In this document: positions 1 to 64,000 of the stretch, in pieces
How the letters are laid out: each line of letters starts with the position of its first letter
Position numbering within the stretch: position 1 is the stretch's first letter
IMG/VR virus record: IMGVR_UViG_3300043399_000877
Location: 317,887-381,886 of that record
Reading direction: 5' to 3' (one strand)
DNA: 64,000 nucleotides
Notes under the pieces: generated by a model
Told to the model about the DNA's origin: nothing
Seen by the model: the letters and a program-made list of their open reading frames with translations, nothing else
The model's database searches: none
Program-made: the position numbers and the translations under genes

Positions 1-260
1 ATTTGATTAAAAATGTCTTGGATATCATTAACATCAAAGTCACCGGATCTAAATTGAAAGTTGTTTTCAACCGGTGGATTATCGTATTCTTGTCTTTTTG
101 CAGGATCCCCTAACACATCATATGCAGCAGTTATTTCGGTAAACTTCGTATGGTCACCGCCACGGTCCGGGTGATGTTGCATGACTAGCTTTTTGTATGC
201 TCGTTTGATTTCTTCTTGGGTAGCGTTTTTTGGTACGCCCAGTGTATCATAATGGTTCAT
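1..260 (-). CDS. dnaJ: DnaJ-domain (J-domain) chaperone, runs off the window edge
   Basis: Manual translation from ATG at 260: MNHYDTLGVPKNATQEEIKRAYKKLVMQHHPDRGGD..., with the J-domain HPD motif. Not in the ORF track. Confidence 0.9.
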   Translation of the reverse strand, partial: MNHYDTLGVPKNATQEEIKRAYKKLVMQHHPDRGGDHTKFTEITAAYDVLGDPAKRQEYDNPPVENNFQFRSGDFDVNDIQDIFNQ

Positions 261-294
261 GCAGTATATATCTGCGGCAGTTTAGTTACGTGAT

Positions 295-639
295 TTATAT
301 TGAATAATCTTTACTTTCAAGTTTTTCTCTAGTACGACCATATGCCGTAATACCTAACACTGCGCCCATTGCCAAGTGAAAAAATCCACCACTTTTTAAT
401 GTTATAGGATCCCAGGCGATGGTTATGAGAGTTCCTTGGTATACTTGTAAGCTAGACCAAAATATTGGAAATACAATAAAGTCAAATAGTATTACCAACA
501 TGTAGACCCATGCCATCATAGGTCTCCATGTTGTATTAATAAAATTGCGGTTGGTGTTAGAAAGTATAGGCACCATAGCCTTTAACTTTTCTTTTTCACT
601 GTCTCCAGCTTCTGTGTCGTTGTATGTTTCGTTTTCCAT
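295..639 (-). CDS. Holin-like membrane protein (3TM/GTA-holin-like)
   Basis: WRPMMAWVY...FDF motif, hydrophobic segments and a C-terminal GxxAYGRTREK typical of this family. Confidence 0.6.
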   Translation of the reverse strand: MENETYNDTEAGDSEKEKLKAMVPILSNTNRNFINTTWRPMMAWVYMLVILFDFIVFPIFWSSLQVYQGTLITIAWDPITLKSGGFFHLAMGAVLGITAYGRTREKLESKDYSI

Positions 640-674
640 AGCATTTTCCGCCTGCTATGTATTTAAACCACTTC

Positions 675-1388
675 TTATATTCTTTTTAGTACAAGTAAAT
701 GATTTTTATTTTCGAAAACTAACTCTTTGCCGTATTTTGTGATGTTGTAATCACCAAAATATTTTGTTAAAAATATAACTTCACCGTAGTCATTTATGTT
801 TATATTTTCAGTAATAGCTGTCTGAATTTCCGCATATGGACCAAAATTTACAATTTCAAATTGAACAGGATCGGCCCATGCTTTTTTTACAGTAAGTGTA
901 TCGCCTTTTAAATTAATAGTTTCTAATGCGCTTTTATCAAAAAAGGTTTTAAAATTGTTAATACTTGACTCGTTGACTGAAGATGCATACTCATCTGCAG
1001 ACTTTGGAACCATCTTATCTAAATTTTCTCTATCAAGAACATAGCTCTTGAAATTTTTATAATAGCGGAACTTGAAAGGATTTATATTTGATAGTTTCCC
1101 GATTCCGTCCATGATGTTTAGTATGTTGTCTACAACATTAGAATCACGGTCTAATTCAATATAAACGCGGTGATCAGAACTGTCGTCGTTCACTGCGGCC
1201 ATGTCGGCATCAAGAACGAATTTATAGCCTTTTTCTACGAAGCTAACTAGGTCTTCTGCGGGCGCTTTTCCTTGTATTGAAAAGCTCATGACCACTACAT
1301 CCTTGTCGTCGCCCATTTTGCTTTTGTATGCGTCGATTTCAAAAACACCATTGATTAACGACTCAAGATCTCCCGGACGTAAACTCAT
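675..1388 (-). CDS. Conserved hypothetical phage protein
   Basis: 237-aa ORF coupled by an ATGA overlap to the upstream gene. Confidence 0.7.
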   Translation of the reverse strand: MSLRPGDLESLINGVFEIDAYKSKMGDDKDVVVMSFSIQGKAPAEDLVSFVEKGYKFVLDADMAAVNDDSSDHRVYIELDRDSNVVDNILNIMDGIGKLSNINPFKFRYYKNFKSYVLDRENLDKMVPKSADEYASSVNESSINNFKTFFDKSALETINLKGDTLTVKKAWADPVQFEIVNFGPYAEIQTAITENININDYGEVIFLTKYFGDYNITKYGKELVFENKNHLLVLKRI

Positions 1389-1930
1389 TGTGGAATTCCT
1401 CCCTGTTCCGGGGCAATCTCGGGTTGTGGTGCTGGTTCAGCTGCCTGTGCTTCAACTGGCATTTCTTGATCAACTCCTGGAGTATCTTCGGATTTTAGCT
1501 CTAAATCTTCAATCTCACTGTCATAAAAATCAGCTATGAGATTTTTTGGCATTTTTATTTCAACAACCCAAATTGGTTCAGCTTCCAATTTTCCTTTTTT
1601 TGTACCTGGTCTAAAATCATCCTTTGATTCTATTTTTTTAGGTTTTATAAAGTATGTTTTTTCATAAGTTACTTTGCAATCATAATCTGTTAACCGTTTG
1701 CCGCCCATGGGGTCTGGCATCTTGTCTTCTTTCCAGAAAAACTTGCAACTTATCCAGTGTCTGTCAATGTCCGGGCCAGCAGCCAACTCGCCTTCCATCC
1801 AATTTTTATAAACATAAAGATCGAGTTCGTCTAATACACGTTCAAAATCTTTCAATACATTAAATGCTGTATTGTTTTCATACATGTTTTCTATATTTTT
1901 TAAAACGTCTAAGACATCGAGATTACTCAT
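1385..1930 (-). CDS. Conserved hypothetical phage protein
   Basis: 181-aa ORF with an acidic Pro/Glu-rich tail. Confidence 0.7.
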   Translation of the reverse strand: MSNLDVLDVLKNIENMYENNTAFNVLKDFERVLDELDLYVYKNWMEGELAAGPDIDRHWISCKFFWKEDKMPDPMGGKRLTDYDCKVTYEKTYFIKPKKIESKDDFRPGTKKGKLEAEPIWVVEIKMPKNLIADFYDSEIEDLELKSEDTPGVDQEMPVEAQAAEPAPQPEIAPEQGGIPQ

Positions 1931-1942
1931 TGGGGCACCTTA

Positions 1943-2419
1943 TTAAATATTTTCTTCGGTTGACGGGGCAGGATCTTGTGGTGGCGGATCTAATACTAAT
2001 TCTGGAAACACGGGCCCTAGTTCTGTTACAGCCTCGTTTGTGGCTGGTTCAGGTGGTGGTGGAGCGACAACTTCAACAGGGTCGACGTTGTCATTTTTCC
2101 ACGGAAGATCTCTTACTTCTATGGGTGCAGTAGCCTGCGCTGAAACTTTGTCTGATACTACAGCTTCAAGCTCAAGTTTTTGTTCTGCGCCCAACGACGA
2201 AAATAACCATCCAAGAACAATATCTTCAGTTAAATTTTCATATTCTATAAAATTTTCTGCAGTTGGGTCAAACCCCAATTCTCTCGTTGACTGGTAACTC
2301 GCACTATACTGATCTAATGTTGCAGTAAGCGAGTAATAAATCCGGTAAACTACATTGGTTTTGGTTTCGAAAACTCTTATGCATTCGAGTTTTTCAATTT
2401 TCCAAACAATATTTATCAT
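1943..2419 (-). CDS. Hypothetical protein, possibly tail-associated
   Basis: 158 aa; SD GGAG and TAAATA box upstream; Pro-rich C-terminus. Confidence 0.6.
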   Translation of the reverse strand: MINIVWKIEKLECIRVFETKTNVVYRIYYSLTATLDQYSASYQSTRELGFDPTAENFIEYENLTEDIVLGWLFSSLGAEQKLELEAVVSDKVSAQATAPIEVRDLPWKNDNVDPVEVVAPPPPEPATNEAVTELGPVFPELVLDPPPQDPAPSTEENI

Positions 2420-2559
2420 GTTATCTCCATTGCTAGTATATCTTATTTATCATAAATCCAATATACGTGCTTTAACTTAGGGGACCGGAGGTAAATAATA
2501 GTGCAGGGATTGGCTCTGCAAAGATGCTAAACCCTGATTAGATACCTTAGGAGGACTTA

Positions 2560-3291
2560 ATGGGTGCTAAGAAAGCCAGACGGCCATTAACCAATAACAA
2601 CACTAGTAACACTAATGTTGTAAAAATCAATAGTTATCTTCCAAAAAAGAGTCGAGATGTTAACATTTTACCTCGTAATAGAAGTCAAGAAACTTATATC
2701 CTAAAACTGTTGGATCCGGGTAAAGACATTGTCTTTGGGATTGGTCCAGCGGGAACCGGTAAGACTATGCTAGCCTGCCAGGTGGGAGTAAAATTGTTTC
2801 TAGAGGGGCAAATTGACCGCATCGTTGTTACACGTCCAGCAGTAAGTGCTGACGAAGATCTCGGATTTTTACCCGGGACACTGGAACAAAAGATGGCTCC
2901 TTGGACAAGACCTATTTTCGATGTGTTTAGAGAATACTTTTACGCAAACGAAATTGAGGGAATGATCCAGGAAGGCGTTATTGAAATTTCTCCATTAGCT
3001 TACATGCGTGGACGAACATTTAAGGATGCGTTTATTATCGCAGACGAAATGCAAAACGCGACACCCAACCAGATGAAGATGCTACTTACAAGAATCGGTA
3101 CCGGTTCAAAAATGGTTGTAACCGGCGACCTTGCTCAAGCAGACCGTCTTAAAGACAACGGTTTGATTGACTTCGTAAGCCATTTACGTGACTTTGAAGC
3201 TAACAGGATTGATGTTGTAAACTTCAGCCAACGCGATATCGAACGTCACGAAGCTGTAAAAGAAGTCCTCCAAGTATACGGAGACGAATAA
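2560..3291 (+). CDS. phoH: PhoH-like ATPase
   Basis: GPAGTGKT Walker A, LGFLPG, AYMRGRT, DEMQN and GDLAQ motifs. Confidence 0.95.
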   Translation: MGAKKARRPLTNNNTSNTNVVKINSYLPKKSRDVNILPRNRSQETYILKLLDPGKDIVFGIGPAGTGKTMLACQVGVKLFLEGQIDRIVVTRPAVSADEDLGFLPGTLEQKMAPWTRPIFDVFREYFYANEIEGMIQEGVIEISPLAYMRGRTFKDAFIIADEMQNATPNQMKMLLTRIGTGSKMVVTGDLAQADRLKDNGLIDFVSHLRDFEANRIDVVNFSQRDIERHEAVKEVLQVYGDE

Positions 3292-3315
3292 TTAAGGGGG
3301 CGCAAGCCCCCTTAA
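3292..3315. terminator. Bidirectional intrinsic terminator between convergent genes
   Basis: ttaagggggc-gcaa-gcccccttaa perfect hairpin with a GCAA loop. Confidence 0.85.
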
Positions 3316-3552
3316 TTACATTAACTCCAACATAGTTGAATATTTTTCGTCACTAAACCAAAGCAGAACTTGCAAGTGATTTGTGTGCCAATATACGGTT
3401 GAGTCGTTATTGAGTTTTTTGCACTTTGAAAGAACGTTCTGCATGTAAAGGCTCATTTCCCAACCTTTTTGAAAATCCCGCTTTACCGTAGGCGCCCCCA
3501 GCTTCATTTGTTCTTTAACAGTGAGGTCTGTAATTGATACCAAAAACATCAA
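3316..3552 (-). CDS. Small hypothetical protein, possible distant member of the 33-36 kb family
   Basis: Ends LLWFSDEKYSTMLELM. Confidence 0.55.
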   Translation of the reverse strand: MMFLVSITDLTVKEQMKLGAPTVKRDFQKGWEMSLYMQNVLSKCKKLNNDSTVYWHTNHLQVLLWFSDEKYSTMLELM

Positions 3553-3824
3553 AATTTTCCGTAATAATATATCCCTGATTTGGCCACTGGGGGTCTGGGA
3601 TTTAATTTTGGAGTCTTCATCATATAAACAACGTATTCTTTTTCATTCATTATTTTATTGTCATACCGGACTATACCAAAAGGTCCAGAATTTCTAATAG
3701 ATACCCGCCAATAATCCCGAAACCATAGCCATTTTCCACTGGTGGTTTTAGTGGGGAACCATGCATATTTTTTACTTTCTGTTGAATGTGGCTGCGGTTG
3801 GTACCCGTAATTTGCTCCCATCAT
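3549..3824 (-). CDS. Hypothetical protein
   Basis: 91-aa ORF overlapping both neighbours; [15 protein letters not shown] segment. Confidence 0.6.
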
Positions 3825-4687
3825 ACTGCCATATCTGCTTTAATAGTTTCTTGTGGGTTGTAGTTTTCTAAACGATAGTCTTCGGGCTTTGTTTGGGTTA
3901 ACTCATCTAAAGTTTTAAATTCCGGCATCACGAGTGTGGGGCCACGGTCCGGAGTTCTAGTTAGTTGCAGTTTTACGGCATCAAAATGATTCTGATAAAT
4001 GTGGCAATCTCCGCCAGTCCAAACAAAATCTCCAACTTTTAAGTTTAGCATCTGCGCAAACATATGCGTGAGCAATGAATAAGATGCAATGTTAAATGGC
4101 ACACCCAAGAACATATCTGCACTTCTCTGATACAATTGGCAACTTAGTTCATCACCTTGTACATGGAATTGGAAAAGAGTGTGACACGGTGGCAATGCCA
4201 TAACCGGAACTTGATCAGCATTCCAGGCACTTACAATGTGGCGTCTGCCATATGGATCATAATGTAGCCCTTCGAGCACCTGGGCTATTTGGTCAACGTA
4301 ACCAATCTTTGCATCCCAGCTTCTCCATTGATGACCATATACCGGTCCGAGGTCTTTAACAGTGTCTGTATTTTTGTAACCAAGATCCCGGCCCTGTCTG
4401 TCTGCATTTGCAGTCCAAATGGTAGTTTTACCCACCAATTCTTCTCTAGGCTTCCCGTAATGTATTTCTGCAAGACGGCGTTCGTCAGTGCTACCTTCTA
4501 AAAACCACAGCAATTCACTTACAACAGACCGCCAGGCAAGCTTTTTGGTAGTAACAGCCGGAAATGTATCTCGCAAATCAAATCTCATTTGATAACCAAA
4601 AACGCCGCGTGTTCCTACACCGGTTCGGTCGTCACGATCGTTACCATGAGTTAAGATGTGTTCTAGTGCATCCATATATTGTTTCAT
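3821..4687 (-). CDS. thyA: Thymidylate synthase
   Basis: [29 protein letters not shown] and [18 protein letters not shown] motifs. Confidence 0.98.
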
Positions 4688-5151
4688 TTTTTTCTTTTAG
4701 TCCATTTGGTAATTAGCCCAAAGTCTGTAGACTGAGTGCTTGACGGTTCAAATAATTCGGTTATTTTTTGTTTTGGTAAGAATGTATCGCATTCGTACAC
4801 ACCGCCCACGTTGTTTAACCATAATTCCCCTATCATGTCTAAACAACTTTCAATCAATCCGGCACCGCCTATAATAAAAATCGGCTGTTCAATTAGAGTA
4901 TACATCGACCTAAACTCGGGGAGAGTATAGCACTCTACTCCGGGAATTGGTCGATTTGTAATTACTATATTACGTCTCTTCGGCAAGGGTTTGGGCATAC
5001 CGCCGTCCCAAGTACCACGGCCCATAACCACTGCGGTTCCTAGAGTGGTCTTTTTAAACCACTCTAGATCTGCGGAATTTTTTGGCCAAGGAAGTTCACC
5101 GTTTTTTCCTATGCCCCAATATGCATCATGTGCGAGTATGGCTCTGATCAT
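4684..5151 (-). CDS. folA: Dihydrofolate reductase
   Basis: [30 protein letters not shown] and IIGG motifs. Confidence 0.95.
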
Positions 5152-5159
5152 TTGTAACC

Positions 5160-6074
5160 TTACATATTTGCAAGTTTGATAAGAGTGGCTGCCAAATTTA
5201 TTTCTGGATCAACAACCAATGCGTGGTCAACAAGACCTTGTTTTATAATCAAAATTGCGTTATCTTGTTTCTTTTCATCACCGAATATTTCTATATTGTC
5301 GTATAACCAACGATATATTTCTTCCATTTCTTCATTTCGAACTCGACCGCACAGCAGCTTTCTTGCTTCGGAAATTTTTCCGGCTTTGAACAGGTCAACC
5401 ATTGATATTTTCCAATCATCCTCACCGCCATCACTTTCGTTTGCAGCTATGAGATTGCCGTCTTGAGTGTTCATTTGAACCATGTTAATGCACTTTCTCA
5501 AGTCTGGATAGGTGGCTTTAACATAGGTATCCAAAACGTCTAAGTCAAAAGTTACATTTTCGCTTATCAATATCTCAGCAACCCGGGCAGTAAATTCAGT
5601 TTGATCTACTTTGGAAATATGAAACCCTTGACAGCGACTATGGATGGCTGGAATTATGCGGTTTGGATAGTTGCAAGTAAGCACAAATCTCGCAGTGCTG
5701 TGATATTCCTCCATCACACCACGCAGTGCTGCTTGGGCGTTGGGTGACAGATAATCGGCTTCGTCTAATAGTACTACTTTGAATTCACCGAACGGTATCA
5801 TTCTTACAAAAGTAACTATGCGATCCCGGACTTCTTCAACACCGTTTGTACGGCTTGCGTTTATTTCTAGGATATCCAAAGGATTTATGTCAAGTTCGTT
5901 AAACAGCAGCTTTGCAAGTGTGGTTTTTCCGACACCCGCGTTTCCGCTGAATAGTAAATGTGGAATACTTTTTTCTTTAATCCACTGTGCAATCTGATTT
6001 CGCTGAACGTCGTCTCTAAAGACGTACCCGTCAACAGTTTTTGGCCTATATTTTTCTGTCCAAAGTTCACGCAT
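5160..6074 (-). CDS. Clamp loader small subunit (RFC/T4 gp44-like AAA+)
   Basis: LWTEKYRP, GNAGVGKTT, LDEADYL and SRC motifs. Confidence 0.92.
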   Translation of the reverse strand: MRELWTEKYRPKTVDGYVFRDDVQRNQIAQWIKEKSIPHLLFSGNAGVGKTTLAKLLFNELDINPLDILEINASRTNGVEEVRDRIVTFVRMIPFGEFKVVLLDEADYLSPNAQAALRGVMEEYHSTARFVLTCNYPNRIIPAIHSRCQGFHISKVDQTEFTARVAEILISENVTFDLDVLDTYVKATYPDLRKCINMVQMNTQDGNLIAANESDGGEDDWKISMVDLFKAGKISEARKLLCGRVRNEEMEEIYRWLYDNIEIFGDEKKQDNAILIIKQGLVDHALVVDPEINLAATLIKLANM

Positions 6075-6076
6075 TA

Positions 6077-6508
6077 TTAATCCTTTGTCTGTGTTTTTTT
6101 CATATTTTCAAGTAATTCATACTGTTCCACAAGCTTGTCGTAACGTTCGTATGAGTGCTCTTTTAATTCAGGATACTTATGATTTAGGTAACCGTTTGAT
6201 TTATCCAAACGAACTCTTACCGACTTGTAATACGAGTCATGTGGATTTTCTGTAAAATCCACAAATGGTACAGTTTTAGAATCTTCCCGTAACCGTACGT
6301 CGATGTATCGTTTGATTGATACCATCCTACCATCACCCTTGCAGTGCTCACACGAGTGCCTAGTGGTCTCGTAGTCACCTCGGTGATAATCTACGAGCTC
6401 TTCAGTTGTGTAAAAACCAGTCCCCCCACACCTACTACAAAGAGTGATGGTTCTGTCTTCTTTAAAAGTAAAATAGCTGCTGGATAACAGGTCTTCAAAG
6501 TCTCTCAA
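6077..6508 (-). CDS. Hypothetical protein with DnaJ-type zinc-finger repeats
   Basis: CSRCGGTG and CEHCKGDG. Confidence 0.6.
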   Translation of the reverse strand: MRDFEDLLSSSYFTFKEDRTITLCSRCGGTGFYTTEELVDYHRGDYETTRHSCEHCKGDGRMVSIKRYIDVRLREDSKTVPFVDFTENPHDSYYKSVRVRLDKSNGYLNHKYPELKEHSYERYDKLVEQYELLENMKKTQTKD

Positions 6509-6513
6509 ACAAG

Positions 6514-6993
6514 TTAGCCCTTATCTTCGATGTATTCTGGCTCATCTGGCATAGTCCACGGAAAACTTTCTATAGGTACTCGACTGTTTTTTGATGTATA
6601 GTAAGATTTAAACGGTTTCCCGTCGTCTATATCATCGCTTGAATACCATTCCCAGAATACCCGCCCACTGCCCCAATATGCTCCGTTGCGATCTTTAAAC
6701 ACATCGCTAGCTCGTCGATTTTGGTATACCGGGAACCCTTCGTCGTCGTCATAAACATGGTTCCATTCTGAATCGTCGCCTGTTAATGGCGTTAACGGCT
6801 TAAAGGATAGCACTCGTTTTAAGATGTTCAACGCATAGTTTGCACTAAACCCACTGTGACCCTCGTCGCTAAAAGCACGAACCATTTGCATAATATGCTC
6901 TCGCATGTGATAGTCCATGCTTTCACCGGTGGGGTCATTTTTTCCAAGACCAATAATATCCAGCTCTTGTTCTGCGTATTTTATCAAACTCAT
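6514..6993 (-). CDS. Conserved hypothetical phage protein
   Basis: FSDEGHSGFSA...KPLTPLTGDDSEW motif. Confidence 0.65.
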   Translation of the reverse strand: MSLIKYAEQELDIIGLGKNDPTGESMDYHMREHIMQMVRAFSDEGHSGFSANYALNILKRVLSFKPLTPLTGDDSEWNHVYDDDEGFPVYQNRRASDVFKDRNGAYWGSGRVFWEWYSSDDIDDGKPFKSYYTSKNSRVPIESFPWTMPDEPEYIEDKG

Positions 6994-7235
6994 TCTTTTT
7001 GGTCTCCCTTCTCGAATTTTTTAGCGTATTCTGCTGCGCCCAAGTTAATAAGCATTTCGATGTGCTTTGGGTCAAAGTTCCATGCCGGTTCAACCATATT
7101 GGCTAAATTATATCCGTGCCGGTGACCGCATCGGCCATGATACAGCGCATATCCAGCACCATGACGTTCAATGGTATATTTTGCTTCGCACTTGCAGGAT
7201 TCAAAAAGTGCAAAAATACTATCAACTTCACTCAT
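6990..7235 (-). CDS. Hypothetical protein
   Basis: 81-aa ORF with ATGA coupling. Confidence 0.55.
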   Translation of the reverse strand: MSEVDSIFALFESCKCEAKYTIERHGAGYALYHGRCGHRHGYNLANMVEPAWNFDPKHIEMLINLGAAEYAKKFEKGDQKE

Positions 7236-7504
7236 TTTATGTCCAAACTACTCCACTTTTTAAGTTTTTCCCTTTTTAAAGCTATTCTTTGGTGGATCTC
7301 ATCTTCAGTAAACAAGCCCCATTCGACCATGAGCTCTATCATACATGCAACGTCTCCGGCTTCTTCAATAAGTTTTTCACGACGCTCACCAGTCACGTCT
7401 TCGACTTTATCAAATTTTCTAGAAACTTTTATACAGGCTTGAGTGAGTTCACCACATTCTTCTGCACTGATAGCCATTAGTTCGTGTAGTTTATTCGTAA
7501 TCAT
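7232..7504 (-). CDS. MazG-like NTP pyrophosphohydrolase domain protein
   Basis: EECGELTQACIK...EEAGDV motif. Confidence 0.8.
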   Translation of the reverse strand: MITNKLHELMAISAEECGELTQACIKVSRKFDKVEDVTGERREKLIEEAGDVACMIELMVEWGLFTEDEIHQRIALKREKLKKWSSLDIK

Positions 7505-7733
7505 ATTCGTTCACCTGTTCAAAATTTAGTTTGTATAATTTTCCTTCCTTATCACGGTAAAACAGTTTTTGAGAGGGTTCGTCCCAGGCCATGTGCCCAT
7601 TTTGCACAGATTTGAGGAATCTACGAATAGTGTTCTTTTCTCTTCCCTGCTCGATGACTCCCATAATTGTACGCCGATAAAACTTTACCGACTGCTGTGA
7701 GTTGCCTACAAATATTTGACCATCAAACTTCAC
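7491..7733 (-). CDS. Hypothetical protein
   Basis: 80-aa ORF in a tightly packed run. Confidence 0.5.
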   Translation of the reverse strand: MKFDGQIFVGNSQQSVKFYRRTIMGVIEQGREKNTIRRFLKSVQNGHMAWDEPSQKLFYRDKEGKLYKLNFEQVNEYDYE

Positions 7734-8266
7734 TTCTTAATACCCAGCTGGTTATAAGCTATTTGTACAGCTTTTGCTTGATAATATGCGTCAGCAAGTG
7801 CATTGTGTAAATCGGACTGCATGCTTTTGCGTGGGTCTTCAGGAAGAAGTGAAATCAGTGTGCGGCTATCGCGTATTCTCCAAAAGTCCCAGGGAAATGG
7901 CGTTTTAGTTTGGCGGTAAATGTCTTCTAATATGGTTATATCGAATCCATAACCTTGCGCCCAGATAACATCCGCGCCGACCACATAACGGTTTATTTGT
8001 GCGAGAGTTGAAGTTATTGATTCCCTTCCGTCTTCGCTAAAAGCGTCTTCTTGTATTTTGGGATCTTGCTGACCCCACCATTCAATAGTGCTGTCGCTAA
8101 CTGAACGCCCTAACCGATCTTGTTCGTCAAGATCTAATTTTATGTATAATTCGCTGTGCGGATCGTTAAATGTAAACGGATCAAATTTTACTGCACCCAA
8201 TGTGAGTACCGATGCGCTTGGCTTGGTATCCAGTGTTTCCAAGTCGATCATTACGTGTGTTGCCAA
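7730..8266 (-). CDS. 3'-5' exonuclease (DEDDh, Rv2179c/exonuclease VIII-like)
   Basis: HVMIDLETL, FDITIL, RDSRT and HNALADA motifs. Confidence 0.88.
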   Translation of the reverse strand: MATHVMIDLETLDTKPSASVLTLGAVKFDPFTFNDPHSELYIKLDLDEQDRLGRSVSDSTIEWWGQQDPKIQEDAFSEDGRESITSTLAQINRYVVGADVIWAQGYGFDITILEDIYRQTKTPFPWDFWRIRDSRTLISLLPEDPRKSMQSDLHNALADAYYQAKAVQIAYNQLGIKK

Positions 8267-8327
8267 AAGAAAACTCCTTGCTAATTTGTTTTATAATAAC
8301 ACAAATCAACAAGGAGTCAAAGTTTTT

Positions 8328-8594
8328 TTAAGGACGCATCGGGTACATTCCAACAAGCGCAATCTGTTTTACTGGCTTGTTAGGATCCCAGGGAAGTGGG
8401 TGCCCGTTTTCGTCACGTGGGCGGAAATCTGGGATAGCAAAGTTTGATCTCGGATCTCCACCGTACCGGTTCCCCAGTAACGAATAAAGTGCAGCAAATT
8501 GATTAATTGGCAGCAAGCGCCCGTCGCAAATTGCCCAACCTTGCATTTCCCAGTTAAACGCTGTTTCTATAAGTTGTCCTATAATTGGATCCAT
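8328..8594 (-). CDS. Stand-alone phage tail collar domain protein
   Basis: IGQL...GWAICDGRLLPINQFAALYSLLGNRYGGD...FAIPDFR. Confidence 0.85.
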   Translation of the reverse strand: MDPIIGQLIETAFNWEMQGWAICDGRLLPINQFAALYSLLGNRYGGDPRSNFAIPDFRPRDENGHPLPWDPNKPVKQIALVGMYPMRP

Positions 8595-8602
8595 AATTTT
8601 CC

Positions 8603-9286
8603 TTATTCTCTGTTCCCTAGAAGGCTTAACAACATTTGGAACAGATTAATGAAGTTAAGATACAGGTTAAGAGCCATTTCGATTGCAAACTTGGCAGTTT
8701 GTTCAGAATCCAATTGGCCGCTGACAAACACACTCTTTGCATGTTGTGTGTCATAGGCTGTTAGCCCTGTAAAGATCAAGACACCAACAACACTAACTGC
8801 AAATTGCAGTGCCGTAGAAGCCAAGAATATGTTCACAATACTGGCAATCACTATGCCTATCAAACCAATCAGCAAGAAACTACCCCATCCACTGAGGTCC
8901 TTTTTGGTAGTGTATCCGTATAGGCTAGCACTAGCGAAGGTTGCAGCCGTGATGAAAAACACCTGTGCAATACTAGTGGCTGTGTATATGGCGAAGATAG
9001 TACTTAAACTGACTCCCATTAGTGCCGTAAACGCAAAGTAAAATAACCTTGTGGTTTCAAAACTCCAGTTTCGACCAGCAAAGCTGTATAGTAATATTAG
9101 ACCCAACGGTGCAAACACAAATAACCACATAAGTGGCCCCATACTTGCCATCAATCCGCTGGCATAAGTAAAGTATGCGATTGCCCCACTGACTGCCAGA
9201 CCGACAGCAGTATAGTTGTATAGGGCAAGCATAAAGGTTCGGAGCGCATCGTCATAGATTGCTCCGGTTAGTACACGAGTATTCAT
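8603..9286 (-). CDS. Bax inhibitor-1/YccA family membrane protein
   Basis: About seven hydrophobic helices; YGYTTKKDLS, GLTAYDTQ and ALNLYLNFINLF motifs. Confidence 0.92.
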   Translation of the reverse strand: MNTRVLTGAIYDDALRTFMLALYNYTAVGLAVSGAIAYFTYASGLMASMGPLMWLFVFAPLGLILLYSFAGRNWSFETTRLFYFAFTALMGVSLSTIFAIYTATSIAQVFFITAATFASASLYGYTTKKDLSGWGSFLLIGLIGIVIASIVNIFLASTALQFAVSVVGVLIFTGLTAYDTQHAKSVFVSGQLDSEQTAKFAIEMALNLYLNFINLFQMLLSLLGNRE

Positions 9287-9687
9287 AAGTCACCCTCCTT
9301 GCGATTTTCACTGTAATAAACGTCAAACTGTCCGCCCGGATAACGGGCCTCGAGCTTGCGAACATTTTCGGCAATCACTTCATTCGGATCAACGCCGATT
9401 GCGCGACAAGCGTTAACCCAATACCAAGCAATGTCACCAAGTTCACGTTTCATATGGAAGATGGTTTCTTCATTAAGCGGTTTTCCTTGGAATACACACT
9501 TCTTGATAATCTCGTCAAATTCACCGCCTTCACTGGCTAAGCCGATGCCGCCGGTCATCAGCAGTGAAATATTTACTGTTTGGTTTAGTTCACGAAGTCT
9601 GTTTATTAGAACTTCTAGGTCATTTGATGAATCGCTAGTGACTTCTTTCACAAAATCGCGATATCTGTTTAAGTCTATTTGTGTCAA
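9283..9687 (-). CDS. MazG-like NTP pyrophosphohydrolase
   Basis: GLASEGGEF...KRELGDIAWY...NVRKLEARYP. Confidence 0.85.
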   Translation of the reverse strand: MTQIDLNRYRDFVKEVTSDSSNDLEVLINRLRELNQTVNISLLMTGGIGLASEGGEFDEIIKKCVFQGKPLNEETIFHMKRELGDIAWYWVNACRAIGVDPNEVIAENVRKLEARYPGGQFDVYYSENRKEGDL

Positions 9688-9690
9688 GTT

Positions 9691-10089
9691 TTACCCTCTT
9701 GCAAAAGATTCTGGAGTTACAGTGTCTGCCTGGAAGTCAGCAACACTGCTGCGTCCGATAAGCACACCTTCTGGTTTCGTGTCGCTATACATTAGTATGC
9801 TGGAATTTTCAACCATTCTAACTTCTACGGTTTCAGTATCGGTTTTCATTTTAAAAGCACGGGTCCATCTTCCGTGTTCGATAAGAATCCAGTCACCTAC
9901 CTGATATGGGTCTGTGTTTTCCGGACCTTTTGCATACACACGACCCCAACGTGGATATATCCCACGGACGTTTCCATCGTCGTTGGTTATAATTAATCCA
10001 GCAGCAGTCTTTTGTTCTCCAAAATACATGTCACTTACTATAACACGGTCGCGTATTGGTGTCAAATTGCCTTCAATATAACTTGTCAT
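9691..10089 (-). CDS. GroES-like co-chaperonin
   Basis: PIRDRVIV...KTAAGLII...VGDWIL. Confidence 0.85.
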   Translation of the reverse strand: MTSYIEGNLTPIRDRVIVSDMYFGEQKTAAGLIITNDDGNVRGIYPRWGRVYAKGPENTDPYQVGDWILIEHGRWTRAFKMKTDTETVEVRMVENSSILMYSDTKPEGVLIGRSSVADFQADTVTPESFARG

Positions 10090-10523
10090 ATTTTAACTTT
10101 ACCCTCGTTTATTAACCTAGTTCTATTCTTTTCGTGTAGTTGCCTTAGATCTTCTTTGCTTTCGCCATTGTACTTGACTGCAAAGCCTTCTGATATTAAA
10201 ATTTCAGAAAGTGTTTTTTGGTTTTCTGGTAACTTGAAATCTGCAAGTATCCTACCAAATTTTTCTTTTAAATCTGTTTTAGTACCTGATATATGTGTTG
10301 TGATAATATATTGCTCGCCGATCAGTAGTAAACTCTCGACTCTTGATTTTGCTGCTAGACCAAAAATTTTTTCTACGGGATCTGAAGTACGAGATTCCGG
10401 AGTATCTATATTATAAATTCTAAGTCGCTGGTTTCTTAACCAGACGTCAAAGCCCAAATCGATGTCCACATCCACAGTGTCGCCGTCAATTATTTTTTTG
10501 ATAACACACTTATACGTATACAT
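10086..10523 (-). CDS. Thermonuclease (SNase-like)
   Basis: IIDGDTVDVDIDLGF, IDTPESRT and KFGRILA motifs. Confidence 0.88.
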   Translation of the reverse strand: MYTYKCVIKKIIDGDTVDVDIDLGFDVWLRNQRLRIYNIDTPESRTSDPVEKIFGLAAKSRVESLLLIGEQYIITTHISGTKTDLKEKFGRILADFKLPENQKTLSEILISEGFAVKYNGESKEDLRQLHEKNRTRLINEGKVKI

Positions 10524-10855
10524 TATTTTTTAACAAAATCTCCGTTTTCATCTTCGGTCCAATCATCCTCATCTAAACCAGAATTTGCATCGGGCTCTAG
10601 TTGAGAGGCTGGGCGATCTTTTGGAGCAGGTATGGGCTCGTTAACAAGTATGTTGTTTTGATTATAGTAATCTTTTAAAATATCTTCTTTTTTTCTAATG
10701 ATTTTTCCGCCCGGGCCGAGCTCGTCACCACGTGCGTTTACACGGGCATTGCCCACTGCTGGAACCAGTTCATTTCTGGTAATCAAAAGATCTAAGTCTA
10801 CAACTTTTCCGTTTGCAGATTTATATATCTTTTTTTGAGGTTGCTTTGTTGGCAT
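10523..10855 (-). CDS. Conserved hypothetical phage protein
   Basis: AVGNARVNARGDELGPGG motif; SD and TAAATA box upstream. Confidence 0.65.
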   Translation of the reverse strand: MPTKQPQKKIYKSANGKVVDLDLLITRNELVPAVGNARVNARGDELGPGGKIIRKKEDILKDYYNQNNILVNEPIPAPKDRPASQLEPDANSGLDEDDWTEDENGDFVKK

Positions 10856-10880
10856 GTTAATCTCCTTTGCGTTATATTTA

Positions 10881-11405
10881 TTATCGCATAAATTCTTTAA
10901 AGTCTAAATTGTATTTAATGCTATCAACTCTGTGAATACCGATCAAATATAGCACATAGCTTGCAACACTTGATCCTCGACCTACTCCCCACACTATATT
11001 GTTTTCTTTCATAAAGTCGACAAGATAGATCATAAATCGTAAAAGCATTAGCATATCACGACGAGTGAACTCTGCTAGTTCGTCTATTACTCTTGCTTTT
11101 TCCTCTTCAGTGTTGCATTGTTCGAGAAGACGGTCACTGAGATTTATATTTTTATACTCTTCAGGAATAAACCATTCTTGCTGTAACTGTTTGTGTATGT
11201 ATTGAATTTCAGAATCAGAAAGATCTGACTCAGTGTACAAATTTAGATTATCAGATTCTCTTTCAAAAAGAATCTGATTGAACTTTTCAGTTTCAGAACT
11301 TTTCAATATTAATAGTTCTGTTATCTTGTCAAAGTGTCCCTGATACATTAATTGCATCAGGTCACTGCTGTCAAAAACTGAAAATCCGCACTTGTCTATA
11401 TCCAT
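10881..11405 (-). CDS. DNA polymerase III alpha (DnaE) partial-domain protein
   Basis: GVGRGSSVASYVLYLIGI...YNLDFKEF matches the DnaE GRGS motif; only 174 aa. Confidence 0.8.
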   Translation of the reverse strand: MDIDKCGFSVFDSSDLMQLMYQGHFDKITELLILKSSETEKFNQILFERESDNLNLYTESDLSDSEIQYIHKQLQQEWFIPEEYKNINLSDRLLEQCNTEEEKARVIDELAEFTRRDMLMLLRFMIYLVDFMKENNIVWGVGRGSSVASYVLYLIGIHRVDSIKYNLDFKEFMR

Positions 11406-11414
11406 ACAAGTATT

Positions 11415-11642
11415 TTAGCTTACTTTTATAAGATTGTCAAATTGACCGTTATCGTCTGAGTTATTTTTACGAGCTTCAATTCTTCTTTCTTGAAGTTCAT
11501 CTCTGTATGAATCCATCATCATAACTATCTGTTCACGCAATTCTGGATTAGCAGTCATCCAGTAATTGCGTGTTAATTGATTTAATTTGTCTTCTATCTG
11601 AGAGTCTGTTAAATTTTTTAAACTGCCGAGCAATGGATGCAT
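11415..11642 (-). CDS. Hypothetical protein
   Basis: 75-aa ORF with TAATG coupling. Confidence 0.6.
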   Translation of the reverse strand: MHPLLGSLKNLTDSQIEDKLNQLTRNYWMTANPELREQIVMMMDSYRDELQERRIEARKNNSDDNGQFDNLIKVS

Positions 11643-12202
11643 TATTGATAAGTTCCTACCAGTCTTCCAAGAACCGTCGCGCCGCCGTCGATACTCACGA
11701 ACTCAAATATACTAATAGAGCCATCATTATTGATAGTTACTGGGTTAGTAAATCCAGATCGCTTTATAACACCAACACCGGGAACGGCAAACGTAAGTGT
11801 ACGGTTTGCACCTTGCGCACTCACTTGTACGTACATTTTTGCAGCAATGCCCTTGCTGGTTACTGGCCAATCACTTAATGTAAGCGTTAGGTTGCCGTTA
11901 AGCACTGCTGCAAAATATCCACCCTGGCTCCATGGAAGTTCAGTATTACCTGAAAGGATATTTTTATTGTTTACAGTGTCACCAGATGCAATAAATCTTG
12001 CCTCATTTATAGCATTACCGTTAAAGTTGTTGCTGGCATTTAGTTTAGCAGTGTTTGATTGCAAACTGGTTATTTCGGTATTCGCTGTTTCAAGACCGGT
12101 CTTGATTATTCTAAAGTTGTCTCTAAATCCTTGGGTATCGTTATCGACCCCGGCAACTGGGTAGTTTGCGTCTATACTATTAAAAACGATATTACTGCTC
12201 AT
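11642..12202 (-). CDS. Putative virion structural protein
   Basis: YPVAGVDNDTQGFRDNF N-terminus, coiled coil and beta-rich C-terminus; lies in the structural cluster. Confidence 0.6.
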   Translation of the reverse strand: MSSNIVFNSIDANYPVAGVDNDTQGFRDNFRIIKTGLETANTEITSLQSNTAKLNASNNFNGNAINEARFIASGDTVNNKNILSGNTELPWSQGGYFAAVLNGNLTLTLSDWPVTSKGIAAKMYVQVSAQGANRTLTFAVPGVGVIKRSGFTNPVTINNDGSISIFEFVSIDGGATVLGRLVGTYQ

Positions 12203-12218
12203 ACTATTTTTCCTTTAA

Positions 12219-15200
12219 TTATGCATTGTATTTGTAATTAGCGAACATAATGTATCTTTCGCCAACATTTGAAGTCACAGTATCGACAATATATCGATCT
12301 ATGTCATAGTCTATTTTGGTAAAGTCAAATCCGCTGTTTATTATGTTTTCTAAAATCGTCTGTGATTGTCCTGGTAAAGTATAGCACAACGGTACTGCTG
12401 GCACATAAAATACTTGCTCACTTTGATCGGTTTGTTGTGTTCTCATCCACAATGGCAAAAACTGACGTCCAATTTTTCCAGATTCTGAAATTCGATCTCG
12501 CATGTGTTCTAAACTGCTCATAAAGAACTTGGTTATTGCGTTTTGACCAGCATTTACGGCATTGCTATCAACAGTAATTGTATTATCATTTATGTTTATA
12601 AATTCAAATTTTGGTATATTTCTCTTGTTGTCGATAGTCAATAGATTAGCATTCTTAACATTAAACGTGGATTTTGTTTTTCCACGCTCTGTCATCTTGG
12701 GATCTTTTAATTCAAGGTATACAACTTCATAGACGACGGTGTTTGAACCCGGTACCTTGGCAACCGCAGTCTTTATATCCCCGAGATTGAACCGCTTTCT
12801 TTTATGATTTTTTGCGATTGCTGCATGGAATTCATCCAAAGTTTTTGTTTCAATCCCAGCAAATACAAGTGTGCGCAATTCTTTTTGTAACCCAAAATTT
12901 GGATCACCTAGTCGGTAGATAAGTGCGGGATCAAATACCGACACATCATTGATAAACGTTTCAAATTCAGTTCGTTGAGCTTGACTTAACAACGGTTTCA
13001 TGTATATGTTACTATATTGTACGTCGTCTATATCGCTTACTGTTATAGTAAATTCGCGTGTCACTGCACTGAACCCAAATCTATCTCTTGCTATGGCTGT
13101 AAATTTGTAAACGCGATCGTATGTGGCAGACCCCCCGTCAAATGTGGTGGTACCGTTGTCAAAAGTAACTAATCCAGGTATTTCAGCTGAACCAAATTGA
13201 ACAACTTTTCCAGATATTTCACCATTTGATAGCAATTGCAATCCTGGCGGCAGTTTTCCGGAAATTAAATTGTATTTTAACGTTGAATCTACCAAAGTTG
13301 TTTCGGCTTTTATGTTAAGTGTACTCGGGCGATTTGCTATGATCGATCCCAAATTTGATGCAGTTAACCACTTTACTGTAGATTCTATTTCACCCAATAC
13401 TGTGAGCGTAAACGTTTTTGACGACTCAGCAGTCTCTAGTTGTGCAACATTTATTTCTTCACTAAAACTGTTTCCCTTTAATACGGCAAGGCGATATGTT
13501 TGAAGAACATTTCCAGACATAACATCGCCGTCAACCAGTTTAACTCGATCGGGTGTTGCAAGAGTGTTTACAACTACCGATGTTGAGTTGTTAGAAACAA
13601 ACAAACTTTGTATATTGCTTAGTGAACGATTTGCCGCAGTTGACGGTATCAATATTTTTATAAGAGTGGCTTGATTTGTATTATTTGAGTTATAGGTTAC
13701 TTCTGCATATGCCGCATACTGTGAAGTTTTTAATACATTTTCCAAAACTGTTTTTAAGTTTTGTCCGGGATATCCGGGCATTGTAACATATGATGATCCA
13801 CTTACTGGGGCAATTTCCCATTCTATATAAGGATACACATTTTCTATCTGGAATGGTTCTACTCCAGCCGGTCTTATAGTTCTACCAACATATGAATTTT
13901 TAGAATAGTCAGATATGGGTTCAACAAAGAAGTAATTTTGGTTTGTTGCACTTCTTTCTAACACCAAACTGTCTACATTTCTTTTTGGTAAGAGATTTGA
14001 CGTTAGTATTATTTCGTCATATAACGGATTACCTTTTATTACATTCTCCACAGTGTACAGCCGTTGTTCAATAGATATTGAACGGCCCACCAATGAGTAC
14101 AGGTCTTCTAATCCGTCATCAACGCCTTCCGGTAACTTGTATATTTTTACACTACGACCGCCAACCAGCGTATCTTCATAAAAATTTCCGGAAATAAATG
14201 CTCTATCAAGATCACTAAAATAACGTGAAGCAGTTATTGTAAATTTATATTCTCTAGATATTGCTGGCTGATAGGGAATTTTTCCAAAAAGTTCGCCTGT
14301 TTGGTTATCTAACACTAGCCCCGGCGGCACTTCGCTCGGGGACCCGTCGTCGTTAACGTCACTTACTCTATAAAATACTATACCGGATAGTGTGGGTGGA
14401 TTTATTATATCTAAAAATACAGTGGCGTAATTGTTAGCACGTCTTACTCCTAAGTTTGATGGAGTAATCCACACGGGTCTTCTGATATTTGTAGCATCAG
14501 AAGTAAAAATACCATTTCCCACCTTCATGATTGTGTTGTCGGCTTTTAGGTAATCGTCACCTACTAAGTATATTTTAAAAGTTCTTTTTACTTCAGTTAC
14601 GCCGTCGGTCGCAGTTACTATAAATTGATAATAACGATTTAACTTTCGCGGAGTAACTGCGGACACCCCAAAATCATATACTGTAAAGTCATAAAAGAAA
14701 CTGTCTATACCCTGCACACTTTTGTTTACACCAAAGTCAAGCGGGTATTTGCTAAAAGGACTTGTGTCATAACCACCATCACCAGCGTCTGTGTCTAAAG
14801 ACAATAGTGGATCTACAATTCCAACAAGACGCCCGTCTGACGTGAGCGTTATTCCCGGTGGCAATTCTCCGCTATCGCGTCCCATATAAAAAGTAATTTT
14901 TTCATTTGCCGAGAGATCTGTGTCTGAAACTGAAAGTTGAAAATCTATAGGTGAACTATCAAGTATGAAAAATTGATTGTTATCACCTACTGGAAGCAGC
15001 CCCTCCGGTGTCATCCACACCGGGGCGTCTTCGCCGTTTACAATTATAGAAAAAGTTCTATCTGCAACAGTTGTCCCGAGTTTTGCTCGTATCACAAATC
15101 TAAACTTTTTTACATTTGGAACTTCTAACGCTGTACCAACGATGCGATTGTTTTCTAAGCGCAATCCTGAAGGTAACTTACCGGATATCAGTGTTGTCGT

Positions 15201-15302
15201 TGCGTTGTTATTAGACAACGGAAGATTGATACGTTGTTTTACACGTTCTTCTATGTTAGCCAACACAGTATCGTTTTTTACGGTCCATAAGTCTGCCATC
15301 AC
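12219..15302 (-). CDS. Large baseplate/structural protein with repeated Ig-like domains
   Basis: Repeated G(K/E)LP(S/P)GL..G.I.G...Y.F.I.A units; 1027 aa. Confidence 0.7.
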   Translation of the reverse strand: MMADLWTVKNDTVLANIEERVKQRINLPLSNNNATTTLISGKLPSGLRLENNRIVGTALEVPNVKKFRFVIRAKLGTTVADRTFSIIVNGEDAPVWMTPEGLLPVGDNNQFFILDSSPIDFQLSVSDTDLSANEKITFYMGRDSGELPPGITLTSDGRLVGIVDPLLSLDTDAGDGGYDTSPFSKYPLDFGVNKSVQGIDSFFYDFTVYDFGVSAVTPRKLNRYYQFIVTATDGVTEVKRTFKIYLVGDDYLKADNTIMKVGNGIFTSDATNIRRPVWITPSNLGVRRANNYATVFLDIINPPTLSGIVFYRVSDVNDDGSPSEVPPGLVLDNQTGELFGKIPYQPAISREYKFTITASRYFSDLDRAFISGNFYEDTLVGGRSVKIYKLPEGVDDGLEDLYSLVGRSISIEQRLYTVENVIKGNPLYDEIILTSNLLPKRNVDSLVLERSATNQNYFFVEPISDYSKNSYVGRTIRPAGVEPFQIENVYPYIEWEIAPVSGSSYVTMPGYPGQNLKTVLENVLKTSQYAAYAEVTYNSNNTNQATLIKILIPSTAANRSLSNIQSLFVSNNSTSVVVNTLATPDRVKLVDGDVMSGNVLQTYRLAVLKGNSFSEEINVAQLETAESSKTFTLTVLGEIESTVKWLTASNLGSIIANRPSTLNIKAETTLVDSTLKYNLISGKLPPGLQLLSNGEISGKVVQFGSAEIPGLVTFDNGTTTFDGGSATYDRVYKFTAIARDRFGFSAVTREFTITVSDIDDVQYSNIYMKPLLSQAQRTEFETFINDVSVFDPALIYRLGDPNFGLQKELRTLVFAGIETKTLDEFHAAIAKNHKRKRFNLGDIKTAVAKVPGSNTVVYEVVYLELKDPKMTERGKTKSTFNVKNANLLTIDNKRNIPKFEFININDNTITVDSNAVNAGQNAITKFFMSSLEHMRDRISESGKIGRQFLPLWMRTQQTDQSEQVFYVPAVPLCYTLPGQSQTILENIINSGFDFTKIDYDIDRYIVDTVTSNVGERYIMFANYKYNA

Positions 15303-15308
15303 AAATCC

Positions 15309-15977
15309 TTAAATAAACGACCCAGTATCGCCCAAGTCTATAAGAACGTTGTTGGGTTCAAGTATTGTGCCCATGTTAATGTCAAATTGATTTATTATAA
15401 GATCAATAATATTTTGAATATTAACAGCAATGGGGCCTAAGTCTAAATCAAACAACCTTGACACTGTCTGATCCCACGGCACTCCGTTTATACTTAGAAC
15501 ATTTATTATGTCATTTTGATTTGCATTTAATGTTTGAGAAAGGGTTGGATTTGTTTCATTTACCAACCCTCCAGTAACAGTTATTCTGTTAGTTAATGGA
15601 TTGGCGTCGACGGTGATCCCTTCGCCACCAATCAGTGAATAAGTTGACCCTGGCACAAGAACTAGGGATCCGGTGTTGCCATTAATAAACGTACCCGGAG
15701 CATCGCTTGCTGATATCCTAATTGTATCAGCAGTTTGCTCTATGGTTATGTTGGTATTACCCGGGACAATGCTTCTAAAATTAATAGTATTCTCTACGCT
15801 GTCTTTAAATACTGTAGCACCGGGTGCTACAGTATTGCCGAACACAGAAACTTTCTCAAGTTCTAAAAATGAAAAGTTTGCGTTTATTTTTTCAAATGCA
15901 GTTCTAAGATCGTCGCCGGTTCCATCGTTTGCATAGTTACCCAAATTAATAAGAGTTACTGCCATTTTATTCTCCAA
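15309..15977 (-). CDS. Baseplate/tail-associated protein with a T4 gp9/gp10-like N-terminus
   Basis: INLGNYANDGTGDDLRTAFEKINANF; the real start is probably a few codons in, after SD GGAG. Confidence 0.7.
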   Translation of the reverse strand: MENKMAVTLINLGNYANDGTGDDLRTAFEKINANFSFLELEKVSVFGNTVAPGATVFKDSVENTINFRSIVPGNTNITIEQTADTIRISASDAPGTFINGNTGSLVLVPGSTYSLIGGEGITVDANPLTNRITVTGGLVNETNPTLSQTLNANQNDIINVLSINGVPWDQTVSRLFDLDLGPIAVNIQNIIDLIINQFDINMGTILEPNNVLIDLGDTGSFI

Positions 15978-15989
15978 TCAATATATTTA

Positions 15990-18767
15990 TCAGTAACCGT
16001 TGCCGACGACAAGCCAGCCATTTGAGTTAGATATTTCTAAATGTCCGCAGGATTTACCCAACAGTGCATCGGGCGCAGTAGTAACGTTGAGTATAAAGTT
16101 TCCGTCATCGTTGTTGGGTGCCAAGAGTTGCAAATCTGTTATCGGAATCCTTGCAGGTATAGATGCCCCATCACTGTCTATTTCTATAGAAAAGTCGTTG
16201 ACATCAGATATCTCTAACCCGAGAGTTACTTCACTGGGGACCAGGAATATATCACTGGGTATTAAAACTCGGAATGTATTGTTAGTTCTCACAACACCGG
16301 TGCCCACTCTAGTGTTTGCTCCGGACCATTTTAATAGATAGTTGTTGTATTTGCGAGCATCCACTATTGTTTTATCCTCTGGAGGATTTTGGCCAGCCCA
16401 CGCAGTTACTCCATGAATTTTTGTATTGGACCAAATGCTTTGTTGAGTTCCGGTAGTTAAAGTAAAAATAAGGCTAGTGACGTCATTTATATCGATCGGA
16501 GATCCGCCGTCTGGTCCGAGAGAGCCCAATGCCGCAGTGGTTTCAATCATCCAATATCCGCGAGCAAATGACGGAACCGTTGTTGCACTTGCACTAACCG
16601 GAACAGTAACTCCATTTACCGTAAAACCAAAAGTAATACCGTTTGTTGGCGGTTCGCCGGATCCGTATACTCGGTATGTCATGACGTTTCGGTCTATCAA
16701 TGATGCTACTCTTCGGGCATCAGCGCCAACCCAAGTTTGTGTTATGCCTGTAAAATCGTTAGAAGAACTGCCATTCAGTAATAGTTCTTTGGACCATTGC
16801 GTGTATATGCCACGCTTTGTTTCAGTTATATTTGAGATAGTTGCAGTAATAGACATACCAGACGGTTGAAGTACCCATCTGTCAGAAATGTTTATATTTG
16901 TTGTTCCAGAAGTGCTAAAGCTAGTTCCTCTTGAATTTTCCCTAAAACCAGGATTGTCTAGTATTTGCACACATTGGTTTTGGGCAGGTTTTACTAATTT
17001 TATTCCCTGACTTATGCATATTAGTTGTGAGTTTGATCCACGGCTGTCCGCCGGTCCGCTACCGGCTTTTAAGAAATGTATATACGGTGCTACGGTATCA
17101 TTTTCATTCTGTTTTAATTGTATAGAATGACAATATCCCATAGCCGACGCGGGCAAAACTGCCACGGTTGTTCTTGGTCGTCTGTCAAGGGACGTAGCAT
17201 TTAACCACACGTCATCAGCATTAACTGAAATGCAAAATAAATGATTATCCGGTAAGCTGCCAACAAACCTGTCTCGATCGGTTATCAATAAATGTAATTT
17301 TCCACCATAATATAATGAATGAACTGGATTTTCTCCTAATGGAACTTTGGTACTCTGCCATGAGGTCCAAGTGCCTATCGCTCCGTTAGTTGACTTCGAC
17401 ACGTACATTGGATACGGGGATGCTGACCCACCCACGCGAGTAAACATCATCCAACCATATCCGGGTATTTGGACTATACTTGGTTCTACTGGAACAGCGT
17501 TTAACGGCAAACCTTGACTCCCATTCAATAACTCTTCATTCCAAGTAACACCGTTGTCCTGTGTTCGTAATACAGCAGCCCCGACGCCATCATCATATGA
17601 TGCAACCATCCAATCAGATGCGTTTCCACTAAATCCCGGAATCAACTGTCCGCATACGCGATGTTTTTTTGTAAATATTGGTTGATTACCAGTTCCAGTC
17701 CCCAATTGTATTCTAGCCCAAGTGCTGCCCCAGTTATCACTGTAAACAAACCATTGCTTTCTTGGATCCGGCCCACCAGTACCGTCAGTTCCGGTAGTTA
17801 TAACTCCCCCGATTCTGTTGCTGTTCATCAAACCAAATGCAGCTGACAGTATTTTTGGATTTGATTCATCGCTGAAAATAGTTTTTCTTCCGGTTGTTGT
17901 CAGCCCAAAATCTTTAGAAACACTCCATAATATTGACGAACCTCTTGAGTAGTCCGGAGTCGATCCTACAATCTCAAACAAGTGTAGCTCATCAGATCCG
18001 GTATCAAATGCTGTACCTGCAAAAGTAAATTCGTATGGATAAGATCTTAGTGAAACTGCTTCACCAGTGAAAGGTGTTTCTGGCTTTGAAGGTGCGTAAT
18101 ATGCAACATTGTTAACTAGCCAAATACCATTGTATCCTGTAAAGTGTGTGGGTATTGCTGTTACAAGATAGGATTTTCCTTGTAAATCAATAGAGTACCC
18201 TCTAGGTACTCTATTGAAAGCACTTGTATCATTTACAATTCCGTTTCCAACGGCGCCATACGCTGCGGCCTGCCCGGTATTTGCGACACTCAAAACTTTC
18301 CATTTTGCACCATCAGCACTTGAATATGCGCCAGTACCGTCACGGACTAAATTAAAAACTTTATTTGATGAAATAACTTGTATAAAATTTACTGTAGTGG
18401 GAACTGTCGCAAGTGACAATGCGCTGAATGATGCATACGGAGTTTTGACGTATGTTAAATCGGAAAATCCTTTGTTTATTAAAAATTGAGAATCTGATAC
18501 TGTTTCACCGTAAGCTGATTCGTATATTGTTTTTAAACTGTATGGCCCAACGTTTCTACCTTCATCGGATAGCATTTTTTGAGAAACTTCTTGGTTATAT
18601 GCTATAACTCCGGTTCCCTTTAGAGTTCCAACACTAGCGTTTCCGCCTTGCCCAAAAACCGAATATAGTTCTTTAAAGTTTTCGTTTACTTTGCGAAAAC
18701 TTTCTCTAATGCTGTCTCCGGTTCCGTCGTTTCCTTCGATACCAATATTAACTTCCTGTCTAGCCAT
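15990..18767 (-). CDS. Tailspike/receptor-binding protein with a sialidase-like (BNR/Asp-box) propeller
   Basis: N-terminal NDGTGDSIRESFRKVNENF anchor; YGAVGNGIVNDT; Asp-boxes VSKDFGLT, YSDNWGSTW, RTQDNGVTW and KSTNGAIGTW. Confidence 0.75.
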   Translation of the reverse strand: MARQEVNIGIEGNDGTGDSIRESFRKVNENFKELYSVFGQGGNASVGTLKGTGVIAYNQEVSQKMLSDEGRNVGPYSLKTIYESAYGETVSDSQFLINKGFSDLTYVKTPYASFSALSLATVPTTVNFIQVISSNKVFNLVRDGTGAYSSADGAKWKVLSVANTGQAAAYGAVGNGIVNDTSAFNRVPRGYSIDLQGKSYLVTAIPTHFTGYNGIWLVNNVAYYAPSKPETPFTGEAVSLRSYPYEFTFAGTAFDTGSDELHLFEIVGSTPDYSRGSSILWSVSKDFGLTTTGRKTIFSDESNPKILSAAFGLMNSNRIGGVITTGTDGTGGPDPRKQWFVYSDNWGSTWARIQLGTGTGNQPIFTKKHRVCGQLIPGFSGNASDWMVASYDDGVGAAVLRTQDNGVTWNEELLNGSQGLPLNAVPVEPSIVQIPGYGWMMFTRVGGSASPYPMYVSKSTNGAIGTWTSWQSTKVPLGENPVHSLYYGGKLHLLITDRDRFVGSLPDNHLFCISVNADDVWLNATSLDRRPRTTVAVLPASAMGYCHSIQLKQNENDTVAPYIHFLKAGSGPADSRGSNSQLICISQGIKLVKPAQNQCVQILDNPGFRENSRGTSFSTSGTTNINISDRWVLQPSGMSITATISNITETKRGIYTQWSKELLLNGSSSNDFTGITQTWVGADARRVASLIDRNVMTYRVYGSGEPPTNGITFGFTVNGVTVPVSASATTVPSFARGYWMIETTAALGSLGPDGGSPIDINDVTSLIFTLTTGTQQSIWSNTKIHGVTAWAGQNPPEDKTIVDARKYNNYLLKWSGANTRVGTGVVRTNNTFRVLIPSDIFLVPSEVTLGLEISDVNDFSIEIDSDGASIPARIPITDLQLLAPNNDDGNFILNVTTAPDALLGKSCGHLEISNSNGWLVVGNGY

Positions 18768-18781
18768 ACTCTTACTCCGAT

Positions 18782-19138
18782 TTAAACTTGCACAAAGCGA
18801 TCCATGTCAAAATTGACACTAACACCACAACCACAACTGCTCTTTGCATTGGGGTTTCTAATTTCAAAATTACTACCTATTAAACTTTTGACATAGTCTA
18901 CTTCGGTACCGATTAAAAACATCAAACTGGATGCACCTATTACAAAGTTTCCTGACCCAGTATTCACAATAACATCATTTTTTTCAACATCTTCCGCTTT
19001 TTCAACGGTGCCCCAGTCATACTCAAATCCTGCACAGCCGCCGCCTTTTAAGTTTAAACTTATTGCATATACTCCGTGATCTTCGCAGAGTCTGTTGATT
19101 TGTGTTTTTGCTGATTCAGTCAGTTTGCAAATATCCAT
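18782..19138 (-). CDS. HesB/IscA-family Fe-S cluster assembly protein
   Basis: GGGCAGFEY and NPNAKSSCGCGVS motifs. Confidence 0.93.
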   Translation of the reverse strand: MDICKLTESAKTQINRLCEDHGVYAISLNLKGGGCAGFEYDWGTVEKAEDVEKNDVIVNTGSGNFVIGASSLMFLIGTEVDYVKSLIGSNFEIRNPNAKSSCGCGVSVNFDMDRFVQV

Positions 19139-19200
19139 TGTTGTCCCCTTCTTGATATTTAGCGTAAAATTCTACAACCTTAATGCTAATAAATAATTAT

Positions 19201-19488
19201 ATGTTTATTCGTGAAGAAAGTCAAATATTTGAATATACCAGAACCAGTAAAAATGGGAATATTCATACCTATAAACGGTCACGCCGTACAGTATTTTTTA
19301 TTTGTGACAATTGTGACAGAGAATTTTCCAGACCCAGAGAACAAATGGACCCTAAACGATTAAGCAACAATTATTTTCATGTTTGTCCGGACTGCAACTC
19401 AAAAAAATTCGCCCAACGCCGAAGCATTGAGCGAAAAAAGAGTTGGGATCTTTTGGCTAGTAGTAGTTTGCCAGTAAGTAGATTATAG
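19201..19488 (+). CDS. Hypothetical Zn-binding protein
   Basis: CDNC...CPDC; ATG at 19201 lies 5 nt after a TAAATA box. Confidence 0.6.
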   Translation: MFIREESQIFEYTRTSKNGNIHTYKRSRRTVFFICDNCDREFSRPREQMDPKRLSNNYFHVCPDCNSKKFAQRRSIERKKSWDLLASSSLPVSRL

Positions 19489-19650
19489 CTTTTTATTTTT
19501 TATTTTTATGATATAATCTGTGTTTGTGCGGGTCTGCTTTGCATCCCAGCCAAACCTCTTTGCAGAAGTTTCGTAAAACTTCTTGGGGTCCGTTGCATAG
19601 TATTTATCATAAAGCTCAAATAAAATTTTGTCTATTTCTATCCAATTCAT
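19483..19650 (-). CDS. Small hypothetical protein (55 aa)
   Basis: Manual translation MNWIEIDKILFELYDKYY...KNKKL; ATGA-coupled to the upstream ORF. Confidence 0.5.
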   Translation of the reverse strand: MNWIEIDKILFELYDKYYATDPKKFYETSAKRFGWDAKQTRTNTDYIIKIKNKKL

Positions 19651-19964
19651 GTATCAAAACGCCGATTAATACTATCTGCTATATTTTTTTGAACTAACGC
19701 TATGTTGCGTTGATCGTTACCCACACTGCGCAGTTTTTTTTCTAGTACAGATATACGAGCGTCCTGAAGTCTAATTTTTTCTTCAAGAGCTTGTACATAA
19801 CGTCTAGACGGTACTTCTCTTTCAGTACCGTCTTCACCAAGTAGTGTGTAATGATCTGATCCCTGTCCGCGCAACCCACCGGCTACACGGTTTGGATTTT
19901 TATTTGAATTTGCCGCGGGCTGTGCTGGTCGCGACGCACCATACATGCGATTTAAATAACTCAT
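19647..19964 (-). CDS. Hypothetical coiled-coil protein
   Basis: Probable start MSYLNRMY, directly after TAAATActgt. Confidence 0.6.
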   Translation of the reverse strand: MSYLNRMYGASRPAQPAANSNKNPNRVAGGLRGQGSDHYTLLGEDGTEREVPSRRYVQALEEKIRLQDARISVLEKKLRSVGNDQRNIALVQKNIADSINRRFDT

Positions 19965-19993
19965 ACAGTATTTATTTTTTTGGCAGTTTAATG

Positions 19994-20275
19994 TCAAGGT
20001 TTTAGAGATAAAATAACAAACTGCCGATCAGTCAAATAAATTGTCGTTTTTCCAATAGCATAGTCATAGCCTTCACTGCTAAACTCATATGGAACCGGAC
20101 ACTTGTAAGTGTATCTAACAGTTAGCCCGCGCCGTAAGAACATTGATTTTTTGGTCAACAAATTTTTTGCAAAGGGATTTAGAATTCGTCCTTCTTTGAC
20201 TATTTCAACTTCAGTAACGTATTCAAAAATACCATTAGGGTCGACTATAGATTGGATGGCTGATTCAATACCCAT
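19994..20275 (-). CDS. Hypothetical protein
   Basis: 93-aa ORF. Confidence 0.5.
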   Translation of the reverse strand: MGIESAIQSIVDPNGIFEYVTEVEIVKEGRILNPFAKNLLTKKSMFLRRGLTVRYTYKCPVPYEFSSEGYDYAIGKTTIYLTDRQFVILSLKP

Positions 20276-20279
20276 TGCA

Positions 20280-21302
20280 TTACATCTTTCTATACTGTTC
20301 GTATAACGCTATACTGGCAAGATTCTTCATCTTTGCCTCTACCATTATATCACCATGTTCTAGAAATCCCAGAGCCCATTCATTGCATGCATGGTTCCAC
20401 ATGTAATCGCTGTGCGCCCTTAGTTTGGCTTTTTTGTGTCCGGTAGCAAGCAGTCCGGCAAAATCGGGCCGTACACTAGGATCATGTTGTGACAACTGGT
20501 CTTCCCTTGATACACTGTAATGAAAAACAGGGCGTACGCCGCGCCAGCTATCAACAATACGAGCAACCCGAGTATCGTCTGGTTCAATATATTCTCCTTC
20601 ACTGTTGCACCAGTGATGGTGCAGATCTAATACCAGTGCAACATGCTTCTCAAGTTCAAGACTTGCATCGATGCCCCAGCTATTCTCGTCATTTTCGATA
20701 GTGATACTGTTACGTGCTTCCGGACTCAAACGTGGCAATACGTCGATGATTCCTTGAGGACCACGCCGGCCGCTAATATGAACGTTGCATTTGAAGTCCT
20801 GAAATTTCAAGCCATAACCCATCCAACGGATAAGGTCAGCATGATATTCAAATTCTTCTACACTACGAGCGACAATATCATCATTATCACTTGCGAGAAC
20901 AGTAAACTGGCCAGGATGCATAGACAGGCGAACATCAAGGCGCCGTGCAGCCTCACCCACACGATTGTACGCATGTTCACAATACCTTTTGACATCGCTT
21001 TGGCGCCAGAAATAACTCCAAGAAGACTCAGTATAAAGAGGAAGCTGGTTAGAACCGAGACGGACCATCCGAAGACCATCAGGCAAACTCCCCACATACT
21101 CTACTAAATTCAATGCGGCTTGCGCATTGTGTTTCATGATTTCCCATAGTTTATCCTCCGCTACGGAACGTTTCTGTCTGTTCATCCAAGCAACAGTTGT
21201 GCTTTTTTCAGAGTAGTTGCGTTGAATTTCTTCCAGCAATTTCACTGGCTGCTTTTGGTCTGGATGCATGTATTTACATGCGAATCCGATACGTCGTGTC
21301 AT
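20280..21302 (-). CDS. uvsE: UV-damage endonuclease
   Basis: RIGFACK, RLSMHPGQF, ITIENDE, LDLHHHW, AHSD and DIMVEAK motifs. Confidence 0.93.
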   Translation of the reverse strand: MTRRIGFACKYMHPDQKQPVKLLEEIQRNYSEKSTTVAWMNRQKRSVAEDKLWEIMKHNAQAALNLVEYVGSLPDGLRMVRLGSNQLPLYTESSWSYFWRQSDVKRYCEHAYNRVGEAARRLDVRLSMHPGQFTVLASDNDDIVARSVEEFEYHADLIRWMGYGLKFQDFKCNVHISGRRGPQGIIDVLPRLSPEARNSITIENDENSWGIDASLELEKHVALVLDLHHHWCNSEGEYIEPDDTRVARIVDSWRGVRPVFHYSVSREDQLSQHDPSVRPDFAGLLATGHKKAKLRAHSDYMWNHACNEWALGFLEHGDIMVEAKMKNLASIALYEQYRKM

Positions 21303-21544
21303 GCTCGTCCTGCCAATATTTTAAAAATTTGATGATAGCTGTTTTTGCACTGTTGCAACGCCCAGTCTAACTGCCGTGCGGGCATGTTGTCAACTACTTG
21401 ATCGATGTCTCGATCAAGGTCAGTATGACTGTACATTCTCTTAAAAACCAAACGGTTACTTTCGTCTAACTTGGAGAGTATGCGTTTAATTTCAGATCTT
21501 TTCTGTTTTGGGGTCATAGATTTTGTGTGCATTTGCAATAACAA
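21299..21544 (-). CDS. Hypothetical protein
   Basis: FKRMYSH...LDWALQQC motif; start probably slightly downstream of the promoter. Confidence 0.55.
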   Translation of the reverse strand: MLLQMHTKSMTPKQKRSEIKRILSKLDESNRLVFKRMYSHTDLDRDIDQVVDNMPARQLDWALQQCKNSYHQIFKILAGRA

Positions 21545-21569
21545 TAGCGTAAAGTTTTAACACTGTCAA
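21541..21569 (-). promoter_or_regulatory. Sigma70-type early promoter
   Basis: TTGACA-N17-TATTGT. Confidence 0.7.
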
Positions 21570-22261
21570 CACCAATTATTCTGCACCCATGAATCAGCAC
21601 ATTCATGAGGATTTGGCTTTCCATGAAAAACTGCAATACAGGTATCGTCGCCAAACTTTGGTGGCTCGTCTACGAGAAAATTCAAACCATTAGTGGTTTT
21701 TACCAACTGTGTTTTATTGCGCATTTCCCATTTGTAACTCATGACCCATTCATCTGGCCAAAACTCAAATTCTTTAATCTGATCATACAAATAGTCTTGA
21801 TCACCGGCATACCGTGCTGTATACGATGTTTTGTTTTTTGTAAAATTATCATATACCTCTGAATGATGCCCACTTTCAAATCTAAATACGCTGCTGTTCA
21901 TACGCTTCCATGACGGAATTTGGTGACGGGTAAAATCTCTTATAATACAAAACTCTCCGGGCTTGTATTCAAAAAACTTATCTAGTGATCCAAACACCAC
22001 TACATCTAAATCTAAAAACAGGATAGAACCGCTTAACGGCAAGTCATTACTCAAGAACCACAGTTTGTTCCACCATCCTGCTACTTTTATATCAGGTATA
22101 TTGTATACGCTAACAGCGGGGTCTATGCCACTACGGTCGTCAGTAAAACATGTAAATTGATATGGTAGGGACAAATTTCTCCCTACCATACTGTGCAGTC
22201 GATTTACATAGTCTGCTGAATATTTTGTACCCCACTTGAGGCACACTACGTGATTAGTCAA
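21566..22261 (-). CDS. Glycosyltransferase (GT-A fold, DxD)
   Basis: VVCLKWGTKYSADYVNRL, FLDLDVV, GDQDY and VFHGKPNP; probable TTG start at 22261. Confidence 0.8.
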   Translation of the reverse strand: MTNHVVCLKWGTKYSADYVNRLHSMVGRNLSLPYQFTCFTDDRSGIDPAVSVYNIPDIKVAGWWNKLWFLSNDLPLSGSILFLDLDVVVFGSLDKFFEYKPGEFCIIRDFTRHQIPSWKRMNSSVFRFESGHHSEVYDNFTKNKTSYTARYAGDQDYLYDQIKEFEFWPDEWVMSYKWEMRNKTQLVKTTNGLNFLVDEPPKFGDDTCIAVFHGKPNPHECADSWVQNNWC

Positions 22262-22760
22262 GAAGGTTTTCGTTCCATTCACGATGGCCTTCGCGGAAAG
22301 CCATATTTGCTTGAGTTTCACGAACTTCAACACGGAAACACCACAAACGTTCGGCTTCTCCCGGCCCCCACATGTCCGGAATGTACACGCCGTTTACATA
22401 CTTATAGAGCATGTCAGCCAAACTTTCACAGCCCAACTTGGGTAATACAGTTAGTTTGGCCATCTTTCTACGTTCCAGTTCACGATAAATGTCCATGTTG
22501 GGATCGTCTTCAGCAACCAAAAGTGTGTGATCAAATTGGTCTTCCAATACCTTTTTTAATTCTTTTAGACCGCCGTAGTCTGCTGCCCAGTTTCTAATGT
22601 CTAAGTCGTTTGTTCCAAAATAAAATTTCATACTAAAACTGTAGCCATGAATGGTATTGCAATGGCTGTCAGCCCGCCATTGTCTATAAGCACACGGGAA
22701 TGCATCAATATATTCTTTTGTGCTAACATATTTGTAAGTAATTGGTTCAAATCTTGCCAT
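22254..22760 (-). CDS. queD: 6-carboxy-tetrahydropterin synthase (QueD/PTPS)
   Basis: SHCNTIHGYS, DYGGLK, FDHT and VEVRET motifs; start MARFEP after SD GGAGG. Confidence 0.88.
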   Translation of the reverse strand: MARFEPITYKYVSTKEYIDAFPCAYRQWRADSHCNTIHGYSFSMKFYFGTNDLDIRNWAADYGGLKELKKVLEDQFDHTLLVAEDDPNMDIYRELERRKMAKLTVLPKLGCESLADMLYKYVNGVYIPDMWGPGEAERLWCFRVEVRETQANMAFREGHREWNENLLD

Positions 22761-22784
22761 CTCTTGCCTCCATGAAGTAAGTTT

Positions 22785-22832
22785 GATGACACGCAGAGTA
22801 TTTAAAGTGGGATGAGCGTCCGAGTCCACTAT
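22785..22832 (-). promoter_or_regulatory. Candidate preQ1-I-like pseudoknot riboswitch in the queD leader
   Basis: AGUGG/CCACU stem, AUC before the 3' strand, A/U-rich tail, loop ACGC complementary to downstream GCGU; starts at the predicted TSS. Confidence 0.45.
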
Positions 22833-22838
22833 TCATAA

Positions 22839-22867
22839 ACTGTAGCATAGGATTTGTAAAAAGTCTA
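22839..22867 (-). promoter_or_regulatory. Sigma70-type promoter of queD
   Basis: TAGACT-N17-TACAGT with TG extension. Confidence 0.55.
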
Positions 22868-23248
22868 GTCATTATTTGAAGAAGATGCTATTAATAAATC
22901 ACCACTTCTTTCTAACCACATTAATTCACATTCGTATTCTACAGATATATTTAATGTTTCTGTAAAATTTGTTTCTGCTATTGATATTAATATACTGGTA
23001 CCTTGATCATCTACCTTTGTTACCGGGACCGGTTTGTTTTCTGCCAACATAATTACCGATCCCACAGTACAATAATTGCTTTTTTTGATTTCTAGAATAG
23101 ATTCAGTTAGTCGATCGTGGAAGAACATTTCTGTATGGTTTATTGGATCTATATTTAAAAATTTCAAATATGTTACTCCAAACGAGATCAGTATCGCAAA
23201 CGACATGCAAGAAATTAATAACGGTACTGCATTAAATGTCCTGGTCAT
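22865..23248 (-). CDS. Membrane-anchored hypothetical protein
   Basis: N-terminal TM helix; two Cys in the soluble part. Confidence 0.55.
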   Translation of the reverse strand: MTRTFNAVPLLISCMSFAILISFGVTYLKFLNIDPINHTEMFFHDRLTESILEIKKSNYCTVGSVIMLAENKPVPVTKVDDQGTSILISIAETNFTETLNISVEYECELMWLERSGDLLIASSSNND

Positions 23249-23558
23249 CTATTACTTCTTGTCTCATAATTGATCTTATTTCTTCGATTTCTTTAATTGC
23301 AGTATTTATTCCGTTGTGTGCATTTCGAAGATAATCAGTAAGTTTAATTATGGAGTACAAAATCCACAGCCACCAGGCAAACATAGATGCTCCCAATATG
23401 GATGAACCTATCCAAAAAACCAATCCAAAATCTATTGTGTCAGTAACCAACAGGATTACCCCGATCAGCAAAAATGCTGGCGGGGTAATTGTCGCGTAGG
23501 CTATCCACTTACGCACTTGTTCTGGGATTTTTTGAATTTTATTTTCTAGTTCTTCCAT
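23232..23558 (-). CDS. Two-TM membrane protein (holin-like topology)
   Basis: Two hydrophobic helices and a C-terminal coiled coil; TAAATA box 5 nt before ATG. Confidence 0.55.
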   Translation of the reverse strand: MEELENKIQKIPEQVRKWIAYATITPPAFLLIGVILLVTDTIDFGLVFWIGSSILGASMFAWWLWILYSIIKLTDYLRNAHNGINTAIKEIEEIRSIMRQEVIDDQDI

Positions 23559-23587
23559 ATCAATATTTAATACGGAATCACTGATTT

Positions 23588-24769
23588 TTAATGTACTGCT
23601 TTAAGTATAACCGTTTCTTCGTTAAGTCTTCCGTTGAGCTTTGTGTCAGTAGTTTTGATTTCATCCATAAACTTGCGCAGTTTTATCTTACCGGCTGCTT
23701 TAAACTCTTTCAGTGTTTCATCCGGCTTGCGCAGTGTTTTTTGGACACTCAGTTCTTCATCAAATCCCACTAGGGCTGAACCTTTAACAGTCATGATCCT
23801 GCAATCTTCAGCTGCAACATATTTTCCGAGTTTACGTGTCTTAACGTTAAAGACCCACACTTCGGTGCTGTCCAGCAGTTCAAGAGGATTTACACTGACG
23901 ATATTATATTTGGTATCGCTAGCACAATACTTGACTTTTGCCACCAGCTTTTCCTTGCTGACAGGCTTTTTAACCCTGGGCTTCCTTACTGCTTTGCTCA
24001 TGCCTATCACGAGCTCGCAGGCGCTGACAACGCTCTCTAGGGCCTCTAGCCATGCTTGGCTAGTCTTTTTAGTCCTGTGTGCGTAGCCCTCGCGCAGTTG
24101 CTCTGCCATGTCACGCTCTCGTGGATCTTTGATTTTAGCAACTGCTGCGGCTGTGGGCATGTTCAACACAAGACGCGCCTCTTCAAGTTCTCCCTGATAG
24201 AACTTGAGTATTTGTCTCGCGTGTGCCTGTGTTATTTCATTTTTCTTAAAATGATCATTAACATTAAAACCTTTAGGATCAAAAGACCCAGGATCCCTAA
24301 TAAAACCATCTAACCACTCATCTATGTCATCAGCCACTTCTTTAGCTTTTTCAAGAACTCTGTCCTGAATAGTCATAATCGGACTAGCAATTTTTGTTTT
24401 TTGCTCGTCCTTTTTCTGTTCTAGAACCTTAGCGCCTTCTTCGAACAACTGCTTGCAGTAGCGTTCTAATGCTGCTTTGGACTTTTCATCTATTTCTAAA
24501 CCTTGAGTAAGCCAAAACGCAAAAGTTGCCCAATGACTTGCATATGTAAACTTCCATTCCGGCAACACCATAGCTGCTGCATACTCGGATTTAGAATAGA
24601 ATTTCTTTATGTAATCTTTGAATACCTTACTGTACTCTCGATTTTCAATTTCGTAATGAACGTAGTGCTTTGCTTTGTCCAAACTGTCGGTTGGCATTGC
24701 TGCAAAACCGGTTAACCTGCGTGTTGCTCGGACCGGCTTCTTTTTTCTTGTTGTTGTTTTTGCTACCAT
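23588..24769 (-). CDS. Conserved hypothetical protein of T4-like phages
   Basis: 393 aa; C-terminal WVFNVKTRKL...SVQKTLRKP...LNGRLNE. Confidence 0.7.
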   Translation of the reverse strand: MVAKTTTRKKKPVRATRRLTGFAAMPTDSLDKAKHYVHYEIENREYSKVFKDYIKKFYSKSEYAAAMVLPEWKFTYASHWATFAFWLTQGLEIDEKSKAALERYCKQLFEEGAKVLEQKKDEQKTKIASPIMTIQDRVLEKAKEVADDIDEWLDGFIRDPGSFDPKGFNVNDHFKKNEITQAHARQILKFYQGELEEARLVLNMPTAAAVAKIKDPRERDMAEQLREGYAHRTKKTSQAWLEALESVVSACELVIGMSKAVRKPRVKKPVSKEKLVAKVKYCASDTKYNIVSVNPLELLDSTEVWVFNVKTRKLGKYVAAEDCRIMTVKGSALVGFDEELSVQKTLRKPDETLKEFKAAGKIKLRKFMDEIKTTDTKLNGRLNEETVILKAVH

Positions 24770-24997
24770 TTATTTGTTACCATACTTTATGTTGTAGAAT
24801 GTAACATGCTTTTCAGGCAAGTCAAATTCAAATACGATGTCGTATTCGTATGTATGTTGAACAGGGTGTATATCGTAATTTATGAATGAACCGTGTTTGG
24901 CTAGATACTGAATTGGGTCTTGATAAAAAAGCTCTTGTGATAATTCAGAAACCAACCTGCTGTCTTGTGGGACGCGATAAGACTTACGTATTAGCAT
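24770..24997 (-). CDS. Small hypothetical protein
   Basis: Ends FDLPEKHVTFYNIKYG, resembling the 33-36 kb family tail. Confidence 0.5.
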   Translation of the reverse strand: MLIRKSYRVPQDSRLVSELSQELFYQDPIQYLAKHGSFINYDIHPVQHTYEYDIVFEFDLPEKHVTFYNIKYGNK

Positions 24998-25268
24998 TAT
25001 CTGGAATCAATTCAAGTAATTGGCGGTATCGTTCATAGGCCGCCTGTGCTGCCGGACATCTTTCTCGTCGTATACGTTCCCGATCGGCTTCAGAAAAATC
25101 TTTGATTAGTCTTGTGAAACTGGACTGGAGCATGGTTATCGTTACTTCATGTTCCACCTGAAAATCATCACTATGTGTTTTGGTTACATAAAACTCGTGA
25201 TTCGTGTCTACTTCAATATCCAATACTTGATATCTACTTATAAAAGCATATTGATAATCTTTACTCAT
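24984..25268 (-). CDS. Hypothetical protein
   Basis: C-terminal RERCPAAQAAYERYRQLL. Confidence 0.55.
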   Translation of the reverse strand: MSKDYQYAFISRYQVLDIEVDTNHEFYVTKTHSDDFQVEHEVTITMLQSSFTRLIKDFSEADRERIRRERCPAAQAAYERYRQLLELIPDNANT

Positions 25269-25557
25269 CTTCCCTCGCGGCGCGTAACTCGTCCAATAAC
25301 ATTAACTTGTCGTATGCATCTTGGACGGATTCAAATTTCTTTTGTAAATCTCTTATATTACTTGCCAGATAGGAAAACTGACCTTTGCTTAAATTGCGCA
25401 ATGCAGCAAGTGTTTCGAATAGTTTTTCTAAATCACTTTCGTCACCGATGTTGGGAGTTGTATCATTAAAGATTTTATACAACTCGCGCCGGCTCATTTC
25501 ACAAATAAACCCATCTTTGGTTGATGCTATTACTTTCATTAGTCCCACCCTCCCCAA
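25261..25557 (-). CDS. Hypothetical protein
   Basis: 98-aa ORF with a coiled-coil tail. Confidence 0.5.
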   Translation of the reverse strand: MGRVGLMKVIASTKDGFICEMSRRELYKIFNDTTPNIGDESDLEKLFETLAALRNLSKGQFSYLASNIRDLQKKFESVQDAYDKLMLLDELRAAREDE

Positions 25558-25880
25558 TTCCAGCCAATTTTATTGAAATAATGTTTAAATTCTTCTCTAG
25601 TTCCGGCCATAATGTGTTCATATGTAAAATCGGCATCATCTTCAACGACAAGAAACATTAATTCTGATGTAAACAATGATTCAGTACATTCGAACAATCT
25701 GTATGACTGAGTTCCGTCTTTTTTAATTGCCCGACGTTTCCAATTACTAGCTTTTGTATGACCTTTTTCTAAGACCTTAAGTCTCTTTTCACCAACAAAT
25801 TCCCAGTTTCCTTTGGGGAGACTGCCGTAATTGTCAATGGTCCATTTTATTAAAGACTCGACGCTTGTTTTAGAACTCAC
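25539..25880 (-). CDS. Hypothetical protein
   Basis: 113-aa ORF, overlap-coupled. Confidence 0.55.
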   Translation of the reverse strand: MSSKTSVESLIKWTIDNYGSLPKGNWEFVGEKRLKVLEKGHTKASNWKRRAIKKDGTQSYRLFECTESLFTSELMFLVVEDDADFTYEHIMAGTREEFKHYFNKIGWNWGGWD

Positions 25881-26074
25881 AGTTTTTCATCCAGTGCTTG
25901 TTTGACTGACTTCCAAAATTGCTGTTTGGCAAACTCATTTGTTGTTACTAAGTTAAGTTGTTCTTCCCATTGATCCTGTTCGTCTAAATAAAACTTGATC
26001 TTATCTGTTACAATTTCTTTTTTGTCGTTATATTTTACTGATAAAAAATATACGTATGGTCTAAATTCTGTCAT
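25877..26074 (-). CDS. Hypothetical protein
   Basis: 65-aa ORF, ATGA-coupled to the ligase. Confidence 0.5.
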   Translation of the reverse strand: MTEFRPYVYFLSVKYNDKKEIVTDKIKFYLDEQDQWEEQLNLVTTNEFAKQQFWKSVKQALDEKL

Positions 26075-27396
26075 AGTTTTTCTCCAGGTGTAAATCCACG
26101 GAATGTTTTAAAACGTGGAAAACGCAAACTATACGTTCCATCCTGATTTTGCGTTACTGCATCAGCCCTAACTTCCACAAGAGATCCAGCAAGACGATTA
26201 CGGTCACGCCAAAAAGAATCACGCTCATCGTCTGTGAATCCGCTACCAACATTAACCCTAATATCTTTCCCGTCATCTTCCCCAGCGCATACCAGAGCCC
26301 CGAGTCTTCCCGCATTTTTTCCAGTTCCTTCTTCAACTGCTATGATTTCCAGTGTTACTTCAATAAACGGCTTCGCTTTGAGCCAGCTTGCAGTTCGTTT
26401 GCACTCATACGGCGCATCAACGTCTTTAATCATAACGCCTTCGTATCCACCCGCTACAGCCGCCTTATTGAGTTCCACAAAGCGTTGATAGCCTTCGGGA
26501 GTGTCTAGGTCAACAGTTTCCCAGCCTAGCGACGCCACGTGTTCCAGCCGATCTGCATGATCTTCAACCCATGCACTGATCATTTCACTACGAAAGCTTT
26601 GAGGCTTGTTCCACTTTTTGTTTTTGAAAGATCCAAGTGGGATCACATCAAACAGATTAAGCACGGCATCTTTTGCGTCGGCATTTTTCTTTCGACGTGC
26701 TTGCCGCATGAGATCCTGAAAGCTTGCACTCATGATCTCGCCGTCAAGTACCAGGGGATAGGGAGCAGGAGATTCTTGTAGCACACTGCGAATTTCTTCA
26801 ATGATGTGATCAAAATTGTGAAATTGTTTGCCGTTGCGGCTAAACATTTCGATGCTTTTGCCGTGTGTATCATTAATTACAGTAAGCACACGAACACCAT
26901 CTAGCTTTACTTCGATTTGCTTCTTACCGGTCATCTTGCCTTCATGGTTCGCACTGTCATGTGCAAGCTGGCATTCAAAAACCGGAACTTGATATTCTGG
27001 ATGCTTTTTAGTGACCTTGTTGACAGTCTTTTCGCTCACGCCGCAGCGCAAATCTTTGATAAGGATTCTACGGTACCAATCGTTCCATTGCTTTTGGGTA
27101 GCAACATCCATGGCCAGTTTGATAGCATCACGAGCGGCATTACCGGTAAGATTTCTATACTGAAGATCGTTTGCCAGCTCTCGAAACACGGTCCACGGAA
27201 GCCCCTGCCCCGCGTTTTCGTGTTTGATCGGAACTTGCTTCACACCAAAAGTAATCATCGGATCCAAAGCCATACGAATTCCTTCAAAGAATTCGGTTAG
27301 TCCCTCGTCAACCGCCTCTGCTAGAATAGCTTCTTTTTCCAGACGGCCGTTGTGTTCTTCCAGCCGACGAATAATCCAGTCAGGTTGTGTGCGCAT
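26071..27396 (-). CDS. ATP-dependent DNA ligase
   Basis: KLDGVR motif I, LDGEI, EGVMIK, WLKAK, VGSGF and SLRFPRF. Confidence 0.96.
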   Translation of the reverse strand: MRTQPDWIIRRLEEHNGRLEKEAILAEAVDEGLTEFFEGIRMALDPMITFGVKQVPIKHENAGQGLPWTVFRELANDLQYRNLTGNAARDAIKLAMDVATQKQWNDWYRRILIKDLRCGVSEKTVNKVTKKHPEYQVPVFECQLAHDSANHEGKMTGKKQIEVKLDGVRVLTVINDTHGKSIEMFSRNGKQFHNFDHIIEEIRSVLQESPAPYPLVLDGEIMSASFQDLMRQARRKKNADAKDAVLNLFDVIPLGSFKNKKWNKPQSFRSEMISAWVEDHADRLEHVASLGWETVDLDTPEGYQRFVELNKAAVAGGYEGVMIKDVDAPYECKRTASWLKAKPFIEVTLEIIAVEEGTGKNAGRLGALVCAGEDDGKDIRVNVGSGFTDDERDSFWRDRNRLAGSLVEVRADAVTQNQDGTYSLRFPRFKTFRGFTPGEKL

Positions 27397-27417
27397 GTAG
27401 TTCTCCTTGTCAAGGAC

Positions 27418-27446
27418 ACATTAGCACGAGCTTGCCGCAACGTCAA
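27418..27446 (-). promoter_or_regulatory. Sigma70-type early promoter
   Basis: TTGACG-N17-TAATGT with TG extension. Confidence 0.65.
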
Positions 27447-27453
27447 CTGTTAA

Positions 27454-28092
27454 TTATTCAAGAGTTACGACTGTATACGGGGTTTCGCCATCGGGTAATA
27501 CAGCGAGAGGATCATCTGATTTGAATTTTAATAAATCGTCTGTGCTAGTAAAATTTAAAAAAGTTTTGTTTGAAGTATTTTCTAAAATTCTTCTGTAAAA
27601 TTCTAGAGTGTACCCGTTGGCCAAAAACCACTCAACTAATGCCACATGTGAAATGCTGGACATCAAAAACAGATCATTAAGTGAGTCAGCTGTTGACACG
27701 ACTGGGAAGTACGGAGTATGAAAAAGCAGGTTTCCGTTTACTTGTAACTGTTTGGATGCCATAACTGCAAAGGCACATGCACTTATACATTCGGTATTTT
27801 CTCTTATTAAAACCTCAACGTCAGAATTTTTTAAGTAAGTTCCTATAATGAGCGATGCATTCATTTCGCCACCGGGACTTATCATCACTAGTGTTTTTGG
27901 TTTTTGGATGCTCAATACTTCTACTAGAGAAAATGCTGCACTTTCGCTGATTTCTCCGTAAAAAACCACAGCGTCTTCTTCTTTAAAAATACCGAAAGTA
28001 TATGATATAACGAGAGGTTTTGTTTCTGCTTGGATTGATCCAGGCCATAGCAAGGTTAATATCAATGTTATAAAAAACAAAACACGTCTCAT
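27454..28092 (-). CDS. Secreted ClpP/crotonase-like protein
   Basis: Signal peptide; SPGG and CISACA...FH motifs. Confidence 0.65.
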   Translation of the reverse strand: MRRVLFFITLILTLLWPGSIQAETKPLVISYTFGIFKEEDAVVFYGEISESAAFSLVEVLSIQKPKTLVMISPGGEMNASLIIGTYLKNSDVEVLIRENTECISACAFAVMASKQLQVNGNLLFHTPYFPVVSTADSLNDLFLMSSISHVALVEWFLANGYTLEFYRRILENTSNKTFLNFTSTDDLLKFKSDDPLAVLPDGETPYTVVTLE

Positions 28093-28134
28093 ATATTATT
28101 TATTAAAAATGGTGCTGGTTTCCCAGCACCATTG

Positions 28135-28617
28135 TTAAGCATCGACGGTTCCACGACCGTGTGCAACACCGTCGGCACCGTAGCTTGCAGCAAAACCATC
28201 TGGTTTGAGTTTAGGCTCAATTCCAGTGACTCCCAACACATAACCGGCTGCTTGGCTTGCGACACAGTTACTTCCGTGTTTGGGATCAGTGTTGACGTCA
28301 ATGTGTATTTCTACATCATACTCATCAATAAATGGTGCAAGTTGGGTGTAGAGTTCACACACCTTCATGACCTCGTTCATAAGACGCATACTTGGACGAT
28401 TTTTCTTTAGATCGTAGTCAGGTTCAATTGACTTTGTGCTAAAGAGTCGGCATCCGCGATTACCGTTCATATGGACTATAGCCACTGTCGCGTATCTTGC
28501 ATACCAGCGCCCGTCCTTACGGAATCTTACGCTGTCGCAACCCAGATAGATTTTTGTATTGGAGTTTAACACTGCCAATAAATCTACCATATCTTCTATC
28601 TGTTTTTGTGTGAACAT
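28135..28617 (-). CDS. RNase H-like protein (YkuK family)
   Basis: IYLGCDS, RLMNEV, EIHIDVN and AASYGAD motifs. Confidence 0.8.
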   Translation of the reverse strand: MFTQKQIEDMVDLLAVLNSNTKIYLGCDSVRFRKDGRWYARYATVAIVHMNGNRGCRLFSTKSIEPDYDLKKNRPSMRLMNEVMKVCELYTQLAPFIDEYDVEIHIDVNTDPKHGSNCVASQAAGYVLGVTGIEPKLKPDGFAASYGADGVAHGRGTVDA

Positions 28618-28642
28618 TTTTACTTCCTCGTTTATCTACTTT

Positions 28643-28927
28643 CTATTCATTCTTCTTCCACTTTACAATTCCATCCCCATCAACTGTCCAGTCGTAACCG
28701 AGACTTTTAAGGAAACTTCTTGTTTGATACAAACTGCTTACCACAGATGTCAACGAACCCGCACAATGTCTCGGGTCATCATCCAACAACGGATAACGAC
28801 CGGTCGATGCCAGGGACTCCGCCATCATTTGAACGTGCCGACTAGCCGGACAAGTATTATCCGGAAAATGGCGGCTATCGATCATATGTTTTATTTCTTT
28901 TTCAAGACTGTATGTTGAGTCACTCAT
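28643..28927 (-). CDS. Hypothetical protein
   Basis: 94-aa ORF. Confidence 0.5.
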   Translation of the reverse strand: MSDSTYSLEKEIKHMIDSRHFPDNTCPASRHVQMMAESLASTGRYPLLDDDPRHCAGSLTSVVSSLYQTRSFLKSLGYDWTVDGDGIVKWKKNE

Positions 28928-29192
28928 CTTCTTCGCCCGTAATGTTTGACCATTCAGTTGTCATGCTAAATGTTGCATATAGATTTTCTTTATCTTCAGG
29001 CAACCCGTAGACATGAACTGATGGCCCGTTCAAGTCATCTGTAAGAATTACAGTATGTGTTATTAGACTACACGCTTCATCAAGATTGTCAACAATTTTG
29101 TTGAGCTCCAGGATAGTCTGTGCTACTTCTTCATCGTTCGGGACGGTATTCCCGGTCCAACGGATGTTGAATTTCTTTAGTTTCATGGTCAT
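28920..29192 (-). CDS. Hypothetical protein
   Basis: 90-aa ORF. Confidence 0.45.
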   Translation of the reverse strand: MTMKLKKFNIRWTGNTVPNDEEVAQTILELNKIVDNLDEACSLITHTVILTDDLNGPSVHVYGLPEDKENLYATFSMTTEWSNITGEEDE

Positions 29193-29532
29193 TTTTGTAC
29201 CCCACTGTTTCGCGTTTTATGTCGTGATGGCTAAATTCTGCCCAATACAATTCAAATGCCACGCCGCTTTCAAGACACTCAAATTGGTGATATACTCCGG
29301 GTTTTACTTTTGTATATTCACCTGGTCCCAGGATAGTCTCGTCAATCAAATCATAGTCTTTTTGCCAAACTCTCACAATCATGCGACCGGACTCGACAAA
29401 AAATCCATTCCATTTATACTCGTGAAGATGCTTACTGCAAACTCCACCGGCATTCATTTCTATTCTGTGAAATTCTAAAACACCGTTTGCTTCGACAAGC
29501 TCAGTTGTGCCCCATATTTTTCCTGCTTTCAT
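29131..29532 (-). CDS. Cupin-fold protein (sugar isomerase-like)
   Basis: GKIWG, CSKHLH..KWNGF and PGVYHQF motifs. Confidence 0.75.
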   Translation of the reverse strand: MKAGKIWGTTELVEANGVLEFHRIEMNAGGVCSKHLHEYKWNGFFVESGRMIVRVWQKDYDLIDETILGPGEYTKVKPGVYHQFECLESGVAFELYWAEFSHHDIKRETVGYKNDHETKEIQHPLDREYRPER

Positions 29533-30298
29533 AGTTAAACTCCTTTATATTACTTATTAGACTTTCGAACTTGTCTAAATAGATCATATTGGGGCCATCA
29601 CTAGGAGCCATAGAAGGATCAGTATGGGTTTCAATAAAAAAATTACTAATACCAAGAGCGCTAGCAGCCCTAGCCAAGCCAGGGACGTAATCGCGATTTC
29701 CACCACTTGAGTCGCCGTTACCTCCGGGTCGTTGTACGCTGTGAGTAACATCGAAAACAATTGGAACATCATAACTATCGAGCATATACTGGAGACCAGT
29801 AAAATCAACAACAAGATTGTTATAACCAAAACTTGTACCCCTTTCAGTTATCCAAACTTCCGCGGTCCCGGTTTTTGAAAGTATACCTGCAACGTCCCAG
29901 GGTGCGAGGAATTGTCCTTTTTTAATGTTGACCGGTTTACCTGACTTGCAAGCAGCTACTATAAGATCGGTTTGCCGACATAAGAACGCAGGAATTTGTA
30001 TAACGTCGACCTCGTCTGTGTATACATCCTTGATTAACATGACCTGTGCAACCGTATGTACGTCAGTCAGGATTTTTAAACCCGGAAGATATTCTTTTAA
30101 TTTACGGAAGTCTGCCATAGTGGCTTCAAGACCCTGGCCACGCTTACCGGAAATACTGGTTCGGTTCGCTTTGTCAAAACTGGCTTTAAAATAGTATTCA
30201 AAGCCGTATGACTCGCATACGGCTTTGCAATGTGTCGCAATTTCTAATGATTGGTCAAAACTTTCGTGTTGACACGGACCTGCAATAATTCTCTTCAT
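29501..30298 (-). CDS. kdsA: 3-deoxy-8-phosphooctulonate (KDO8P) synthase
   Basis: IAGPC, KASFDKANRTS, QIPAFLCRQTDL, KKGQFLAP, ERGTSFGY and DVTHSVQ motifs. Confidence 0.96.
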   Translation of the reverse strand: MKRIIAGPCQHESFDQSLEIATHCKAVCESYGFEYYFKASFDKANRTSISGKRGQGLEATMADFRKLKEYLPGLKILTDVHTVAQVMLIKDVYTDEVDVIQIPAFLCRQTDLIVAACKSGKPVNIKKGQFLAPWDVAGILSKTGTAEVWITERGTSFGYNNLVVDFTGLQYMLDSYDVPIVFDVTHSVQRPGGNGDSSGGNRDYVPGLARAASALGISNFFIETHTDPSMAPSDGPNMIYLDKFESLISNIKEFNYESRKNMGHN

Positions 30299-30301
30299 CC
30301 A

Positions 30302-30622
30302 TTACTTAGTCCGGGAGGCAAACTCGGTAATGCTAGAATTGGATAAAGCCGTACAGTCGACAGCATCAAGTCCCAGTCCATGCGGGGTTCCTTTGATATA
30401 AACAAAGCACAGACCGGTGGTAGTGTCTCGGAAAAACTCGATACCTGACAGATATTCTACTGTGGCTTTGCGTGATGCCTCAGCCTGTTCGGCAGCACGT
30501 TGGGCAATCTGTTCCGGAGTAGGCTGCTCAAAATTGTACAGTACATAACCCAGATATCCGAGCATGCTGGTTACGACGAGCAGCCCTACAAAAATAAGAA
30601 AGTTTTGAATTCTTTTGATCAC
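30302..30622 (-). CDS. Membrane-anchored hypothetical protein
   Basis: N-terminal TM; FRDTTTGLCF motif. Confidence 0.55.
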   Translation of the reverse strand: MIKRIQNFLIFVGLLVVTSMLGYLGYVLYNFEQPTPEQIAQRAAEQAEASRKATVEYLSGIEFFRDTTTGLCFVYIKGTPHGLGLDAVDCTALSNSSITEFASRTK

Positions 30623-31323
30623 GTTTTTTCTCCGATTTTTTCAGATGATCTGTAAGTTCCGATTCTTGGGGCCACACTAAGGTTGATCCACGATTCCATG
30701 CCCATGCCATCATGCGCTTCTTCAATAACATACGCCAGTTTATTCAAACTGAGTCGCTTTTGTTGCTCGTTCCATATGTCTTGATGCTCAGCCTTGCCAT
30801 CCCGCGCATTGCGGATCCATTGTTGCATGTCGTAATCTTTGACCTTCTTTAATGGTACGCGACCCTGCATAATCGACTTTACCACATAACCGTAAAAGTC
30901 ATTGAGAAAGTTATAAACCTCAAGACGACGTTTGCGGATTTTTTCCCGGTCGGCATTGGCTTTTTCTTCTAGACTTTTGATTTTTGCAGCTTCAAGCTCT
31001 TCAAGAATATCTTTTAGCTGATCACCGAGGCTGGGTTGTTTGTTGATATCGAGAGTTTTGGGCTCATAATTTTCGCAAGATGGAATGCATTCTGCAAAAA
31101 GACCGCACGGGCATCCACCACCATAATCATACTTTGCCACTCTACTAGCCTCCGGTTTGTTTAACTCTCTGAGTTGACGAACCAACTCGGGATTGGGTTG
31201 GCAAAGGCCCGGACCGTGTCCGGACCCCACCATGTTAAGTCCCGGAGCACCACAGGTCAGACAATAGTATCCCCGATACAACCCGTCCGGTCTCTGATGC
31301 TCTGCGGGCATGTCATTCACCAA
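30619..31323 (-). CDS. Hypothetical protein with Cys-rich N-terminal modules
   Basis: CLTC...C and CPCGLFAECIPSC; C-terminal HDGMGMESW. Confidence 0.55.
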   Translation of the reverse strand: MVNDMPAEHQRPDGLYRGYYCLTCGAPGLNMVGSGHGPGLCQPNPELVRQLRELNKPEASRVAKYDYGGGCPCGLFAECIPSCENYEPKTLDINKQPSLGDQLKDILEELEAAKIKSLEEKANADREKIRKRRLEVYNFLNDFYGYVVKSIMQGRVPLKKVKDYDMQQWIRNARDGKAEHQDIWNEQQKRLSLNKLAYVIEEAHDGMGMESWINLSVAPRIGTYRSSEKIGEKT

Positions 31324-32011
31324 TACGCTTGGTCAGCAACTTAACCCCTTTGAACGCCACAGTAGCAGCTTCGCTACGGGTGTTCACCGAAGTGACGCGA
31401 GCGATTTCGCTCTTGCCAACCGGGCTGTTATCCAGGATAACATAATCGCCGACTTCGACGTCGCCCTCGACGCCCAGGTAGTGGTACTCGGTCCCGTTGT
31501 TAGGGAAACGGATACCAAACGTGTAAGGCATAACAACGTCAACTTCGTTTTTGTCGAATGCCAGCACTTCACCAGTGCCCTTCATTTCCAGGACCAGCTT
31601 ACCTTGGCTGTTAACAGCCAGCATGGTACCGAAGCGAGGGGTGGCTTCTCGGGTTTGATACAGTTTGTTCTTCATGTCAGTGTTCCTTTCTTCGGTTTCA
31701 ATAACAGTTTCGTCGTTGTTGGGTGTGCTGTAAAACACAAAGTCGCTTTCTGGCCGCCACTTGAGGCATCCAGCATATCCTGCTCGGGTTCGACTCACAT
31801 AGTCTGCTTGCACAGCATGACCACGGGTCTTTACGATCTTCATCATAGCTCGGCCATGGCGCAGCCTAACCGAGTCACCTACCGAAAACTTTCCGGTAGA
31901 TTCTTTTGGGGGCGACTTCTTATCTCCTAGAAAGCGCACAGTGTCCCAGCACATCTCGCGGTCACTCGAACCATGCCGCCAAATGTCATTTAAATATTCA
32001 TCTTGCCACAT
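31313..32011 (-). CDS. Hypothetical protein, possibly two fused SH3-like modules
   Basis: FSVGDSVR and VEVGDYV; internal SD plus ATG at MKNKLY. Confidence 0.55.
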   Translation of the reverse strand: MWQDEYLNDIWRHGSSDREMCWDTVRFLGDKKSPPKESTGKFSVGDSVRLRHGRAMMKIVKTRGHAVQADYVSRTRAGYAGCLKWRPESDFVFYSTPNNDETVIETEERNTDMKNKLYQTREATPRFGTMLAVNSQGKLVLEMKGTGEVLAFDKNEVDVVMPYTFGIRFPNNGTEYHYLGVEGDVEVGDYVILDNSPVGKSEIARVTSVNTRSEAATVAFKGVKLLTKRIGE

Positions 32012-32036
32012 GGCGTTACCTCGTGTTATTTGTTGT

Positions 32037-32065
32037 ATAGTAACAGTGTTGCACTAGCTTGTCAA
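32037..32065 (-). promoter_or_regulatory. Sigma70-type early promoter
   Basis: TTGACA-N17-TACTAT. Confidence 0.7.
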
Positions 32066-32823
32066 CGGGTTTTCCAAGGATCTTTGCCGTAAGAGAAGCT
32101 CTTTTTAAAAGGTGTAGTGGATTTCCTGCTCAGTGTAGCAATGGTTTGCGCACGGTCATGTACGTATTTTTCGGCTTCAAGAGTCTTGGCAATACCCGGC
32201 CAATCGTCCAAGAAGAAACTCACCCCGTAAGTGTAGATGTTGTTGCCACCACCGCCACCGGTACCGGTATGAATTCTAGTGCTCTTGAAGATATCGCTGC
32301 AAAAACTCGGAGTATCGTGGGTAAGTTTGAAACTAATCCTTCCGCCAAACCCCGGATAGCCGCGCGGTGCCGGTGAACCGTCCGGCAGTTTATTATCTCC
32401 ACCCCAGTTTGTAACACCAGTGTGCGGGCAGCTATGGCTATTGCTGATACTTTCGCTAAAGTCCAGTGAAAGATATTGAATTTTTATTCCAAATTCGTCG
32501 CGGACTTTGGCCCATTTTGTCTTTCCGCTATGCCAACAATTGCGATCTGCGAGAGTCCAAAAGACATCCGGATTTGCTTCAATCCACTCAATAACGCTCA
32601 TAAAGTCTGGCTGATCCCACAGTCCTTGCAGACGACGCGTGAACGCAAGGTCTCGAGCTCGCTTGTGCATGCGAGATGTTCTGAGTGATTTCAAATGGGC
32701 CACGTAGCTGCGTTTTGTCGCGTAGAGTTCTTTGGTCCAAGGACAAATGTAAGCCCGAGATTTTTTTGCCTCGTCAACCGGGATCATAATTCCGTTGCTT
32801 TTGTATACTTGAATCGCTGGCAT
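32062..32823 (-). CDS. Conserved hypothetical phage protein
   Basis: SNSHSCPHTGVTNW and IHTGTGGG motifs. Confidence 0.65.
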   Translation of the reverse strand: MPAIQVYKSNGIMIPVDEAKKSRAYICPWTKELYATKRSYVAHLKSLRTSRMHKRARDLAFTRRLQGLWDQPDFMSVIEWIEANPDVFWTLADRNCWHSGKTKWAKVRDEFGIKIQYLSLDFSESISNSHSCPHTGVTNWGGDNKLPDGSPAPRGYPGFGGRISFKLTHDTPSFCSDIFKSTRIHTGTGGGGGNNIYTYGVSFFLDDWPGIAKTLEAEKYVHDRAQTIATLSRKSTTPFKKSFSYGKDPWKTR

Positions 32824-32861
32824 GGCTTGGCCCCCGTTAAAATTACTCAGTATGTCTAGTG

Positions 32862-33164
32862 TCAGCGTGACGGGAAGTCAACAGGTTTTTTGACGGCGGC
32901 GCGGCGTTCTTCCATAGTCATGGGTTCTCTGGGTTCTTCAGTCCAGTGACCGCCCCAGCGTCTCCGCTGATTTTCTTCGTATGTCAACTCTTTGCTAAGA
33001 TATTCGCCACTCCAACTGTCAATTACGTCAGCCATTTCGTACAGTGCTGCAATCACACTGTTTTGATCTCCCCAACCGTATTCCATATAAGAGTTAGAAT
33101 TGCGAGCATTGAGGAACGCTGCACGTTCTCTCATAGCGTCTGCTAGGCTTTTCGGGTCTTTCAT
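32862..33164 (-). CDS. Hypothetical protein
   Basis: ATGA-coupled start MKDPKS. Confidence 0.5.
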   Translation of the reverse strand: MKDPKSLADAMRERAAFLNARNSNSYMEYGWGDQNSVIAALYEMADVIDSWSGEYLSKELTYEENQRRRWGGHWTEEPREPMTMEERRAAVKKPVDFPSR

Positions 33165-33499
33165 TGGGTTGCACTGCTCCATTTTAAGCTAAAGAATGTT
33201 GCATCTCGTTCGTCTTTAAAATACCAACAGTTACTATAAATTCGATACTCGTCTTTAATAAATTGTCTGCACCATTCATCGCTTATTTTTGCTTTAGTAT
33301 GCTGTATTACTTCGGTCCAACCTTGAGATTTTAGTGTAGCCTTTTCGACTTCTCTTAAGACTTCTCGATCAAGTTCTTCTTGTAATATTTTGGCAAGATT
33401 GTCGTTTATTTCTGTGTAAAGATCATCTGCCTTCTCGACGGTCCAAGTTGCTTTCAGAGTTCTGCTTTTTGCTAGTACAACTGTTTTTTCTATTTTCAT
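33161..33499 (-). CDS. Fusion: major-capsid-protein fragment plus small-family domain
   Basis: N-terminus KIEKTVVLAKSRTLKATWTVE...LAKILQEELDREVL resembles a gp23 segment; C-terminus WYFKDERDATFFSLKWS. Confidence 0.65.
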   Translation of the reverse strand: MKIEKTVVLAKSRTLKATWTVEKADDLYTEINDNLAKILQEELDREVLREVEKATLKSQGWTEVIQHTKAKISDEWCRQFIKDEYRIYSNCWYFKDERDATFFSLKWSSATQ

Positions 33500-33512
33500 T
33501 CACTCCACCTCA

Positions 33513-33716
33513 TCACTCCCCCGTATACTTTAACATCATTAGCAACATTTCTGACTCACTCTGCACTCGCCTAATATCCGGATATTTTTCAAAGAATCCT
33601 TCGCTCGCCTGACCGGGTTTACAATGCCATACTTTGCTAGCAGTCCAGTCAAATTCTGCCCAATATCCAGTGTCGGGATCAGACAACCGCATCTTGTTTA
33701 TACGAGTGATTTTCAT
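33513..33716 (-). CDS. Small-family paralogue
   Basis: Ends VQSESEMLLMMLKYT. Confidence 0.55.
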   Translation of the reverse strand: MKITRINKMRLSDPDTGYWAEFDWTASKVWHCKPGQASEGFFEKYPDIRRVQSESEMLLMMLKYTGE

Positions 33717-33943
33717 TAACCGAACCTTAAAATAAACATGATAGCGTCCCGCTCATTTTCAAAAAGAAAATACCCCACACTGCCTTCAGCGAAGTCAACT
33801 TCATATACAAAAGTTGCACCGAACTTTTGTTTAATATAATCACGAAAAATGCTATCCGATTCGGGATTTTCTTTAAGATAGCGATTTAAGTTTTGATTTT
33901 CTTGAACATCTGCAAAGTATCGCCCGCTCGTTACTTTTATCAT
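33716..33943 (-). CDS. Small-family paralogue
   Basis: Ends FLFENERDAIMFILRFG. Confidence 0.7.
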   Translation of the reverse strand: MIKVTSGRYFADVQENQNLNRYLKENPESDSIFRDYIKQKFGATFVYEVDFAEGSVGYFLFENERDAIMFILRFG

Positions 33944-34371
33944 GACCACCTCAACAAAAACAAAATATAGTCTCGTTCGTCTTTAAAAGCAAAGAACAAT
34001 TCGTCACTGCCACCGATTCCGTTGGGAAGGTATTGTCCTTCGTGGTCCATTATTACACGTTCCCAATGCCAACGGAATTTACCTCGGCAATTTTGATTGC
34101 ACCAATTGGCAATACGTTCACCATTCCAGTATTCACCCCACATAGCATCAAAATTCCAATCAAGATTGCGATACGGTACATGTGCAATATACGGATATCC
34201 AAATAACTGGTCTTTGACAGTATCGCCACGCTCGTTAAAATCAGGATCATATCTCCTAAAATAACGTTCCCAGGTCTGGCAACCGCTCCGTTCGAGCGCG
34301 CGGTCCCAACTGCGTTCAAGTAACAGATATTTTATCCATAAAAATGGGTTGCGGGGTCTTATATCTTTCAT
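33940..34371 (-). CDS. Small-family paralogue with N-terminal extension
   Basis: Ends FAFKDERDYILFLLRWS; start MKDIRP by ATGA coupling. Confidence 0.7.
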   Translation of the reverse strand: MKDIRPRNPFLWIKYLLLERSWDRALERSGCQTWERYFRRYDPDFNERGDTVKDQLFGYPYIAHVPYRNLDWNFDAMWGEYWNGERIANWCNQNCRGKFRWHWERVIMDHEGQYLPNGIGGSDELFFAFKDERDYILFLLRWS

Positions 34372-34754
34372 GTTTGGGGCCATCGTAGACTGAACAACAG
34401 TGCATCGCGTTCGTATGCAAACCAAAAGTCATTCATGCTGCGAATATATGTGCCCGGTTTAAACGTTTTCCGACACCATTCTTTTGCTTCAATTACATCG
34501 CTGTAACGGATTCGGAATTTTTCGTATCCCAGAGACGTAATATAATCCGGATGATGAGCAATACGGCGATTGTAAATTTTTAAGAAATGACCAAAATGCG
34601 ACTTCGTTAGAACAACCCTTCCGCTGTAACCGGTTTTGCTGGTAAGAATATCTATAATCGGACCAGTCATGGGTTGAACGCCCAAGATATCTTGTGCAAT
34701 TATGGTTGGCATCACCCTGCGTATAATAGGTATTAAAACTTTTGCGTCTGACAT
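34368..34754 (-). CDS. Fusion: Gol-peptide-like capsid fragment plus small-family domain
   Basis: N-terminus VLIPIIRRVMPTIIAQDILGVQPMTGP; C-terminus FWFAYERDALLFSLRWP. Confidence 0.75.
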   Translation of the reverse strand: MSDAKVLIPIIRRVMPTIIAQDILGVQPMTGPIIDILTSKTGYSGRVVLTKSHFGHFLKIYNRRIAHHPDYITSLGYEKFRIRYSDVIEAKEWCRKTFKPGTYIRSMNDFWFAYERDALLFSLRWPQT

Positions 34755-34975
34755 TCCGTTGCCCGCTTTTGTCCACCGCGCCGAAAGTCCCAGCCTTGGC
34801 CTCCCATTGCTTCAAGACTTTTCCACATTTCAGCGATCTCAACGCATTGCCGTGGCTGTCCGATGCTGCCTACCATTGCAAAACAACTGGTACAGCGATA
34901 ACCCATTTCACTGGGGATATCGAATTCAGCTGTGCTTCCACAGGGTAAAAATATTTGAGTTGGTGTTGGTATCAT
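34733..34975 (-). CDS. Small Cys-rich hypothetical protein
   Basis: LPCGS...YRCTSCFAMVGSIGQP..C. Confidence 0.55.
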   Translation of the reverse strand: MIPTPTQIFLPCGSTAEFDIPSEMGYRCTSCFAMVGSIGQPRQCVEIAEMWKSLEAMGGQGWDFRRGGQKRATECQTQKF

Positions 34976-34979
34976 GTCG

Positions 34980-35219
34980 TTAACCGTGTTTGAGAATGAA
35001 TATTGTTAAGTAGCGTTCATCGCCACTAAACTTGAGGTAGCGTCGTTTATTTTTTTGCACAACAGTAAATCCCTGAGTCCAGAGCCAGTCTTCAAATCTT
35101 TGATTTTTGGTAGTGTTGGGATATTGATATTTTTGTGGCCAACGTGTATCGGCCAAACTGTCTCCGTACTTCCACTTTTGATAAACTCGATCTAAAAAAT
35201 CAGGATCTAGTATTGTCAT
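34980..35219 (-). CDS. Small-family paralogue
   Basis: Start MTILDP; ends LKFSGDERYLTIFILKHG. Confidence 0.65.
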   Translation of the reverse strand: MTILDPDFLDRVYQKWKYGDSLADTRWPQKYQYPNTTKNQRFEDWLWTQGFTVVQKNKRRYLKFSGDERYLTIFILKHG

Positions 35220-35403
35220 TCGGACACCCAAGCAAAAACAGAGTATGGTACCGTTCTTCACTAAATTGCACATAGTAGTCATTGTATATGAACCCAGTGC
35301 ATGTAATTTTAAAAGCACTAGGGTCCAAATTTTTTCTTATCCAGGCAACCCGCGCGCGAACAGTTGGATCGTCTTCATCACCCAAGCAGATTTTCATGAC
35401 CAC
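35200..35403 (-). CDS. Small-family paralogue
   Basis: VAWIRKN...VQFSEERYHTLFLLG. Confidence 0.6.
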   Translation of the reverse strand: MVMKICLGDEDDPTVRARVAWIRKNLDPSAFKITCTGFIYNDYYVQFSEERYHTLFLLGCPNDNTRS

Positions 35404-35657
35404 CTCAGCATAAAAAGCGTAACATACTTTTCATCGGGGAACTCCAAATCAACATACCTGACTGTTTTGACTATAGTATGATTTTGTACGTGAAGTGTTT
35501 TACACTTATAAGTTTCTTCAAGATACCGATATACGGATTTAGTGCCGTTGAGCCCACCGTTTTTTATTAAAACGTGAACAGACTCGTTAACAGCACGTTT
35601 CCAAGAACGGTAAATAGGGCTATTGGCCCGTAAACCATGATATTGTATCATCCCCAC
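35394..35657 (-). CDS. Small-family paralogue
   Basis: Ends LEFPDEKYVTLFMLRWS. Confidence 0.7.
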   Translation of the reverse strand: MGMIQYHGLRANSPIYRSWKRAVNESVHVLIKNGGLNGTKSVYRYLEETYKCKTLHVQNHTIVKTVRYVDLEFPDEKYVTLFMLRWS

Positions 35658-35845
35658 CTCAATCGCACCAGTGTTAGTTTTTTTGGATCATATACCTGAA
35701 TTCCCTGAGTCTTCATTCTAATTTTGATCCAATCATAGTCTTTACCGGCCTGGCCAACACTACATGACAACCAGTCGCACACTTCTTGGTAGTTTGACGC
35801 ATCTATGTTAAAGAAAACACAGTTGTCTTCCATAGTTAGCCCCAC
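35648..35845 (-). CDS. Small-family paralogue
   Basis: VCDWL...GIQVYDPKKLTLVRLRWG. Confidence 0.65.
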   Translation of the reverse strand: MGLTMEDNCVFFNIDASNYQEVCDWLSCSVGQAGKDYDWIKIRMKTQGIQVYDPKKLTLVRLRWG

Positions 35846-36039
35846 CTCAGCATAAACAACGTGCGTTTGTGATCGTCAAATATTTTTATACCAGCACACT
35901 GGTAATCAATAAAAATCAGTTGGTAGTCGACATCTTTTTTGCCCATGTTTTGATCAATCCAAGACAGTAAGCCATGATAATAACCGGCCCGTCGCCGTTC
36001 AAACATTATAATGTCGTCTGTTATACTCTCAGATTTCAT
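35836..36039 (-). CDS. Small-family paralogue
   Basis: LSWIDQN...GIKIFDDHKRTLFMLRWG. Confidence 0.65.
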   Translation of the reverse strand: MKSESITDDIIMFERRRAGYYHGLLSWIDQNMGKKDVDYQLIFIDYQCAGIKIFDDHKRTLFMLRWG

Positions 36040-36445
36040 AATCCAAGTCGCCAGTGTCGCTCATGTTGTCACGACGGCCGCGCTGGCCGTCGTACTCTAG
36101 ATGGCGGATATAATTACGCAAATATCTTTCGATATTTTCACGGCCCACGGGATTCATGCTATGAACATAGAAATCAAAATCTGCAGGAATTTCGAGGTTC
36201 CCGTCCATATGCTGGTCCACAATCCACTGAGCAATATTGAAGCCAGTGGGCTCGTTGTTGCCGAGGTCGTGATCGAAAGAAATGAAGTTCGGAGCAATTA
36301 ATCCATGATTGATTATGGCTTGAATTGCTTGATCTCGATTGCGCACAACTGTCCACTGCTGCTCACGATAACGCTCTTGCATACGGCGAGGGGCCCAAGT
36401 AACGTCCTGCAAATTGCGCTCGTCATCAATAAAAAGATTCCACAT
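36029..36445 (-). CDS. Cyclic-phosphate-processing receiver-like domain protein
   Basis: LFIDDER, ISFDHDLG and VHSMNPVGRENI motifs. Confidence 0.8.
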   Translation of the reverse strand: MWNLFIDDERNLQDVTWAPRRMQERYREQQWTVVRNRDQAIQAIINHGLIAPNFISFDHDLGNNEPTGFNIAQWIVDQHMDGNLEIPADFDFYVHSMNPVGRENIERYLRNYIRHLEYDGQRGRRDNMSDTGDLDYEI

Positions 36446-36466
36446 GACTGTCTCCTAGTTTAGCTT

Positions 36467-36495
36467 AACCTAGCATGTCTAGCAACATATGTCAA
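36467..36495 (-). promoter_or_regulatory. Sigma70-type promoter driving the receiver gene and paralogue array
   Basis: TTGACA-N17-TAGGTT with TG extension. Confidence 0.65.
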
Positions 36496-36505
36496 TGCGG
36501 TTTTT

Positions 36506-36589
36506 TGGTGCCGCCGGGGAGACTCGAACTCCCACGACCGAAGTCACAAGCACCTCAAGCTTGCGTGGCTACCATTACACCACGGCGGC
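36506..36589 (-). tRNA. tRNA-Leu(GAG)
   Basis: Cloverleaf with long variable arm; loop TTGAGGT; encoded CCA. Confidence 0.9.
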
Positions 36590-36606
36590 AATTGTCCTTA
36601 ATATAA

Positions 36607-36774
36607 TCATTTAAGTTTTTGTATGGCATCTTCTATTTGTTTCAACGCAAAAGTAGTAAGGAGATACTCACTTCTTTTGTCACATTTGTCGCTTAAGAAA
36701 AGTTCTAAGTTACAAATAGCAGATTTAATATCACCCTCTATTGTACCTTTTGTGTTAATACAGAACAATCCCAT
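36607..36774 (-). CDS. Small hypothetical protein
   Basis: Start MGLFCI after SD GAGG; the longer ORF-track version overlaps a tRNA. Confidence 0.45.
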   Translation of the reverse strand: MGLFCINTKGTIEGDIKSAICNLELFLSDKCDKRSEYLLTTFALKQIEDAIQKLK

Positions 36775-36789
36775 GTAACTTCCTCTAAA

Positions 36790-36866
36790 TGGTACCCCCG
36801 GCAGGACTCTAACCCACAACCCTCGCGTTCGAAGCGCGATGCTCTATACAATTGAGCTACGGAGGC
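36790..36866 (-). tRNA. tRNA-Arg(TCG)
   Basis: Loop CTTCGAA; atypical T-loop TTAGAGT; CCA. Confidence 0.85.
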
Positions 36867-36871
36867 AAAAA

Positions 36872-37120
36872 TTATCTAAGTCGAGGATTCTGGACAAACC
36901 GTCCACCGGCACCGCGAACTTTAGGACGAACTATCTTGTTCGCCTTCATCTGAGTGGCTGCGATATCACATCCGTCATTGAAACTGGGACTGGAACTGTC
37001 ACATGGATCCAGTTTATTACGACTACGAGCGTAGCGATATCCAGCGGCATGACCACTGCAATCTTTGGTGCAGGGTCTGCCCTGGAAAGTTAGTTCGGTT
37101 ATGATATCACGTAACAACAT
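36872..37120 (-). CDS. Small late protein with a Cys motif
   Basis: CTKDCSGHAAGY...C..SFNDGC; TAAATActgtATG start. Confidence 0.6.
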   Translation of the reverse strand: MLLRDIITELTFQGRPCTKDCSGHAAGYRYARSRNKLDPCDSSSPSFNDGCDIAATQMKANKIVRPKVRGAGGRFVQNPRLR

Positions 37121-37135
37121 ACAGTATTTATGCCA

Positions 37136-37501
37136 TTACAGCAGTTTTAGATCCCCGGTTATGGGTTGCAGACGCTCGTGCGTGTCTGGGCCCACAGCAA
37201 TGCAGGTGTTGGTGGGCGTGCCGTTAAACACAGTCAAGCCTGCGTCCGTGACAAGCTCAGCGATGAGCCCTGCCGCACGGGCGCGATTGTATACGTCCAG
37301 CAACTCTTCCTCGCTGCTGACACCCACTGCAATCTTGGTAAACTTACCTTCTAGCCATTCTTTGACTCTCGGGTCAGCAAAGTTCACAAGAGTGGCTTTC
37401 ATGCTTGCATGTGCGCCCTGCGCGATCTCTTTACCACGCGGCATCTTGAGATCTTTTCTCATTACAATAATCTGTTTCATAGCAGTATCCTTAGTCGTCA
37501 A
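37136..37501 (-). CDS. Peptidyl-tRNA hydrolase, Pth2 type
   Basis: KQIIVMRKDL..GKEIAQGAHA, DAGLTVF and TCIAVGP motifs. Confidence 0.93.
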   Translation of the reverse strand: MTTKDTAMKQIIVMRKDLKMPRGKEIAQGAHASMKATLVNFADPRVKEWLEGKFTKIAVGVSSEEELLDVYNRARAAGLIAELVTDAGLTVFNGTPTNTCIAVGPDTHERLQPITGDLKLL

Positions 37502-38462
37502 CAGTTACTTCGGTCTTTGTCTTTTTGGTCTTGATCAGGGAGTAGATGACTCCGGCAGCCAAGATAGCAAAGGTTATAGCCAGTGATATCTCCGGTGGAA
37601 ATTTTGCCAAGCCAAGAAGATCGGCTATAAAGATTTTGCTTCCTATAAACACTAGAAGTATAGCCAGTGCTGTTTTTAGGTATTCAAATCTGTGCAGTAC
37701 CGCCGCAAGAGCAAAGTACAAGGCTCGCAATCCGAGTATTGCAAAAATATTGCTGGTATAGACAATGAACGGATCTGTTGTAATAGCAAAAACAGCAGGC
37801 ACACTATCGACTGCAAAAATCAAATCTGCAAGTTCAACAAGAACCAGTGCAAGGAACAGCGGAGTCACAAACCATTTGCCGGCATGTTTTACGAAGAAAC
37901 TGTTGCCGTGTAGTCGTTCGGTTACGTTGAATTTTGCCCTCATGAACTTTAGGGCAGGATTGTTTTCCAAGTCTGTTTCGGACTCTTTTACAAACAACAT
38001 CTTGACGCCGGTAAAGATCAAGAACGCAGCAAAAATGTAAAGTATCCAACCAAACTGGCTAACAAGCGTTGCACCCAGCCCAATCATAATACCACGAAGG
38101 ACGATAACGCCCAAAATACCCCAGAAAAGAACGCGGTGTTGATATTCTTTTGGAATAGAGAAGAAGCTGAAAATAAGAGCTATAACAAAGATGTTATCGA
38201 GCGCCAGTGTTTTCTCTACAACAAAAGCAGTTAGGTATTCAAATGACTGAACTGCACCGATCTGATACCAGACAAAACCGGAAAATGCCAGTCCTATTGC
38301 GATATAAACCGCTGAAAGTCTTAGACTTTCAGCAACACCGATTTCATGAGAATCTCGATGCAAAACACCTAGGTCAAAAACCAGCAGTGCAAGGACGATT
38401 GCCAAAAACAGCAACCACATCCACACCGGAGTGCCTAGAAAGAGAAGTGTTAAAAATTCCAA
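37491..38462 (-). CDS. TerC/Alx-family membrane protein
   Basis: EKTLALDNIFV, QHRVLFWGILG, DLIFAVDSVPA and TSNIFAILGLRALYF motifs. Confidence 0.95.
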   Translation of the reverse strand: MEFLTLLFLGTPVWMWLLFLAIVLALLVFDLGVLHRDSHEIGVAESLRLSAVYIAIGLAFSGFVWYQIGAVQSFEYLTAFVVEKTLALDNIFVIALIFSFFSIPKEYQHRVLFWGILGVIVLRGIMIGLGATLVSQFGWILYIFAAFLIFTGVKMLFVKESETDLENNPALKFMRAKFNVTERLHGNSFFVKHAGKWFVTPLFLALVLVELADLIFAVDSVPAVFAITTDPFIVYTSNIFAILGLRALYFALAAVLHRFEYLKTALAILLVFIGSKIFIADLLGLAKFPPEISLAITFAILAAGVIYSLIKTKKTKTEVTVDD

Positions 38463-38488
38463 TTATTTTCCCCTGTATGAGTCGTTAT

Positions 38489-38704
38489 TTACTGGTCAGT
38501 TCGCCATCTTTTGCGACAATCTGGACAGAAAAAATCTATCCAATAACTGTCAGCACTAGGGTCATAATTACCGGTGTTGCTGTCATATTTTTTAGTCACA
38601 CCGGGATGAGTGCATAATGCCTGCAACTTCGCAAGTTCATGGGCTAAACGTTCTTCTCTGCGATCGATACTAGCCCATTTACGCCTAACCTGCGCTGGCG
38701 TCAT
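38489..38704 (-). CDS. Small Zn-ribbon hypothetical protein
   Basis: CTH...NTGNYDPSADSYW..CPDC. Confidence 0.6.
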   Translation of the reverse strand: MTPAQVRRKWASIDRREERLAHELAKLQALCTHPGVTKKYDSNTGNYDPSADSYWIDFFCPDCRKRWRTDQ

Positions 38705-39129
38705 GATGCAGCCTCCTTTTCAATATATCGTGAACACTTTGCACGATCCGTCATGTTGCGTTCGGCTAGGTCTTCCCAAAATTTTTCATTTGGTTTTACC
38801 ACGCTGTACGCGAGTTGGCCCCCAAAATAGACCAAACACTCTCTGTTGTAGTTGCTGCTGAGAACCACAGTATATGCCGTGCTCACAGCAGCGCCTCCGA
38901 TGCCCCCGTGCCCGAGTGCTGTGCTGCCCCAGGTTTGTGGGAACATTCCGATTACGGAAAAATCACGAGTGGTGTGACGACGTGTTTTCTTAACGGTGGC
39001 GTTCTTATCACCACTTCGGCGGAATTCTTCCCAATCACGAGAGTCGTACTCAATCTCGGAAAATCCCGCGTACTCAGCATGTGCCAAAACTGCGGCAAGT
39101 TCTCCGATTGGATTATCAGTGTAGGTCAT
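38701..39129 (-). CDS. Conserved hypothetical phage protein
   Basis: FPQTWGSTALGHGGIGG motif. Confidence 0.65.
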   Translation of the reverse strand: MTYTDNPIGELAAVLAHAEYAGFSEIEYDSRDWEEFRRSGDKNATVKKTRRHTTRDFSVIGMFPQTWGSTALGHGGIGGAAVSTAYTVVLSSNYNRECLVYFGGQLAYSVVKPNEKFWEDLAERNMTDRAKCSRYIEKEAAS

Positions 39130-39478
39130 CGTAAGGTTCTCCTCGAGTGCGCAACACTCTCCATGTGTATTCTTTTTCTACTCGTTCTGCGTAACGTTTG
39201 CGCATCCCATCCGGATCAGTCATCCAGTATTTCATACCTTCCGGGTGTCCATAGCTGTGCGCTGGCGCATTGAAATTGAGCCAACGAACAATATCCGGAA
39301 GTCGCTGGATGTTAATATGATCAGCACTGGTGATTGCCCCGTAAAGGTTGTTGCACAACACATTTGTCAAAAAACCTCCGGGCGGTAATCCGTAAACCAG
39401 ATAGTTATCTAGAGATTTTCTAGTGTGTTCCGGAATTTCTCGTCCATAGCTGTCACTATCAAAATCAATCATGCACAT
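39116..39478 (-). CDS. Conserved hypothetical phage protein
   Basis: YLVYGLPPGGFLTNVLCNNL..A..AD motif. Confidence 0.6.
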   Translation of the reverse strand: MCMIDFDSDSYGREIPEHTRKSLDNYLVYGLPPGGFLTNVLCNNLYGAITSADHINIQRLPDIVRWLNFNAPAHSYGHPEGMKYWMTDPDGMRKRYAERVEKEYTWRVLRTRGEPYDDLH

Positions 39479-39878
39479 TTGTTGTCCCATTCGGAAAAAA
39501 TACCATGGTTGGCTTGCCGGTTTTCTTCGCATAGTCGTGCGTATACCAAGTGCCGCCGTTGTTCTGCCACGAATTTTGATATGGCACAACTAACAGCACA
39601 TCACACTCATTGACTATCTGTCTATTTCTTGCGAAATAACTGAGTGGTTCTCGAAAATCGTCTGATCGGTGGTGCGCCCTAAGTTCTGTTTTAATCGGTG
39701 GATGACAGACCACCTTAATACCCATTTCCGCAGCCAATATAGCAACCTGTTCATCTACTCCCACACAGTCTCCGTGATGCAATTCTGTGATGCCGTTTCG
39801 ACTGGTTAGATAGTTTCTAACCAGTCGAAACTGTTCATCATTCATTCCGGAACGGGTACCAGTTACGCCAACTTTCAT
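39465..39878 (-). CDS. SLOG/DprA-like nucleotide-binding protein
   Basis: VGVTGTR, LHHGDCVGVD, ARNRQIV and GGTWYT motifs. Confidence 0.7.
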   Translation of the reverse strand: MKVGVTGTRSGMNDEQFRLVRNYLTSRNGITELHHGDCVGVDEQVAILAAEMGIKVVCHPPIKTELRAHHRSDDFREPLSYFARNRQIVNECDVLLVVPYQNSWQNNGGTWYTHDYAKKTGKPTMVFFPNGTTNVHD

Positions 39879-40393
39879 TATCTCTCGTTCCATTGTCCAA
39901 CAATGCTCATAGCATGTTTCATATGCTTGTAAAGCAATCCGTTTTCTGGATCAGTTCGTACTAGGCGTTTTTTGCCCAGCACTTCGTCAAATCGATAAGC
40001 GTTGTCATCAAACAAGATGAAGTCACGCACGTCAGTTCCGTAGTTAGCAAGGTACTCTTGAACCTCGTGTGCGCGGTCATTAAGACCTGCACGTTGCCAG
40101 ATAACGTTATCCGGATCAGTTTTCCACGGGCTTGCAAGTTTTCCACGGAAGCCGCTGTTGCCGAAGGCAGCAGAGACCCAGTGCAGCACCATATTGTCAT
40201 CGTTACGGAGATAATTTTTCCAGGTTGACATAAGAACAAACTCAACCGGGTAACGGTCGTGAAGTTTGTTCATGAAATCAACAGCAACCGGGTCAAAGCG
40301 ATGCCACATTTCATAAGTGGCGTTATGTGCATAATGCACACGGCTGCTGGTAAAGACGCCGTCGATGTCTAAAAAAACTAGATATCTGCTCAT
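39878..40393 (-). CDS. HAD-family phosphatase (RNA-repair associated)
   Basis: FLDIDGV, STW and ILFDD motifs. Confidence 0.8.
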   Translation of the reverse strand: MSRYLVFLDIDGVFTSSRVHYAHNATYEMWHRFDPVAVDFMNKLHDRYPVEFVLMSTWKNYLRNDDNMVLHWVSAAFGNSGFRGKLASPWKTDPDNVIWQRAGLNDRAHEVQEYLANYGTDVRDFILFDDNAYRFDEVLGKKRLVRTDPENGLLYKHMKHAMSIVGQWNER

Positions 40394-40416
40394 AGCACCA
40401 CACCTTTCTTAGAGTT

Positions 40417-40445
40417 AATATAGTGTAGATATATCTGTGTGTCAA
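40417..40445 (-). promoter_or_regulatory. Sigma70-type promoter
   Basis: TTGACA-N17-TATATT. Confidence 0.7.
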
Positions 40446-40459
40446 GTAAGATTACGATC

Positions 40460-41014
40460 TTACCAGACACTCCAGATGTGTTTTTTACCGAGATAGGTGT
40501 CGGGATAGGGAAGATAATCCCAGTCTTGATCTTTGAGGACACGACGTTCAAGCTGACGAACAGCGTTGCGAACAGTCTCTTTGCTGAGAGTTTTGTAAGC
40601 AGTGTTGCAGCCAGTTTCGTTGCCGTATCCGTCTCGAGTACGTTTTGCAAATTCGCGACGAGCCCAGTCACGTTCTGCTTCCCAATCAATGTCACAAGGT
40701 TCGTAACGGAACTTGCTAACATAATAACGATAACGTTCGGGCAATGCACGAACATAGCAACTGTACATAATGCTTTCGGGATTGTTCCAACAAAACCAAT
40801 AGTTTTTGCGGACTACCCGGCAGTCAGCTTCGTAACGTGCTTCTGCTGCTGCAACTTCGTGTTGGTATTCTTCCTGAGTTTTCTTCACTTTTTTACGGTG
40901 ATACATGCCAGGATATCTGGCGGCGCGAAGCGCCAGATCTTTTATATGCTCATCCACGTATTGAGATTCCGATTTGGAATGATCAAACTTGGGTTTACGG
41001 TACGTTCTACTCAT
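40460..41014 (-). CDS. Basic hypothetical protein (MSRTYRK N-terminus)
   Basis: SD TAAGGAG; Arg/Lys/Tyr-rich. Confidence 0.65.
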   Translation of the reverse strand: MSRTYRKPKFDHSKSESQYVDEHIKDLALRAARYPGMYHRKKVKKTQEEYQHEVAAAEARYEADCRVVRKNYWFCWNNPESIMYSCYVRALPERYRYYVSKFRYEPCDIDWEAERDWARREFAKRTRDGYGNETGCNTAYKTLSKETVRNAVRQLERRVLKDQDWDYLPYPDTYLGKKHIWSVW

Positions 41015-41086
41015 TTTGACTCCTTATAAGCTATTAGCTCATAAGTCGTCGTAAAACTTTCTGTATCTCATTTCGTTTCCTTTATT

Positions 41087-41191
41087 TGGTGGAGAGGGAT
41101 GGAATCGAACCATCGACGCGGCAAGTTACCAGCCTGCCCGCTCTACCCAGACCAACTTCAAGATTGGTGATCTTGCTGAGCTACCGTCTCC
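41087..41191 (-). tRNA. Aberrant tRNA-Thr(GGT)-like gene with an expanded D-loop
   Basis: T-arm GATGG-TTCGATT-CCATC, loop CTGGTAA, CCA; ~34-nt D-loop; bulged C in the acceptor stem. Confidence 0.7.
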
Positions 41192-41198
41192 GTTATTT

Positions 41199-41274
41199 TG
41201 GCGCCCCCGGCAGGAGTCGAACCCACAACCTAGGGAGTAGAAATCCCTTGCTCTTCCAGTTGAGCTACGAAGGC
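41199..41274 (-). tRNA. tRNA-Arg(TCT)
   Basis: Loop TTTCTAC; canonical arms; CCA. Confidence 0.92.
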
Positions 41275-41507
41275 ATGTCATTTAGTAATTCATTTAGAAC
41301 TGCGTCAACCAGTTCTTCTACGAACTCATCTTCTTCACTTGCGAGTACAAAATCGTCTGCACTCATAGTACCAACCACCCATGCATCCCAGTGCCGTGTG
41401 CAAAACATTGCATCAGACAAAGATTCTCTAACGCGGTCTCGGAGTCGCCGTTTTAACGGCTCCGACACAGTTGCAATCAGGGCACGTCGGTCAAGTGCAG
41501 TGGTCAC
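41265..41507 (-). CDS. Hypothetical protein
   Basis: CTRHWDAWVVGTMSADDF motif. Confidence 0.6.
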   Translation of the reverse strand: MTTALDRRALIATVSEPLKRRLRDRVRESLSDAMFCTRHWDAWVVGTMSADDFVLASEEDEFVEELVDAVLNELLNDMPS

Positions 41508-41947
41508 AACACGTAAACCACTGGTTCAACGTCAGTCATTTCATCTTCGATGATCTGACTGATAATGTTCCAATTCCCGCCGCCGAGCCCAGCACCGATT
41601 TGCGGCATAGCAACCTGCGTTTCACCACTTTGACGAAGAACGCTGTTGATGGTGCGCATACAATCAGCCACTGCTTCGTAGTTCACAAAACGACTACCGT
41701 CTCGACCATACAAATGCTGAGTAATTGCGTTGATGATTACTTTGCCATTTGAAGGTACAAACTGTACATCACCCAGCTTGAGGCCATGCTCGTCGTACTG
41801 CTCAACATAAAACCGGTATGCGTCAAAGTGGTCGTCACGAACTATACGTGCAACACCTGAACCCATAACGCCCTGGGCATTGCAACCGTGTGCAATGTGC
41901 AGGATGTCGGTCTCGAAAAGATTGCCCTTGCGGTATTGGATTTTCAT
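41504..41947 (-). CDS. Macro domain protein (ADP-ribose processing)
   Basis: GNLF, IAHGCNAQGVMGSGVA and PQIGAGLGGGNW motifs. Confidence 0.92.
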   Translation of the reverse strand: MKIQYRKGNLFETDILHIAHGCNAQGVMGSGVARIVRDDHFDAYRFYVEQYDEHGLKLGDVQFVPSNGKVIINAITQHLYGRDGSRFVNYEAVADCMRTINSVLRQSGETQVAMPQIGAGLGGGNWNIISQIIEDEMTDVEPVVYVL

Positions 41948-41950
41948 CTT

Positions 41951-42064
41951 TTACTTCCGGAAAAGATTGGTAACTTTTGCTTGCAGGTCTTTTGCCCATT
42001 GCGGCTGAGGAAGGTTCCAACCAATACCCAGTCCGATAGCGATTCCAACTGCTAGTGTAAACAT
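41951..42064 (-). CDS. Small membrane peptide (37 aa)
   Basis: Manual translation MFTLAVGIAIGLGIGWNLPQPQWAKDLQAKVTNLFRK; SD AGGAG and promoter upstream. Confidence 0.65.
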   Translation of the reverse strand: MFTLAVGIAIGLGIGWNLPQPQWAKDLQAKVTNLFRK

Positions 42065-42086
42065 CTGTGTCTCCTTTGTTAACTGT

Positions 42087-42115
42087 AATATAGTGCCGGG
42101 TGTTGCTGTTGTCAA
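42087..42115 (-). promoter_or_regulatory. Sigma70-type promoter
   Basis: TTGACA-N17-TATATT. Confidence 0.7.
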
Positions 42116-42127
42116 GCAACAATACGA

Positions 42128-42700
42128 TTAATCGTCTATTGCCAATGGATCTGTGATAACTGGAACCGATCCACGAAACATAAGATTTGATATTCCGAAA
42201 TCTAAATCATATTGCCCGTGTTGTTTTAATTTTTCCAATACTGCCATGATTTCTGGATAAGACCTTGATATATCAGCAACTACTCGTTGATACTGGTCAC
42301 GATCTCTTCCATCATTTGAGAGTATGTAATCGATCATATTGAACACATTACGATTATCTGTGCTGCGCGGATCAAAACTATCAAGCCGTTCCATTCTCAC
42401 TACGCGAAAGTTGTTGGGAAGTTTTATAATATTTCCACGAAGTTTTGGAACATGAGGGTTCCCGCGTAGCTGCATAATGTACTGTAAATACTGATCATAA
42501 CCGGCGTCGTTTTTATAAATTTTAACAACGTAATCGGCGCCCGGTTTAGCCAACACATGGGCATATAATCCGCTCCCCAAAGATTCAAACTCAAATCCAC
42601 GCTGCTGTAGTTGTTTGACGTAATCTTCTACGCCCAAGACCTCTTGGGCAGAAGCATACGCTGGGTTTTTTCTGTATCCGGTTAATTCACGTAATCGCAT
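42128..42700 (-). CDS. Protein-kinase-like fold protein
   Basis: LGSGLYAHV...VVKI, MERL and DLDFGISNLM...ITDP; start MRLREL after TATAAATA. Confidence 0.65.
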   Translation of the reverse strand: MRLRELTGYRKNPAYASAQEVLGVEDYVKQLQQRGFEFESLGSGLYAHVLAKPGADYVVKIYKNDAGYDQYLQYIMQLRGNPHVPKLRGNIIKLPNNFRVVRMERLDSFDPRSTDNRNVFNMIDYILSNDGRDRDQYQRVVADISRSYPEIMAVLEKLKQHGQYDLDFGISNLMFRGSVPVITDPLAIDD

Positions 42701-42714
42701 ACAGTATTTATATT

Positions 42715-42792
42715 TGGTACTCCCGAGAGGATTCGAACCCCTGACCTTCGCGTTCGTAGCGCGACGCTCTAATTCCACTGAGCTACGGGAGT
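42715..42792 (-). tRNA. tRNA-Arg(ACG)
   Basis: Loop CTACGAA; CCA. Confidence 0.93.
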
Positions 42793-42793
42793 A

Positions 42794-43276
42794 TTAATTT
42801 ATCGATCGATTATCGGCAAATTGAATAGTTTTTCCAACATAGTTGGCTTCGGCACCGGTCATCATAGCGCGACCGGAGGATTCCAGATCCCAAACAAAAT
42901 CTGCCATAAATTCTTGAATGTCTCCGGTCACCTTTTTTAGTTTGTTGACCACCGCTGCGTTTATTGGTCTTACAGCTTCCAATTCTTGCTGGACTTCTGG
43001 TGGCAGGTTTCCCGTCACCGGTACCCATTGTGGTGGATTGGCGTTTCCGAGTTCTGAATGTATTTTGCCCATAACACCGGTTTGGGGGTCATACTCGGTA
43101 CCCTTGGTTGACTCATCTTCAACAGCATTTGCAAGCATCATGAATGTTCTTGCAACGTCCGGTGCAGCTTTAATCAACCAAACATCACCGTCTGCAAATT
43201 CATCTATATAACCTATGAGAACAGTATTTGCACTTTCATTAATACTGTCTAATTTATTCAGTAATGATCTAAACAC
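42794..43276 (-). CDS. Hypothetical late protein
   Basis: GTG start after SD AGGAG and a TAAATA box; N-terminus FRSLLNKLDSINES. Confidence 0.6.
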   Translation of the reverse strand: MFRSLLNKLDSINESANTVLIGYIDEFADGDVWLIKAAPDVARTFMMLANAVEDESTKGTEYDPQTGVMGKIHSELGNANPPQWVPVTGNLPPEVQQELEAVRPINAAVVNKLKKVTGDIQEFMADFVWDLESSGRAMMTGAEANYVGKTIQFADNRSIN

Positions 43277-43311
43277 AGCGACTCCTTTTTTATTATTTAT
43301 GTGAAAGTCTC

Positions 43312-43386
43312 TGGTGCAGCCTGGAGGATTTGAACCTCCGACATCTGTCGAGTCAGGACAGCGCTCTACCACTGAGCTAAGGCTGC
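43312..43386 (-). tRNA. tRNA-Val(GAC)
   Basis: Loop CTGACTC (pyrimidine at 37); CCA. Confidence 0.9.
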
Positions 43387-43387
43387 A

Positions 43388-43465
43388 TGGAACTGGCTGG
43401 GGGATTTGAACCCGCCGCTACAAGATCCACAATCTTGTGTGCTAAACCGCTAACACTAAACCAGC
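43388..43465 (-). tRNA. tRNA-His(GTG)
   Basis: Loop TTGTGGA; no G at -1; G1-U72; CCA. Confidence 0.85.
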
Positions 43466-43469
43466 ATTA

Positions 43470-43661
43470 TTAGATTACAATGAACTTGTGATCAGTCAAT
43501 TCTTCTCTAAGAACAAAGTCCTCGTCGAGTTTTACAACTTGCCCTTCTAAAACTCGTTCAATAAGTTTCTTGCTCTCTGCAAGGCTCATTCCAGTGTGCT
43601 GTCTCACAGACAGTATAGCACTATATGAATTTGCGCCTTTTTTAAAACCTATGATTTGCAT
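43470..43661 (-). CDS. Ribosomal protein bL12 C-terminal-like small protein
   Basis: AILSVRQHTGMSLAESKKLIE resembles the L7/L12 CTD (IK.VR..TGLGLKEAK.LVE). Confidence 0.6.
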   Translation of the reverse strand: MQIIGFKKGANSYSAILSVRQHTGMSLAESKKLIERVLEGQVVKLDEDFVLREELTDHKFIVI

Positions 43662-43677
43662 ACCGATACTCCTCTAT

Positions 43678-43748
43678 TGGTGCCCCCTGTAGGAATCGAA
43701 CCTACCGATCCGGGCTTAGGACGCCTGAGCCGGCCCAGCGGAGAGGGC
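43678..43748 (-). tRNA. tRNA-Arg(CCT) with a minimal D-arm
   Basis: 71 nt; D-arm GCTG-GGC-CGGC; loop GTCCTAA; canonical T-arm; CCA. Confidence 0.7.
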
Positions 43749-43754
43749 TAAATT

Positions 43755-43832
43755 TGGCGGATAAGGTTGGACTCGAACCAACAACGCAAGGCCTCAACCT
43801 GGCACCCGCTCTACCTCTTGAGCTACCGATCC
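43755..43832 (-). tRNA. Aberrant tRNA-Asn(GTT)-like gene
   Basis: Canonical D- and T-arms and GCCA end; irregular anticodon arm with loop AGGTTGA. Confidence 0.6.
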
Positions 43833-43843
43833 GCATAATATTT

Positions 43844-43993
43844 TGTCAGCGAACTACAAGCTGGTGGACTCGAACGCACCATCGCCGGCTGTACGCCGGT
43901 GTCCTATCCTTTAGACGAAACTTCAATCTTATCAGCACTTTTCCGCACCCCGGCGTGGGTTGGGAAGTTACTGGCAACAAAGGTTCGCTGACA
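43844..43993 (-). ncRNA. Unknown ~150-nt structured RNA with an internal tRNA-like domain
   Basis: 11-bp terminal inverted repeat TGTCAGCGAAC/GTTCGCTGACA enclosing a hairpin domain, a D-arm, CCGGC-GTACA-GCCGG and a TTCGAGT T-loop. Confidence 0.6.
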
Positions 43994-44016
43994 TGGACGA
44001 TCGCCGCGCCCTAACT

Positions 44017-44093
44017 TGGTTGTCCCTCTCGGAGTCGAACCGAGGACCCCAGTCTTATCAGGACTGTGCTCTAACCACCTGAGCTAAGGGACA
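44017..44093 (-). tRNA. tRNA-Ile(GAT)
   Basis: Loop CTGATAA; CCA. Confidence 0.93.
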
Positions 44094-44101
44094 GAAATTT
44101 T

Positions 44102-44178
44102 TGGTGTGCCGGGTGAGATTTGAACCCACGACCTTGGAGTTAAGAGCTCCCTGCTCTAGACCACTGAGCTACCGGCGC
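44102..44178 (-). tRNA. tRNA-Lys(CTT)
   Basis: Loop CTCTTAA; CCA. Confidence 0.92.
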
Positions 44179-44484
44179 ATTATTTGGAAGATACGCTCGC
44201 TCTCCCAGCCAGGGCACTTTCGCTCCCCAACAAAAGCACAAGCGTATCATCGAAATAATGGTGAACCGGGTAGGATTTGAACCTACGTTGGCATTGCTGC
44301 TACAGATTAAAAGTCTGTCCCCATCGGCCTCTCGGGCACCGGTCCTAATGAATTCTGTGAAGTTTTGCTTTTCACGTTTGCGTTTCGATTTATATGGTTT
44401 ATCGTGTGCGCCCGCAACTCGAAACCGTGCTGCGGCCACAAACGGATTCCTCTGTTTAGGAATCTTCTGACGTTTTCGTTTCAT
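44140..44484 (-). CDS. Basic peptide ORF that runs without a stop codon into tRNA-Lys(TTT)
   Basis: MKRKRQKIPKQRNPFVAAARFRVAGAHDK...; SD AAGGA; only the first ~46 codons lie outside tRNA genes. Confidence 0.55.
   Translation of the reverse strand: MKRKRQKIPKQRNPFVAAARFRVAGAHDKPYKSKRKREKQNFTEFIRTGAREADGDRLLICSSNANVGSNPTRFTIISMIRLCFCWGAKVPWLGERAYLPNNAPVAQWSRAGSS
44259..44345 (-). tRNA. tRNA-Lys(TTT) with a class II (long variable arm) body
   Basis: ACAGA-CTTTTAA-TCTGT arm; variable region AGCAGCAATGCCAAC; CCA. Confidence 0.8.
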
Positions 44485-44570
44485 CTAAAAATCTTTCCTT
44501 GTATTTGCGTATAGCTGCTATCAGTGCCGCTGTGGGCGCGGGTGGTCGGTTACACGCTTCTACGATACGG

Positions 44571-44759
44571 TCATACTCTTCCTGAGTCAACAGTATCGTC
44601 TCGGTCTCCTGATCGGTCGTCTTCATTTTTTCTACTTCCTGCTCGGTTCATTACTATAAGATATTCTGGATCAGTAACTCCAAAATCTCCGGGATTCTGT
44701 ATAATCTGCTCCATCTGCTGTTCTGACAGCAATGAAAAAAAACTGTTTGATCCAGTCAT
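44571..44759 (-). CDS. Small hypothetical protein
   Basis: 62 aa; SD AGGAG. Confidence 0.45.
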   Translation of the reverse strand: MTGSNSFFSLLSEQQMEQIIQNPGDFGVTDPEYLIVMNRAGSRKNEDDRSGDRDDTVDSGRV

Positions 44760-44775
44760 TTTTTACTCCTGTTAA

Positions 44776-44851
44776 TGGTCCCCAGGGACGGGATCGAACC
44801 GCCGACACCATGCTCTTCAGGCACGTGCTCTACCAACTGAGCTACCTGGGG
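44776..44851 (-). tRNA. tRNA-Phe(GAA)
   Basis: Loop CTGAAGA; CCA. Confidence 0.93.
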
Positions 44852-44857
44852 ATTATT

Positions 44858-44943
44858 TGGTGGGTCGTCTAGGAATCGAACCTAGCATGGGAGTTAACCC
44901 GGCGGATTTACAATCCGCTGCCACACCTTGTAGCATACGACCC
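44858..44943 (-). tRNA. tRNA-Tyr(GTA)
   Basis: Loop TTGTAAA; long variable arm; atypical D-arm; CCA. Confidence 0.85.
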
Positions 44944-45255
44944 TTAAATTATGTTATTTTGTCTATCAAATTCTTCTTCGTCGAACTCGTCTAGTGTACA
45001 AGTGGGATTCCAAATGTACACGTCTGTTCGTTTAGCGCCTTTGCCAATAGTAAACTCGGCCCAACCAGTGGGAATTGGTCGATCCCATCCGTTGCGCTTT
45101 GCATCCTTGACTGAACTGAATTTACCAATTCTAGCCAGCAAGTGTGCCATATTTGTCTCTGTTTCCAGAATCGGCAACAGGACATTTGTGTCTGCAAACA
45201 GCATTGTCTTGTCTGATTCTTCGCATTTTTTACCGATAAAACAAAACTCAGCCAT
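44944..45255 (-). CDS. Stand-alone S4-like RNA-binding domain protein (TyrRS C-terminal-like)
   Basis: LLARIGKFSSVKDAKRNG...IGKG. Confidence 0.55.
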   Translation of the reverse strand: MAEFCFIGKKCEESDKTMLFADTNVLLPILETETNMAHLLARIGKFSSVKDAKRNGWDRPIPTGWAEFTIGKGAKRTDVYIWNPTCTLDEFDEEEFDRQNNII

Positions 45256-45274
45256 TTTCAGTTCCTCTTGTGTT

Positions 45275-45352
45275 TGGTAGCCCCAACGGGGATCGAACCC
45301 GTTTCTCCAGATTGAAAGTCTAGTATCCTAACCTGCCGTAGACGATGGGGCC
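45275..45352 (-). tRNA. tRNA-Glu(TTC)
   Basis: Loop CTTTCAA; CCA. Confidence 0.92.
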
Positions 45353-45357
45353 ATGTT

Positions 45358-45433
45358 TGGTGGTGCTGGTAGGGATCGAACCTACGACACGTGGAATATG
45401 AGTCCACTGCTCTACCCGCTGAGCTACAGCACC
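45358..45433 (-). tRNA. tRNA-Met(CAT), elongator (Ile2 not excluded)
   Basis: Loop CTCATAT; paired 1-72; CCA. Confidence 0.88.
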
Positions 45434-45439
45434 GTTATA

Positions 45440-45514
45440 TGGAGGTCAATAGTGGAATCGAACCACTCTAAGCGGATTTGCAATCCGCGGCATAAGCCAC
45501 TCTGCCAATTGACC
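45440..45514 (-). tRNA. tRNA-Cys(GCA)
   Basis: Loop TTGCAAA; U73; CCA. Confidence 0.92.
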
Positions 45515-45522
45515 ATGTATTT

Positions 45523-45599
45523 GCATTTATGAAACACACTCTACGCTATGCGCCCGCTTCGGCTTCGAAGGCCGCCGGACGAGTGTGTTTGATAAATGC
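45523..45599 (-). repeat. Long inverted repeat (19-bp stem, one mismatch) before the first tRNA
   Basis: GCATTTAT(C)AAACACACTC...GAGTGTGTTT(C)ATAAATGC. Confidence 0.8.
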
Positions 45600-45709
45600 C
45601 TGTTAGTATTTTACTCCGGTGTTATCGCCACACGTTTCATCCACTAACCCGCCCGTTCCCCGTTTTTTAAAGTGCTTGGGTTGGACCTCGTTTCCAATCT
45701 GCACTGAAT

Positions 45710-45743
45710 AAAAAAACCCTCCGAGTATTGCTACCGGAGGGTT
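45710..45743 (-). terminator. Intrinsic terminator (attenuator) in the tRNA-cluster leader
   Basis: AACCCTCCG-GTA-GCAA-TAC-T-CGGAGGGTT ending in a run of seven T. Confidence 0.9.
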
Positions 45744-45769
45744 CCTAAACCTATTGATGTTACGTTAAG

Positions 45770-45868
45770 TTAACATCCGGTTCCACCTCCAGAGCGATTG
45801 CCAAAGCAATACTCACGACGCATTCTAATGCGCTCAATTTTATTGACATGTTTAAACATGGTGGTCAT
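45770..45868 (-). CDS. Leader peptide (32 aa) of the tRNA cluster
   Basis: MTTMFKHVNKIERIRMRREYCFGNRSGGGTGC between promoter and terminator; purine-rich upstream region; its 3' half is complementary to the terminator. Confidence 0.75.
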   Translation of the reverse strand: MTTMFKHVNKIERIRMRREYCFGNRSGGGTGC

Positions 45869-45908
45869 TGCGTTGTCTTTCTTTCTGTTTGTTTTAACTT
45901 ACTCTGTT

Positions 45909-45937
45909 AACATACTACAAGTTTATTTAGCTGTCAA
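45909..45937 (-). promoter_or_regulatory. Sigma70-type promoter of the leader/tRNA cluster
   Basis: TTGACA-N17-TATGTT. Confidence 0.8.
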
Positions 45938-45947
45938 CACATTTTAT

Positions 45948-46268
45948 TTATCTTTTTTGATTATCTTTTTTCCATTTACGGATGTAGTCAATTTTCTGTT
46001 CTGTAGTCCACTGACTAAGATAATCGTTGTCACGGTCAAAAAGTTCGATGAGTCGGTCCTGGTCTACTACTTCGTAATCGACAATTTGCTCACCCAACCA
46101 TTTTTGGCTGAATTCTTCAACTTCTTCACAAGTCACACTATCCAATGCCCATTCGGGTTGAACTGTTTTTTCAACGTTTAGTGCTTGTAGGTCGTCCATA
46201 GGTACCACATAGCGCATACGGTGTGTGCTTGTGGTAGTAACGACAACATACTTGTTATACAACGTCAT
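45948..46268 (-). CDS. Conserved hypothetical phage protein
   Basis: HRMRYVV...WALDSVT..EFSQKWLGEQI motif. Confidence 0.65.
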   Translation of the reverse strand: MTLYNKYVVVTTTSTHRMRYVVPMDDLQALNVEKTVQPEWALDSVTCEEVEEFSQKWLGEQIVDYEVVDQDRLIELFDRDNDYLSQWTTEQKIDYIRKWKKDNQKR

Positions 46269-46269
46269 G

Positions 46270-47166
46270 TCAATCCCTCGTTAGGTCATCAGCCAAGTTT
46301 ATTATTTTATCCAGCGCATACAATTGATCCCGCCAACCGGATCGTATCCCGCTGAGTCCATAGTATGCACCGGCAATCTGCCCGGTTACTGCTGCAACAG
46401 TGTCGGTATCATCTCCGAGGTTTGTGGCTAGCAACACGGCTTCATCAAAACTATCGGTATTATAAAAACACCAAATAGCTGCTTCCAACGTATCAATTAC
46501 ATATCCGCTGCTGCGAATATCGTTGCGCTTTCTTGACCACAGGTCCCGGTTGGTCATTTGCTTGACCTCGTCAGCCCAGTGTTCTGCGGGCTTGACAGCT
46601 AGTGCCGCCTCCTTGCTAGTAGCGTGTAGGGCGCGATGCAAGATGCTTGCTAGAAGCTCGCAGCTATGCACGGCAAGGCTGTATGCATGGGTTGTTTTGC
46701 TCTGCGCCGCCGCAATGCTCACAGCCAAATCTGGATCCTCGTGGTAATACAAAACCACCGGCGCCAGTCGCATTATACTGCCGTTTCCGCTGTAATTTCT
46801 ACTTGCATTGTTTTCAACAGCACCACGTTCTATAAAGTTTTCCAGAGCGTTAACAGTGGTCATCCCGATATCAAAACATACACCGGTACTGCTGTTGTGT
46901 CCACGAAGATACCAGTTTGTAAAACGATTTAATAGATCAACCGGTTGTAGACCGTCGCAGTCTCTCAAACTTTCGGCAAGGCAAAGAGCCATGCTGGTAT
47001 CATCGGTCCAGTATCCCACTGGCAAGTTGAACGGTCCGCCGCCCAGCATATCTGTAACCGGAGGATAACTGTCTCTCTTTTTAAATTCAACTGCGGCGCC
47101 CACAGCATCACCTACTGCAAGTCCCACAAGCATTCCACGAAGTCGATCTTTTAATTTTTCGTCCAT
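46270..47166 (-). CDS. ADP-ribosylglycohydrolase (DraG/ARH family)
   Basis: GLAVGDAVG, WTDDTSM, GNGSIMR and GDDTDTVAAVTG motifs. Confidence 0.95.
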   Translation of the reverse strand: MDEKLKDRLRGMLVGLAVGDAVGAAVEFKKRDSYPPVTDMLGGGPFNLPVGYWTDDTSMALCLAESLRDCDGLQPVDLLNRFTNWYLRGHNSSTGVCFDIGMTTVNALENFIERGAVENNASRNYSGNGSIMRLAPVVLYYHEDPDLAVSIAAAQSKTTHAYSLAVHSCELLASILHRALHATSKEAALAVKPAEHWADEVKQMTNRDLWSRKRNDIRSSGYVIDTLEAAIWCFYNTDSFDEAVLLATNLGDDTDTVAAVTGQIAGAYYGLSGIRSGWRDQLYALDKIINLADDLTRD

Positions 47167-47234
47167 TAAGGTACCTCTTGTGTTTAAGTTAGCAAAATTT
47201 GTTCAGTTGTCAAGCACAAAATTATAAATATGTT

Positions 47235-47879
47235 ATGAGACTTAGACATTTATTTGAGGGACCAAACGACCCACATATTTTTAAGGCAGTATTCCTGGCC
47301 GGTGCAGCCGGATCCGGCAAATCAACCATTGCTCGTAAATTGTTCGGCGGTACTGGATTGCGGTTTGTTGATATGGACAATTTTAGTAGAATGTATCGAA
47401 AAACTGGAAAAACTGGTGTTAGTAGAAAAGAGTTGCGATATCATACCCGCAAGCATCGTGAAGGACTCATGGACGGCAGAATCGGAATGGTTATTGACGG
47501 AACTGGAAGAAATCCACAGGACATAGTTGACGTACGGGAACAATTGGAAGAGCTCGGTTATGATACTATGATGTTGTTTGTAAATGTGGATCTTGAAACA
47601 AGTCTTAGTAGGACTGCAAAACGTGCCGTGACTCCCGGTCCAGATTTTGGAAGAATTATACCACCGGATCATGTAGAAGATATGTGGTATGAAGTAAAAT
47701 ACGGGGCGCGTGATCTAAAGTTGGAATTTGGGTCTGACTTTATAATGGTTGACAACAATGGCGACGGACTACCGGATCTTTCCGAGGTTCAAAAACAGTT
47801 TAACCGATGGCTATCTGCGCCACCGGCATCGCCAGCAGCGCAGGATTGGTTGTCTAATTTTCAAAATCAGCGAAGCTGA
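47235..47879 (+). CDS. Zeta-toxin-like P-loop kinase
   Basis: KAVFLAGAAGSGKST and VIDGTG; start MRLRHLFE after TATAAATA. Confidence 0.75.
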   Translation: MRLRHLFEGPNDPHIFKAVFLAGAAGSGKSTIARKLFGGTGLRFVDMDNFSRMYRKTGKTGVSRKELRYHTRKHREGLMDGRIGMVIDGTGRNPQDIVDVREQLEELGYDTMMLFVNVDLETSLSRTAKRAVTPGPDFGRIIPPDHVEDMWYEVKYGARDLKLEFGSDFIMVDNNGDGLPDLSEVQKQFNRWLSAPPASPAAQDWLSNFQNQRS

Positions 47880-48412
47880 ATTGCTTCTTCTTGTCCGGTT
47901 CTGAAAGCATCTTCGGTTCTGGCGTTGGTGACAATTCCAAACTCGTCAAGGTCAATTCTGGGATATCCGGCAACTCCCATCCAGGTACCTTGCCAGAAGC
48001 TACCCAGTGCAGTTTCATAGACACGCTTCTGATCCAGCAGCCTGGTTTGTGCAGTCTGGAAGTCCTGACGACCGGCAACAATAATGCGTTGCAGTTCGAC
48101 ATACACAGTGCTGTCAATCGTGGGATTCTGTTCCTGAATCCACTGGAACATGGCTTGCGACCCCTCGTTCCCGTATCGTGCATCCAGCGCCGCAGTAACA
48201 ACCGCGGTCAGGTCGTCACGCTGCATCGCCGGAACCTGTGCCGCTTCTGCGATACGATTCGAATATTGTGCGAGCACGTTTTGGTTGTCTTCGTAGGTAG
48301 CTTGGATTTGCTGTTCAAGACGATTGGCGGTGTTATACGCACTGATGTAGCTGATAGCAACAGTGCCAACGATACCACCCAGAATCACAGCAGTAACAAT
48401 AAGTGCCTTCAT
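47867..48412 (-). CDS. LemA-like membrane-anchored protein
   Basis: N-terminal TM followed by a helical bundle (YNTANRLEQQI...YVELQRII). Confidence 0.6.
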   Translation of the reverse strand: MKALIVTAVILGGIVGTVAISYISAYNTANRLEQQIQATYEDNQNVLAQYSNRIAEAAQVPAMQRDDLTAVVTAALDARYGNEGSQAMFQWIQEQNPTIDSTVYVELQRIIVAGRQDFQTAQTRLLDQKRVYETALGSFWQGTWMGVAGYPRIDLDEFGIVTNARTEDAFRTGQEEAIQLR

Positions 48413-48425
48413 TTTTTCCTCTCGG

Positions 48426-49535
48426 TTAAGCTACATCGTTGCGATGTAGGTAGTAGGTTACAAACGGACTGACAATCAACAGTAGAATACCAGCCACAAT
48501 TATTGCCCAAGTGGGCGGAGTCATTTCATCAGCAAGATACTCAAACTCTTTCATGTCTTGTAGGGTATAGTGCCGTTCAACGCTGTCCTGTATAATAGCG
48601 TTGATTGCAGCATTGTCAAGGGTCCCCAACTCAAGAATACGATTCTTTATTTCAAGTTCAACACGGCTGGTTGCACTCCAACTACGAACGTCCACCCAAG
48701 CCACACGGTCAGCGGACATACCGATTGACACGACAACATCGTTGATATTGTGGCTTTCCCAGGCACGGGCTAGTTCAGTTGCAAAAGTCTCGTCGCTACC
48801 GGTAACCACAACAATAACGTTCGCGCCAGTTTTTCTGATGTCTGCGTTAAGTTGTGCAAGTTGCTGGTTCCATTCCCGCTGAACGTCTTCTGAGATACTG
48901 TATTGATCAACAATGAGACGATTTGCATAGTAGTAATCTTGGACCCACGGATAGGGAATTGGAACCACGCCAGTTGGGTCACCATCGTTAAACAGGCTCG
49001 CGCTGGCTCCACGAATATAATTGGTATAGCTGCGGCTAACAGTTACCGGATCACCTAACCGCACTTGGCTGAAACGTTCCGGAGTATTCACACCTTGACG
49101 ATCTACACGATCAATTTCAAAGTTTTGCGGGACATCGCTAATCACAAAATATCTGCGTTCCCAGGGAAAAATATAGCGATATTCTGTATCGTAGATCGGT
49201 GTACATGTCCGTGTACCGTTGCTACTTGTGCTGCAACTTTCACCACGTTTGACTGTCCGGGTAGTATATTCCGTGCAAAAGTCGTCACGGAAGTCTCGCC
49301 AACCCACCGGACATGATTGCTGGATAGGACGCAAATCAGTAACCACACCGTTCACCAGTTGGGTGTCCGTGGTTATACTATACCCTGCTGTTTGAAACAG
49401 CACAAAAATCACTGCCAGCGTTCCCACTGCCTGGATGGCAAATTCCCGCCAGGTAATGGTGTAATTGAAGTAAACTTTTGCAATACCCATGGCAACCAGT
49501 GCCGGGATAAAATACAGCAGGGCATAGTAGGTCAT
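48426..49535 (-). CDS. Membrane protein with a large periplasmic domain
   Basis: Two N-terminal TMs, a Cys-containing loop and a C-terminal TM. Confidence 0.65.
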   Translation of the reverse strand: MTYYALLYFIPALVAMGIAKVYFNYTITWREFAIQAVGTLAVIFVLFQTAGYSITTDTQLVNGVVTDLRPIQQSCPVGWRDFRDDFCTEYTTRTVKRGESCSTSSNGTRTCTPIYDTEYRYIFPWERRYFVISDVPQNFEIDRVDRQGVNTPERFSQVRLGDPVTVSRSYTNYIRGASASLFNDGDPTGVVPIPYPWVQDYYYANRLIVDQYSISEDVQREWNQQLAQLNADIRKTGANVIVVVTGSDETFATELARAWESHNINDVVVSIGMSADRVAWVDVRSWSATSRVELEIKNRILELGTLDNAAINAIIQDSVERHYTLQDMKEFEYLADEMTPPTWAIIVAGILLLIVSPFVTYYLHRNDVA

Positions 49536-49537
49536 CT

Positions 49538-49969
49538 TCAGATCCCGTAGAGTTCGGTTACAATTTCACCAGCGCGGCGCATGTCAACACGGGCACCATA
49601 CTCGTCACGAATGACCTTCATAGCGATGCCTTTGTTCTTGGGCTTTTCATCTCCGATGACAGTCCGCAGCAGATCGCGTACTTCAGCGTCGCTAGCCATT
49701 TGCGGCAGGAAACTTTCCAGGATCTGTCGCTCACGAGCAAGGTCCTCGGCAACCGCAGACCCGGCATCCACCAGCTTCTGGTTTTGGTCGATCGTAGCGA
49801 TGATTTTCTGGATCGTCTTGATCGCCTCGTCTTCGGTAGTAGCACGATTACCGTCGTTTTTGCCCACCTTGTCGATCTCGCTGATTGCAAAGGTCAGCTT
49901 AACAGCCAGCGGATCACGGTCTTTACGCATTTGCAGTGCAGCGCGGCGGATTTGATCAGTTACAGACAT
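49538..49969 (-). CDS. GatB/YqeY-domain protein
   Basis: ERQILESFLPQMAS...GIAMK...G.RVD; start MSVTDQ after SD. Confidence 0.8.
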   Translation of the reverse strand: MSVTDQIRRAALQMRKDRDPLAVKLTFAISEIDKVGKNDGNRATTEDEAIKTIQKIIATIDQNQKLVDAGSAVAEDLARERQILESFLPQMASDAEVRDLLRTVIGDEKPKNKGIAMKVIRDEYGARVDMRRAGEIVTELYGI

Positions 49970-49999
49970 TCTAAACTCCTGTCCTGTGTTTGTTTGCAT

Positions 50000-50028
50000 A
50001 CTATACTAGGCCGCAGGCCCTGTGTCAA
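50000..50028 (-). promoter_or_regulatory. Sigma70-type promoter
   Basis: TTGACA-N17-TATAGT. Confidence 0.75.
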
Positions 50029-50041
50029 GCAACTGTTTCAG

Positions 50042-50359
50042 TTAAGTATAATCCCAGTTGTTGGGCTGATCGGGATCGTAAACTTCCCAGGTGCCCTTTT
50101 CGTAATCCCAGTGTCGGTGATCATACAACTTTATGTTAAGTTGATACTTTCCAATACCAATTTCCAAACTGGGGCCAGCATGGTCCTCGCCACGCCAGCT
50201 GAGATCCAGGTTTAGTTCAAAAAGGTCGTAGAAGCTGTCGCGAAAGAGCTGTATTTCAAAACTTTTGTTTTTGCTAACTTGCCAATGACGATAAAAGTAG
50301 TCACGGTGCGGCAAGTCTCGACCCCACGGATTTCGGATACGGAAACTGAATCTAATCAT
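50042..50359 (-). CDS. Conserved hypothetical phage protein
   Basis: DHAG...YDHRHWDY motif. Confidence 0.6.
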   Translation of the reverse strand: MIRFSFRIRNPWGRDLPHRDYFYRHWQVSKNKSFEIQLFRDSFYDLFELNLDLSWRGEDHAGPSLEIGIGKYQLNIKLYDHRHWDYEKGTWEVYDPDQPNNWDYT

Positions 50360-50565
50360 CGCATGTACACCGGATCATCGATACGCTTGGTGCTAAATCC
50401 GTTCTTAACTAGAACATCCAGCACATCTTCGCGATTGCATACAGTGGAAAACACTGTAGTATGCACTCCCCATTTAGTTGAACGATCTGTAATTCTAGTG
50501 TCATCGATGTAGATGGCACCTTTGTCTGTCACTTCAAGTAAAACTTTCTTCATTCTTTTGTCCAC
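50356..50565 (-). CDS. Hypothetical protein
   Basis: 69-aa coupled ORF. Confidence 0.5.
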   Translation of the reverse strand: MDKRMKKVLLEVTDKGAIYIDDTRITDRSTKWGVHTTVFSTVCNREDVLDVLVKNGFSTKRIDDPVYMR

Positions 50566-50759
50566 CTAATTTTAGCCATAATCGATTCGTGCCACTCAAG
50601 ATGTTCGTCGTACCAGGCAGCGCGGCCACCGCCGTCTTGATAATCTTCCACCATTGCTTCCAACTTTTTTGCGAGCATCTTACGCTTATACTCGGATAAG
50701 ATTTCCGCTACATGGTCTGCCGCAAAGTCGTCAAGATTAGGGATAGTTAGAGTGTGCAT
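50550..50759 (-). CDS. Hypothetical protein
   Basis: 69-aa ORF with SD. Confidence 0.5.
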   Translation of the reverse strand: MHTLTIPNLDDFAADHVAEILSEYKRKMLAKKLEAMVEDYQDGGGRAAWYDEHLEWHESIMAKIRWTKE

Positions 50760-50762
50760 GGC

Positions 50763-50933
50763 TTATCCTAAATTAAAGATTTTATCAGCGATAACACACA
50801 TCACAAGCACCAGCGCACTTGCAACAAGGATTCGCAATCCAATATCAAATCCAAAAAACAAGATTCCAATTGCTGTCCCTAAAAACACGCTGGCAAAACT
50901 ACCGAGCCCCAGTATTGCTATGATTAGCTGCAT
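50763..50933 (-). CDS. Small two-TM membrane protein
   Basis: Hydrophobic; start MQLII by stop/start overlap. Confidence 0.5.
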   Translation of the reverse strand: MQLIIAILGLGSFASVFLGTAIGILFFGFDIGLRILVASALVLVMCVIADKIFNLG

Positions 50934-51379
50934 TAGAAGTCCGCCCCGCTCTGGTTGCAATCAAATACCCAAATTCCGGCATCACGCCACATACGAACAA
51001 CACGCGGGCGATCGTCAAAAACCATGTCCGGCTTTTGTCCATAGTCAGCGATGATTTGCTCTAGCATTTCACCTTTGACAATGTCGTCGGCGCGATAGTC
51101 ACCGTCCGCCCGCATGTAAATTTTCAAGTAGCCACGAAGGCGGTTGTTGGCCAGCCAGGTTTCAGTAGCTACACGGCTGGCTTCATTCCTGCCAGTGGCC
51201 AAAATAACAGCATGACCAGCATCAGTCATTTGACGGAACACTTCCGCAGTAGACTGGATTAAGGTATCATGCGGAATACCAGCGTCAAAAGCCGCCCAAT
51301 TTTTGGGCTTTGTGCGAACATAATGCAGCCGGTGCCGACAGTCTGCGAGAGTTCCGTCGATGTCAAAACAAATTAGCAT
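50933..51379 (-). CDS. HAD-family polynucleotide 3'-phosphatase (T4 PNK phosphatase-domain-like)
   Basis: FDIDGTLAD, TGR, MRADGDYRAD and FDDRPRV motifs. Confidence 0.88.
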   Translation of the reverse strand: MLICFDIDGTLADCRHRLHYVRTKPKNWAAFDAGIPHDTLIQSTAEVFRQMTDAGHAVILATGRNEASRVATETWLANNRLRGYLKIYMRADGDYRADDIVKGEMLEQIIADYGQKPDMVFDDRPRVVRMWRDAGIWVFDCNQSGADF

Positions 51380-51468
51380 TATTTTTTTCGCCTCTTTCCA
51401 ATCTTAACGGCGCTCCTGGCCATCGCTTTAACTTTTGCTGGCCCTCTGGGCTTACGTGGCTTGCGCAT
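51379..51468 (-). CDS. 29-aa highly basic peptide
   Basis: Manual translation MRKPRKPRGPAKVKAMARSAVKIGKRRKK; SD AGGAG; TAATG coupling to the phosphatase. Confidence 0.55.
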   Translation of the reverse strand: MRKPRKPRGPAKVKAMARSAVKIGKRRKK

Positions 51469-51532
51469 CTACATTCTCCTATGCTATGCGCTATCTAGCA
51501 TACACTCATAGGGCAGTCAACGCCAAGTTTGA

Positions 51533-51733
51533 TTACTTGGCGCGTTTCTTGATGCTCAGGTAAAACTCAATGGTTTTACAATCTTCTTCATCCAACTTAA
51601 CTTTTGGCAACAACAACAATTTGTCTGAAAGTCTGGCAAGTTTGTTGCTTTCTGCATCGTTAGGCCAGGTACGGGCCACTGCGCTTATGTTCCTGCTGAT
51701 TTTTGCTATTTCGGCTATGTTTATGTTTCTCAT
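51533..51733 (-). CDS. Hypothetical protein
   Basis: 66-aa ORF with SD. Confidence 0.5.
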   Translation of the reverse strand: MRNINIAEIAKISRNISAVARTWPNDAESNKLARLSDKLLLLPKVKLDEEDCKTIEFYLSIKKRAK

Positions 51734-51739
51734 TTTTTC

Positions 51740-52123
51740 CTATTTGTGCAAATCGTACTGGCGCATGTATTCCAGTTCGGCGTCCTCCCAGACAAAAGCC
51801 CACATGCAAGTTACTTCATTCGAAGTAAAAATTTTCCCATACCAGTTGCGCCACGGATACGTGGGATCAACAGTAAGATCACTGTGTTTGATTTGAGTGC
51901 GAATGTCGTGCATTTGATTCAGTGTAGTGCTGAGAACCAGCGTAACACCAAAATTCCGATCTTCGCACCAATTCACGTATGCAGCGCGGAATTCATCTTG
52001 ATTCATGAAATTTTTTGCATAAGCATCAAAGTCAGCCTGTGCATGTGCAGCCTGAGCCATGCCCTTGCCGGGATTCATGTCCTGCAGGTCTTCCCTCATG
52101 ATAATATACAGTCTCGGTTCCAT
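51740..52123 (-). CDS. Second Pth2-like peptidyl-tRNA hydrolase
   Basis: LYIIMREDL..MNPGKGMAQAAHA and DPTYP motifs. Confidence 0.75.
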   Translation of the reverse strand: MEPRLYIIMREDLQDMNPGKGMAQAAHAQADFDAYAKNFMNQDEFRAAYVNWCEDRNFGVTLVLSTTLNQMHDIRTQIKHSDLTVDPTYPWRNWYGKIFTSNEVTCMWAFVWEDAELEYMRQYDLHK

Positions 52124-52133
52124 GCCGTTCCTT

Positions 52134-52469
52134 TCAGCTATAGTGTGTAAGCGTCATTAGACGAAAACGGTCTTCCAACAGGTGAGTAAAGTCCGGAAAC
52201 CACCGCGCAAAATCCATGCGATATTCGCGTTCAATTTCCGGAAGTTCTTCAGGAAGAATTTCTTTACGGCAGTCACCATCACCGTCGTCCCAACGGAAAT
52301 TTGGGCTACTGAAAAGGATCCTACCTAGGATAATGTATTTGCCACCCATACCGTCGATAATCATATCTGCGGTACAGTCGTTGTAGATGTCATCATAGTG
52401 ATCCATCAATTCTTCGTTCATTGGAATTTGGACACCGTAAACGGTATACACATGAACGTCAATTCCCAT
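52134..52469 (-). CDS. Hypothetical protein
   Basis: 111-aa ORF; IIDGMGGKYIILG. Confidence 0.55.
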   Translation of the reverse strand: MGIDVHVYTVYGVQIPMNEELMDHYDDIYNDCTADMIIDGMGGKYIILGRILFSSPNFRWDDGDGDCRKEILPEELPEIEREYRMDFARWFPDFTHLLEDRFRLMTLTHYS

Positions 52470-52813
52470 CAGCTTTTCTCCACACAGGTTATGAATCCCA
52501 AACGAGATTCCGGTTGTCTTAATCCAGCACGTATCAGCATCTCACCCTGATCGTTGTATCGGACCAGCCAATACGGATATTGGGTGTTGTGCAATTTAAA
52601 CGCAGTCAAACGACCCAGCATGTTTGCCGGATACTCGTAGTGTGCATATTGATCTGCAAGGTATTGTTTGCCCTTGAGAGCAAAATATGTGCTACGGCGT
52701 TCGAAATAGTCTCGGTTGAGCGGAGTAAAACTTATGCGCTCGTAACTTTGGATAAACTTTTTTGACAGTTTATCCATGTCTAATTCTCTGATGATTATTC
52801 TACGTTTGGCCAT
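52469..52813 (-). CDS. Hypothetical protein
   Basis: 114-aa coupled ORF. Confidence 0.5.
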   Translation of the reverse strand: MAKRRIIIRELDMDKLSKKFIQSYERISFTPLNRDYFERRSTYFALKGKQYLADQYAHYEYPANMLGRLTAFKLHNTQYPYWLVRYNDQGEMLIRAGLRQPESRLGFITCVEKS

Positions 52814-53446
52814 TTAAATCTCCACATCAATGTAGTCAAGCTCAGCCAAGCACTGAAATACTGTTCCTTCAATCTTCTCACGGCTCGTGTAGTGCCAGTG
52901 ACCGAAGTACCACTGCTCAGGCTGATGCTGCTCAAACATATATTGCAGCATTTCTCCCGTGCGTGTCAAGTACAATTTTGGCTGGCCGCCCCAAACACGT
53001 TTGCCGGTACGGATGAACATGCGATAGGCAGTGAGTGTTGGGCAGTCATGAGTGATCATAACTCTCGGACGGACCGTTAGGTATGTATCAAGTACACGCT
53101 CAAATTCAGAAGAACTAAGTTGCTCAGTCTGCCACCAGTCGTATCCGGGAGTACGATAATCAGCATCGATACTCCAGGCACCGCCCACAAACATCACATC
53201 ATTCTCTACTGTACCGTCTGCTATCCAAGAAAGCATTTTAGGACACTGATTGGGATTATCGTGATTACCACGAATAAATCTGTGGCCAGTTCCACCAATA
53301 GTGTCGTTTACACGATCGTGCCAATAATCACCTTGTCCCATACCGACGCCGAAATCGCCCAGCTGAATACTACGATCGCAGTCGGCGATTACAGTTTGAT
53401 AGTCGTTCCAGAGACCGTGGACGTCTCCGATTATTCTTGTTAACAT
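52814..53446 (-). CDS. Calcineurin-like metallophosphoesterase
   Basis: GDVHG, LGDFG, RGNHD, THDCP and FGHWH motifs. Confidence 0.92.
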   Translation of the reverse strand: MLTRIIGDVHGLWNDYQTVIADCDRSIQLGDFGVGMGQGDYWHDRVNDTIGGTGHRFIRGNHDNPNQCPKMLSWIADGTVENDVMFVGGAWSIDADYRTPGYDWWQTEQLSSSEFERVLDTYLTVRPRVMITHDCPTLTAYRMFIRTGKRVWGGQPKLYLTRTGEMLQYMFEQHQPEQWYFGHWHYTSREKIEGTVFQCLAELDYIDVEI

Positions 53447-53454
53447 TGTTTTCC

Positions 53455-53841
53455 TTACTGTAGAGCTCTTAACAGGTACTCTACCGCTGTTATTACATTG
53501 CCCTGCGTTAAAGGCAGTGCAGTTCTACCTTTACACTTAGGGCATTCTGCGGGTTTGTCAAGTTTAATGTGATAAAAATTAACTTCTTTTTCACCAGTGA
53601 ATGTGCTGACGTATTCTTTTCGTTCCAGTGTACATTCAATTTTATCGCACCATCCACAACTGGGGCAAAAATGCGTGGTTCTTCTTGTAACAAAACTGGT
53701 TTTTACGTCGTTGCCCATCTTCGTTTCCAAAACAGATTTTTGAGTATCACTCTCAGTGGGGGGTTCTCCAGACACTGTTTTTTCACCAAAAGTGGAGAGT
53801 ACGGAGGAGAGTAATTTTCCAAAAGATCCTGCATTTTTCAT
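53455..53841 (-). CDS. Zn-ribbon hypothetical protein
   Basis: CPSC...CPKC. Confidence 0.5.
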   Translation of the reverse strand: MKNAGSFGKLLSSVLSTFGEKTVSGEPPTESDTQKSVLETKMGNDVKTSFVTRRTTHFCPSCGWCDKIECTLERKEYVSTFTGEKEVNFYHIKLDKPAECPKCKGRTALPLTQGNVITAVEYLLRALQ

Positions 53842-53843
53842 TG

Positions 53844-54086
53844 TTATGTGTTTGTTTGTTCTTTAAGTTTGCGGCAACATACCACTGGCATACCAACCAC
53901 TTCAAGTTTTTCGTGATCGTATATATAGCCCGGTTTGTCGAGAATAACTAGGGCAATTGTTTTTGCGTAATCACCCCAGCCGCCGATCCGGCCTTGCATC
54001 CCATCCATACTGCTGGCAGTATGACAAAATTCAATGCGATCTCCGACTTTTGCCAGTTCCCCACGATCTCTGTCATATTTAAACAT
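53844..54086 (-). CDS. Hypothetical SH3-like protein
   Basis: DRDRGELAKVGDRI. Confidence 0.5.
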   Translation of the reverse strand: MFKYDRDRGELAKVGDRIEFCHTASSMDGMQGRIGGWGDYAKTIALVILDKPGYIYDHEKLEVVGMPVVCCRKLKEQTNT

Positions 54087-55231
54087 TAGTTGCCTCCTTT
54101 GAGCAAAAACTCGTTGCTGATAGTTTTGAAGCTGAAGCTCGGGTCTTCGTTACACTTCCAGACAAGACCTTCGCGGACCTTGTGGTTGATGCTCGGACCT
54201 TCTGCAAGAACAAGACCTTCTTCGACACTGACGGGTGCTTTCCAGTTAGTACCATGCAGCGGAACATGTTCAAGACCGATCATGTGGCAGACGCTGCGGC
54301 GTTCACCTGGAGCGAGGTATGTGTGCTTTGCAATATCAAAGATGTCGAACACAAAGAATCGATGTTCTTTGAAGCCTTCACGGTTACCTTGAATGCCCGG
54401 CCCCATGATTTCGCCCTGAAAAGCAAGACCATCCGGAATCCTATCGCCGATCTTCAGGGCCATAGCTACAAAGGTGTTGTCTTTGTTCTCTTCGTTGATC
54501 TTCAGTTCAAGGTTCCGGCTGCAAACACGAAGTTCGCCTTCCCAACGGAAGATCGTGCAGCTTGAGCCATCGAGCTTCATGGTGACTTCGTAAGTCGGCT
54601 CTTTGAAGTCTTCTGGCACGACGACCGGATGCTCTTCAAGAGTCTGAGTCTCGGCGTTCCAGACCTTCTCCGTAGCGAACCGCTTGGCCCGCTTTTGGAT
54701 GTCGCCAAAGCAGTTCTGAATCCGCTCCTGATCGGTCTTGGGAATCAGCGAAGTCGGGAACGTGCCAGCAGCTTGACCTTGAAGCTGAGCAGGAATAGGT
54801 GCTTCCCACTTCTGGATGCCAAGAATTTCAGTAAGATCGGTATCTACTTCAAACAGTCTAACTGGTTCAAGATCACCAAACTGAACATAACCTCCGGGAA
54901 GGTATTGAATAAACTGTTGTGGAAGTTCACGAACAGTTTCGTCAATCTTGAGTAGAAGCCCCTGCGAAACTTGTCCACGAAGCTTAATAGTCCGCAGACG
55001 TTCACCCTTGACACCGTTGTATTCACGAGGTTCTTGACCTTTCGAGAGGAATGGAGCAAGTTCATGAGGAACCCATGAGTCAATTTCTAGGTAGAGAGCA
55101 AGATCACCAACCTTGAACTCATCTTTCTTGACGACGACTTTCCAGCCGTCAACAGTGGCAACCACGATGGCGTCGGCGCCTTCAATAGGTTGAATGTCGG
55201 CGATACGCCGAATAGTGGCAAGTTTACGCAT
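54086..55231 (-). CDS. RNA ligase, DRB0094 family
   Basis: MRKLATIRRI, LRGQVSQGL, PKTDQERIQN, KLDGSS, QGEIMG, EGLVWK and FKTIS motifs. Confidence 0.93.
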   Translation of the reverse strand: MRKLATIRRIADIQPIEGADAIVVATVDGWKVVVKKDEFKVGDLALYLEIDSWVPHELAPFLSKGQEPREYNGVKGERLRTIKLRGQVSQGLLLKIDETVRELPQQFIQYLPGGYVQFGDLEPVRLFEVDTDLTEILGIQKWEAPIPAQLQGQAAGTFPTSLIPKTDQERIQNCFGDIQKRAKRFATEKVWNAETQTLEEHPVVVPEDFKEPTYEVTMKLDGSSCTIFRWEGELRVCSRNLELKINEENKDNTFVAMALKIGDRIPDGLAFQGEIMGPGIQGNREGFKEHRFFVFDIFDIAKHTYLAPGERRSVCHMIGLEHVPLHGTNWKAPVSVEEGLVLAEGPSINHKVREGLVWKCNEDPSFSFKTISNEFLLKGGN

Positions 55232-55589
55232 ATTTGTTCCTTCCGATTCCGGCAATGTCGTTAAGCATTTTTTCCTGTTCAGCCCACTTGAGTTGTTGAT
55301 CTACACGAATCTTCAAATAGTCACGAATCAGTTCTCTGTTATTCCAAATCCACTGTTCATAGCGAGCCAGCTTCTTGCAGCACTCTTCGCATTCTTCTAC
55401 GAAAGTATGTCCTTCGACTTCAACATATCGAAACCAACGACTGCTTTCCCACTCTTCTTCATCGTAGTCTTCGGGTGGGTTCCAATCGATACCGCAGTCA
55501 CAGTGTAACCATGCACTGTACCCACCGCGGCCGGCATCCCACATCATATCGCTTGCAATCCCATCTCGGGGCATGGTATATTGTGTCAT
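55224..55589 (-). CDS. Hypothetical Zn-binding protein
   Basis: CDCG...CEEC. Confidence 0.55.
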   Translation of the reverse strand: MTQYTMPRDGIASDMMWDAGRGGYSAWLHCDCGIDWNPPEDYDEEEWESSRWFRYVEVEGHTFVEECEECCKKLARYEQWIWNNRELIRDYLKIRVDQQLKWAEQEKMLNDIAGIGRNKYA

Positions 55590-55609
55590 AGGCTTTCCTT
55601 GTTTAAGTT

Positions 55610-55638
55610 AACCTAGCAGATGCCGGCAGCGTTGTCAA
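55610..55638 (-). promoter_or_regulatory. Sigma70-type promoter
   Basis: TTGACA-N17-TAGGTT with TG extension. Confidence 0.65.
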
Positions 55639-55657
55639 CAGTTAGATCGTTACTGCA

Positions 55658-55885
55658 TTAAGTTTGTGGCCGTGCGACCCATTTTCCCGAAAGGATCGCA
55701 AATGGGCCAATGTACCAATGAGTAAAATGAACCAATTTGCTTTCGCTAAGTTCAGATACTTTTGAAAAGTATGGTTGAACTATTTCGTTATGCTTCCATG
55801 GAGTCAACGAGCGCCAATCATTTGATAGCAACAGTTTAATTATATGCTTTTTTGACTTGATTTCGTAGAGCTCGATGGCCATCAT
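55658..55885 (-). CDS. Hypothetical protein
   Basis: 75-aa ORF with SD. Confidence 0.45.
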   Translation of the reverse strand: MMAIELYEIKSKKHIIKLLLSNDWRSLTPWKHNEIVQPYFSKVSELSESKLVHFTHWYIGPFAILSGKWVARPQT

Positions 55886-55903
55886 TCCCTCGTTTAGTTT
55901 AGT

Positions 55904-56161
55904 TTAGTTCACTGGATACAGCACAACGCAACGAGGTTTGGCGAGTATTTCTGCCCATTCGTCCGGGCCCATATCCGCCTCGTCAGGTGTCCAATTCGTG
56001 CTGTATACACTGCCGTACCAAGTGGTTTCGGCAATGTATACACAGTTTTCATCAGCGCCCTCAAGCGGGCTGTACCCGTTGCCTTCGGCATCCTTTTGCA
56101 GGATTACTTCTGAGTCCGGGTCCATGGTTTGCAGTTGTTCAATAAGTTCAGATACTTTCAT
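55904..56161 (-). CDS. Conserved small phage protein
   Basis: MKVSELIEQL...QKDAEGNGYSPL motif. Confidence 0.65.
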   Translation of the reverse strand: MKVSELIEQLQTMDPDSEVILQKDAEGNGYSPLEGADENCVYIAETTWYGSVYSTNWTPDEADMGPDEWAEILAKPRCVVLYPVN

Positions 56162-57357
56162 TCCGTGATCTCCTGATTTTCAGATTCAATGCCCAGCCAT
56201 TGCGCACATTCCCGCCACTTGACGTTGGTGGTGATATGCTTGCGAATATGATCAAGAATCATTTCACGACCGTCACGGCCGCCAAAACGTCCGAATACAT
56301 ACTGCGGTGCAAAACTGTCGTTACCTTTGATAGTGGGCATCCACTCCTGCGCATAACGCTTGCGATCAAGACCGCTGGCTACCACAGTGTTCCAGTAACG
56401 CTCATAGCTTTCCACTGCCTTATGCAGTCGGTCACCAAACCGCTGAGCGAAGCTGTGAACACGATCGGCTTCATGCTGCGGCAGCATGGGCAGGACGTCG
56501 TCAATTTCTTCGTTCAGGATAAGGTCCACAATATGACGATCAAAGCGGATACGATCCACAGTCTTGTGAATGCGAACGTACCAATCGTTCTTGATCTTCA
56601 ACATATGCCCATCCGCAAAACGAATGATGTCACCTTCGCGTCCTTCTTGTTCGCGAGCGCGAGCAATGTAGTCGGTAAGGTTGCCTTCTACGCTGCCGTA
56701 TACCGGAACAATATTGAACGGAACATGACGATTGAACGGGACATACTCTCCGGTCAGATTGTCACGAATAGCAGTCAGGATCAGATCATCTTCTGCATAG
56801 TCGATAACAATCTGGTTCTTACGGCTGGTCCATTCAAAGATCGGAGTACGGTTGCCGGCCATCATAGCTTCGAGGAACATGAGTTTTTGGTCATAGTCCG
56901 GTTGTGCTACCAGCCAGGTTTCGGCGTTCATGGATACTTCGGTCACGCCCATTTTGGTGCCGAGGCGAATTTTGCCGCCAACATCAACCGGACGGATCAT
57001 GCTGCCGTCCAGCTTTTCCATAATCACATGCGGCTGACTCAGATCGATACGATTCATCTGAGTTTCTTCGCGTTCGTTCACGTTGAAGAACTTGTGGAAC
57101 GGACGGCTCATAATACGACCATCCGGATAGAAGATCAGTCCACGGCATTCACGACGCATGCGGTTGGTAAGCGATCGTTCGGCTCGCATCTTTGCACTTC
57201 CGCCTGCAACATTTACTGGAGGAAAAGTATCCTCCATGCTCACTGCATAGTTGATTACGGTACCGTAATCACGTTCGGCAATTACGAATTCTTCGCGACC
57301 TTCAATGTGAGGCAGCACGTCTTCAATGACGCGGATTTCAGGAAACTTGTAGTGCAT
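56158..57357 (-). CDS. RNA ligase, T4 Rnl1 family
   Basis: RECRGLIF, RPFHKFFN, EKLDGSM, EGDII and KIKNDWY motifs. Confidence 0.92.
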   Translation of the reverse strand: MHYKFPEIRVIEDVLPHIEGREEFVIAERDYGTVINYAVSMEDTFPPVNVAGGSAKMRAERSLTNRMRRECRGLIFYPDGRIMSRPFHKFFNVNEREETQMNRIDLSQPHVIMEKLDGSMIRPVDVGGKIRLGTKMGVTEVSMNAETWLVAQPDYDQKLMFLEAMMAGNRTPIFEWTSRKNQIVIDYAEDDLILTAIRDNLTGEYVPFNRHVPFNIVPVYGSVEGNLTDYIARAREQEGREGDIIRFADGHMLKIKNDWYVRIHKTVDRIRFDRHIVDLILNEEIDDVLPMLPQHEADRVHSFAQRFGDRLHKAVESYERYWNTVVASGLDRKRYAQEWMPTIKGNDSFAPQYVFGRFGGRDGREMILDHIRKHITTNVKWRECAQWLGIESENQEITE

Positions 57358-57520
57358 TTTGTGCCTCCGACTTTCTTTTACGGTTACGATAGATCAGTTT
57401 TTTAAAATCGTTTCTCTCTTGCATCCAGCGGTCACGCCGTCGCCGGAGCGAGTCCAGTTGGTACTGTGCTCGGCGAATCTGTTCGTCGAGCTCTGCTATA
57501 TCCTTTGCCGATCGCATCAC
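57338..57520 (-). CDS. Small coiled-coil protein
   Basis: 60-aa ORF downstream of a promoter-like sequence. Confidence 0.45.
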   Translation of the reverse strand: MMRSAKDIAELDEQIRRAQYQLDSLRRRRDRWMQERNDFKKLIYRNRKRKSEAQNALQVS

Positions 57521-57564
57521 GCATCCCTGTTGCTGTTAAGGTTACACTAAGGGATCGTGCAACA

Positions 57565-58032
57565 TTAGTCAACAGCTTTTTCATCAACATCAGCTAAACG
57601 TGCTTGAATCTCGAGATAAAACTGATGATACTTTGCAGTACGAGCGATGTCTCGTTCAGTCACGCCCTTGAGGCGACGAATGTCTGTGTTGTGCCGCAGG
57701 TCGCACAGCTTGACGCGCATGGCATCCTTGCTTGCAAAGACGCGTGTCTTATACTCGTCTAACGTCTCTCCCGGCAGTTTAGTAAGTGCTGCAATGCCCT
57801 CTAGGATACGTGCTGTCATGCCCGCCTCGCGCAGGTCTGCATAAGTAACGTCAGTGTCCTCAACAACGTCGTGGCCCAGCGCAATGCACTGCAATTCCTC
57901 GTCGTCGGTCTTGAGGTAATGCATGACCTTAAGCGGGTGCAAAATGTAGGGTTTCCCACCACGATCAAATTGACCGTGATGGGCATTGGTTGCAATGTGC
58001 AGCATACGACTTAATAGCTCGCCTCGTTTCAT
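57565..58032 (-). CDS. HD-domain hydrolase (RelA/SpoT hydrolase, Mesh1-like)
   Basis: AHHGQFDRGGKPYILHP, HDVVEDT and VKLCDLRHN motifs. Confidence 0.88.
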   Translation of the reverse strand: MKRGELLSRMLHIATNAHHGQFDRGGKPYILHPLKVMHYLKTDDEELQCIALGHDVVEDTDVTYADLREAGMTARILEGIAALTKLPGETLDEYKTRVFASKDAMRVKLCDLRHNTDIRRLKGVTERDIARTAKYHQFYLEIQARLADVDEKAVD

Positions 58033-58055
58033 CTCTGTCTCCTGTTATCCTTGAC

Positions 58056-58084
58056 AGTATATGACGAGCCGTGTGCGTTGTCAA
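58056..58084 (-). promoter_or_regulatory. Sigma70-type promoter
   Basis: TTGACA-N17-TATACT. Confidence 0.75.
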
Positions 58085-58833
58085 CCGCTAGTTCCGGGAA
58101 TTGCGCTGCATCTTGCGGAAACCAGCTCAGGATAAATGTCCCAATTACGCATCAAGAATTTGAGTCTAACGCCGTAACTGGTAATCGTACACTGTTGCCA
58201 ACCGGGTGCGATAGGTGCTGCTACTTCTTCCGGATAAAACAACCAAGCTTCGGTATTAAAGAAACTCCACACATGGTTAAAGTTGCTGGGCGAAATTCTA
58301 AAATACAAGCTATCTTCGGCACCACAGCTGAACGATTCACCAGCGGCTGGAGCCAAACACCCTCTTACGGAAAAAATGTTCGAATCCGGTGCAATCTCCT
58401 CAGCATTGGAAAGATACACAAACTCGTCCGTTCTTCCAGTTACCAAGTAAATGGTAGCATCAAATACAATGAACATTGCATGAAAGCCCAGGTACAACAC
58501 TGAAACTGTCGCTGCAATTACCACAGCACCGCGTATTTTTGAAAAACGACGCTCACCATCGGCATTTTTGCTGTAAACGGTACGATCCCATACCCAACGA
58601 AAATGCTGCCAGAACACCAATTTAAACAGCCAGTATGCCCAGCTATAAAACGGATAGATAAAGCGTTGCCAAAATACTGTCAAACTGGCAACAAACTGAT
58701 ACCAAAAACGTGTCAACGACCACCAGCGGCGAGCAGTTTCTGGAACTATTCCGATGCCCTGGAGCCGGGCACGTTCGGCTTCTTCTTGCTCCAGGTCACG
58801 GATGGCTTTCTTTGCCAGTTCTTCGGATTTCAT
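58081..58833 (-). CDS. Membrane protein with a Trp-rich amphipathic region and a Cys-containing outer domain
   Basis: Trp/Phe-rich N-terminal half, one TM, four Cys in the C-terminal domain. Confidence 0.65.
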   Translation of the reverse strand: MKSEELAKKAIRDLEQEEAERARLQGIGIVPETARRWWSLTRFWYQFVASLTVFWQRFIYPFYSWAYWLFKLVFWQHFRWVWDRTVYSKNADGERRFSKIRGAVVIAATVSVLYLGFHAMFIVFDATIYLVTGRTDEFVYLSNAEEIAPDSNIFSVRGCLAPAAGESFSCGAEDSLYFRISPSNFNHVWSFFNTEAWLFYPEEVAAPIAPGWQQCTITSYGVRLKFLMRNWDIYPELVSARCSAIPGTSG

Positions 58834-58844
58834 GTCAGTCCCCT

Positions 58845-60980
58845 TTAGGAAAAGATCGAGTCAAACTCGCGGGTTTCAGTGTTATACACGAGTTCAAGTT
58901 TAGTGCTTTGCACACGGTTTTCCAGGATCAAGTCTGCAATAAGCGGTTCAATGTTGCTTACCACATATCCCTGTAGGCCGCGGGCGCCGTTGCGTGGGTC
59001 GTAATGATCTGCACAGAACGCACTCACACTAGCATCGCTGACCACAATATCCATGCCGCTTTCGCGATATGCACGATTGAGATCTTTGAGTTCGCGCTTG
59101 ACAATCTTCTCGATGCTGTCCAGTTCCAGTCTACGGAAGCAGACGATGTTCTGGCGACCGGCAAAACGGTTAAGGAATTCCGGACGGTAAATTCTATCCA
59201 GTTCCTCGTTTGCAAGAGCCTCTGCTTCCGTGTAAGTCAGCCCAACATCCAGGAAGTAAGGCTGGCCGATGTTGGTGGTCATAATCACCATCGACTCCGA
59301 GAAGTTGACCGTACGCCCGTGGTTGTCAGTCAGTCGACCATCACTCAGGATTTGCAGGAACAGGTCAAACACTGCCGGATCAGCCTTCTCAATTTCATCA
59401 AAAAGGATGATACGGTTGGGGTTTTGACGCATTGCGTTGGTAAGGATACCACCGCGTTCCGATCCTTCGTAACCAGCCGGAGCACCGATCAGTTTTGCAA
59501 CCGAATGCTTTTCCATGTATTCACTCATGTCGAAGCGAGTCAGTGCAGCTTCATCATCTTTCAGTGCATGTGCCAGTGCCTTACACACTTCGGTCTTACC
59601 GGTACCACTCGGGCCCATAATAAGGAAGCTAGCCTGCGGCTTGCTGCCGTTACGACGACCGATACGTGCAACCTTAATTGCGTTTGCAATTTTCTTGATT
59701 ACCTCGGTTTGTCCGAACACACGGCTGTTGAGTGCAGCTTCAAGGTTACGCAGCTTTTCGCGCTCGTCTTCGTTCAGCTTGTTGGCCGGGATACCCGACA
59801 GTCGGCTAAACTCCGCAAGCACAAAGTCTTTGGTAAGGCTCAGCTGATCGTTGATCTCACCCGTAAGCACGTCAAACTCTGCACGGTTTTCGTTAATAAC
59901 CGTCTGAAACTTGCGAATTTCTTCGCGCAGCGCACGAACACGGGCACTTTCAAATCCGGCAGCTTTTGCAGTGCTGCTGAACATCTGAATACGACGAGTG
60001 GGCAGGGCTTCTTCTTCGACCTTTTCGCCACGAGCTTCCATTTCAGCTTCCAGCTTCTTCTGTGCAGCAATTTGCTCTTCGAGATCAATAACTGCAAGTT
60101 CACCATCACGCTGGAATTGGAACAGCTCTTTGATACGATCTTGAGTTTTCGCAAACTCGGCATCCAATGCAACAATAGCCGGATCACCTTCCTGCGCACC
60201 TTCGATCAACATCTTGACCACTTTAGGGTGTCGTTTGTGTGCGTCCAGTCTATAAGTTGACAAGGCGCGGTCCAGTAGGTTAGTGCTGCGCTCCGGCTGT
60301 GCGCGGCTCAAACTTGCATCGCGAGTACGATACTTGTTGGTCAGTTCAACAGCAGTTTCCACAGCATCCGCATCGATGCGAATATCGTGGTGGTTGCTGA
60401 GACCTTCGGCAGTAACTCGAACGATTTCCATAAGGTCATTGCCAGTGGGCTCATTGAGATCAATCATCGTATAGTGCTGACGCATGTCGCTGTGTGCGCT
60501 CAACACCATGTCAAGATCCTGATCCTTGGTCTCAAGAATAACCTGGGTCTCGCCGTTCTTAACAAGGCTGTTCAGACTGTTGATAAAGTGGCTGCAACCG
60601 TTGTTGCGAGCAGCTTCGATAAAGTCACGAACGTCCTCGATAACAAGAATACTATCTGGCGTTCGCTTGAGGATAGCAAGAACGTTTGTGAACCCTTTGT
60701 TAATTTCCTCATGATTACCAGAAGTAAAGAGTTCGTCAGTTCTGAGCCAGAAAAGACGCTTGCTGATAATATCAAAAGTCACATCCGGCTGGTCTTTGGC
60801 GGCTTGCAGTCCGAGAGTGAGGGTGCTTGCGCCCACACCTCCGGGACCAACCAGGATAACTGATGCGGCCTTATTCCGCATCAGCACCGAGGACAACCGC
60901 TTGAGATCAGCATCGCGCCCAACCAGCCGGAAGTTTTTGTGTTTTGCCAGCAGTTCGTTGCCGGAAATCAAGTATTGCAT
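58845..60980 (-). CDS. ClpB/ClpA-like Hsp100 AAA+ ATPase lacking the N-domain, with degenerate NBD1
   Basis: NBD2 GPSGTGKT, RFDMSEYMEKHSV, GAPAGYEG, LFDEIEKA, GRLTD, RPEFLNR and GARGL; NBD1 Walker A reads GPGGVGAS. Confidence 0.92.
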   Translation of the reverse strand: MQYLISGNELLAKHKNFRLVGRDADLKRLSSVLMRNKAASVILVGPGGVGASTLTLGLQAAKDQPDVTFDIISKRLFWLRTDELFTSGNHEEINKGFTNVLAILKRTPDSILVIEDVRDFIEAARNNGCSHFINSLNSLVKNGETQVILETKDQDLDMVLSAHSDMRQHYTMIDLNEPTGNDLMEIVRVTAEGLSNHHDIRIDADAVETAVELTNKYRTRDASLSRAQPERSTNLLDRALSTYRLDAHKRHPKVVKMLIEGAQEGDPAIVALDAEFAKTQDRIKELFQFQRDGELAVIDLEEQIAAQKKLEAEMEARGEKVEEEALPTRRIQMFSSTAKAAGFESARVRALREEIRKFQTVINENRAEFDVLTGEINDQLSLTKDFVLAEFSRLSGIPANKLNEDEREKLRNLEAALNSRVFGQTEVIKKIANAIKVARIGRRNGSKPQASFLIMGPSGTGKTEVCKALAHALKDDEAALTRFDMSEYMEKHSVAKLIGAPAGYEGSERGGILTNAMRQNPNRIILFDEIEKADPAVFDLFLQILSDGRLTDNHGRTVNFSESMVIMTTNIGQPYFLDVGLTYTEAEALANEELDRIYRPEFLNRFAGRQNIVCFRRLELDSIEKIVKRELKDLNRAYRESGMDIVVSDASVSAFCADHYDPRNGARGLQGYVVSNIEPLIADLILENRVQSTKLELVYNTETREFDSIFS

Positions 60981-60995
60981 GTTGTCCTCTCCTGT

Positions 60996-62672
60996 TTACG
61001 CACCGAGCCCAAACGGGCTCCGCGCAGTTTTCTTTTCAGTCTTTTCTTCGGCTTTCTTGCCTTCACCCATAACGATGTCGGCAACCACTGCCTTGCTGTC
61101 AAGCACAGTTTCTGCAACCTCACGAGCAGTCTTTTCCATGACTTCCAGATTTTCACGCAGCGTAGCAATACCCTGGCGAGTAAACTCGGTAGCGACACGG
61201 TTGACTTCGCCGTATTGTGCGAGGCCTTCGATAGCACGTACCATCTGCTCGTTGCGATCCTGGATGCCCATAGCGATCCGCATGCTTTCCTTCTGAGCGA
61301 TAACGTCGGTATTGTCGCTCATAGCTTTCAGCGTTTCCGCAGTCATAGCGTTAGACTCGGCAATCGCCGCAGCACCGACAGCCTGGATAACAGTACTGAG
61401 TCGATCAGCAACACCGGCAACACCGCGGGCATGCATATCACGTGCCATCTGGATCTGCTGCTTGTTTGCATCGTTCATGTTCTTGATACGGATGCTTGCG
61501 CTGGTCAAGTCAGCAACAGTTGCAACAGTATCGGCGGCCGACGTTTCCAGCATGGTGATATGCTCGTCAAGATCGCGCTGTTTGCCTTCGCGTTGCAGTT
61601 TCTGCACCATGTTTTCTTCCGGAGCAGCCTTACCGACTTCTTCGCGGATTCGCTTGTTTTCCTGTTCAGCACCTTTGACTCCTTCGCCGAGCAGAGCATA
61701 GATAAAGCTCATTTGTCCGTTGGCATCTTCAAGGTTCTGAATCTGATCGCCCATGTGCGACAAATGATCACGAATCGTTTCGATCTTGTCCTTGCTGGTC
61801 TGCACAAAGTTGACAGCCGAATCGATCAGACGCTTGCTGCGTTGCTGATGTTCGTCGGTTGCAAGGTTCAGCATTTCCTTCAGCTTCTCTTTGGCTTCAA
61901 GATTGGTAATCTTGCTCTCAGAGTTTTGTGCAGTCGCCTGCTCAGCATTTGCCTTTGCTTCTTCGCTAATGCGTTGCAGTTCAGCAGCCGCATTTTCCAT
62001 AGCGACCTTGTTGCGGGCGATCTTTTCAATCGACTCCGGCTTGATGCCGCCAAAACCAAAGAAGCCCTTGTTTTGCTCTTCAATGCGGTTTTGCGTTTTC
62101 AGTTCGTCAATACGTTCTTGCACACGCTTGATCTGGTCAGTCAGTTCTGCATCGCGCTGTGCAATAGCTTCGCGACGCTTTTCTTCATCCTTAATTTCAC
62201 GGAATGCATCCAGGGTTTGGTTGTCTGCACGAAGAACGTGCAAGGCATCCAGGATGTCGGTCAGCGGCTTCATGTCACCTTCGAAGTCGATCAGCGCATT
62301 GTTGATGTCTTCAAAAGTAGTTTTCAGCGTAGCAAAGTTGCGGGTGTCCGACATCTTGATGATCTGCGTGGCCATAACTTCACGTTCGGCTTGCAGATAC
62401 TCTTTGAAAACGTCAAACGCCTTCACACGCTCACGGTTTTCTTCGCGGGTGCCAGCAAATGTAAGCAGTTTAGTAACCGCAGCTTGTTTTTGTTCCGGGC
62501 TCAACGCCTCGTCAAAAATCGTCTGGAAAAACGGATTGCTTTCAATATTAGCAAACCGGCTATCACGAGCTTTGGTTTCTTCTTTCTGCTTGGTCGAGGC
62601 AGCGGTGGTCCCGCGGACTCGGATGATTTCTTCTAGCTGCTCTTGGCGGCTAAGTTTTGCGCTTCCGGCCAT
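60996..62672 (-). CDS. Long coiled-coil protein
   Basis: 558 aa, heptad-rich, central KGFFGFGG. Confidence 0.75.
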   Translation of the reverse strand: MAGSAKLSRQEQLEEIIRVRGTTAASTKQKEETKARDSRFANIESNPFFQTIFDEALSPEQKQAAVTKLLTFAGTREENRERVKAFDVFKEYLQAEREVMATQIIKMSDTRNFATLKTTFEDINNALIDFEGDMKPLTDILDALHVLRADNQTLDAFREIKDEEKRREAIAQRDAELTDQIKRVQERIDELKTQNRIEEQNKGFFGFGGIKPESIEKIARNKVAMENAAAELQRISEEAKANAEQATAQNSESKITNLEAKEKLKEMLNLATDEHQQRSKRLIDSAVNFVQTSKDKIETIRDHLSHMGDQIQNLEDANGQMSFIYALLGEGVKGAEQENKRIREEVGKAAPEENMVQKLQREGKQRDLDEHITMLETSAADTVATVADLTSASIRIKNMNDANKQQIQMARDMHARGVAGVADRLSTVIQAVGAAAIAESNAMTAETLKAMSDNTDVIAQKESMRIAMGIQDRNEQMVRAIEGLAQYGEVNRVATEFTRQGIATLRENLEVMEKTAREVAETVLDSKAVVADIVMGEGKKAEEKTEKKTARSPFGLGA

Positions 62673-62696
62673 TCTTTTCTCCTGAATGTCTAAATG

Positions 62697-62873
62697 TTAC
62701 TTGGATTTTTCGACAACGACGGTTTCAACCACTTTGCCAGTTTTGGGGTCTTGCATCAGCTTGTAGCTGTAGGCCACGTGGTCTTTTCTCAAAAAGAAAC
62801 GAACCATTCGACCTACAGCAAAGGCCATGATTAATGACAGCAATGTAGCAAGTGCAATGGAAAGAAGTTCCAT
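62697..62873 (-). CDS. Small membrane protein (58 aa)
   Basis: Manual translation MELLSIALATLLSLIMAFAVGRMVRFFLRK...; SD GAGG; promoter upstream. Confidence 0.6.
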   Translation of the reverse strand: MELLSIALATLLSLIMAFAVGRMVRFFLRKDHVAYSYKLMQDPKTGKVVETVVVEKSK

Positions 62874-62904
62874 TAGTGTGTCCTCTGTATTTGTTTATGT
62901 TGCT

Positions 62905-62932
62905 ATTATAGACTTTGTTACACGTAAGTCAA
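62905..62932 (-). promoter_or_regulatory. Sigma70-type promoter of the Clp operon
   Basis: TTGACT-N16-TATAAT. Confidence 0.7.
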
Positions 62933-62945
62933 TTGCTAATATGGT

Positions 62946-62968
62946 GAAAGGGCGCATTGCGCCCTTTC
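62946..62968. terminator. Intrinsic terminator hairpin
   Basis: gaaagggcgc-att-gcgccctttc. Confidence 0.75.
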
Positions 62969-62973
62969 TTTTC

Positions 62974-63150
62974 TTATGCGTATTCGCCTTCATCAATACA
63001 CGCAATGTCATCCATCAGCTGCCGGTGACGTTTTTCTGCTTCGATACGCTTGTTGCGTTCGTCGTTTAAACGCCAAACATTTGACATCCACTGTACATAC
63101 TCAAGATATTCGGGCGTGTGCATTTCTTCAGCTGTAAAGTACATTTTCAT
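62974..63150 (-). CDS. Small hypothetical protein (58 aa)
   Basis: Manual translation MKMYFTAEEMHTPEYLEY...; fills the gap between NAMPT and the terminator. Confidence 0.45.
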   Translation of the reverse strand: MKMYFTAEEMHTPEYLEYVQWMSNVWRLNDERNKRIEAEKRHRQLMDDIACIDEGEYA

Positions 63151-63152
63151 GA

Positions 63153-64000
63153 TTAGAACCTTTCCAGTTCACGAGCGACATATTCTTCCTCTTTGACGTC
63201 GGCTCTTGCACGAATATCAGCAAAAGTGTCTTCAACAAGGATTTCACCGTTGAGGTAAACAGTCCTGAGAATGTTACCCTTGCGTTCAGCCACTTCTTCC
63301 GGAACCGTGTGATAACCACAGCTTCCGACGCCACACTCATACACGAGACCCAAACGTCCTTCCTTGGATTGTTTTCCGTGGTCAGTAATTGGATCTTTGC
63401 TGAATCCAACCCACTTTCCGTTATTTACACGGATTGCGCTTGCCTTCATTGCATATTTCAGCGTGTCACGGTTCCAGGCCTGTAGCAGGCCCCCGCCCAT
63501 ACCGAACGCAATGTTTTCTGCACTAAACCCGGCCTCTCGGAGGTTTTCGAGAATAATCGGAAGAGTGTACTCGTTGATCCCGTCTCCTTGGATAACACGC
63601 ACACTCGGAGGAAGTACTTTGTATCCTTTGCTGTTCACAGTGTAGCCGAAACGCTCTGCGAGAATTTCGACAACTTCAATCGGAACCACAGTAGGATCAC
63701 CCGAGTCCGGACGTACCACCAAGGTGCCGCCCATAGCTTCAACTTTGTCTTTGAGTTTTCCACCCCAGAGATCACGAGTTGCTGCATAAATGTCGAAACT
63801 GTCCGACACACATGCAAGGATCTTTCCGGGTCCGCCGAAGGTGTTAAGCATATTTTCATATGCATCCACTTCAAGATCACGGCCCCAGCTAGTAATAGTG
63901 CTATGTTCCGAAGCCGGAATACTGAAGCCAACCACTTCATCAGTGTTGTAGTAGGCCATGACACCTTCGATGGCTTCAAACGTGTCGGTGCCCATGAAGT
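63153..64000 (-). CDS. nadV: Nicotinamide phosphoribosyltransferase (NAMPT), 5' part outside the window
   Basis: SIPASEHS, VSDSFD, VVRPDSGDP, IQGDG, FGMGGGLLQ, RDT and KDPITD motifs. Confidence 0.95.
   Translation of the reverse strand, partial: FMGTDTFEAIEGVMAYYNTDEVVGFSIPASEHSTITSWGRDLEVDAYENMLNTFGGPGKILACVSDSFDIYAATRDLWGGKLKDKVEAMGGTLVVRPDSGDPTVVPIEVVEILAERFGYTVNSKGYKVLPPSVRVIQGDGINEYTLPIILENLREAGFSAENIAFGMGGGLLQAWNRDTLKYAMKASAIRVNNGKWVGFSKDPITDHGKQSKEGRLGLVYECGVGSCGYHTVPEEVAERKGNILRTVYLNGEILVEDTFADIRARADVKEEEYVARELERF

What the first reader, a model, noticed from the sequence alone, without database searches (positions are those of the whole stretch)
36029..58032. Layered translation-rescue and RNA-repair arsenal surrounding the tRNA cluster
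Seen: two unrelated RNA ligases (Rnl1 and DRB0094 types), a PNK-type HAD phosphatase, a second HAD, a metallophosphoesterase, a cyclic-phosphate receiver domain, two Pth2-type hydrolases, YqeY, a bL12-CTD-like protein and an HD alarmone hydrolase. Established: T4 Pnk/Rnl1 repair PrrC-cut tRNA. Inference: together with the attenuator this forms a sense, replace, repair and recycle system against translation-targeting immunity.
Basis: partly seen in the sequence, partly recalled or inferred. Interest (0 to 1): 0.6.

Follow-up and report, generated by a model that had tools for sequence, protein, structure and literature searches.

The report
Jumbo-phage tRNA-repair and counter-defence island
A 382-kb freshwater jumbo phage packs its tRNA genes together with enzymes that can mend cut tRNAs, free blocked tRNAs and destroy alarm nucleotides; the gene list is real, but this kind of island has already been described for jumbo phages.

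Summary
The two weakest were confirmed by structure: the second Pth2 by an AlphaFold model plus Foldseek, the bL12-CTD-like protein by its ESM Atlas model.

The segment is part of a roughly 49-kb accessory island. The island crosses the junction of a circularly assembled 381.6-kb phage genome and holds 39 of its 42 tRNA genes.

- The polynucleotide 5'-kinase needed for Rnl1-type repair lies outside the window (genome 6117-6638).
- A Zeta-toxin-like kinase sits on the plus strand (47199-47879).
- There is also a Macro domain, an ADP-ribosylglycohydrolase, and a 56-aa orphan TacA/DUF1778 fragment inside the tRNA array.
- The HD protein is closest to Aph1, a (p)ppApp-specific hydrolase.

In 80 related phage loci the repair genes stay linked while unrelated neighbours do not. 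Some relatives carry a tight Rnl1 / kinase / HAD / Rnl5 operon.

The replace, repair and recycle reading is therefore plausible. It matches the published account of jumbo phages (Iyer et al. 2021), so this is a new member of a known kind.

The "sense" layer is unproven. A promoter, 32-codon leader ORF and terminator precede the tRNA array and recur in five distinct phage sequences. A predicted antiterminator exists in the two sequences folded, but its function is untested.

The parts
36029..36445 (-). cREC (cyclic-phosphate-processing receiver-like) protein, 138 aa; the only copy in the genome
   Evidence: Pfam PF20274 at 2e-23. Single genome hit.
36506..36866 (-). tRNA-Leu(GAG) and tRNA-Arg(UCG)
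   Evidence: ARAGORN; Rfam.
37136..37501 (-). Canonical archaeal/eukaryotic-type peptidyl-tRNA hydrolase Pth2
   Evidence: Pfam PTH2 at 1e-30. TIGR00283 at 101 bits, above the 82-bit cut-off.
37491..38462 (-). TerC-family membrane protein. It has no evident link to RNA repair and is absent at this position in relative L087.
   Evidence: Pfam TerC at 2e-51. L087 gene table.
39465..39893 (-). SLOG/YpsA-like protein (weak call)
   Evidence: phrog_289 at 1e-10. Pfam YAcAr and cpYpsA are sub-threshold.
39878..40393 (-). Stand-alone 'Swiss-army-knife' HAD phosphatase with the DxDG motif intact
   Evidence: Pfam HAD_SAK_2 at 3e-18. Sequence.
41504..41947 (-). Macro domain protein; the only copy in the genome
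   Evidence: Pfam Macro at 3e-7. Single genome hit.
42128..42700 (-). T7 gp0.7-like protein-kinase family member (weak call)
   Evidence: phrog_15752 at 4e-10.
42715..45514 (-). Core tRNA array: Cys, Met, Glu, Tyr, Phe, Lys(UUU), Lys(CUU), Ile, Asn, Arg(CCU), His, Val, Arg(ACG), interspersed with small ORFs
43470..43661 (-). 63-aa bL12 C-terminal-domain-like protein
   Evidence: Pfam Ribosomal_L12 at 0.003, sub-threshold. Atlas model at pLDDT 0.93, TM 0.72 to bL12-family models.
44456..44626 (-). 56-aa orphan TacA/DUF1778-like protein. It matches only the C-terminal toxin-neutralising segment and has no RHH domain.
   Evidence: Pfam TacA1 at 1.3e-6, 28.7 bits (cut-off 21), profile positions 42-80 of 80. 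It aligns with the C-terminal parts of AtaR, KacA and TacA in the PDB. Two 56-aa homologues exist, one named DUF1778 by JGI and one with a precomputed PF08681 hit.
45709..45937 (-). Leader module: sigma-70-like promoter, 32-codon ORF (ATG at 45868, stop codon at 45770-45772) and an intrinsic terminator.
   Evidence: Sequence. Promoter scan. Fold z-score of -4.7. Alternative pairing on the nascent transcript. Recurs in 5 distinct phage sequences.
45515..45707 (-). Conserved structured spacer RNA between the terminator and the first tRNA, including a long hairpin with compensatory changes
46270..47166 (-).
   Evidence: Pfam PF03747 at 7e-77.
47199..47879 (+). Zeta-toxin/AAA_33-type P-loop kinase on the opposite strand. 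The divergent pairing with the ADP-ribosylglycohydrolase is conserved in L087.
   Evidence: Genome search. Pfam Zeta_toxin at 3e-15. PDB zeta toxin 1GVN, with the DGTGR motif aligned. L087 gene table.
49538..49999 (-). YqeY/GatB-tail-like protein; recurs near Rnl5 in 8 of 80 related loci
   Evidence: Pfam YqeY at 7e-9. Synteny.
50933..51379 (-). Stand-alone PNK-type HAD 3'-phosphatase with the DxDGT motif intact
   Evidence: Pfam HAD_PNKP at 2e-26. PDB Pnkp1 4XRP at 1.6e-10 and T4 Pnkp 1LTQ at 6e-6.
51740..52123 (-). Divergent Pth2 paralogue from a large jumbo-phage family. K20 and D86 are invariant in the 33-sequence alignment.
   Evidence: Pfam at 3e-6. 475 homologues. Alignment A1. AF2 model at pLDDT 90 with top Foldseek hits all Pth2.
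52814..53446 (-). Calcineurin-like metallophosphoesterase with all metal-binding motifs invariant
   Evidence: Pfam. Alignment A3. AF2 and Foldseek: Dbr1 at TMq 0.66, then Rv0805.
54086..55255 (-). Rnl5 (DraRnl/NgrRnl)-type RNA ligase: N-terminal OB domain plus nucleotidyltransferase, KLDGS motif
   Evidence: Pfam. PDB 5COT at 1e-66.
56158..57357 (-). T4 Rnl1-type RNA ligase including the C-terminal domain, KLDGS motif
   Evidence: Pfam. PDB 2C5U at 5e-26, aligned over residues 69-380.
57565..58032 (-). Small HD alarmone hydrolase of the Aph1 ((p)ppApp hydrolase) family
   Evidence: PDB 7SMG at 3e-25, against 5e-13 for Rel hydrolase domains. Pfam HD_4. Paper PMC10083569.
63153..64000 (-). C-terminal part of a NAMPT gene that continues across the contig junction. 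It lies outside the finding's range and shows that the island is continuous with the other tRNA block.
   Evidence: Pfam. 254-bp terminal repeat at 99.6% identity.

Best explanation
The segment is the larger half of a roughly 49-kb accessory island of an uncultivated freshwater jumbo phage. The phage has a 381.6-kb circular map, 41.9% GC and 42 tRNA genes. The island combines a near-complete tRNA set with stand-alone enzymes, several with their own promoter-like sites, that counter host attacks on translation.

**1. Replace.** Phage tRNAs substitute for cleaved or modified host tRNAs.

**2. Heal and seal.**
- 2',3'-cyclic or 3'-phosphate ends are cleared by the PNK-type HAD, the SAK-type HAD, the metallophosphoesterase and/or cREC.
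- 5'-OH ends are phosphorylated by a separate DxTN-type polynucleotide kinase, encoded about 12.5 kb away across the genome junction.
- Breaks are sealed by Rnl1 (anticodon-loop breaks) and by the Rnl5-type ligase (nicks in duplex RNA).

**3. Recycle.**
- Two Pth2 enzymes strip peptidyl or N-blocked aminoacyl groups from tRNAs.
- A YqeY (GatB-tail-like) protein may act as a tRNA-binding helper.
- A 56-aa TacA-like fragment may neutralise tRNA-acetylating GNAT toxins.

**4. Disarm signals and marks.**
- An Aph1-like HD hydrolase removes (p)ppApp-type alarmones, and possibly tRNA 3'-pyrophosphates.
- The Macro and ADP-ribosylglycohydrolase enzymes remove ADP-ribose marks or derivatives.
- NAMPT and an NMNAT-Nudix protein, just across the junction, restore NAD+.

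**Shown versus inferred.** Shown: the domain identities, the intact catalytic motifs, the genome organisation and the conserved linkage. Inferred: the substrates, the timing of expression and any protection against defence systems.
For: - Domain identities and motifs.
- The genome is circular, and the island continues into the second tRNA block. That stretch carries NAMPT, NMNAT-Nudix, the kinase and a second MPE.
- Conserved linkage in 80 Rnl5-anchored IMG/VR loci, counted within 10 kb of Rnl5: Rnl1 29, kinase 15, HAD_PNKP 12, MPE 11, YqeY 8, cREC 6, Macro 6, second Pth2 5, HD 4.
- In the same 80 loci the physically close but unrelated neighbours are rare: ClpB-like 1, o250 1, TerC 0.
- Six more distant loci carry a compact Rnl1 / kinase / HAD / Rnl5 operon.
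- The kinase family keeps the P-loop, an Asp after the P-loop, lid arginines and the DxTN motif invariant. It gives weak PSTK and PNK hits.
- All nine strongest sigma-70-like promoter matches in the region lie on the coding strand. Five lie in gaps upstream of genes: the HD gene, YqeY, Macro, the SAK-type HAD and the tRNA leader.
- Published framework: Iyer et al. 2021, sections 3.4.8-3.4.9.
- Phage tRNAs defeat PARIS and retron effectors (PMC11464382 and PMC11555353).
- Pth counteracts TacT (PMC4942678).
- Aph1 is (p)ppApp-specific (PMC10083569).
Against: - No activity, expression or protection data exist. The only possibly RNA-derived run gave contigs, not reads.
- The host and its defence systems are unknown.
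- The island also holds genes with no link to translation: TerC, a LemA-like/phrog_2087 membrane pair and many unknowns.
- The total number of promoter matches does not exceed the shuffled controls.
- The MPE fold match is generic, with Dbr1 and Rv0805 on top rather than the Pnkp phosphoesterase.
- tRNA genes lie within 10 kb of Rnl5 in only 10 of 80 related loci. The 10-kb flank is too short to judge this properly.
- RtcB, KptA and 2H enzymes are absent, and the CCA-adding enzyme lies elsewhere. The toolkit is therefore neither complete nor exclusive to the island.
Confidence: 0.62

Rival explanations
1. Housekeeping rather than counter-defence. The tRNAs adapt translation to phage codon usage. 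The ligases, kinase and phosphatases mature or maintain the phage's own unusual tRNAs, or serve another phage process. The Pth2 enzymes cope with peptidyl-tRNA drop-off under a heavy translation load.
For: - The array contains atypical tRNAs that may need special processing: tRNA-Lys(UUU) with a long variable arm, a tRNA-like gene with a D-loop insertion, and a further tRNA-like element.
- The genome carries a nearly full tRNA set rather than a few nuclease targets.
- Some public phage records annotate their Rnl1 homologue as 'RNA ligase and tail fiber protein attachment catalyst'.
Against: - Enzymes with no role in tRNA maturation sit in the same island: the Aph1-like hydrolase, Macro, ADP-ribosylglycohydrolase, the TacA-like fragment and the NAD+ salvage genes.
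- The healing enzymes act on 2',3'-cyclic-phosphate and 5'-OH ends, which are typical of toxin nucleases.
- The published comparative analysis favours a conflict role.
Confidence: 0.18
2. A translation-sensing attenuator in front of the tRNA array, with cREC as a receiver of cyclic-phosphate signals, senses the attack and switches on replacement, repair and recycling as one coordinated system.
For: - The promoter, 30-32-codon leader ORF, terminator and spacer precede tRNA arrays in five distinct phage sequences.
- On the nascent transcript, a GGAGG box at the 3' end of the ORF pairs with the 5' arm of the terminator, in both the window and L087. Masking a ribosome footprint at about codon 25 removes that pairing. 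I read the same box by eye in the other three sequences.
- The terminator stem shows a compensatory change between the window and L087.
- The leader is rich in the amino acids whose tRNAs follow it: 21 of 32 codons, p=0.006, tested post hoc.
Against: - Several repair genes, including the HD, YqeY, Macro and SAK-type HAD genes, have their own promoter-like sites and lie upstream of the leader or far from it. The leader could control at most the tRNA array.
- The leader peptide carries a conserved amino-acid motif (E-[KR]-x-[RH]-E-Y-[CR]-x-G). The L100 leader matches its own downstream array poorly. Both points argue against simple codon sampling.
- L087 has an extra promoter-like site after the terminator.
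- cREC is predicted to be an enzyme, not a sensor.
- Rfam finds no known regulatory RNA in the region.
Confidence: 0.12
3. An incidental pile-up of unrelated acquired genes in a permissive genome region, with no functional relation among them.
For: The island is mosaic. Relatives differ by insertions such as HNH genes and by loss of TerC. Many ORFs have no detectable family.
Against: Repair genes stay linked across relatives whose Rnl5 is 45-83% identical, while unrelated neighbours do not. Some relatives fuse four of them into one operon.
Confidence: 0.05

Closest known systems
Phage T4 Pnkp + Rnl1 repair of PrrC-cleaved tRNA-Lys
   Same: - An Rnl1 homologue with the nucleotidyltransferase lysine motif and the C-terminal domain.
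- A HAD phosphatase homologous to the T4 Pnkp phosphatase domain, with the DxDGT motif.
- A DxTN-type P-loop kinase.
- tRNA-Lys(UUU) is also supplied by the phage.
   Different: - The kinase and phosphatase are separate genes about 17 kb apart across the junction. In T4 they form one fused polypeptide.
- A second ligase of Rnl5 type, two further phosphoesterases and cREC accompany them.
- The host nuclease is unknown.
Jumbo-phage RNA-repair and nucleotide/NAD+ counter-defence repertoire (Iyer, Anantharaman, Krishnan, Burroughs, Aravind 2021, PMC7824862)
   Same: The paper lists tRNAs, ATP-dependent RNA ligases, polynucleotide kinase, PNK-HAD and SAK-HAD phosphatases, calcineurin-like phosphoesterases, cRec, Macro, the HD alarmone phosphodiesterase, PTH2, and NAMPT with NMNAT-Nudix. 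It interprets them exactly as here.
   Different: - The paper's text contains neither 'YqeY' nor 'ADP-ribosylglycohydrolase' (zero occurrences each).
- The section I read (3.4.9) says most ATP-grasp ligases are Rnl1 or Rnl2 and names no Rnl5 type. It does not mention a TacA-like fragment, a bL12-CTD-like protein or a leader-terminator in front of tRNA arrays. I did not search the whole paper for these last three.
Bacterial Pnkp1-Rnl-Hen1 / Pnkp-Hen1 RNA repair cassettes
   Same: The HAD's best solved relative is Capnocytophaga Pnkp1 (4XRP). The logic is the same: kinase, phosphatase and ligase.
   Different: The genes are separate. No Hen1 was found, but that search was uninformative because its control rang in no genome.
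Naegleria NgrRnl / Deinococcus DraRnl (Rnl5 family)
   Same: N-terminal OB-like domain followed by a nucleotidyltransferase domain, with 1e-66 to 5COT over both domains.
   Different: A roughly 30-40-residue insertion lies between the domains. The genomic partner is Rnl1.
Aph1 (p)ppApp hydrolase (7SMG) and small alarmone hydrolases
   Same: Single HD domain of about 150 aa, aligned end to end at 3e-25 with the HD and ED motifs kept.
   Different: It is not next to a (p)ppApp synthetase toxin. The substrate is untested: (p)ppApp, (p)ppGpp or pyrophosphorylated tRNA.
TacA/AtaR/KacA (DUF1778) antitoxins of GNAT tRNA-acetylating toxins; phage orphan antitoxins such as anti-DarTG1 (PMC11825919)
   Same: It matches the toxin-neutralising C-terminal segment of the family. 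Like other phage orphan antitoxins, it stands alone.
   Different: It lacks the N-terminal RHH DNA-binding half and has no adjacent toxin gene. Binding to any GNAT toxin is untested.

Membership tests
T4 Rnl1-type RNA ligase | Nucleotidyltransferase motif I lysine (KxDG) | tested here: met
   KLDGS in the window protein aligns with KEDGS of T4 Rnl1.
T4 Rnl1-type RNA ligase | Homology extends into the Rnl1-specific C-terminal domain | tested here: met
   Residues 69-380 align with residues 52-368 of 2C5U.
T4 Rnl1-type RNA ligase | Seals broken tRNA anticodon loops | not testable with these tools
   Needs a biochemical assay.
Rnl5 (DraRnl/NgrRnl) RNA ligase | N-terminal OB-like domain upstream of the nucleotidyltransferase domain | tested here: met
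   PF21189 over residues 12-102 and PF09414 over 221-377. Both domains align with 5COT.
Rnl5 (DraRnl/NgrRnl) RNA ligase | KxDG lysine and motif IV/V residues | tested here: met
   KLDGSS, EIMG and LVWK align with the corresponding NgrRnl residues.
T4 Pnkp (bifunctional kinase-phosphatase) | HAD phosphatase with the DxDxT nucleophile motif | tested here: met
   DIDGT at residues 7-11. HAD_PNKP at 2e-26. 1LTQ residues 162-294 aligned.
T4 Pnkp (bifunctional kinase-phosphatase) | Kinase domain fused N-terminally to the phosphatase | tested here: not met
   The HAD protein is 148 aa and stands alone. The kinase is a separate 173-aa gene at genome 6117-6638. The two are also separate genes in the operons of relatives.
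PNK/DxTN-clade polynucleotide kinase (the separate kinase) | P-loop, catalytic Asp after the P-loop, DxTN motif, lid arginines | tested here: met
   GKST, D37, DQTN and R125/R129 are invariant in 9 homologues. Reading the DxTN motif as the clade's hallmark rests on my own knowledge. Supporting hits are AAA_33 at 2e-15 and weak PSTK, KTI12 and PNK matches.
Pth2 peptidyl-tRNA hydrolase (second copy, 51740-52123) | Pth2 fold over the whole length | tested here: met
   AF2 model at pLDDT 90. The top 11 Foldseek hits are all Pth2 structures, TM 0.6-0.74.
Pth2 peptidyl-tRNA hydrolase (second copy, 51740-52123) | Conserved N-terminal GK..AQ..HA motif and the second-motif Asp | tested here: met
   K20, Q24, H27 and D86 are invariant in 33 homologues. 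hhalign to the canonical copy gives 91% probability over the N-terminal half. The second motif is altered: DPTYP in place of DAGxT.
Aph1-type (p)ppApp hydrolase | Single HD domain homologous to Aph1 end to end | tested here: met
   7SMG at 3e-25, residues 5-140 aligned with 6-139.
Aph1-type (p)ppApp hydrolase | Specificity for (p)ppApp over (p)ppGpp | not testable with these tools
   Needs an enzyme assay.
TacA/DUF1778 type II antitoxin | C-terminal toxin-neutralising segment | tested here: met
   PF08681 profile positions 42-80 of 80 at 28.7 bits (cut-off 21). It aligns with the C-terminal regions of AtaR, KacA and TacA.
TacA/DUF1778 type II antitoxin | N-terminal ribbon-helix-helix DNA-binding domain | tested here: not met
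   The protein is only 56 aa and starts at profile position 42. Its two homologues are also 56 aa.
TacA/DUF1778 type II antitoxin | Adjacent GNAT toxin gene | tested here: not met
   The neighbours are tRNA genes and small ORFs without a GNAT hit. The same holds in L087.
Leader-peptide transcription attenuator | Short translated leader followed by an intrinsic terminator upstream of the regulated genes | tested here: met
   The arrangement is present in five distinct sequences.
Leader-peptide transcription attenuator | Mutually exclusive antiterminator whose formation depends on ribosome position | tested here: inconclusive
   It is predicted in nascent-transcript folds of the window and L087. 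The pairing boxes are invariant, so there is no covariation, and there is no experiment.
Leader-peptide transcription attenuator | Regulatory codons matching the controlled function | tested here: inconclusive
   The window and L087 leaders are enriched (p=0.006 and 0.001, post hoc). L100 is not, and the peptide motif is conserved.

The most novel reading that the evidence does not exclude
In this jumbo-phage lineage the tRNA array may be gated by a conserved translation-coupled leader-terminator switch. When leader translation stalls because host tRNAs have been cut or blocked, transcription would read through into the phage tRNA genes. The array also hides a new kind of anti-defence gene: a 56-aa TacA-type antitoxin stripped to its toxin-binding tail. 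Together with the two Pth2 enzymes, it would neutralise host GNAT toxins that acetylate aminoacyl-tRNA.
Probability: 0.17. Interest if true: 0.72.

Novelty: new member of a known kind. Interest (0 to 1): 0.42.

Why it matters
tRNA-targeting immunity is now recognised as a major branch of bacterial defence. Examples include PrrC, RloC, PARIS, retron effectors, Schlafen-like nucleases, Cas12a3 and toxSAS enzymes.

This genome gathers nearly every predicted viral answer in one island, with intact catalytic motifs and many environmental relatives. It is therefore a convenient source of enzymes to test the predictions of Iyer et al. 2021 at the bench.

The specific new leads could extend the known repertoire if confirmed:
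- a split kinase and phosphatase;
- two ligases in one operon in relatives;
- YqeY as a recurrent partner of the repair genes;
- an orphan TacA tail;
- a conserved leader-terminator in front of tRNA arrays.

As it stands, the finding is a well-annotated instance of a published concept.

Tried and rejected
- **Close relatives.** Megablast of 12 kb against INPHARED phages found none.
- **Known regulatory RNAs.** Rfam, at gathering thresholds and at E<=0.1, found only tRNAs. No known attenuator, T-box or riboswitch is present.
- **Other repair enzymes.** RtcB, KptA and 2H phosphoesterase are absent from the genome. The Hen1 search was uninformative because its control rang in no genome.
- **The plus-strand kinase (47199-47879) as the missing polynucleotide kinase.** I considered this and set it aside. 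Its best match is Zeta toxin (DGTGR motif), and it is conserved next to the ADP-ribosylglycohydrolase. The DxTN kinase at genome 6117-6638 sits in the Rnl1 / kinase / HAD / Rnl5 operon of relatives.
- **PDB sequence searches** for that DxTN kinase and for the MPE gave nothing.
- **An ArfA-like ribosome-rescue role for the basic micro-ORF at 44346-44484.** There is no Pfam hit, no PDB hit and no BLASTP alignment to E. coli ArfA. Rejected.
- **Complex prediction of the TacA-like protein with a GNAT toxin.** Three guessed Swiss-Prot identifiers were not held, so the jobs were neither run nor counted. No verdict.
- **The leader as a sampler of the array's codons.** The enrichment is post hoc and fails in L100. 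Kept only as a weak possibility.
- **More leader homologues.** Exact-pattern searches for the leader coding core found nothing in viral or metagenome contigs. The terminator pattern found four loci.
- **Sequencing runs.** Only DNA-type runs hold the region, plus one guessed RNA run stored as contigs. No transcript ends or expression levels could be read.
- **Other limits.** No alternative genetic code was used. The big representative-protein search was not needed.

Full report
**What the window is**

The window is the last 64 kb of a single 381,886-bp virus contig with 41.9% GC. The first 254 bases of the contig repeat its last 254 at 99.6% identity. A NAMPT gene is split across the two ends: the N-terminal part lies at genome 858 to 1 and the C-terminal part at window 64000 to 63153. 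The map is therefore circular, about 381.6 kb.

ARAGORN finds 42 tRNA genes:
- 15 in the window (genome 354.4-363.4 kb);
- 24 just across the junction (8.9-21.1 kb), on the same strand;
- 3 elsewhere (75.4-75.7 kb).

The finding's segment is therefore the larger half of one continuous accessory island of about 49 kb that holds 39 of the 42 tRNA genes. Near-identical DNA occurs in freshwater metagenomes. Diverged relatives occur in estuary, aquaculture and wastewater metagenomes. No close relative is among the cultured phages in INPHARED.

**Checking the observation**

*Ligases.* The two ligases are unrelated types.
- 56158-57357 is Rnl1. It matches T4 Rnl1 (2C5U) at 5e-26 through the C-terminal domain, with its KLDGS motif aligned to KEDGS.
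- 54086-55255 is the DraRnl/NgrRnl (Rnl5) type. It matches 5COT at 1e-66 over the N-terminal OB domain and the nucleotidyltransferase domain.

*Phosphoesterases and cREC.*
- The PNK-type HAD (50933-51379) has the DxDGT motif and matches Pnkp1 and the T4 Pnkp phosphatase domain.
- The second HAD (39878-40393) is the Swiss-army-knife type.
- cREC (36029-36445) scores 2e-23.
- The metallophosphoesterase (52814-53446) is weak by Pfam. Its GDxHG, GD, GNHD, H and GHxH motifs are nevertheless invariant in 11 homologues. Its model (pLDDT 83) is an MPE fold, nearest to the RNA-debranching enzyme Dbr1 and the cyclic-nucleotide phosphodiesterase Rv0805.

*Pth2, YqeY and the bL12-like protein.*
- The first Pth2 (37136-37501) is canonical.
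- The second Pth2 (51740-52123) matched only half of the Pfam profile. It belongs to a family of at least 475 proteins, many on contigs of 270-374 kb. K20, Q24, H27 and D86 are invariant. It folds at pLDDT 90, and all top Foldseek hits are Pth2 structures over the full length.
- YqeY passes the Pfam cut-off.
- The bL12-CTD-like protein (43470-43661) is sub-threshold by sequence. Its Atlas model superposes on bL12-family models.

*HD protein.* The HD protein (57565-58032) is much closer to the (p)ppApp-specific hydrolase Aph1 (7SMG, 3e-25) than to Rel hydrolase domains (5e-13) or Mesh1 (PMC10083569).

*The kinase.* Rnl1-type repair needs a 5'-kinase, and none lies in the stated range. A genome-wide AAA_33 search found two kinases.
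- One is a plus-strand gene at 47199-47879. Its best match is Zeta toxin, with the DGTGR motif aligned. It sits divergently next to an ADP-ribosylglycohydrolase (46270-47166), and this pairing is kept in relative L087. It probably acts on a small molecule of the NAD/ADP-ribose type rather than on RNA ends. That is inference.
- The other is a 173-aa gene at genome 6117-6638, next to a second metallophosphoesterase. Its family keeps the P-loop, an Asp after the P-loop, lid arginines and a DxTN motif invariant. I recognise DxTN from prior knowledge as the hallmark of the PNK/PSTK/KTI12 clade. NCBIfam gives weak PSTK and PNK hits.

*Other genes in the segment.*
- A Macro domain (41504-41947).
- A SLOG-like protein.
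- A T7 gp0.7-like kinase family member (42128-42700).
- A 56-aa protein (44456-44626) inside the tRNA array.

The 56-aa protein matches only the C-terminal, toxin-neutralising part of TacA/DUF1778 antitoxins: profile positions 42-80 of 80, at 28.7 bits against a cut-off of 21. It aligns with that part of AtaR, KacA and TacA. Two 56-aa homologues exist, one named DUF1778 by JGI and one with a precomputed PF08681 hit. One of them sits at the same place in the syntenic contig L087.

*Across the junction.* There lie NAMPT, an NMNAT-Nudix protein, an S-adenosylmethionine decarboxylase, QueF and methyltransferases.

**Is the clustering meaningful?**

The genome's only PTH2 genes, its only PF09414 ligase, its only cREC and its only Macro gene all fall in these 22 kb. 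Comparison with relatives is more telling. I anchored on the Rnl5-type ligase and fetched 80 IMG/VR loci with 10-kb flanks. Their Rnl5 is 45-83% identical to the window's.

| Gene | Loci with it within 10 kb of Rnl5 (of 80) |
|---|---|
| Rnl1 | 29 |
| DxTN kinase | 15 |
| PNK-HAD | 12 |
| Metallophosphoesterase | 11 |
| YqeY | 8 |
| cREC | 6 |
| Macro | 6 |
| Second Pth2 | 5 |
| HD hydrolase | 4 |
| ClpB-like ATPase (close in the window, unrelated) | 1 |
| 250-aa membrane protein o250 (close in the window, unrelated) | 1 |
| TerC (unrelated) | 0 |

Closer relatives keep the order Rnl1, Rnl5, (HD), MPE, second Pth2, YqeY. Six more distant loci have a compact Rnl1 / kinase / HAD / Rnl5 operon in which the kinase and the HAD are separate genes. 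This is good evidence that the ligases, the kinase and the HAD work together, and that the kinase at genome 6117-6638 is the cognate one.

Adjacency to tRNA genes is less clearly conserved. Only 10 of the 80 loci have a tRNA within the flank. In the window the nearest tRNA is already 8.6 kb from the ligase, so the flank is too short to judge.

**How it most likely works**

The parts fit the healing-and-sealing chemistry established for T4 Pnkp/Rnl1 against PrrC.
- Phosphoesterases open and remove 2',3'-cyclic or 3'-phosphates.
- The kinase phosphorylates the 5'-OH.
- Rnl1 seals anticodon loops.
- The Rnl5-type ligase, whose solved relatives seal nicks with a 3'-OH RNA strand in duplexes, would handle breaks in stems.
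- Pth2 enzymes would release tRNAs trapped as peptidyl or N-blocked aminoacyl esters. Bacterial Pth is known to detoxify TacT-acetylated tRNA (PMC4942678).
- The TacA-like tail could bind the toxin itself, by analogy with other orphan antitoxins of phages (PMC11825919).
- The Aph1-like hydrolase would remove (p)ppApp made by toxic synthetases, and possibly pyrophosphate on tRNA 3' ends.
- The phage tRNAs replace depleted host species, as shown for T5 against PARIS and retron effectors (PMC11464382, PMC11555353).

All nine strongest sigma-70-like promoter matches lie on the coding strand. Five sit in gaps just upstream of genes: the HD gene, YqeY, Macro, the SAK-type HAD and the tRNA leader. 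This suggests independent, probably early, expression. The total number of matches is not above the shuffled controls, so this stays an inference.

All steps concerning substrates and protection are inferred. None is shown.

**The "attenuator"**

Upstream of tRNA-Cys, on the minus strand, the elements run in this order:
1. a TTGACA-17-TATGTT promoter match (45937-45909);
2. a 32-codon ORF (45868-45770);
3. a strong intrinsic terminator (about 45748-45709; the region's fold z-score is -4.7);
4. a structured spacer of about 190 nt;
5. the tRNA array.

The same arrangement precedes tRNA arrays in L087, L097, L098/L099 and L100. That makes five distinct sequences including the window. Shared features are:
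- a conserved peptide motif, E-[KR]-x-[RH]-E-Y-[CR]-x-G;
- a GGAGG box near the 3' end of the ORF;
- a nearly invariant terminator, with one compensatory change between the window and L087;
- a pre-tRNA hairpin whose outer stem is fully compensated between the window and L098.

RNAalifold finds 16 of 33 spacer pairs with a change on both sides that keeps the pair, on only five sequences.

Folding the nascent transcript before the terminator's 3' arm exists pairs the GGAGG box with the terminator's 5' arm, in both the window and L087. A ribosome mask at about codon 25 removes that helix, while masks at codons 5-20 leave it. This is the logic of a leader-peptide attenuator: a stall gives read-through.

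Several points keep it unproven:
- the pairing boxes are invariant, so there is no covariation;
- the conserved peptide suggests a function of its own;
- the enrichment of the leader in the array's amino acids is post hoc and fails in L100;
- L087 has an extra promoter-like site after the terminator.

At most the element could control the tRNA array, not the repair genes.

**Comparison with what is known, and novelty**

Iyer et al. 2021 (PMC7824862, sections 3.4.8-3.4.9) already describe the same set in jumbo phages, with the same interpretation. Their list covers tRNAs, Rnl1/Rnl2-family ligases, polynucleotide kinase, PNK-HAD and Swiss-army-knife HAD, calcineurin-like phosphoesterases, cRec, Macro, the HD alarmone phosphodiesterase, PTH2 and NAD+ salvage. 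The finding is therefore a new member of a known kind.

The following were not found in what I checked of that paper:
- 'YqeY' and 'ADP-ribosylglycohydrolase' have zero occurrences in its text.
- Section 3.4.9 names only Rnl1 and Rnl2 families and rare divergent versions, not an Rnl5 type.
- That section does not mention the TacA tail, the bL12-like protein or the leader-terminator. I did not search the whole paper for these.

These are leads, not established novelties.

**Verdict**

Interest is moderate.

Noticed in passing
window 45709-45937 (-); also L087:2205-2400, L097:~8850-9130, L099:~5600-5850, L100:~5150-5400: A promoter, a 30-32-codon leader ORF (motif E-[KR]-x-[RH]-E-Y-[CR]-x-G, with a GGAGG box near its end) and a nearly invariant terminator precede tRNA arrays in five distinct jumbo-phage sequences. 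A competing antiterminator pairing is predicted in the two sequences folded.
   Followed up: partly
window 45515-45707 (-): A conserved structured spacer of about 190 nt lies between the terminator and the first tRNA. It has a GGGCGG...GATGAAA motif and a long hairpin whose outer stem is fully compensated in L098. It has no Rfam match and its function is unknown; it could be a processing signal or a new RNA.
   Followed up: partly
window 44259-44345 (-): tRNA-Lys(UUU) is 87 nt long and has a stem-loop variable arm, like a class II tRNA. This is unusual for tRNA-Lys, which is a common target of anticodon nucleases. L097 also carries an 87-nt tRNA-Lys(UUU).
   Followed up: no
window 41087-41190 (-) and 43833-44016 (-): Two tRNA-like elements are missed by ARAGORN and Rfam. 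The first looks like tRNA-Thr(GGU) with an insertion of about 26 nt in the D-loop. The second has a T-arm inside a long hairpin and shows the highest contig depth (302) in the one run guessed to be RNA.
   Followed up: no
window 44346-44484 (-) ; L087:4143-4331: A conserved, very basic micro-ORF (71% identical to its L087 counterpart over 48 aa) reads straight into the tRNA-Lys(UUU) gene in the window. In L087 it has its own stop codon. tRNA processing would leave a message without a stop codon. The ArfA similarity I suspected was not found.
   Followed up: partly
window 46270-47166 (-) and 47199-47879 (+): The ADP-ribosylglycohydrolase and a Zeta-toxin-like kinase form a divergent gene pair that is conserved in L087. 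They may be a functional pair acting on NAD/ADP-ribose derivatives.
   Followed up: partly
window 63153-64000 plus genome 1-858; genome 2055-3080: NAMPT spans the contig junction, which carries a 254-bp terminal repeat. An NMNAT-like cytidylyltransferase-Nudix fusion follows it. Together they look like a phage NAD+ reconstitution pathway.
   Followed up: partly
genome 17688-17762, 11837-11910, 19599-19674 (outside the window): ARAGORN reports a tRNA with a CUA anticodon (amber-suppressor type, labelled Pyl) and two tRNAs with irregular anticodon loops in the other tRNA block.
   Followed up: no
window 42128-42700 (-): This protein matches the PHROG family of the T7 gp0.7 protein kinase (4e-10). 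That kinase was recently reported to disarm defences by phosphorylation (PMC13645617).
   Followed up: no
window 50042-50359 (-): A 105-aa protein of a phage-only family with no known domain recurs within 10 kb of the Rnl5 ligase in 7 of 80 related loci, sometimes as several paralogues.
   Followed up: partly
window 47867-49535 (-): A LemA-like protein (phrog_1383, annotated as a virion structural protein) and a phrog_2087 protein with hydrophobic, apparently membrane-spanning segments at both ends sit in the middle of the island. They stay together in L022.
   Followed up: no
L087:2949-3677 and 10878-11627: HNH-type homing endonuclease genes are inserted in the relative's tRNA array and next to its Pth2 gene, where the window has other genes. 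This shows that the island is mosaic.
   Followed up: no

What the first reader, a model, noticed from the sequence alone, without database searches (positions are those of the whole stretch)
41087..41191. tRNA-Thr(GGU)-like gene with a structured ~34-nt D-loop and a bulged acceptor stem
Seen: the D-loop reads AGCAAGAUCACCAAUCUUGAAGUUGGUCUGGGUA. It can form CAAGAU/AUCUUG with loop CACCA, or ACCAA/UUGGU, as alternatives or a pseudoknot. The acceptor GGAGA(C)GG/CCUCUCC has a bulged C and the anticodon stem is 6 bp. The leader peptide carries two ACC codons at positions 2-3, hinting that this RNA is counted as a Thr tRNA. Inference: either an armoured tRNA, a decoy showing a false ACCA loop, or a precursor whose insert is excised and sealed by the phage RNA ligases.
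Basis: partly seen in the sequence, partly recalled or inferred. Interest (0 to 1): 0.65.

Follow-up and report, generated by a model that had tools for sequence, protein, structure and literature searches.

The report
Phage tRNA-Thr-like RNA, structured D-loop insert
A giant phage encodes a conserved tRNA-shaped RNA with a threonine anticodon and an extra hairpin in its D-loop whose tip is complementary to the RNA's own anticodon loop, so it is a specialised tRNA derivative (perhaps built to withstand host attacks on tRNA), not a broken gene or an intron.

Summary
On the minus strand, 41191 to 41087, lies a 105-nt tRNA-like gene ending in CCA. It has a 34-nt D-loop, one bulged base in the 5' acceptor strand, a 6-bp anticodon stem and the loop CUGGUAA (anticodon GGU). 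ARAGORN and Rfam do not call it.

It is not a pseudogene. Four homologues in related jumbo-phage contigs keep all three oddities, and all 27 base pairs hold in all five sequences. The anticodon stem changes only by compensated substitutions; everything else is nearly invariant.

The insert has two alleles, each tied to one anticodon-loop allele. Loop C-ACCA goes with CUGGUAA. Loop UUAGCC-G goes with the 8-nt loop UUGGCUAA/G. In both alleles the insert loop is Watson-Crick complementary to the anticodon loop (4 and 6 bp; joint chance about 7e-5). It can also pair, less convincingly, with a nearby UGGU in the D-loop as a pseudoknot.

The "false ACCA end" reading is refuted, the intron and leader-peptide readings are unsupported, and the "armoured tRNA" reading stays viable.

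My best reading is a retained, structured module on a tRNA-Thr-derived RNA that carries its own codon mimic and probably pairs with anticodon loops in trans. It plausibly serves in phage-host conflict over tRNAs. The function itself is inferred, not shown.

The parts
41087..41191 (-). Whole 105-nt tRNA-Thr(GGU)-like gene (element A), CCA encoded
   Evidence: Sequence. Homologues in L070, L010, L008 and L024. Covariance model R1 scores 122-129 bits for the five and 62 or less for ordinary tRNAs.
41184..41191 (-). 5' acceptor strand GGAGACGG (8 nt against 7 on the 3' side); the bulged base is C at 41186
   Evidence: The extra base is present in all five members: C in four, A in L010. The seven flanking pairs are invariant.
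41159..41175 (-). Insert hairpin CAAGAU / AUCUUG with loop CACCA (loop at 41165-41169), inserted after A14-G15 of the D-loop
   Evidence: Identical in W, L070 and L010. The second allele (GAGAU-UUAGCCG-AUCUU) is found in L008 and L024. The hairpin is kept in both. Covariation in its stem depends on the alignment register (see the report).
41151..41154 (-). UGGU inside the D-loop (RNA 38-41), possible pseudoknot partner of the insert loop; the preceding 4-nt linker (41155-41158) varies
   Evidence: Invariant in all five members, whereas the linker before it varies (AAGU, UAGA, AGGU).
41144..41150 (-). CUGGGUA, the remainder of a normal D-loop (candidate G18 G19 ... A21)
   Evidence: Invariant in the five members. 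GGUA before GAGC is also kept in the distant kin.
41140..41143 (-). 3' strand of the D stem (GAGC); its partner GCUC is at 41178-41181
   Evidence: Invariant. It is the same D arm as in ordinary phage tRNA-Phe genes that share this core.
41120..41138 (-). Anticodon arm: 6-bp stem GGCAGG/CUUGCC and 7-nt loop CUGGUAA; anticodon GGU at 41128-41130
   Evidence: The 6-bp length is kept in all five members. Five of the six pairs show changes on both sides. The loop is invariant within each allele.
41098..41119 (-). Variable loop GCGUC (41115-41119) and canonical T arm GAUGG-UUCGAUU-CCAUC (41098-41114)
   Evidence: The variable loop is invariant. One T-stem pair (50-64) covaries: A-U, U-A, G-C.
41087..41097 (-). 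3' acceptor strand CCUCUCC, discriminator A, CCA
   Evidence: Invariant in all five members.
41199..41274 (-). tRNA-Arg(UCU), 7 nt upstream on the same strand; probable co-transcript
   Evidence: ARAGORN and Rfam. The same tRNA-Arg precedes the element in L024 and L070.

Best explanation
This is a real, selectively maintained phage gene for a tRNA-Thr(GGU)-derived RNA. It is probably transcribed with the tRNA-Arg(UCU) gene 7 nt upstream and trimmed like a tRNA.

The whole tRNA core is kept: U8, A14, G15 with C48, the D stem, a GG...A D-loop remainder, the 5-nt variable loop, the T arm and the encoded CCA. Three expansions are fixed on that core: one bulged base in the 5' acceptor strand, a sixth pair in the anticodon stem, and a 24-25-nt module at D-loop position 16/17.

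The module is retained in the mature RNA. It forms a 5-6-bp hairpin whose loop carries the codon for the RNA's own anticodon (ACC followed by A in the window).

A single L-shaped molecule cannot bring the two loops together. The loop may alternate with a local pseudoknot on the neighbouring UGGU. Either state buries or remodels the two surfaces that anticodon-directed host effectors read: the anticodon arm and D-loop 16/17.

The RNA would then be a self-shielding ('armoured') tRNA or tRNA mimic used in the phage-host conflict over tRNAs.

Shown: existence, conservation, secondary structure, and coupling of the two loops. Inferred: pairing in trans, retention of the insert, processing, and the biological role.
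For: Structure and selection. Five members keep 27 of 27 pairs, 100% of cells paired. Ten pairs show changes on both sides, and 0 of 500 shuffles reach the observed covariation score. Differences are confined to the anticodon stem (4-9 of 12 positions in every pairwise comparison, all compensated), one T-stem pair, the bulged base and a 4-nt linker. The acceptor, D stem, variable loop and 3' end are invariant.

Coupling of the loops. There are two insert alleles, 0 of 17 differences within an allele and 12 of 17 between them. They are strictly tied to the two anticodon-loop alleles. ACCA pairs with UGGU (4 Watson-Crick pairs) and UUAGCC with GGCUAA (6 Watson-Crick pairs). The extra C in the anticodon loop is matched by an extra G in the insert loop. 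Chance levels for random loops are 0.054 and 0.0013. Cognate loop duplexes give -4.3 and -8.0 kcal/mol, against -2.9 and -3.7 for cross pairs.

Direction of change. L010 is an outgroup (shared HAD protein 71-73% identical, against 95% for L024) and carries the window's allele. Both loops therefore changed together within a close group of phages.

Context. The gene lies in a tRNA cluster in which every tRNA encodes CCA. The window holds T4 Rnl1-like and Rnl2-like RNA ligases, a macro-domain gene two genes upstream and an ADP-ribosylglycohydrolase.

Precedent. AriB of PARIS reads the 3' strand of the anticodon stem and D-loop U16-U17, and T5 tRNA-Lys escapes by changes at exactly those places (PMC12409363). 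The anticodon loop of tRNA-Thr(GGU) is itself the target of an ADP-ribosylating toxin (PMC13617354).
Against: There are only five sequences and two loop alleles, so the loop-loop covariation rests on one evolutionary switch and was noticed after the fact.

The insert loop is also complementary to the D-loop UGGU: 5 Watson-Crick pairs in the window (p 0.018), and 6 pairs including 3 G-U in the other allele (p 0.10). Because the D-loop segment and the anticodon loop both contain UGG, part of the signal is shared between the two models.

Intramolecular kissing is excluded only by reasoning from standard tRNA geometry, not by a model.

More distant D-loop-insert kin (L010_B, two in L022, L023) show no such complementarity.

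There are no expression, dimerisation, charging or nuclease data, and the host is unknown. The element is missing from several close relatives (L003/L014-17, L005, L013, L025), so it is dispensable. The anticodon stem does not evolve demonstrably faster than neutral, so an arms race is not shown.
Confidence: 0.42

Rival explanations
1. It is an ordinary decoding tRNA-Thr(GGU) that reads ACC and ACU for the phage. The D-loop module is a self-contained H-type pseudoknot (hairpin plus loop ACCA paired with the neighbouring UGGU) that sticks out of the elbow. It is either neutral or blocks host enzymes that read D-loop 16/17. Complementarity to the anticodon loop is a side effect, because both segments contain UGG.
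For: The window's anticodon loop is canonical: C32, U33, GGU, A37, A38. The T arm, variable loop and CCA are canonical. No other tRNA-Thr lies in the window. ACU plus ACC make up 65% of Thr codons in 54 window ORFs. The UGGU is invariant while the linker in front of it varies, as expected for a pseudoknot loop. The window's insert loop pairs slightly better with this segment than with the anticodon loop, -5.7 against -4.3 kcal/mol.
Against: L008 and L024 have an 8-nt anticodon loop with no Thr anticodon yet keep everything else. The extra base pair in the anticodon stem and the acceptor bulge are unusual for an elongator tRNA. The 2-71 pair is G-C, not the C-G that is a ThrRS identity element in E. 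coli; this is from my own knowledge, and the role of acceptor pairs and anticodon in Thr identity is stated in PMC9976931. In the second allele the pseudoknot needs G-U pairs at both ends and is not above chance (p 0.10). Three further loop bases match the anticodon loop but not the D-loop segment.
Confidence: 0.25
2. It is a non-decoding tRNA mimic that acts as a decoy or sponge. Its tRNA-shaped body and anticodon arm bind a host factor, such as a defence tRNase, an ADP-ribosyltransferase, ThrRS or a modification enzyme, and titrate it. The two loops track that third party rather than each other.
For: The family tolerates a non-canonical anticodon loop. Sister RNAs with the same D-arm core and a D-loop insert have no usable anticodon loop at all: a tetraloop in L010_B, and 6-, 8- and 9-nt loops in L022 and L023. 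These phages carry several other RNAs that have an acceptor stem, T arm and CCA around an odd middle. Anticodon-arm mimicry that binds ThrRS is known from the thrS operator (PMC9976931).
Against: A decoy should copy the target's recognition features. Here they are altered: a 6-bp stem and an insert at position 16/17. The 8-nt loop mimics no natural tRNA. There is no conserved protein partner next to the element across the five loci.
Confidence: 0.17
3. It is a precursor whose D-loop insert is cut out and whose halves are sealed by the phage RNA ligases, leaving a normal tRNA-Thr.
For: Two RNA ligase genes lie 13-16 kb away in the window. Deleting 24 nt in silico leaves a D-loop of normal size.
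Against: There is no bulge-helix-bulge at the junctions (by inspection of the sequence) and no intron or ribozyme family hit, even at E up to 10. The insert is far too small for a self-splicing intron. It is invariant in sequence within each allele, while the neighbouring anticodon stem drifts. Removing it would not cure the bulged acceptor stem or the 6-bp anticodon stem. The ligases have a well-known role in repairing anticodon-nuclease damage (own knowledge of T4 Pnk/Rnl1).
Confidence: 0.03
4. It is a decaying tRNA pseudogene with a chance insertion and has no function.
For: tRNA finders reject it. The window holds other degenerate-looking tRNAs, for example an Asn tRNA without U33. The element is absent from several close relatives.
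Against: Every base pair is maintained in five phages through compensated changes, the rest of the sequence is invariant, and the oddities themselves are conserved in an outgroup phage.
Confidence: 0.05

Closest known systems
[quoted passage not shown]
   Same: Both are phage-encoded tRNA paralogues in a tRNA cluster. The departures from the normal tRNA lie in the anticodon stem and at D-loop 16/17, the sites AriB reads.
   Different: The T5 tRNAs are canonical cloverleaves with point substitutions and are proven decoders. Here there is a 24-25-nt structured insert, an extra stem pair and an acceptor bulge, and one allele has an 8-nt loop. Resistance and decoding are untested.
   Same: One RNA carries two hairpin loops that are complementary to each other over 4-6 nt, cannot meet within one molecule, and co-vary between related phages.
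   Different: There is no sequence or fold similarity to pRNA and no Rfam hit. The scaffold here is a tRNA. Multimerisation is only inferred, and there is no link to DNA packaging.
T-box Stem I specifier loop and the thrS operator (codon-like or anticodon-like loops that address tRNA or ThrRS)
   Same: A structured RNA presents a codon-like triplet in a loop that can pair with an anticodon.
   Different: Those are cis-regulatory mRNA leaders. This is a free-standing tRNA-shaped RNA with its own CCA end. No T-box family hit was found.
tRNA-Sec and tRNA-Pyl
   Same: They have a 6-bp anticodon stem in a functional tRNA.
   Different: Those compensate elsewhere (8/5 or 9/4 acceptor/T geometry, a long or 3-nt variable region, a small D-loop) and read stop codons. 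None of that applies here, and there is no tRNA-Sec hit in this region.
Stable tRNA-like RNAs of unknown function in phage tRNA clusters (T4 species 1 and 2 RNAs, rnaC/rnaD; recalled, not tested)
   Same: They are small CCA-ended RNAs encoded among phage tRNA genes and shaped for tRNA processing enzymes.
   Different: No sequence relation was tested. The present family has a full cloverleaf plus a defined insert.

Membership tests
Canonical elongator tRNA (Rfam RF00005 / ARAGORN cloverleaf) | Recognised by tRNA covariance model or gene finder at the family threshold | tested here: not met
   There is no ARAGORN call, even at a relaxed threshold. There is no RF00005 hit at gathering score or at E up to 10.
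Canonical elongator tRNA (Rfam RF00005 / ARAGORN cloverleaf) | 7-bp acceptor stem without a bulge, D-loop of about 7-11 nt, 5-bp anticodon stem | tested here: not met
   The element has 8 nt against 7 nt in the acceptor stem, a 34-nt D-loop and a 6-bp anticodon stem. All three are conserved in the five members.
Canonical elongator tRNA (Rfam RF00005 / ARAGORN cloverleaf) | 7-nt anticodon loop with U33 and purine 37; T arm with UUCGAnU loop; 5-nt variable loop; core bases U8, A14, G15/C48, GG...A21; 3' CCA | tested here: met
   All are present in the window element. The 7-nt loop is replaced by an 8-nt loop in L008 and L024.
Canonical elongator tRNA (Rfam RF00005 / ARAGORN cloverleaf) | Aminoacylated and used by the ribosome | not testable with these tools
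   This needs charging and translation assays.
Intron-containing tRNA (archaeal bulge-helix-bulge type or group I) | Bulge-helix-bulge at the exon-intron junctions, or a group I catalytic core | tested here: not met
   No 3-nt bulges flanking a 4-bp helix can be drawn at the insert borders (by inspection). There is no intron or ribozyme family hit at E up to 10. The insert is only 24-25 nt.
Intron-containing tRNA (archaeal bulge-helix-bulge type or group I) | Removal of the insert yields a canonical tRNA | tested here: not met
   After in-silico deletion, the bulged acceptor stem and the 6-bp anticodon stem remain.
tmRNA / tRNA-like domain | Score above the family threshold, tag reading frame, pseudoknots | tested here: not met
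   Only the acceptor stem and T arm match, at 17.2 bits against a cut-off of 47. ARAGORN reports no tmRNA.
tRNA-Sec / tRNA-Pyl | 6-bp anticodon stem together with 8/5 or 9/4 acceptor/T geometry, or a compacted core, and a stop-codon anticodon | tested here: not met
   The 6-bp stem is present. However, the geometry is 7/5, the variable loop is normal, the anticodon is GGU, and there is no tRNA-Sec hit in this region.
   ACCA pairs with UGGU, and UUAGCC pairs with GGCUAA. The alleles are strictly coupled. Only two alleles are known.
   There is no Rfam hit to pRNA or any other non-tRNA family. Oligomerisation is not testable here. This is a resemblance in mechanism only, not membership.
Defence-evading phage tRNAs (T5 versus PARIS type) | Differs from the targeted host tRNA at the positions the effector reads (3' strand of the anticodon stem, D-loop 16-17) | tested here: inconclusive
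   The structural departures lie at those two places (PMC12409363). However, the host and its tRNA-Thr are unknown, so no direct comparison is possible.
Defence-evading phage tRNAs (T5 versus PARIS type) | Resists cleavage or modification and rescues infection | not testable with these tools
   This needs nuclease or ADP-ribosyltransferase assays and phage genetics.

The most novel reading that the evidence does not exclude
This would be a new class of phage RNA: a tRNA-shaped molecule that carries, in a D-loop hairpin, the codon for its own anticodon. Copies would link anticodon-to-codon into dimers or chains. That would hide the anticodon loop and the D-loop 16/17 surface from anticodon nucleases and ADP-ribosylating toxins, or trap those enzymes. 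The loop pair could drift to non-natural sequences (an 8-nt loop with a 4-base match) because only mutual complementarity is selected.
Probability: 0.3. Interest if true: 0.85.

Novelty: new variant of a known kind. Interest (0 to 1): 0.63.

Why it matters
tRNAs have recently emerged as a main battleground between bacteria and phages: PrrC, PARIS, retrons, Schlafen-like nucleases and ADP-ribosylating toxins all attack them. The counter-measures known so far are tRNA repair and point-mutated phage tRNAs.

A conserved tRNA derivative with a built-in structured module at the D-loop and a self-complementary codon loop would be a new kind of counter-measure, or a new kind of tRNA mimic. It would also show that tRNA gene finders systematically miss a class of functional phage RNAs. 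In these contigs several other RNAs with an acceptor stem, T arm and CCA went uncalled.

It is directly testable with a 105-nt transcript.

Tried and rejected
**Searches that found nothing**
- GenBank phages: blastn found nothing for the element or for a distant kin. tblastn found nothing for the downstream 184-aa protein.
- Exact scans of IMG/VR for the 3' half, the anticodon arm and the insert returned only the source contig.
- A scan of 185,579 bacterial and archaeal genomes for the same D arm with a 15-45-nt insert gave three chance hits with no tRNA features. L011 and L012 from IMG/VR were also chance hits inside coding sequence.

**Look-ups that added no further members**
- Context look-ups for seven more homologues of the 184-aa protein gave no element.
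- A look-up for an abundant HAD homologue gave no element either.

**Pairings that were not conserved**
- Extended pairing between the insert stem and the anticodon stem is strong in L008 (-18.9 kcal/mol) and in the window (-12.8), weaker in L010 (-7.7), and by eye is lost in L070. Only the loops matter.
- The alternative D stem GCUCAG/CUGGGU is preferred by the energy model. It is invariant and therefore untestable, and it is not kept in distant kin, so I kept the canonical D stem.

**Other checks that led nowhere**
- Ancestry: the core shared with distant kin is that of ordinary phage tRNA-Phe(GAA) genes. The closest tRNA in the window is an atypical Asn tRNA, not Phe. No firm parent was identified.
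- Diversifying selection on the anticodon stem: 5 of 12 positions differ between the window and L070, whose flanking protein is 93% identical. That is not clearly above neutral, so it is not claimed.
- Literature searches found no description of D-loop-insert tRNA-like RNAs in phages.

Full report
**1. What is there**

The window is part of IMG/VR contig IMGVR_UViG_3300043399_000877, a 381,886-bp jumbo phage. Nearly all genes lie on the minus strand. Positions 36.5-45.5 kb hold a cluster of at least 16 tRNA genes, all with an encoded CCA.

The finding lies on the minus strand from 41191 to 41087, 7 nt downstream of tRNA-Arg(UCU) (41199-41274). Read as RNA it is a cloverleaf with these parts:
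- an acceptor stem of 7 pairs with one extra base (C, at 41186) in the 5' strand;
- U8 and A9;
- the D stem GCUC/GAGC;
- a 34-nt D-loop;
- G26;
- a 6-bp anticodon stem GGCAGG/CUUGCC;
- the loop CUGGUAA (anticodon GGU at 41128-41130);
- the variable loop GCGUC;
- a textbook T arm;
- discriminator A, then CCA.

ARAGORN and the Rfam tRNA model do not call it. The fold energy of the single sequence is not unusual (z = -1.3). The sequence alone therefore cannot say whether it is functional.

**2. Relatives**

GenBank phages hold nothing similar. The nearest cultured phages, found through the macro-domain protein, are RaK2/121Q-like jumbo phages at about 42-45% identity. Exact scans of IMG/VR returned only the source contig. 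Anchoring on neighbouring proteins, and on a pattern made of the D arm plus a gap, gave four homologues:

| Locus | Position | Source | How close |
|---|---|---|---|
| L024 | 2096-2201 | not recorded | same synteny (macro gene, 80-aa gene, tRNA-Arg, element); 184-aa protein 80% identical |
| L008 | 2811-2916 | metagenome | 184-aa protein 84% identical |
| L070 | 521-625 | not recorded | 80-aa protein 93% identical |
| L010 | 3270-3374, minus strand | IMG/VR | more distant phage; shared HAD protein 71-73% identical, against 95% for L024 |

Other close relatives lack the element:
- L003, L007, L009 and L014-17 have a different CCA-ended RNA of about 109 nt at that spot.
- L005 has nothing after tRNA-Arg.
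- L013 and L026 have no tRNAs there.
- L025 has yet another odd tRNA-like RNA.

So the gene is real but accessory.

**3. Evidence for selection on the structure**

I used the five-sequence alignment (A3) and the cloverleaf plus insert hairpin, 27 pairs in all.
- 100% of 135 cells are standard pairs.
- Ten pairs show changes on both sides.
- None of 500 shuffles reaches the observed covariation score.
- Sliding the partners by 1-3 columns drops pairing to 41-55%.

By region, the following are invariant: the acceptor with its bulge position, the D stem, the last 11 nt of the D-loop, the variable loop, the T loop and the 3' end. The anticodon stem differs at 4-9 of 12 positions in every pairwise comparison, always compensated and always 6 bp long. 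One T-stem pair covaries. The bulged base is C in four members and A in L010.

A covariance model built from four members scores the fifth at 128.7 bits and ordinary tRNAs at 62 bits or less. This rules out a decaying pseudogene.

One caveat applies. The four 'double changes' in the insert stem depend on the ungapped alignment. If the second allele is shifted by one base, the stems are simply homologous (AAGAU/AUCUU against GAGAU/AUCUU) and the loop grows from 5 to 7 nt. The hairpin is kept either way, but its support is conservation rather than covariation.

**4. The insert and its partner**

The insert comes in two discrete alleles:
- W, L070 and L010 have the loop C-ACCA.
- L008 and L024 have the loop UUAGCC-G.

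The alleles are strictly coupled to the anticodon loop. The first goes with CUGGUAA. The second goes with an 8-nt loop, UUGGCUAA or UUGGCUAG.

In both alleles the insert loop is Watson-Crick complementary to the anticodon loop of the same RNA: ACCA with UGGU, and UUAGCC with GGCUAA. In other words, the extra C in the anticodon loop is matched by an extra G in the insert loop. For random 7-mers the chance levels are 0.054 and 0.0013. Cognate loop duplexes are more stable than cross-allele ones, -4.3 and -8.0 against -2.9 and -3.7 kcal/mol. Because L010 is an outgroup and has the window's allele, both loops changed together inside a close group of phages in which the rest of the RNA did not change.

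A second possible partner is the invariant UGGU inside the D-loop (RNA 38-41, window 41151-41154), four bases after the hairpin. It fits the window well (5 Watson-Crick pairs, p 0.018; -5.7 kcal/mol). It fits the second allele only with G-U pairs (p 0.10; -5.3 against -8.7 kcal/mol for the anticodon loop). The variable 4-nt linker is what a pseudoknot loop would look like.

The two partners share the UGG core, so part of the signal is common to both. Three further bases of the second allele match only the anticodon loop. I rate anticodon-loop pairing as the better supported, and I cannot exclude the pseudoknot or an alternation between the two.

Pairing of the two loops within one L-shaped molecule is unlikely. 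The hairpin leaves the core right after G15, and the anticodon lies some 55-60 Å away. This is an inference from standard tRNA geometry, not something I computed. Pairing would therefore be between molecules, as in phi29 pRNA.

Pairing that extends into the stems is not conserved.

**5.

The 'false ACCA end' reading fails, because the second allele has no ACCA.

The 'excised insert' reading has nothing in its favour:
- There is no bulge-helix-bulge.
- There is no intron or ribozyme hit at E up to 10.
- The insert is frozen in sequence within each allele.
- Excision would still leave a bulged acceptor and a 6-bp anticodon stem.

The two RNA ligases in the window, Rnl1-like at 56158-57357 and Rnl2-like at 54086-55255, fit the classical role of repairing anticodon-nuclease cuts.

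The 'armoured tRNA' reading is compatible with the data, and published work gives it a concrete precedent:
- AriB of PARIS cuts the 3' strand of the anticodon stem and holds D-loop U16-U17. T5 tRNA-Lys escapes through U39A, A41C and U16C (PMC12409363).
- The anticodon of tRNA-Thr(GGU) is itself the target of an ADP-ribosylating toxin (PMC13617354).

The element departs from a normal tRNA at those same two places. A macro-domain gene lies two genes upstream, and an ADP-ribosylglycohydrolase lies 5 kb away. This proximity may be coincidental.

The 'leader peptide' (45770-45868) is far away and not conserved.

**6. Decoder or not**

For decoding:
- The anticodon loop in the window is canonical.
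- The tRNA core and CCA are complete.
- There is no other tRNA-Thr in the window.
- ACU plus ACC account for 65% of Thr codons.

Against decoding:
- The conserved extra stem pair and acceptor bulge are unusual for a decoder.
- The 2-71 pair is G-C. E. coli ThrRS prefers C2-G71, which I recall from my own knowledge. The general role of acceptor pairs and anticodon in Thr identity is in PMC9976931.
- The sister allele has an 8-nt loop that matches no identity set.
- More distant RNAs with the same D-arm core and a D-loop insert have no usable anticodon loop. These are L010 3155-3263, L022 5699-5792 and 5965-6064, and L023 565-674.

The one property conserved across both alleles is the mutual fit of the two loops. 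That is why I put the self-pairing, shielding model first (0.42) and the plain decoder with a pseudoknot second (0.25).

**7. Comparison with known systems and novelty**

In mechanism it resembles the defence-evading tRNAs of T5 and, for the loop pair, phi29 pRNA. It is a member of neither (see the membership table). It is tRNA-derived, and its core is shared with ordinary phage tRNA-Phe genes.

I found no description of such RNAs in the literature, and none in 185,579 prokaryotic genomes for this D arm. I class it as a new variant of a known kind: phage tRNA or tRNA mimic. If intermolecular anticodon-codon pairing is confirmed, it would be more than that.

**8. Limits**

There are five sequences, two loop alleles, no expression data and an unknown host.

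Noticed in passing
L003 1558-1666; same in L007, L009, L014-L017; L008 2922-3027: A second CCA-ended RNA of about 106-109 nt ('element B') with an acceptor-like stem (GCUGGG/CCCGGC). The L008 copy also has a clear T arm. It sits where element A sits in the window, and in L008 it follows A in tandem. Neither ARAGORN nor Rfam calls it.
   Followed up: partly
L010 minus strand 3155-3263, 3057-3148 and 2889-2968: Three further uncalled tRNA-like RNAs lie in one cluster. One has the same D arm as element A, a 44-nt D-loop, and a 5-bp stem with a tetraloop in place of the anticodon arm. Its insert contains a near direct copy of that stem-loop.
   Followed up: partly
L022 5699-5792 and 5965-6064 (368-kb phage); L023 565-674 (618-kb phage): These are D-loop-insert tRNA-like RNAs in unrelated huge phages. 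Their anticodon-position loops are 6, 8 or 9 nt long. Both L022 copies have tandem G-A/A-G mismatches at acceptor pairs 4-69 and 5-68.
   Followed up: no
window 44259-44345 (-); L010 5136-5222 (-): This tRNA-Lys(UUU) is 87 nt long, with a long variable arm and a class II-like D arm. That is unusual for Lys, whose tRNA is a known target of PrrC and PARIS.
   Followed up: no
window 43755-43832 (-), 43678-43748 (-) and 43391-43465 (-): The tRNA-Asn(GUU) has G instead of U33 and mismatches in the acceptor and anticodon stems (Rfam 35 bits). The tRNA-Arg(CCU) is 71 nt with a 3-bp D stem. A tRNA-like hit seen only by Rfam has no CCA.
   Followed up: partly
window 41039-41071 (-): A 10-codon upstream ORF (MRYRKFYDDL) lies directly before the 184-aa gene at 40460-41014. 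It is conserved in L003, L008, L024 and L025, and in altered form (MQTPWEFYDDM) in L013 and L026. It may be a translational leader.
   Followed up: partly
window 54086-55255, 56158-57357, 41504-41947 and 46270-47166 (all -): An Rnl2/PHA02142-like RNA ligase, a T4 Rnl1-like RNA ligase, a macro-domain protein and an ADP-ribosylglycohydrolase all lie close to the tRNA cluster. Together they look like a toolkit for RNA repair and removal of ADP-ribose.
   Followed up: partly
L046 7567-7699 (-): A 133-nt tRNA-like gene has a normal D arm and an insertion of about 60 nt at the anticodon-loop position.
   Followed up: no
L029 and L034; L052 and L062; L054 873-945: These genes have a tRNA-Phe-type core with shortened anticodon arms: 4-bp stems and odd loops. 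Some lack a matching acceptor stem.
   Followed up: no
L005 6664-6735; L025 about 1425-1500: An odd tRNA of about 72 nt, called Leu(GAG) by ARAGORN, lies directly before tRNA-Arg(UCU) in two relatives. It is absent from the window.
   Followed up: no
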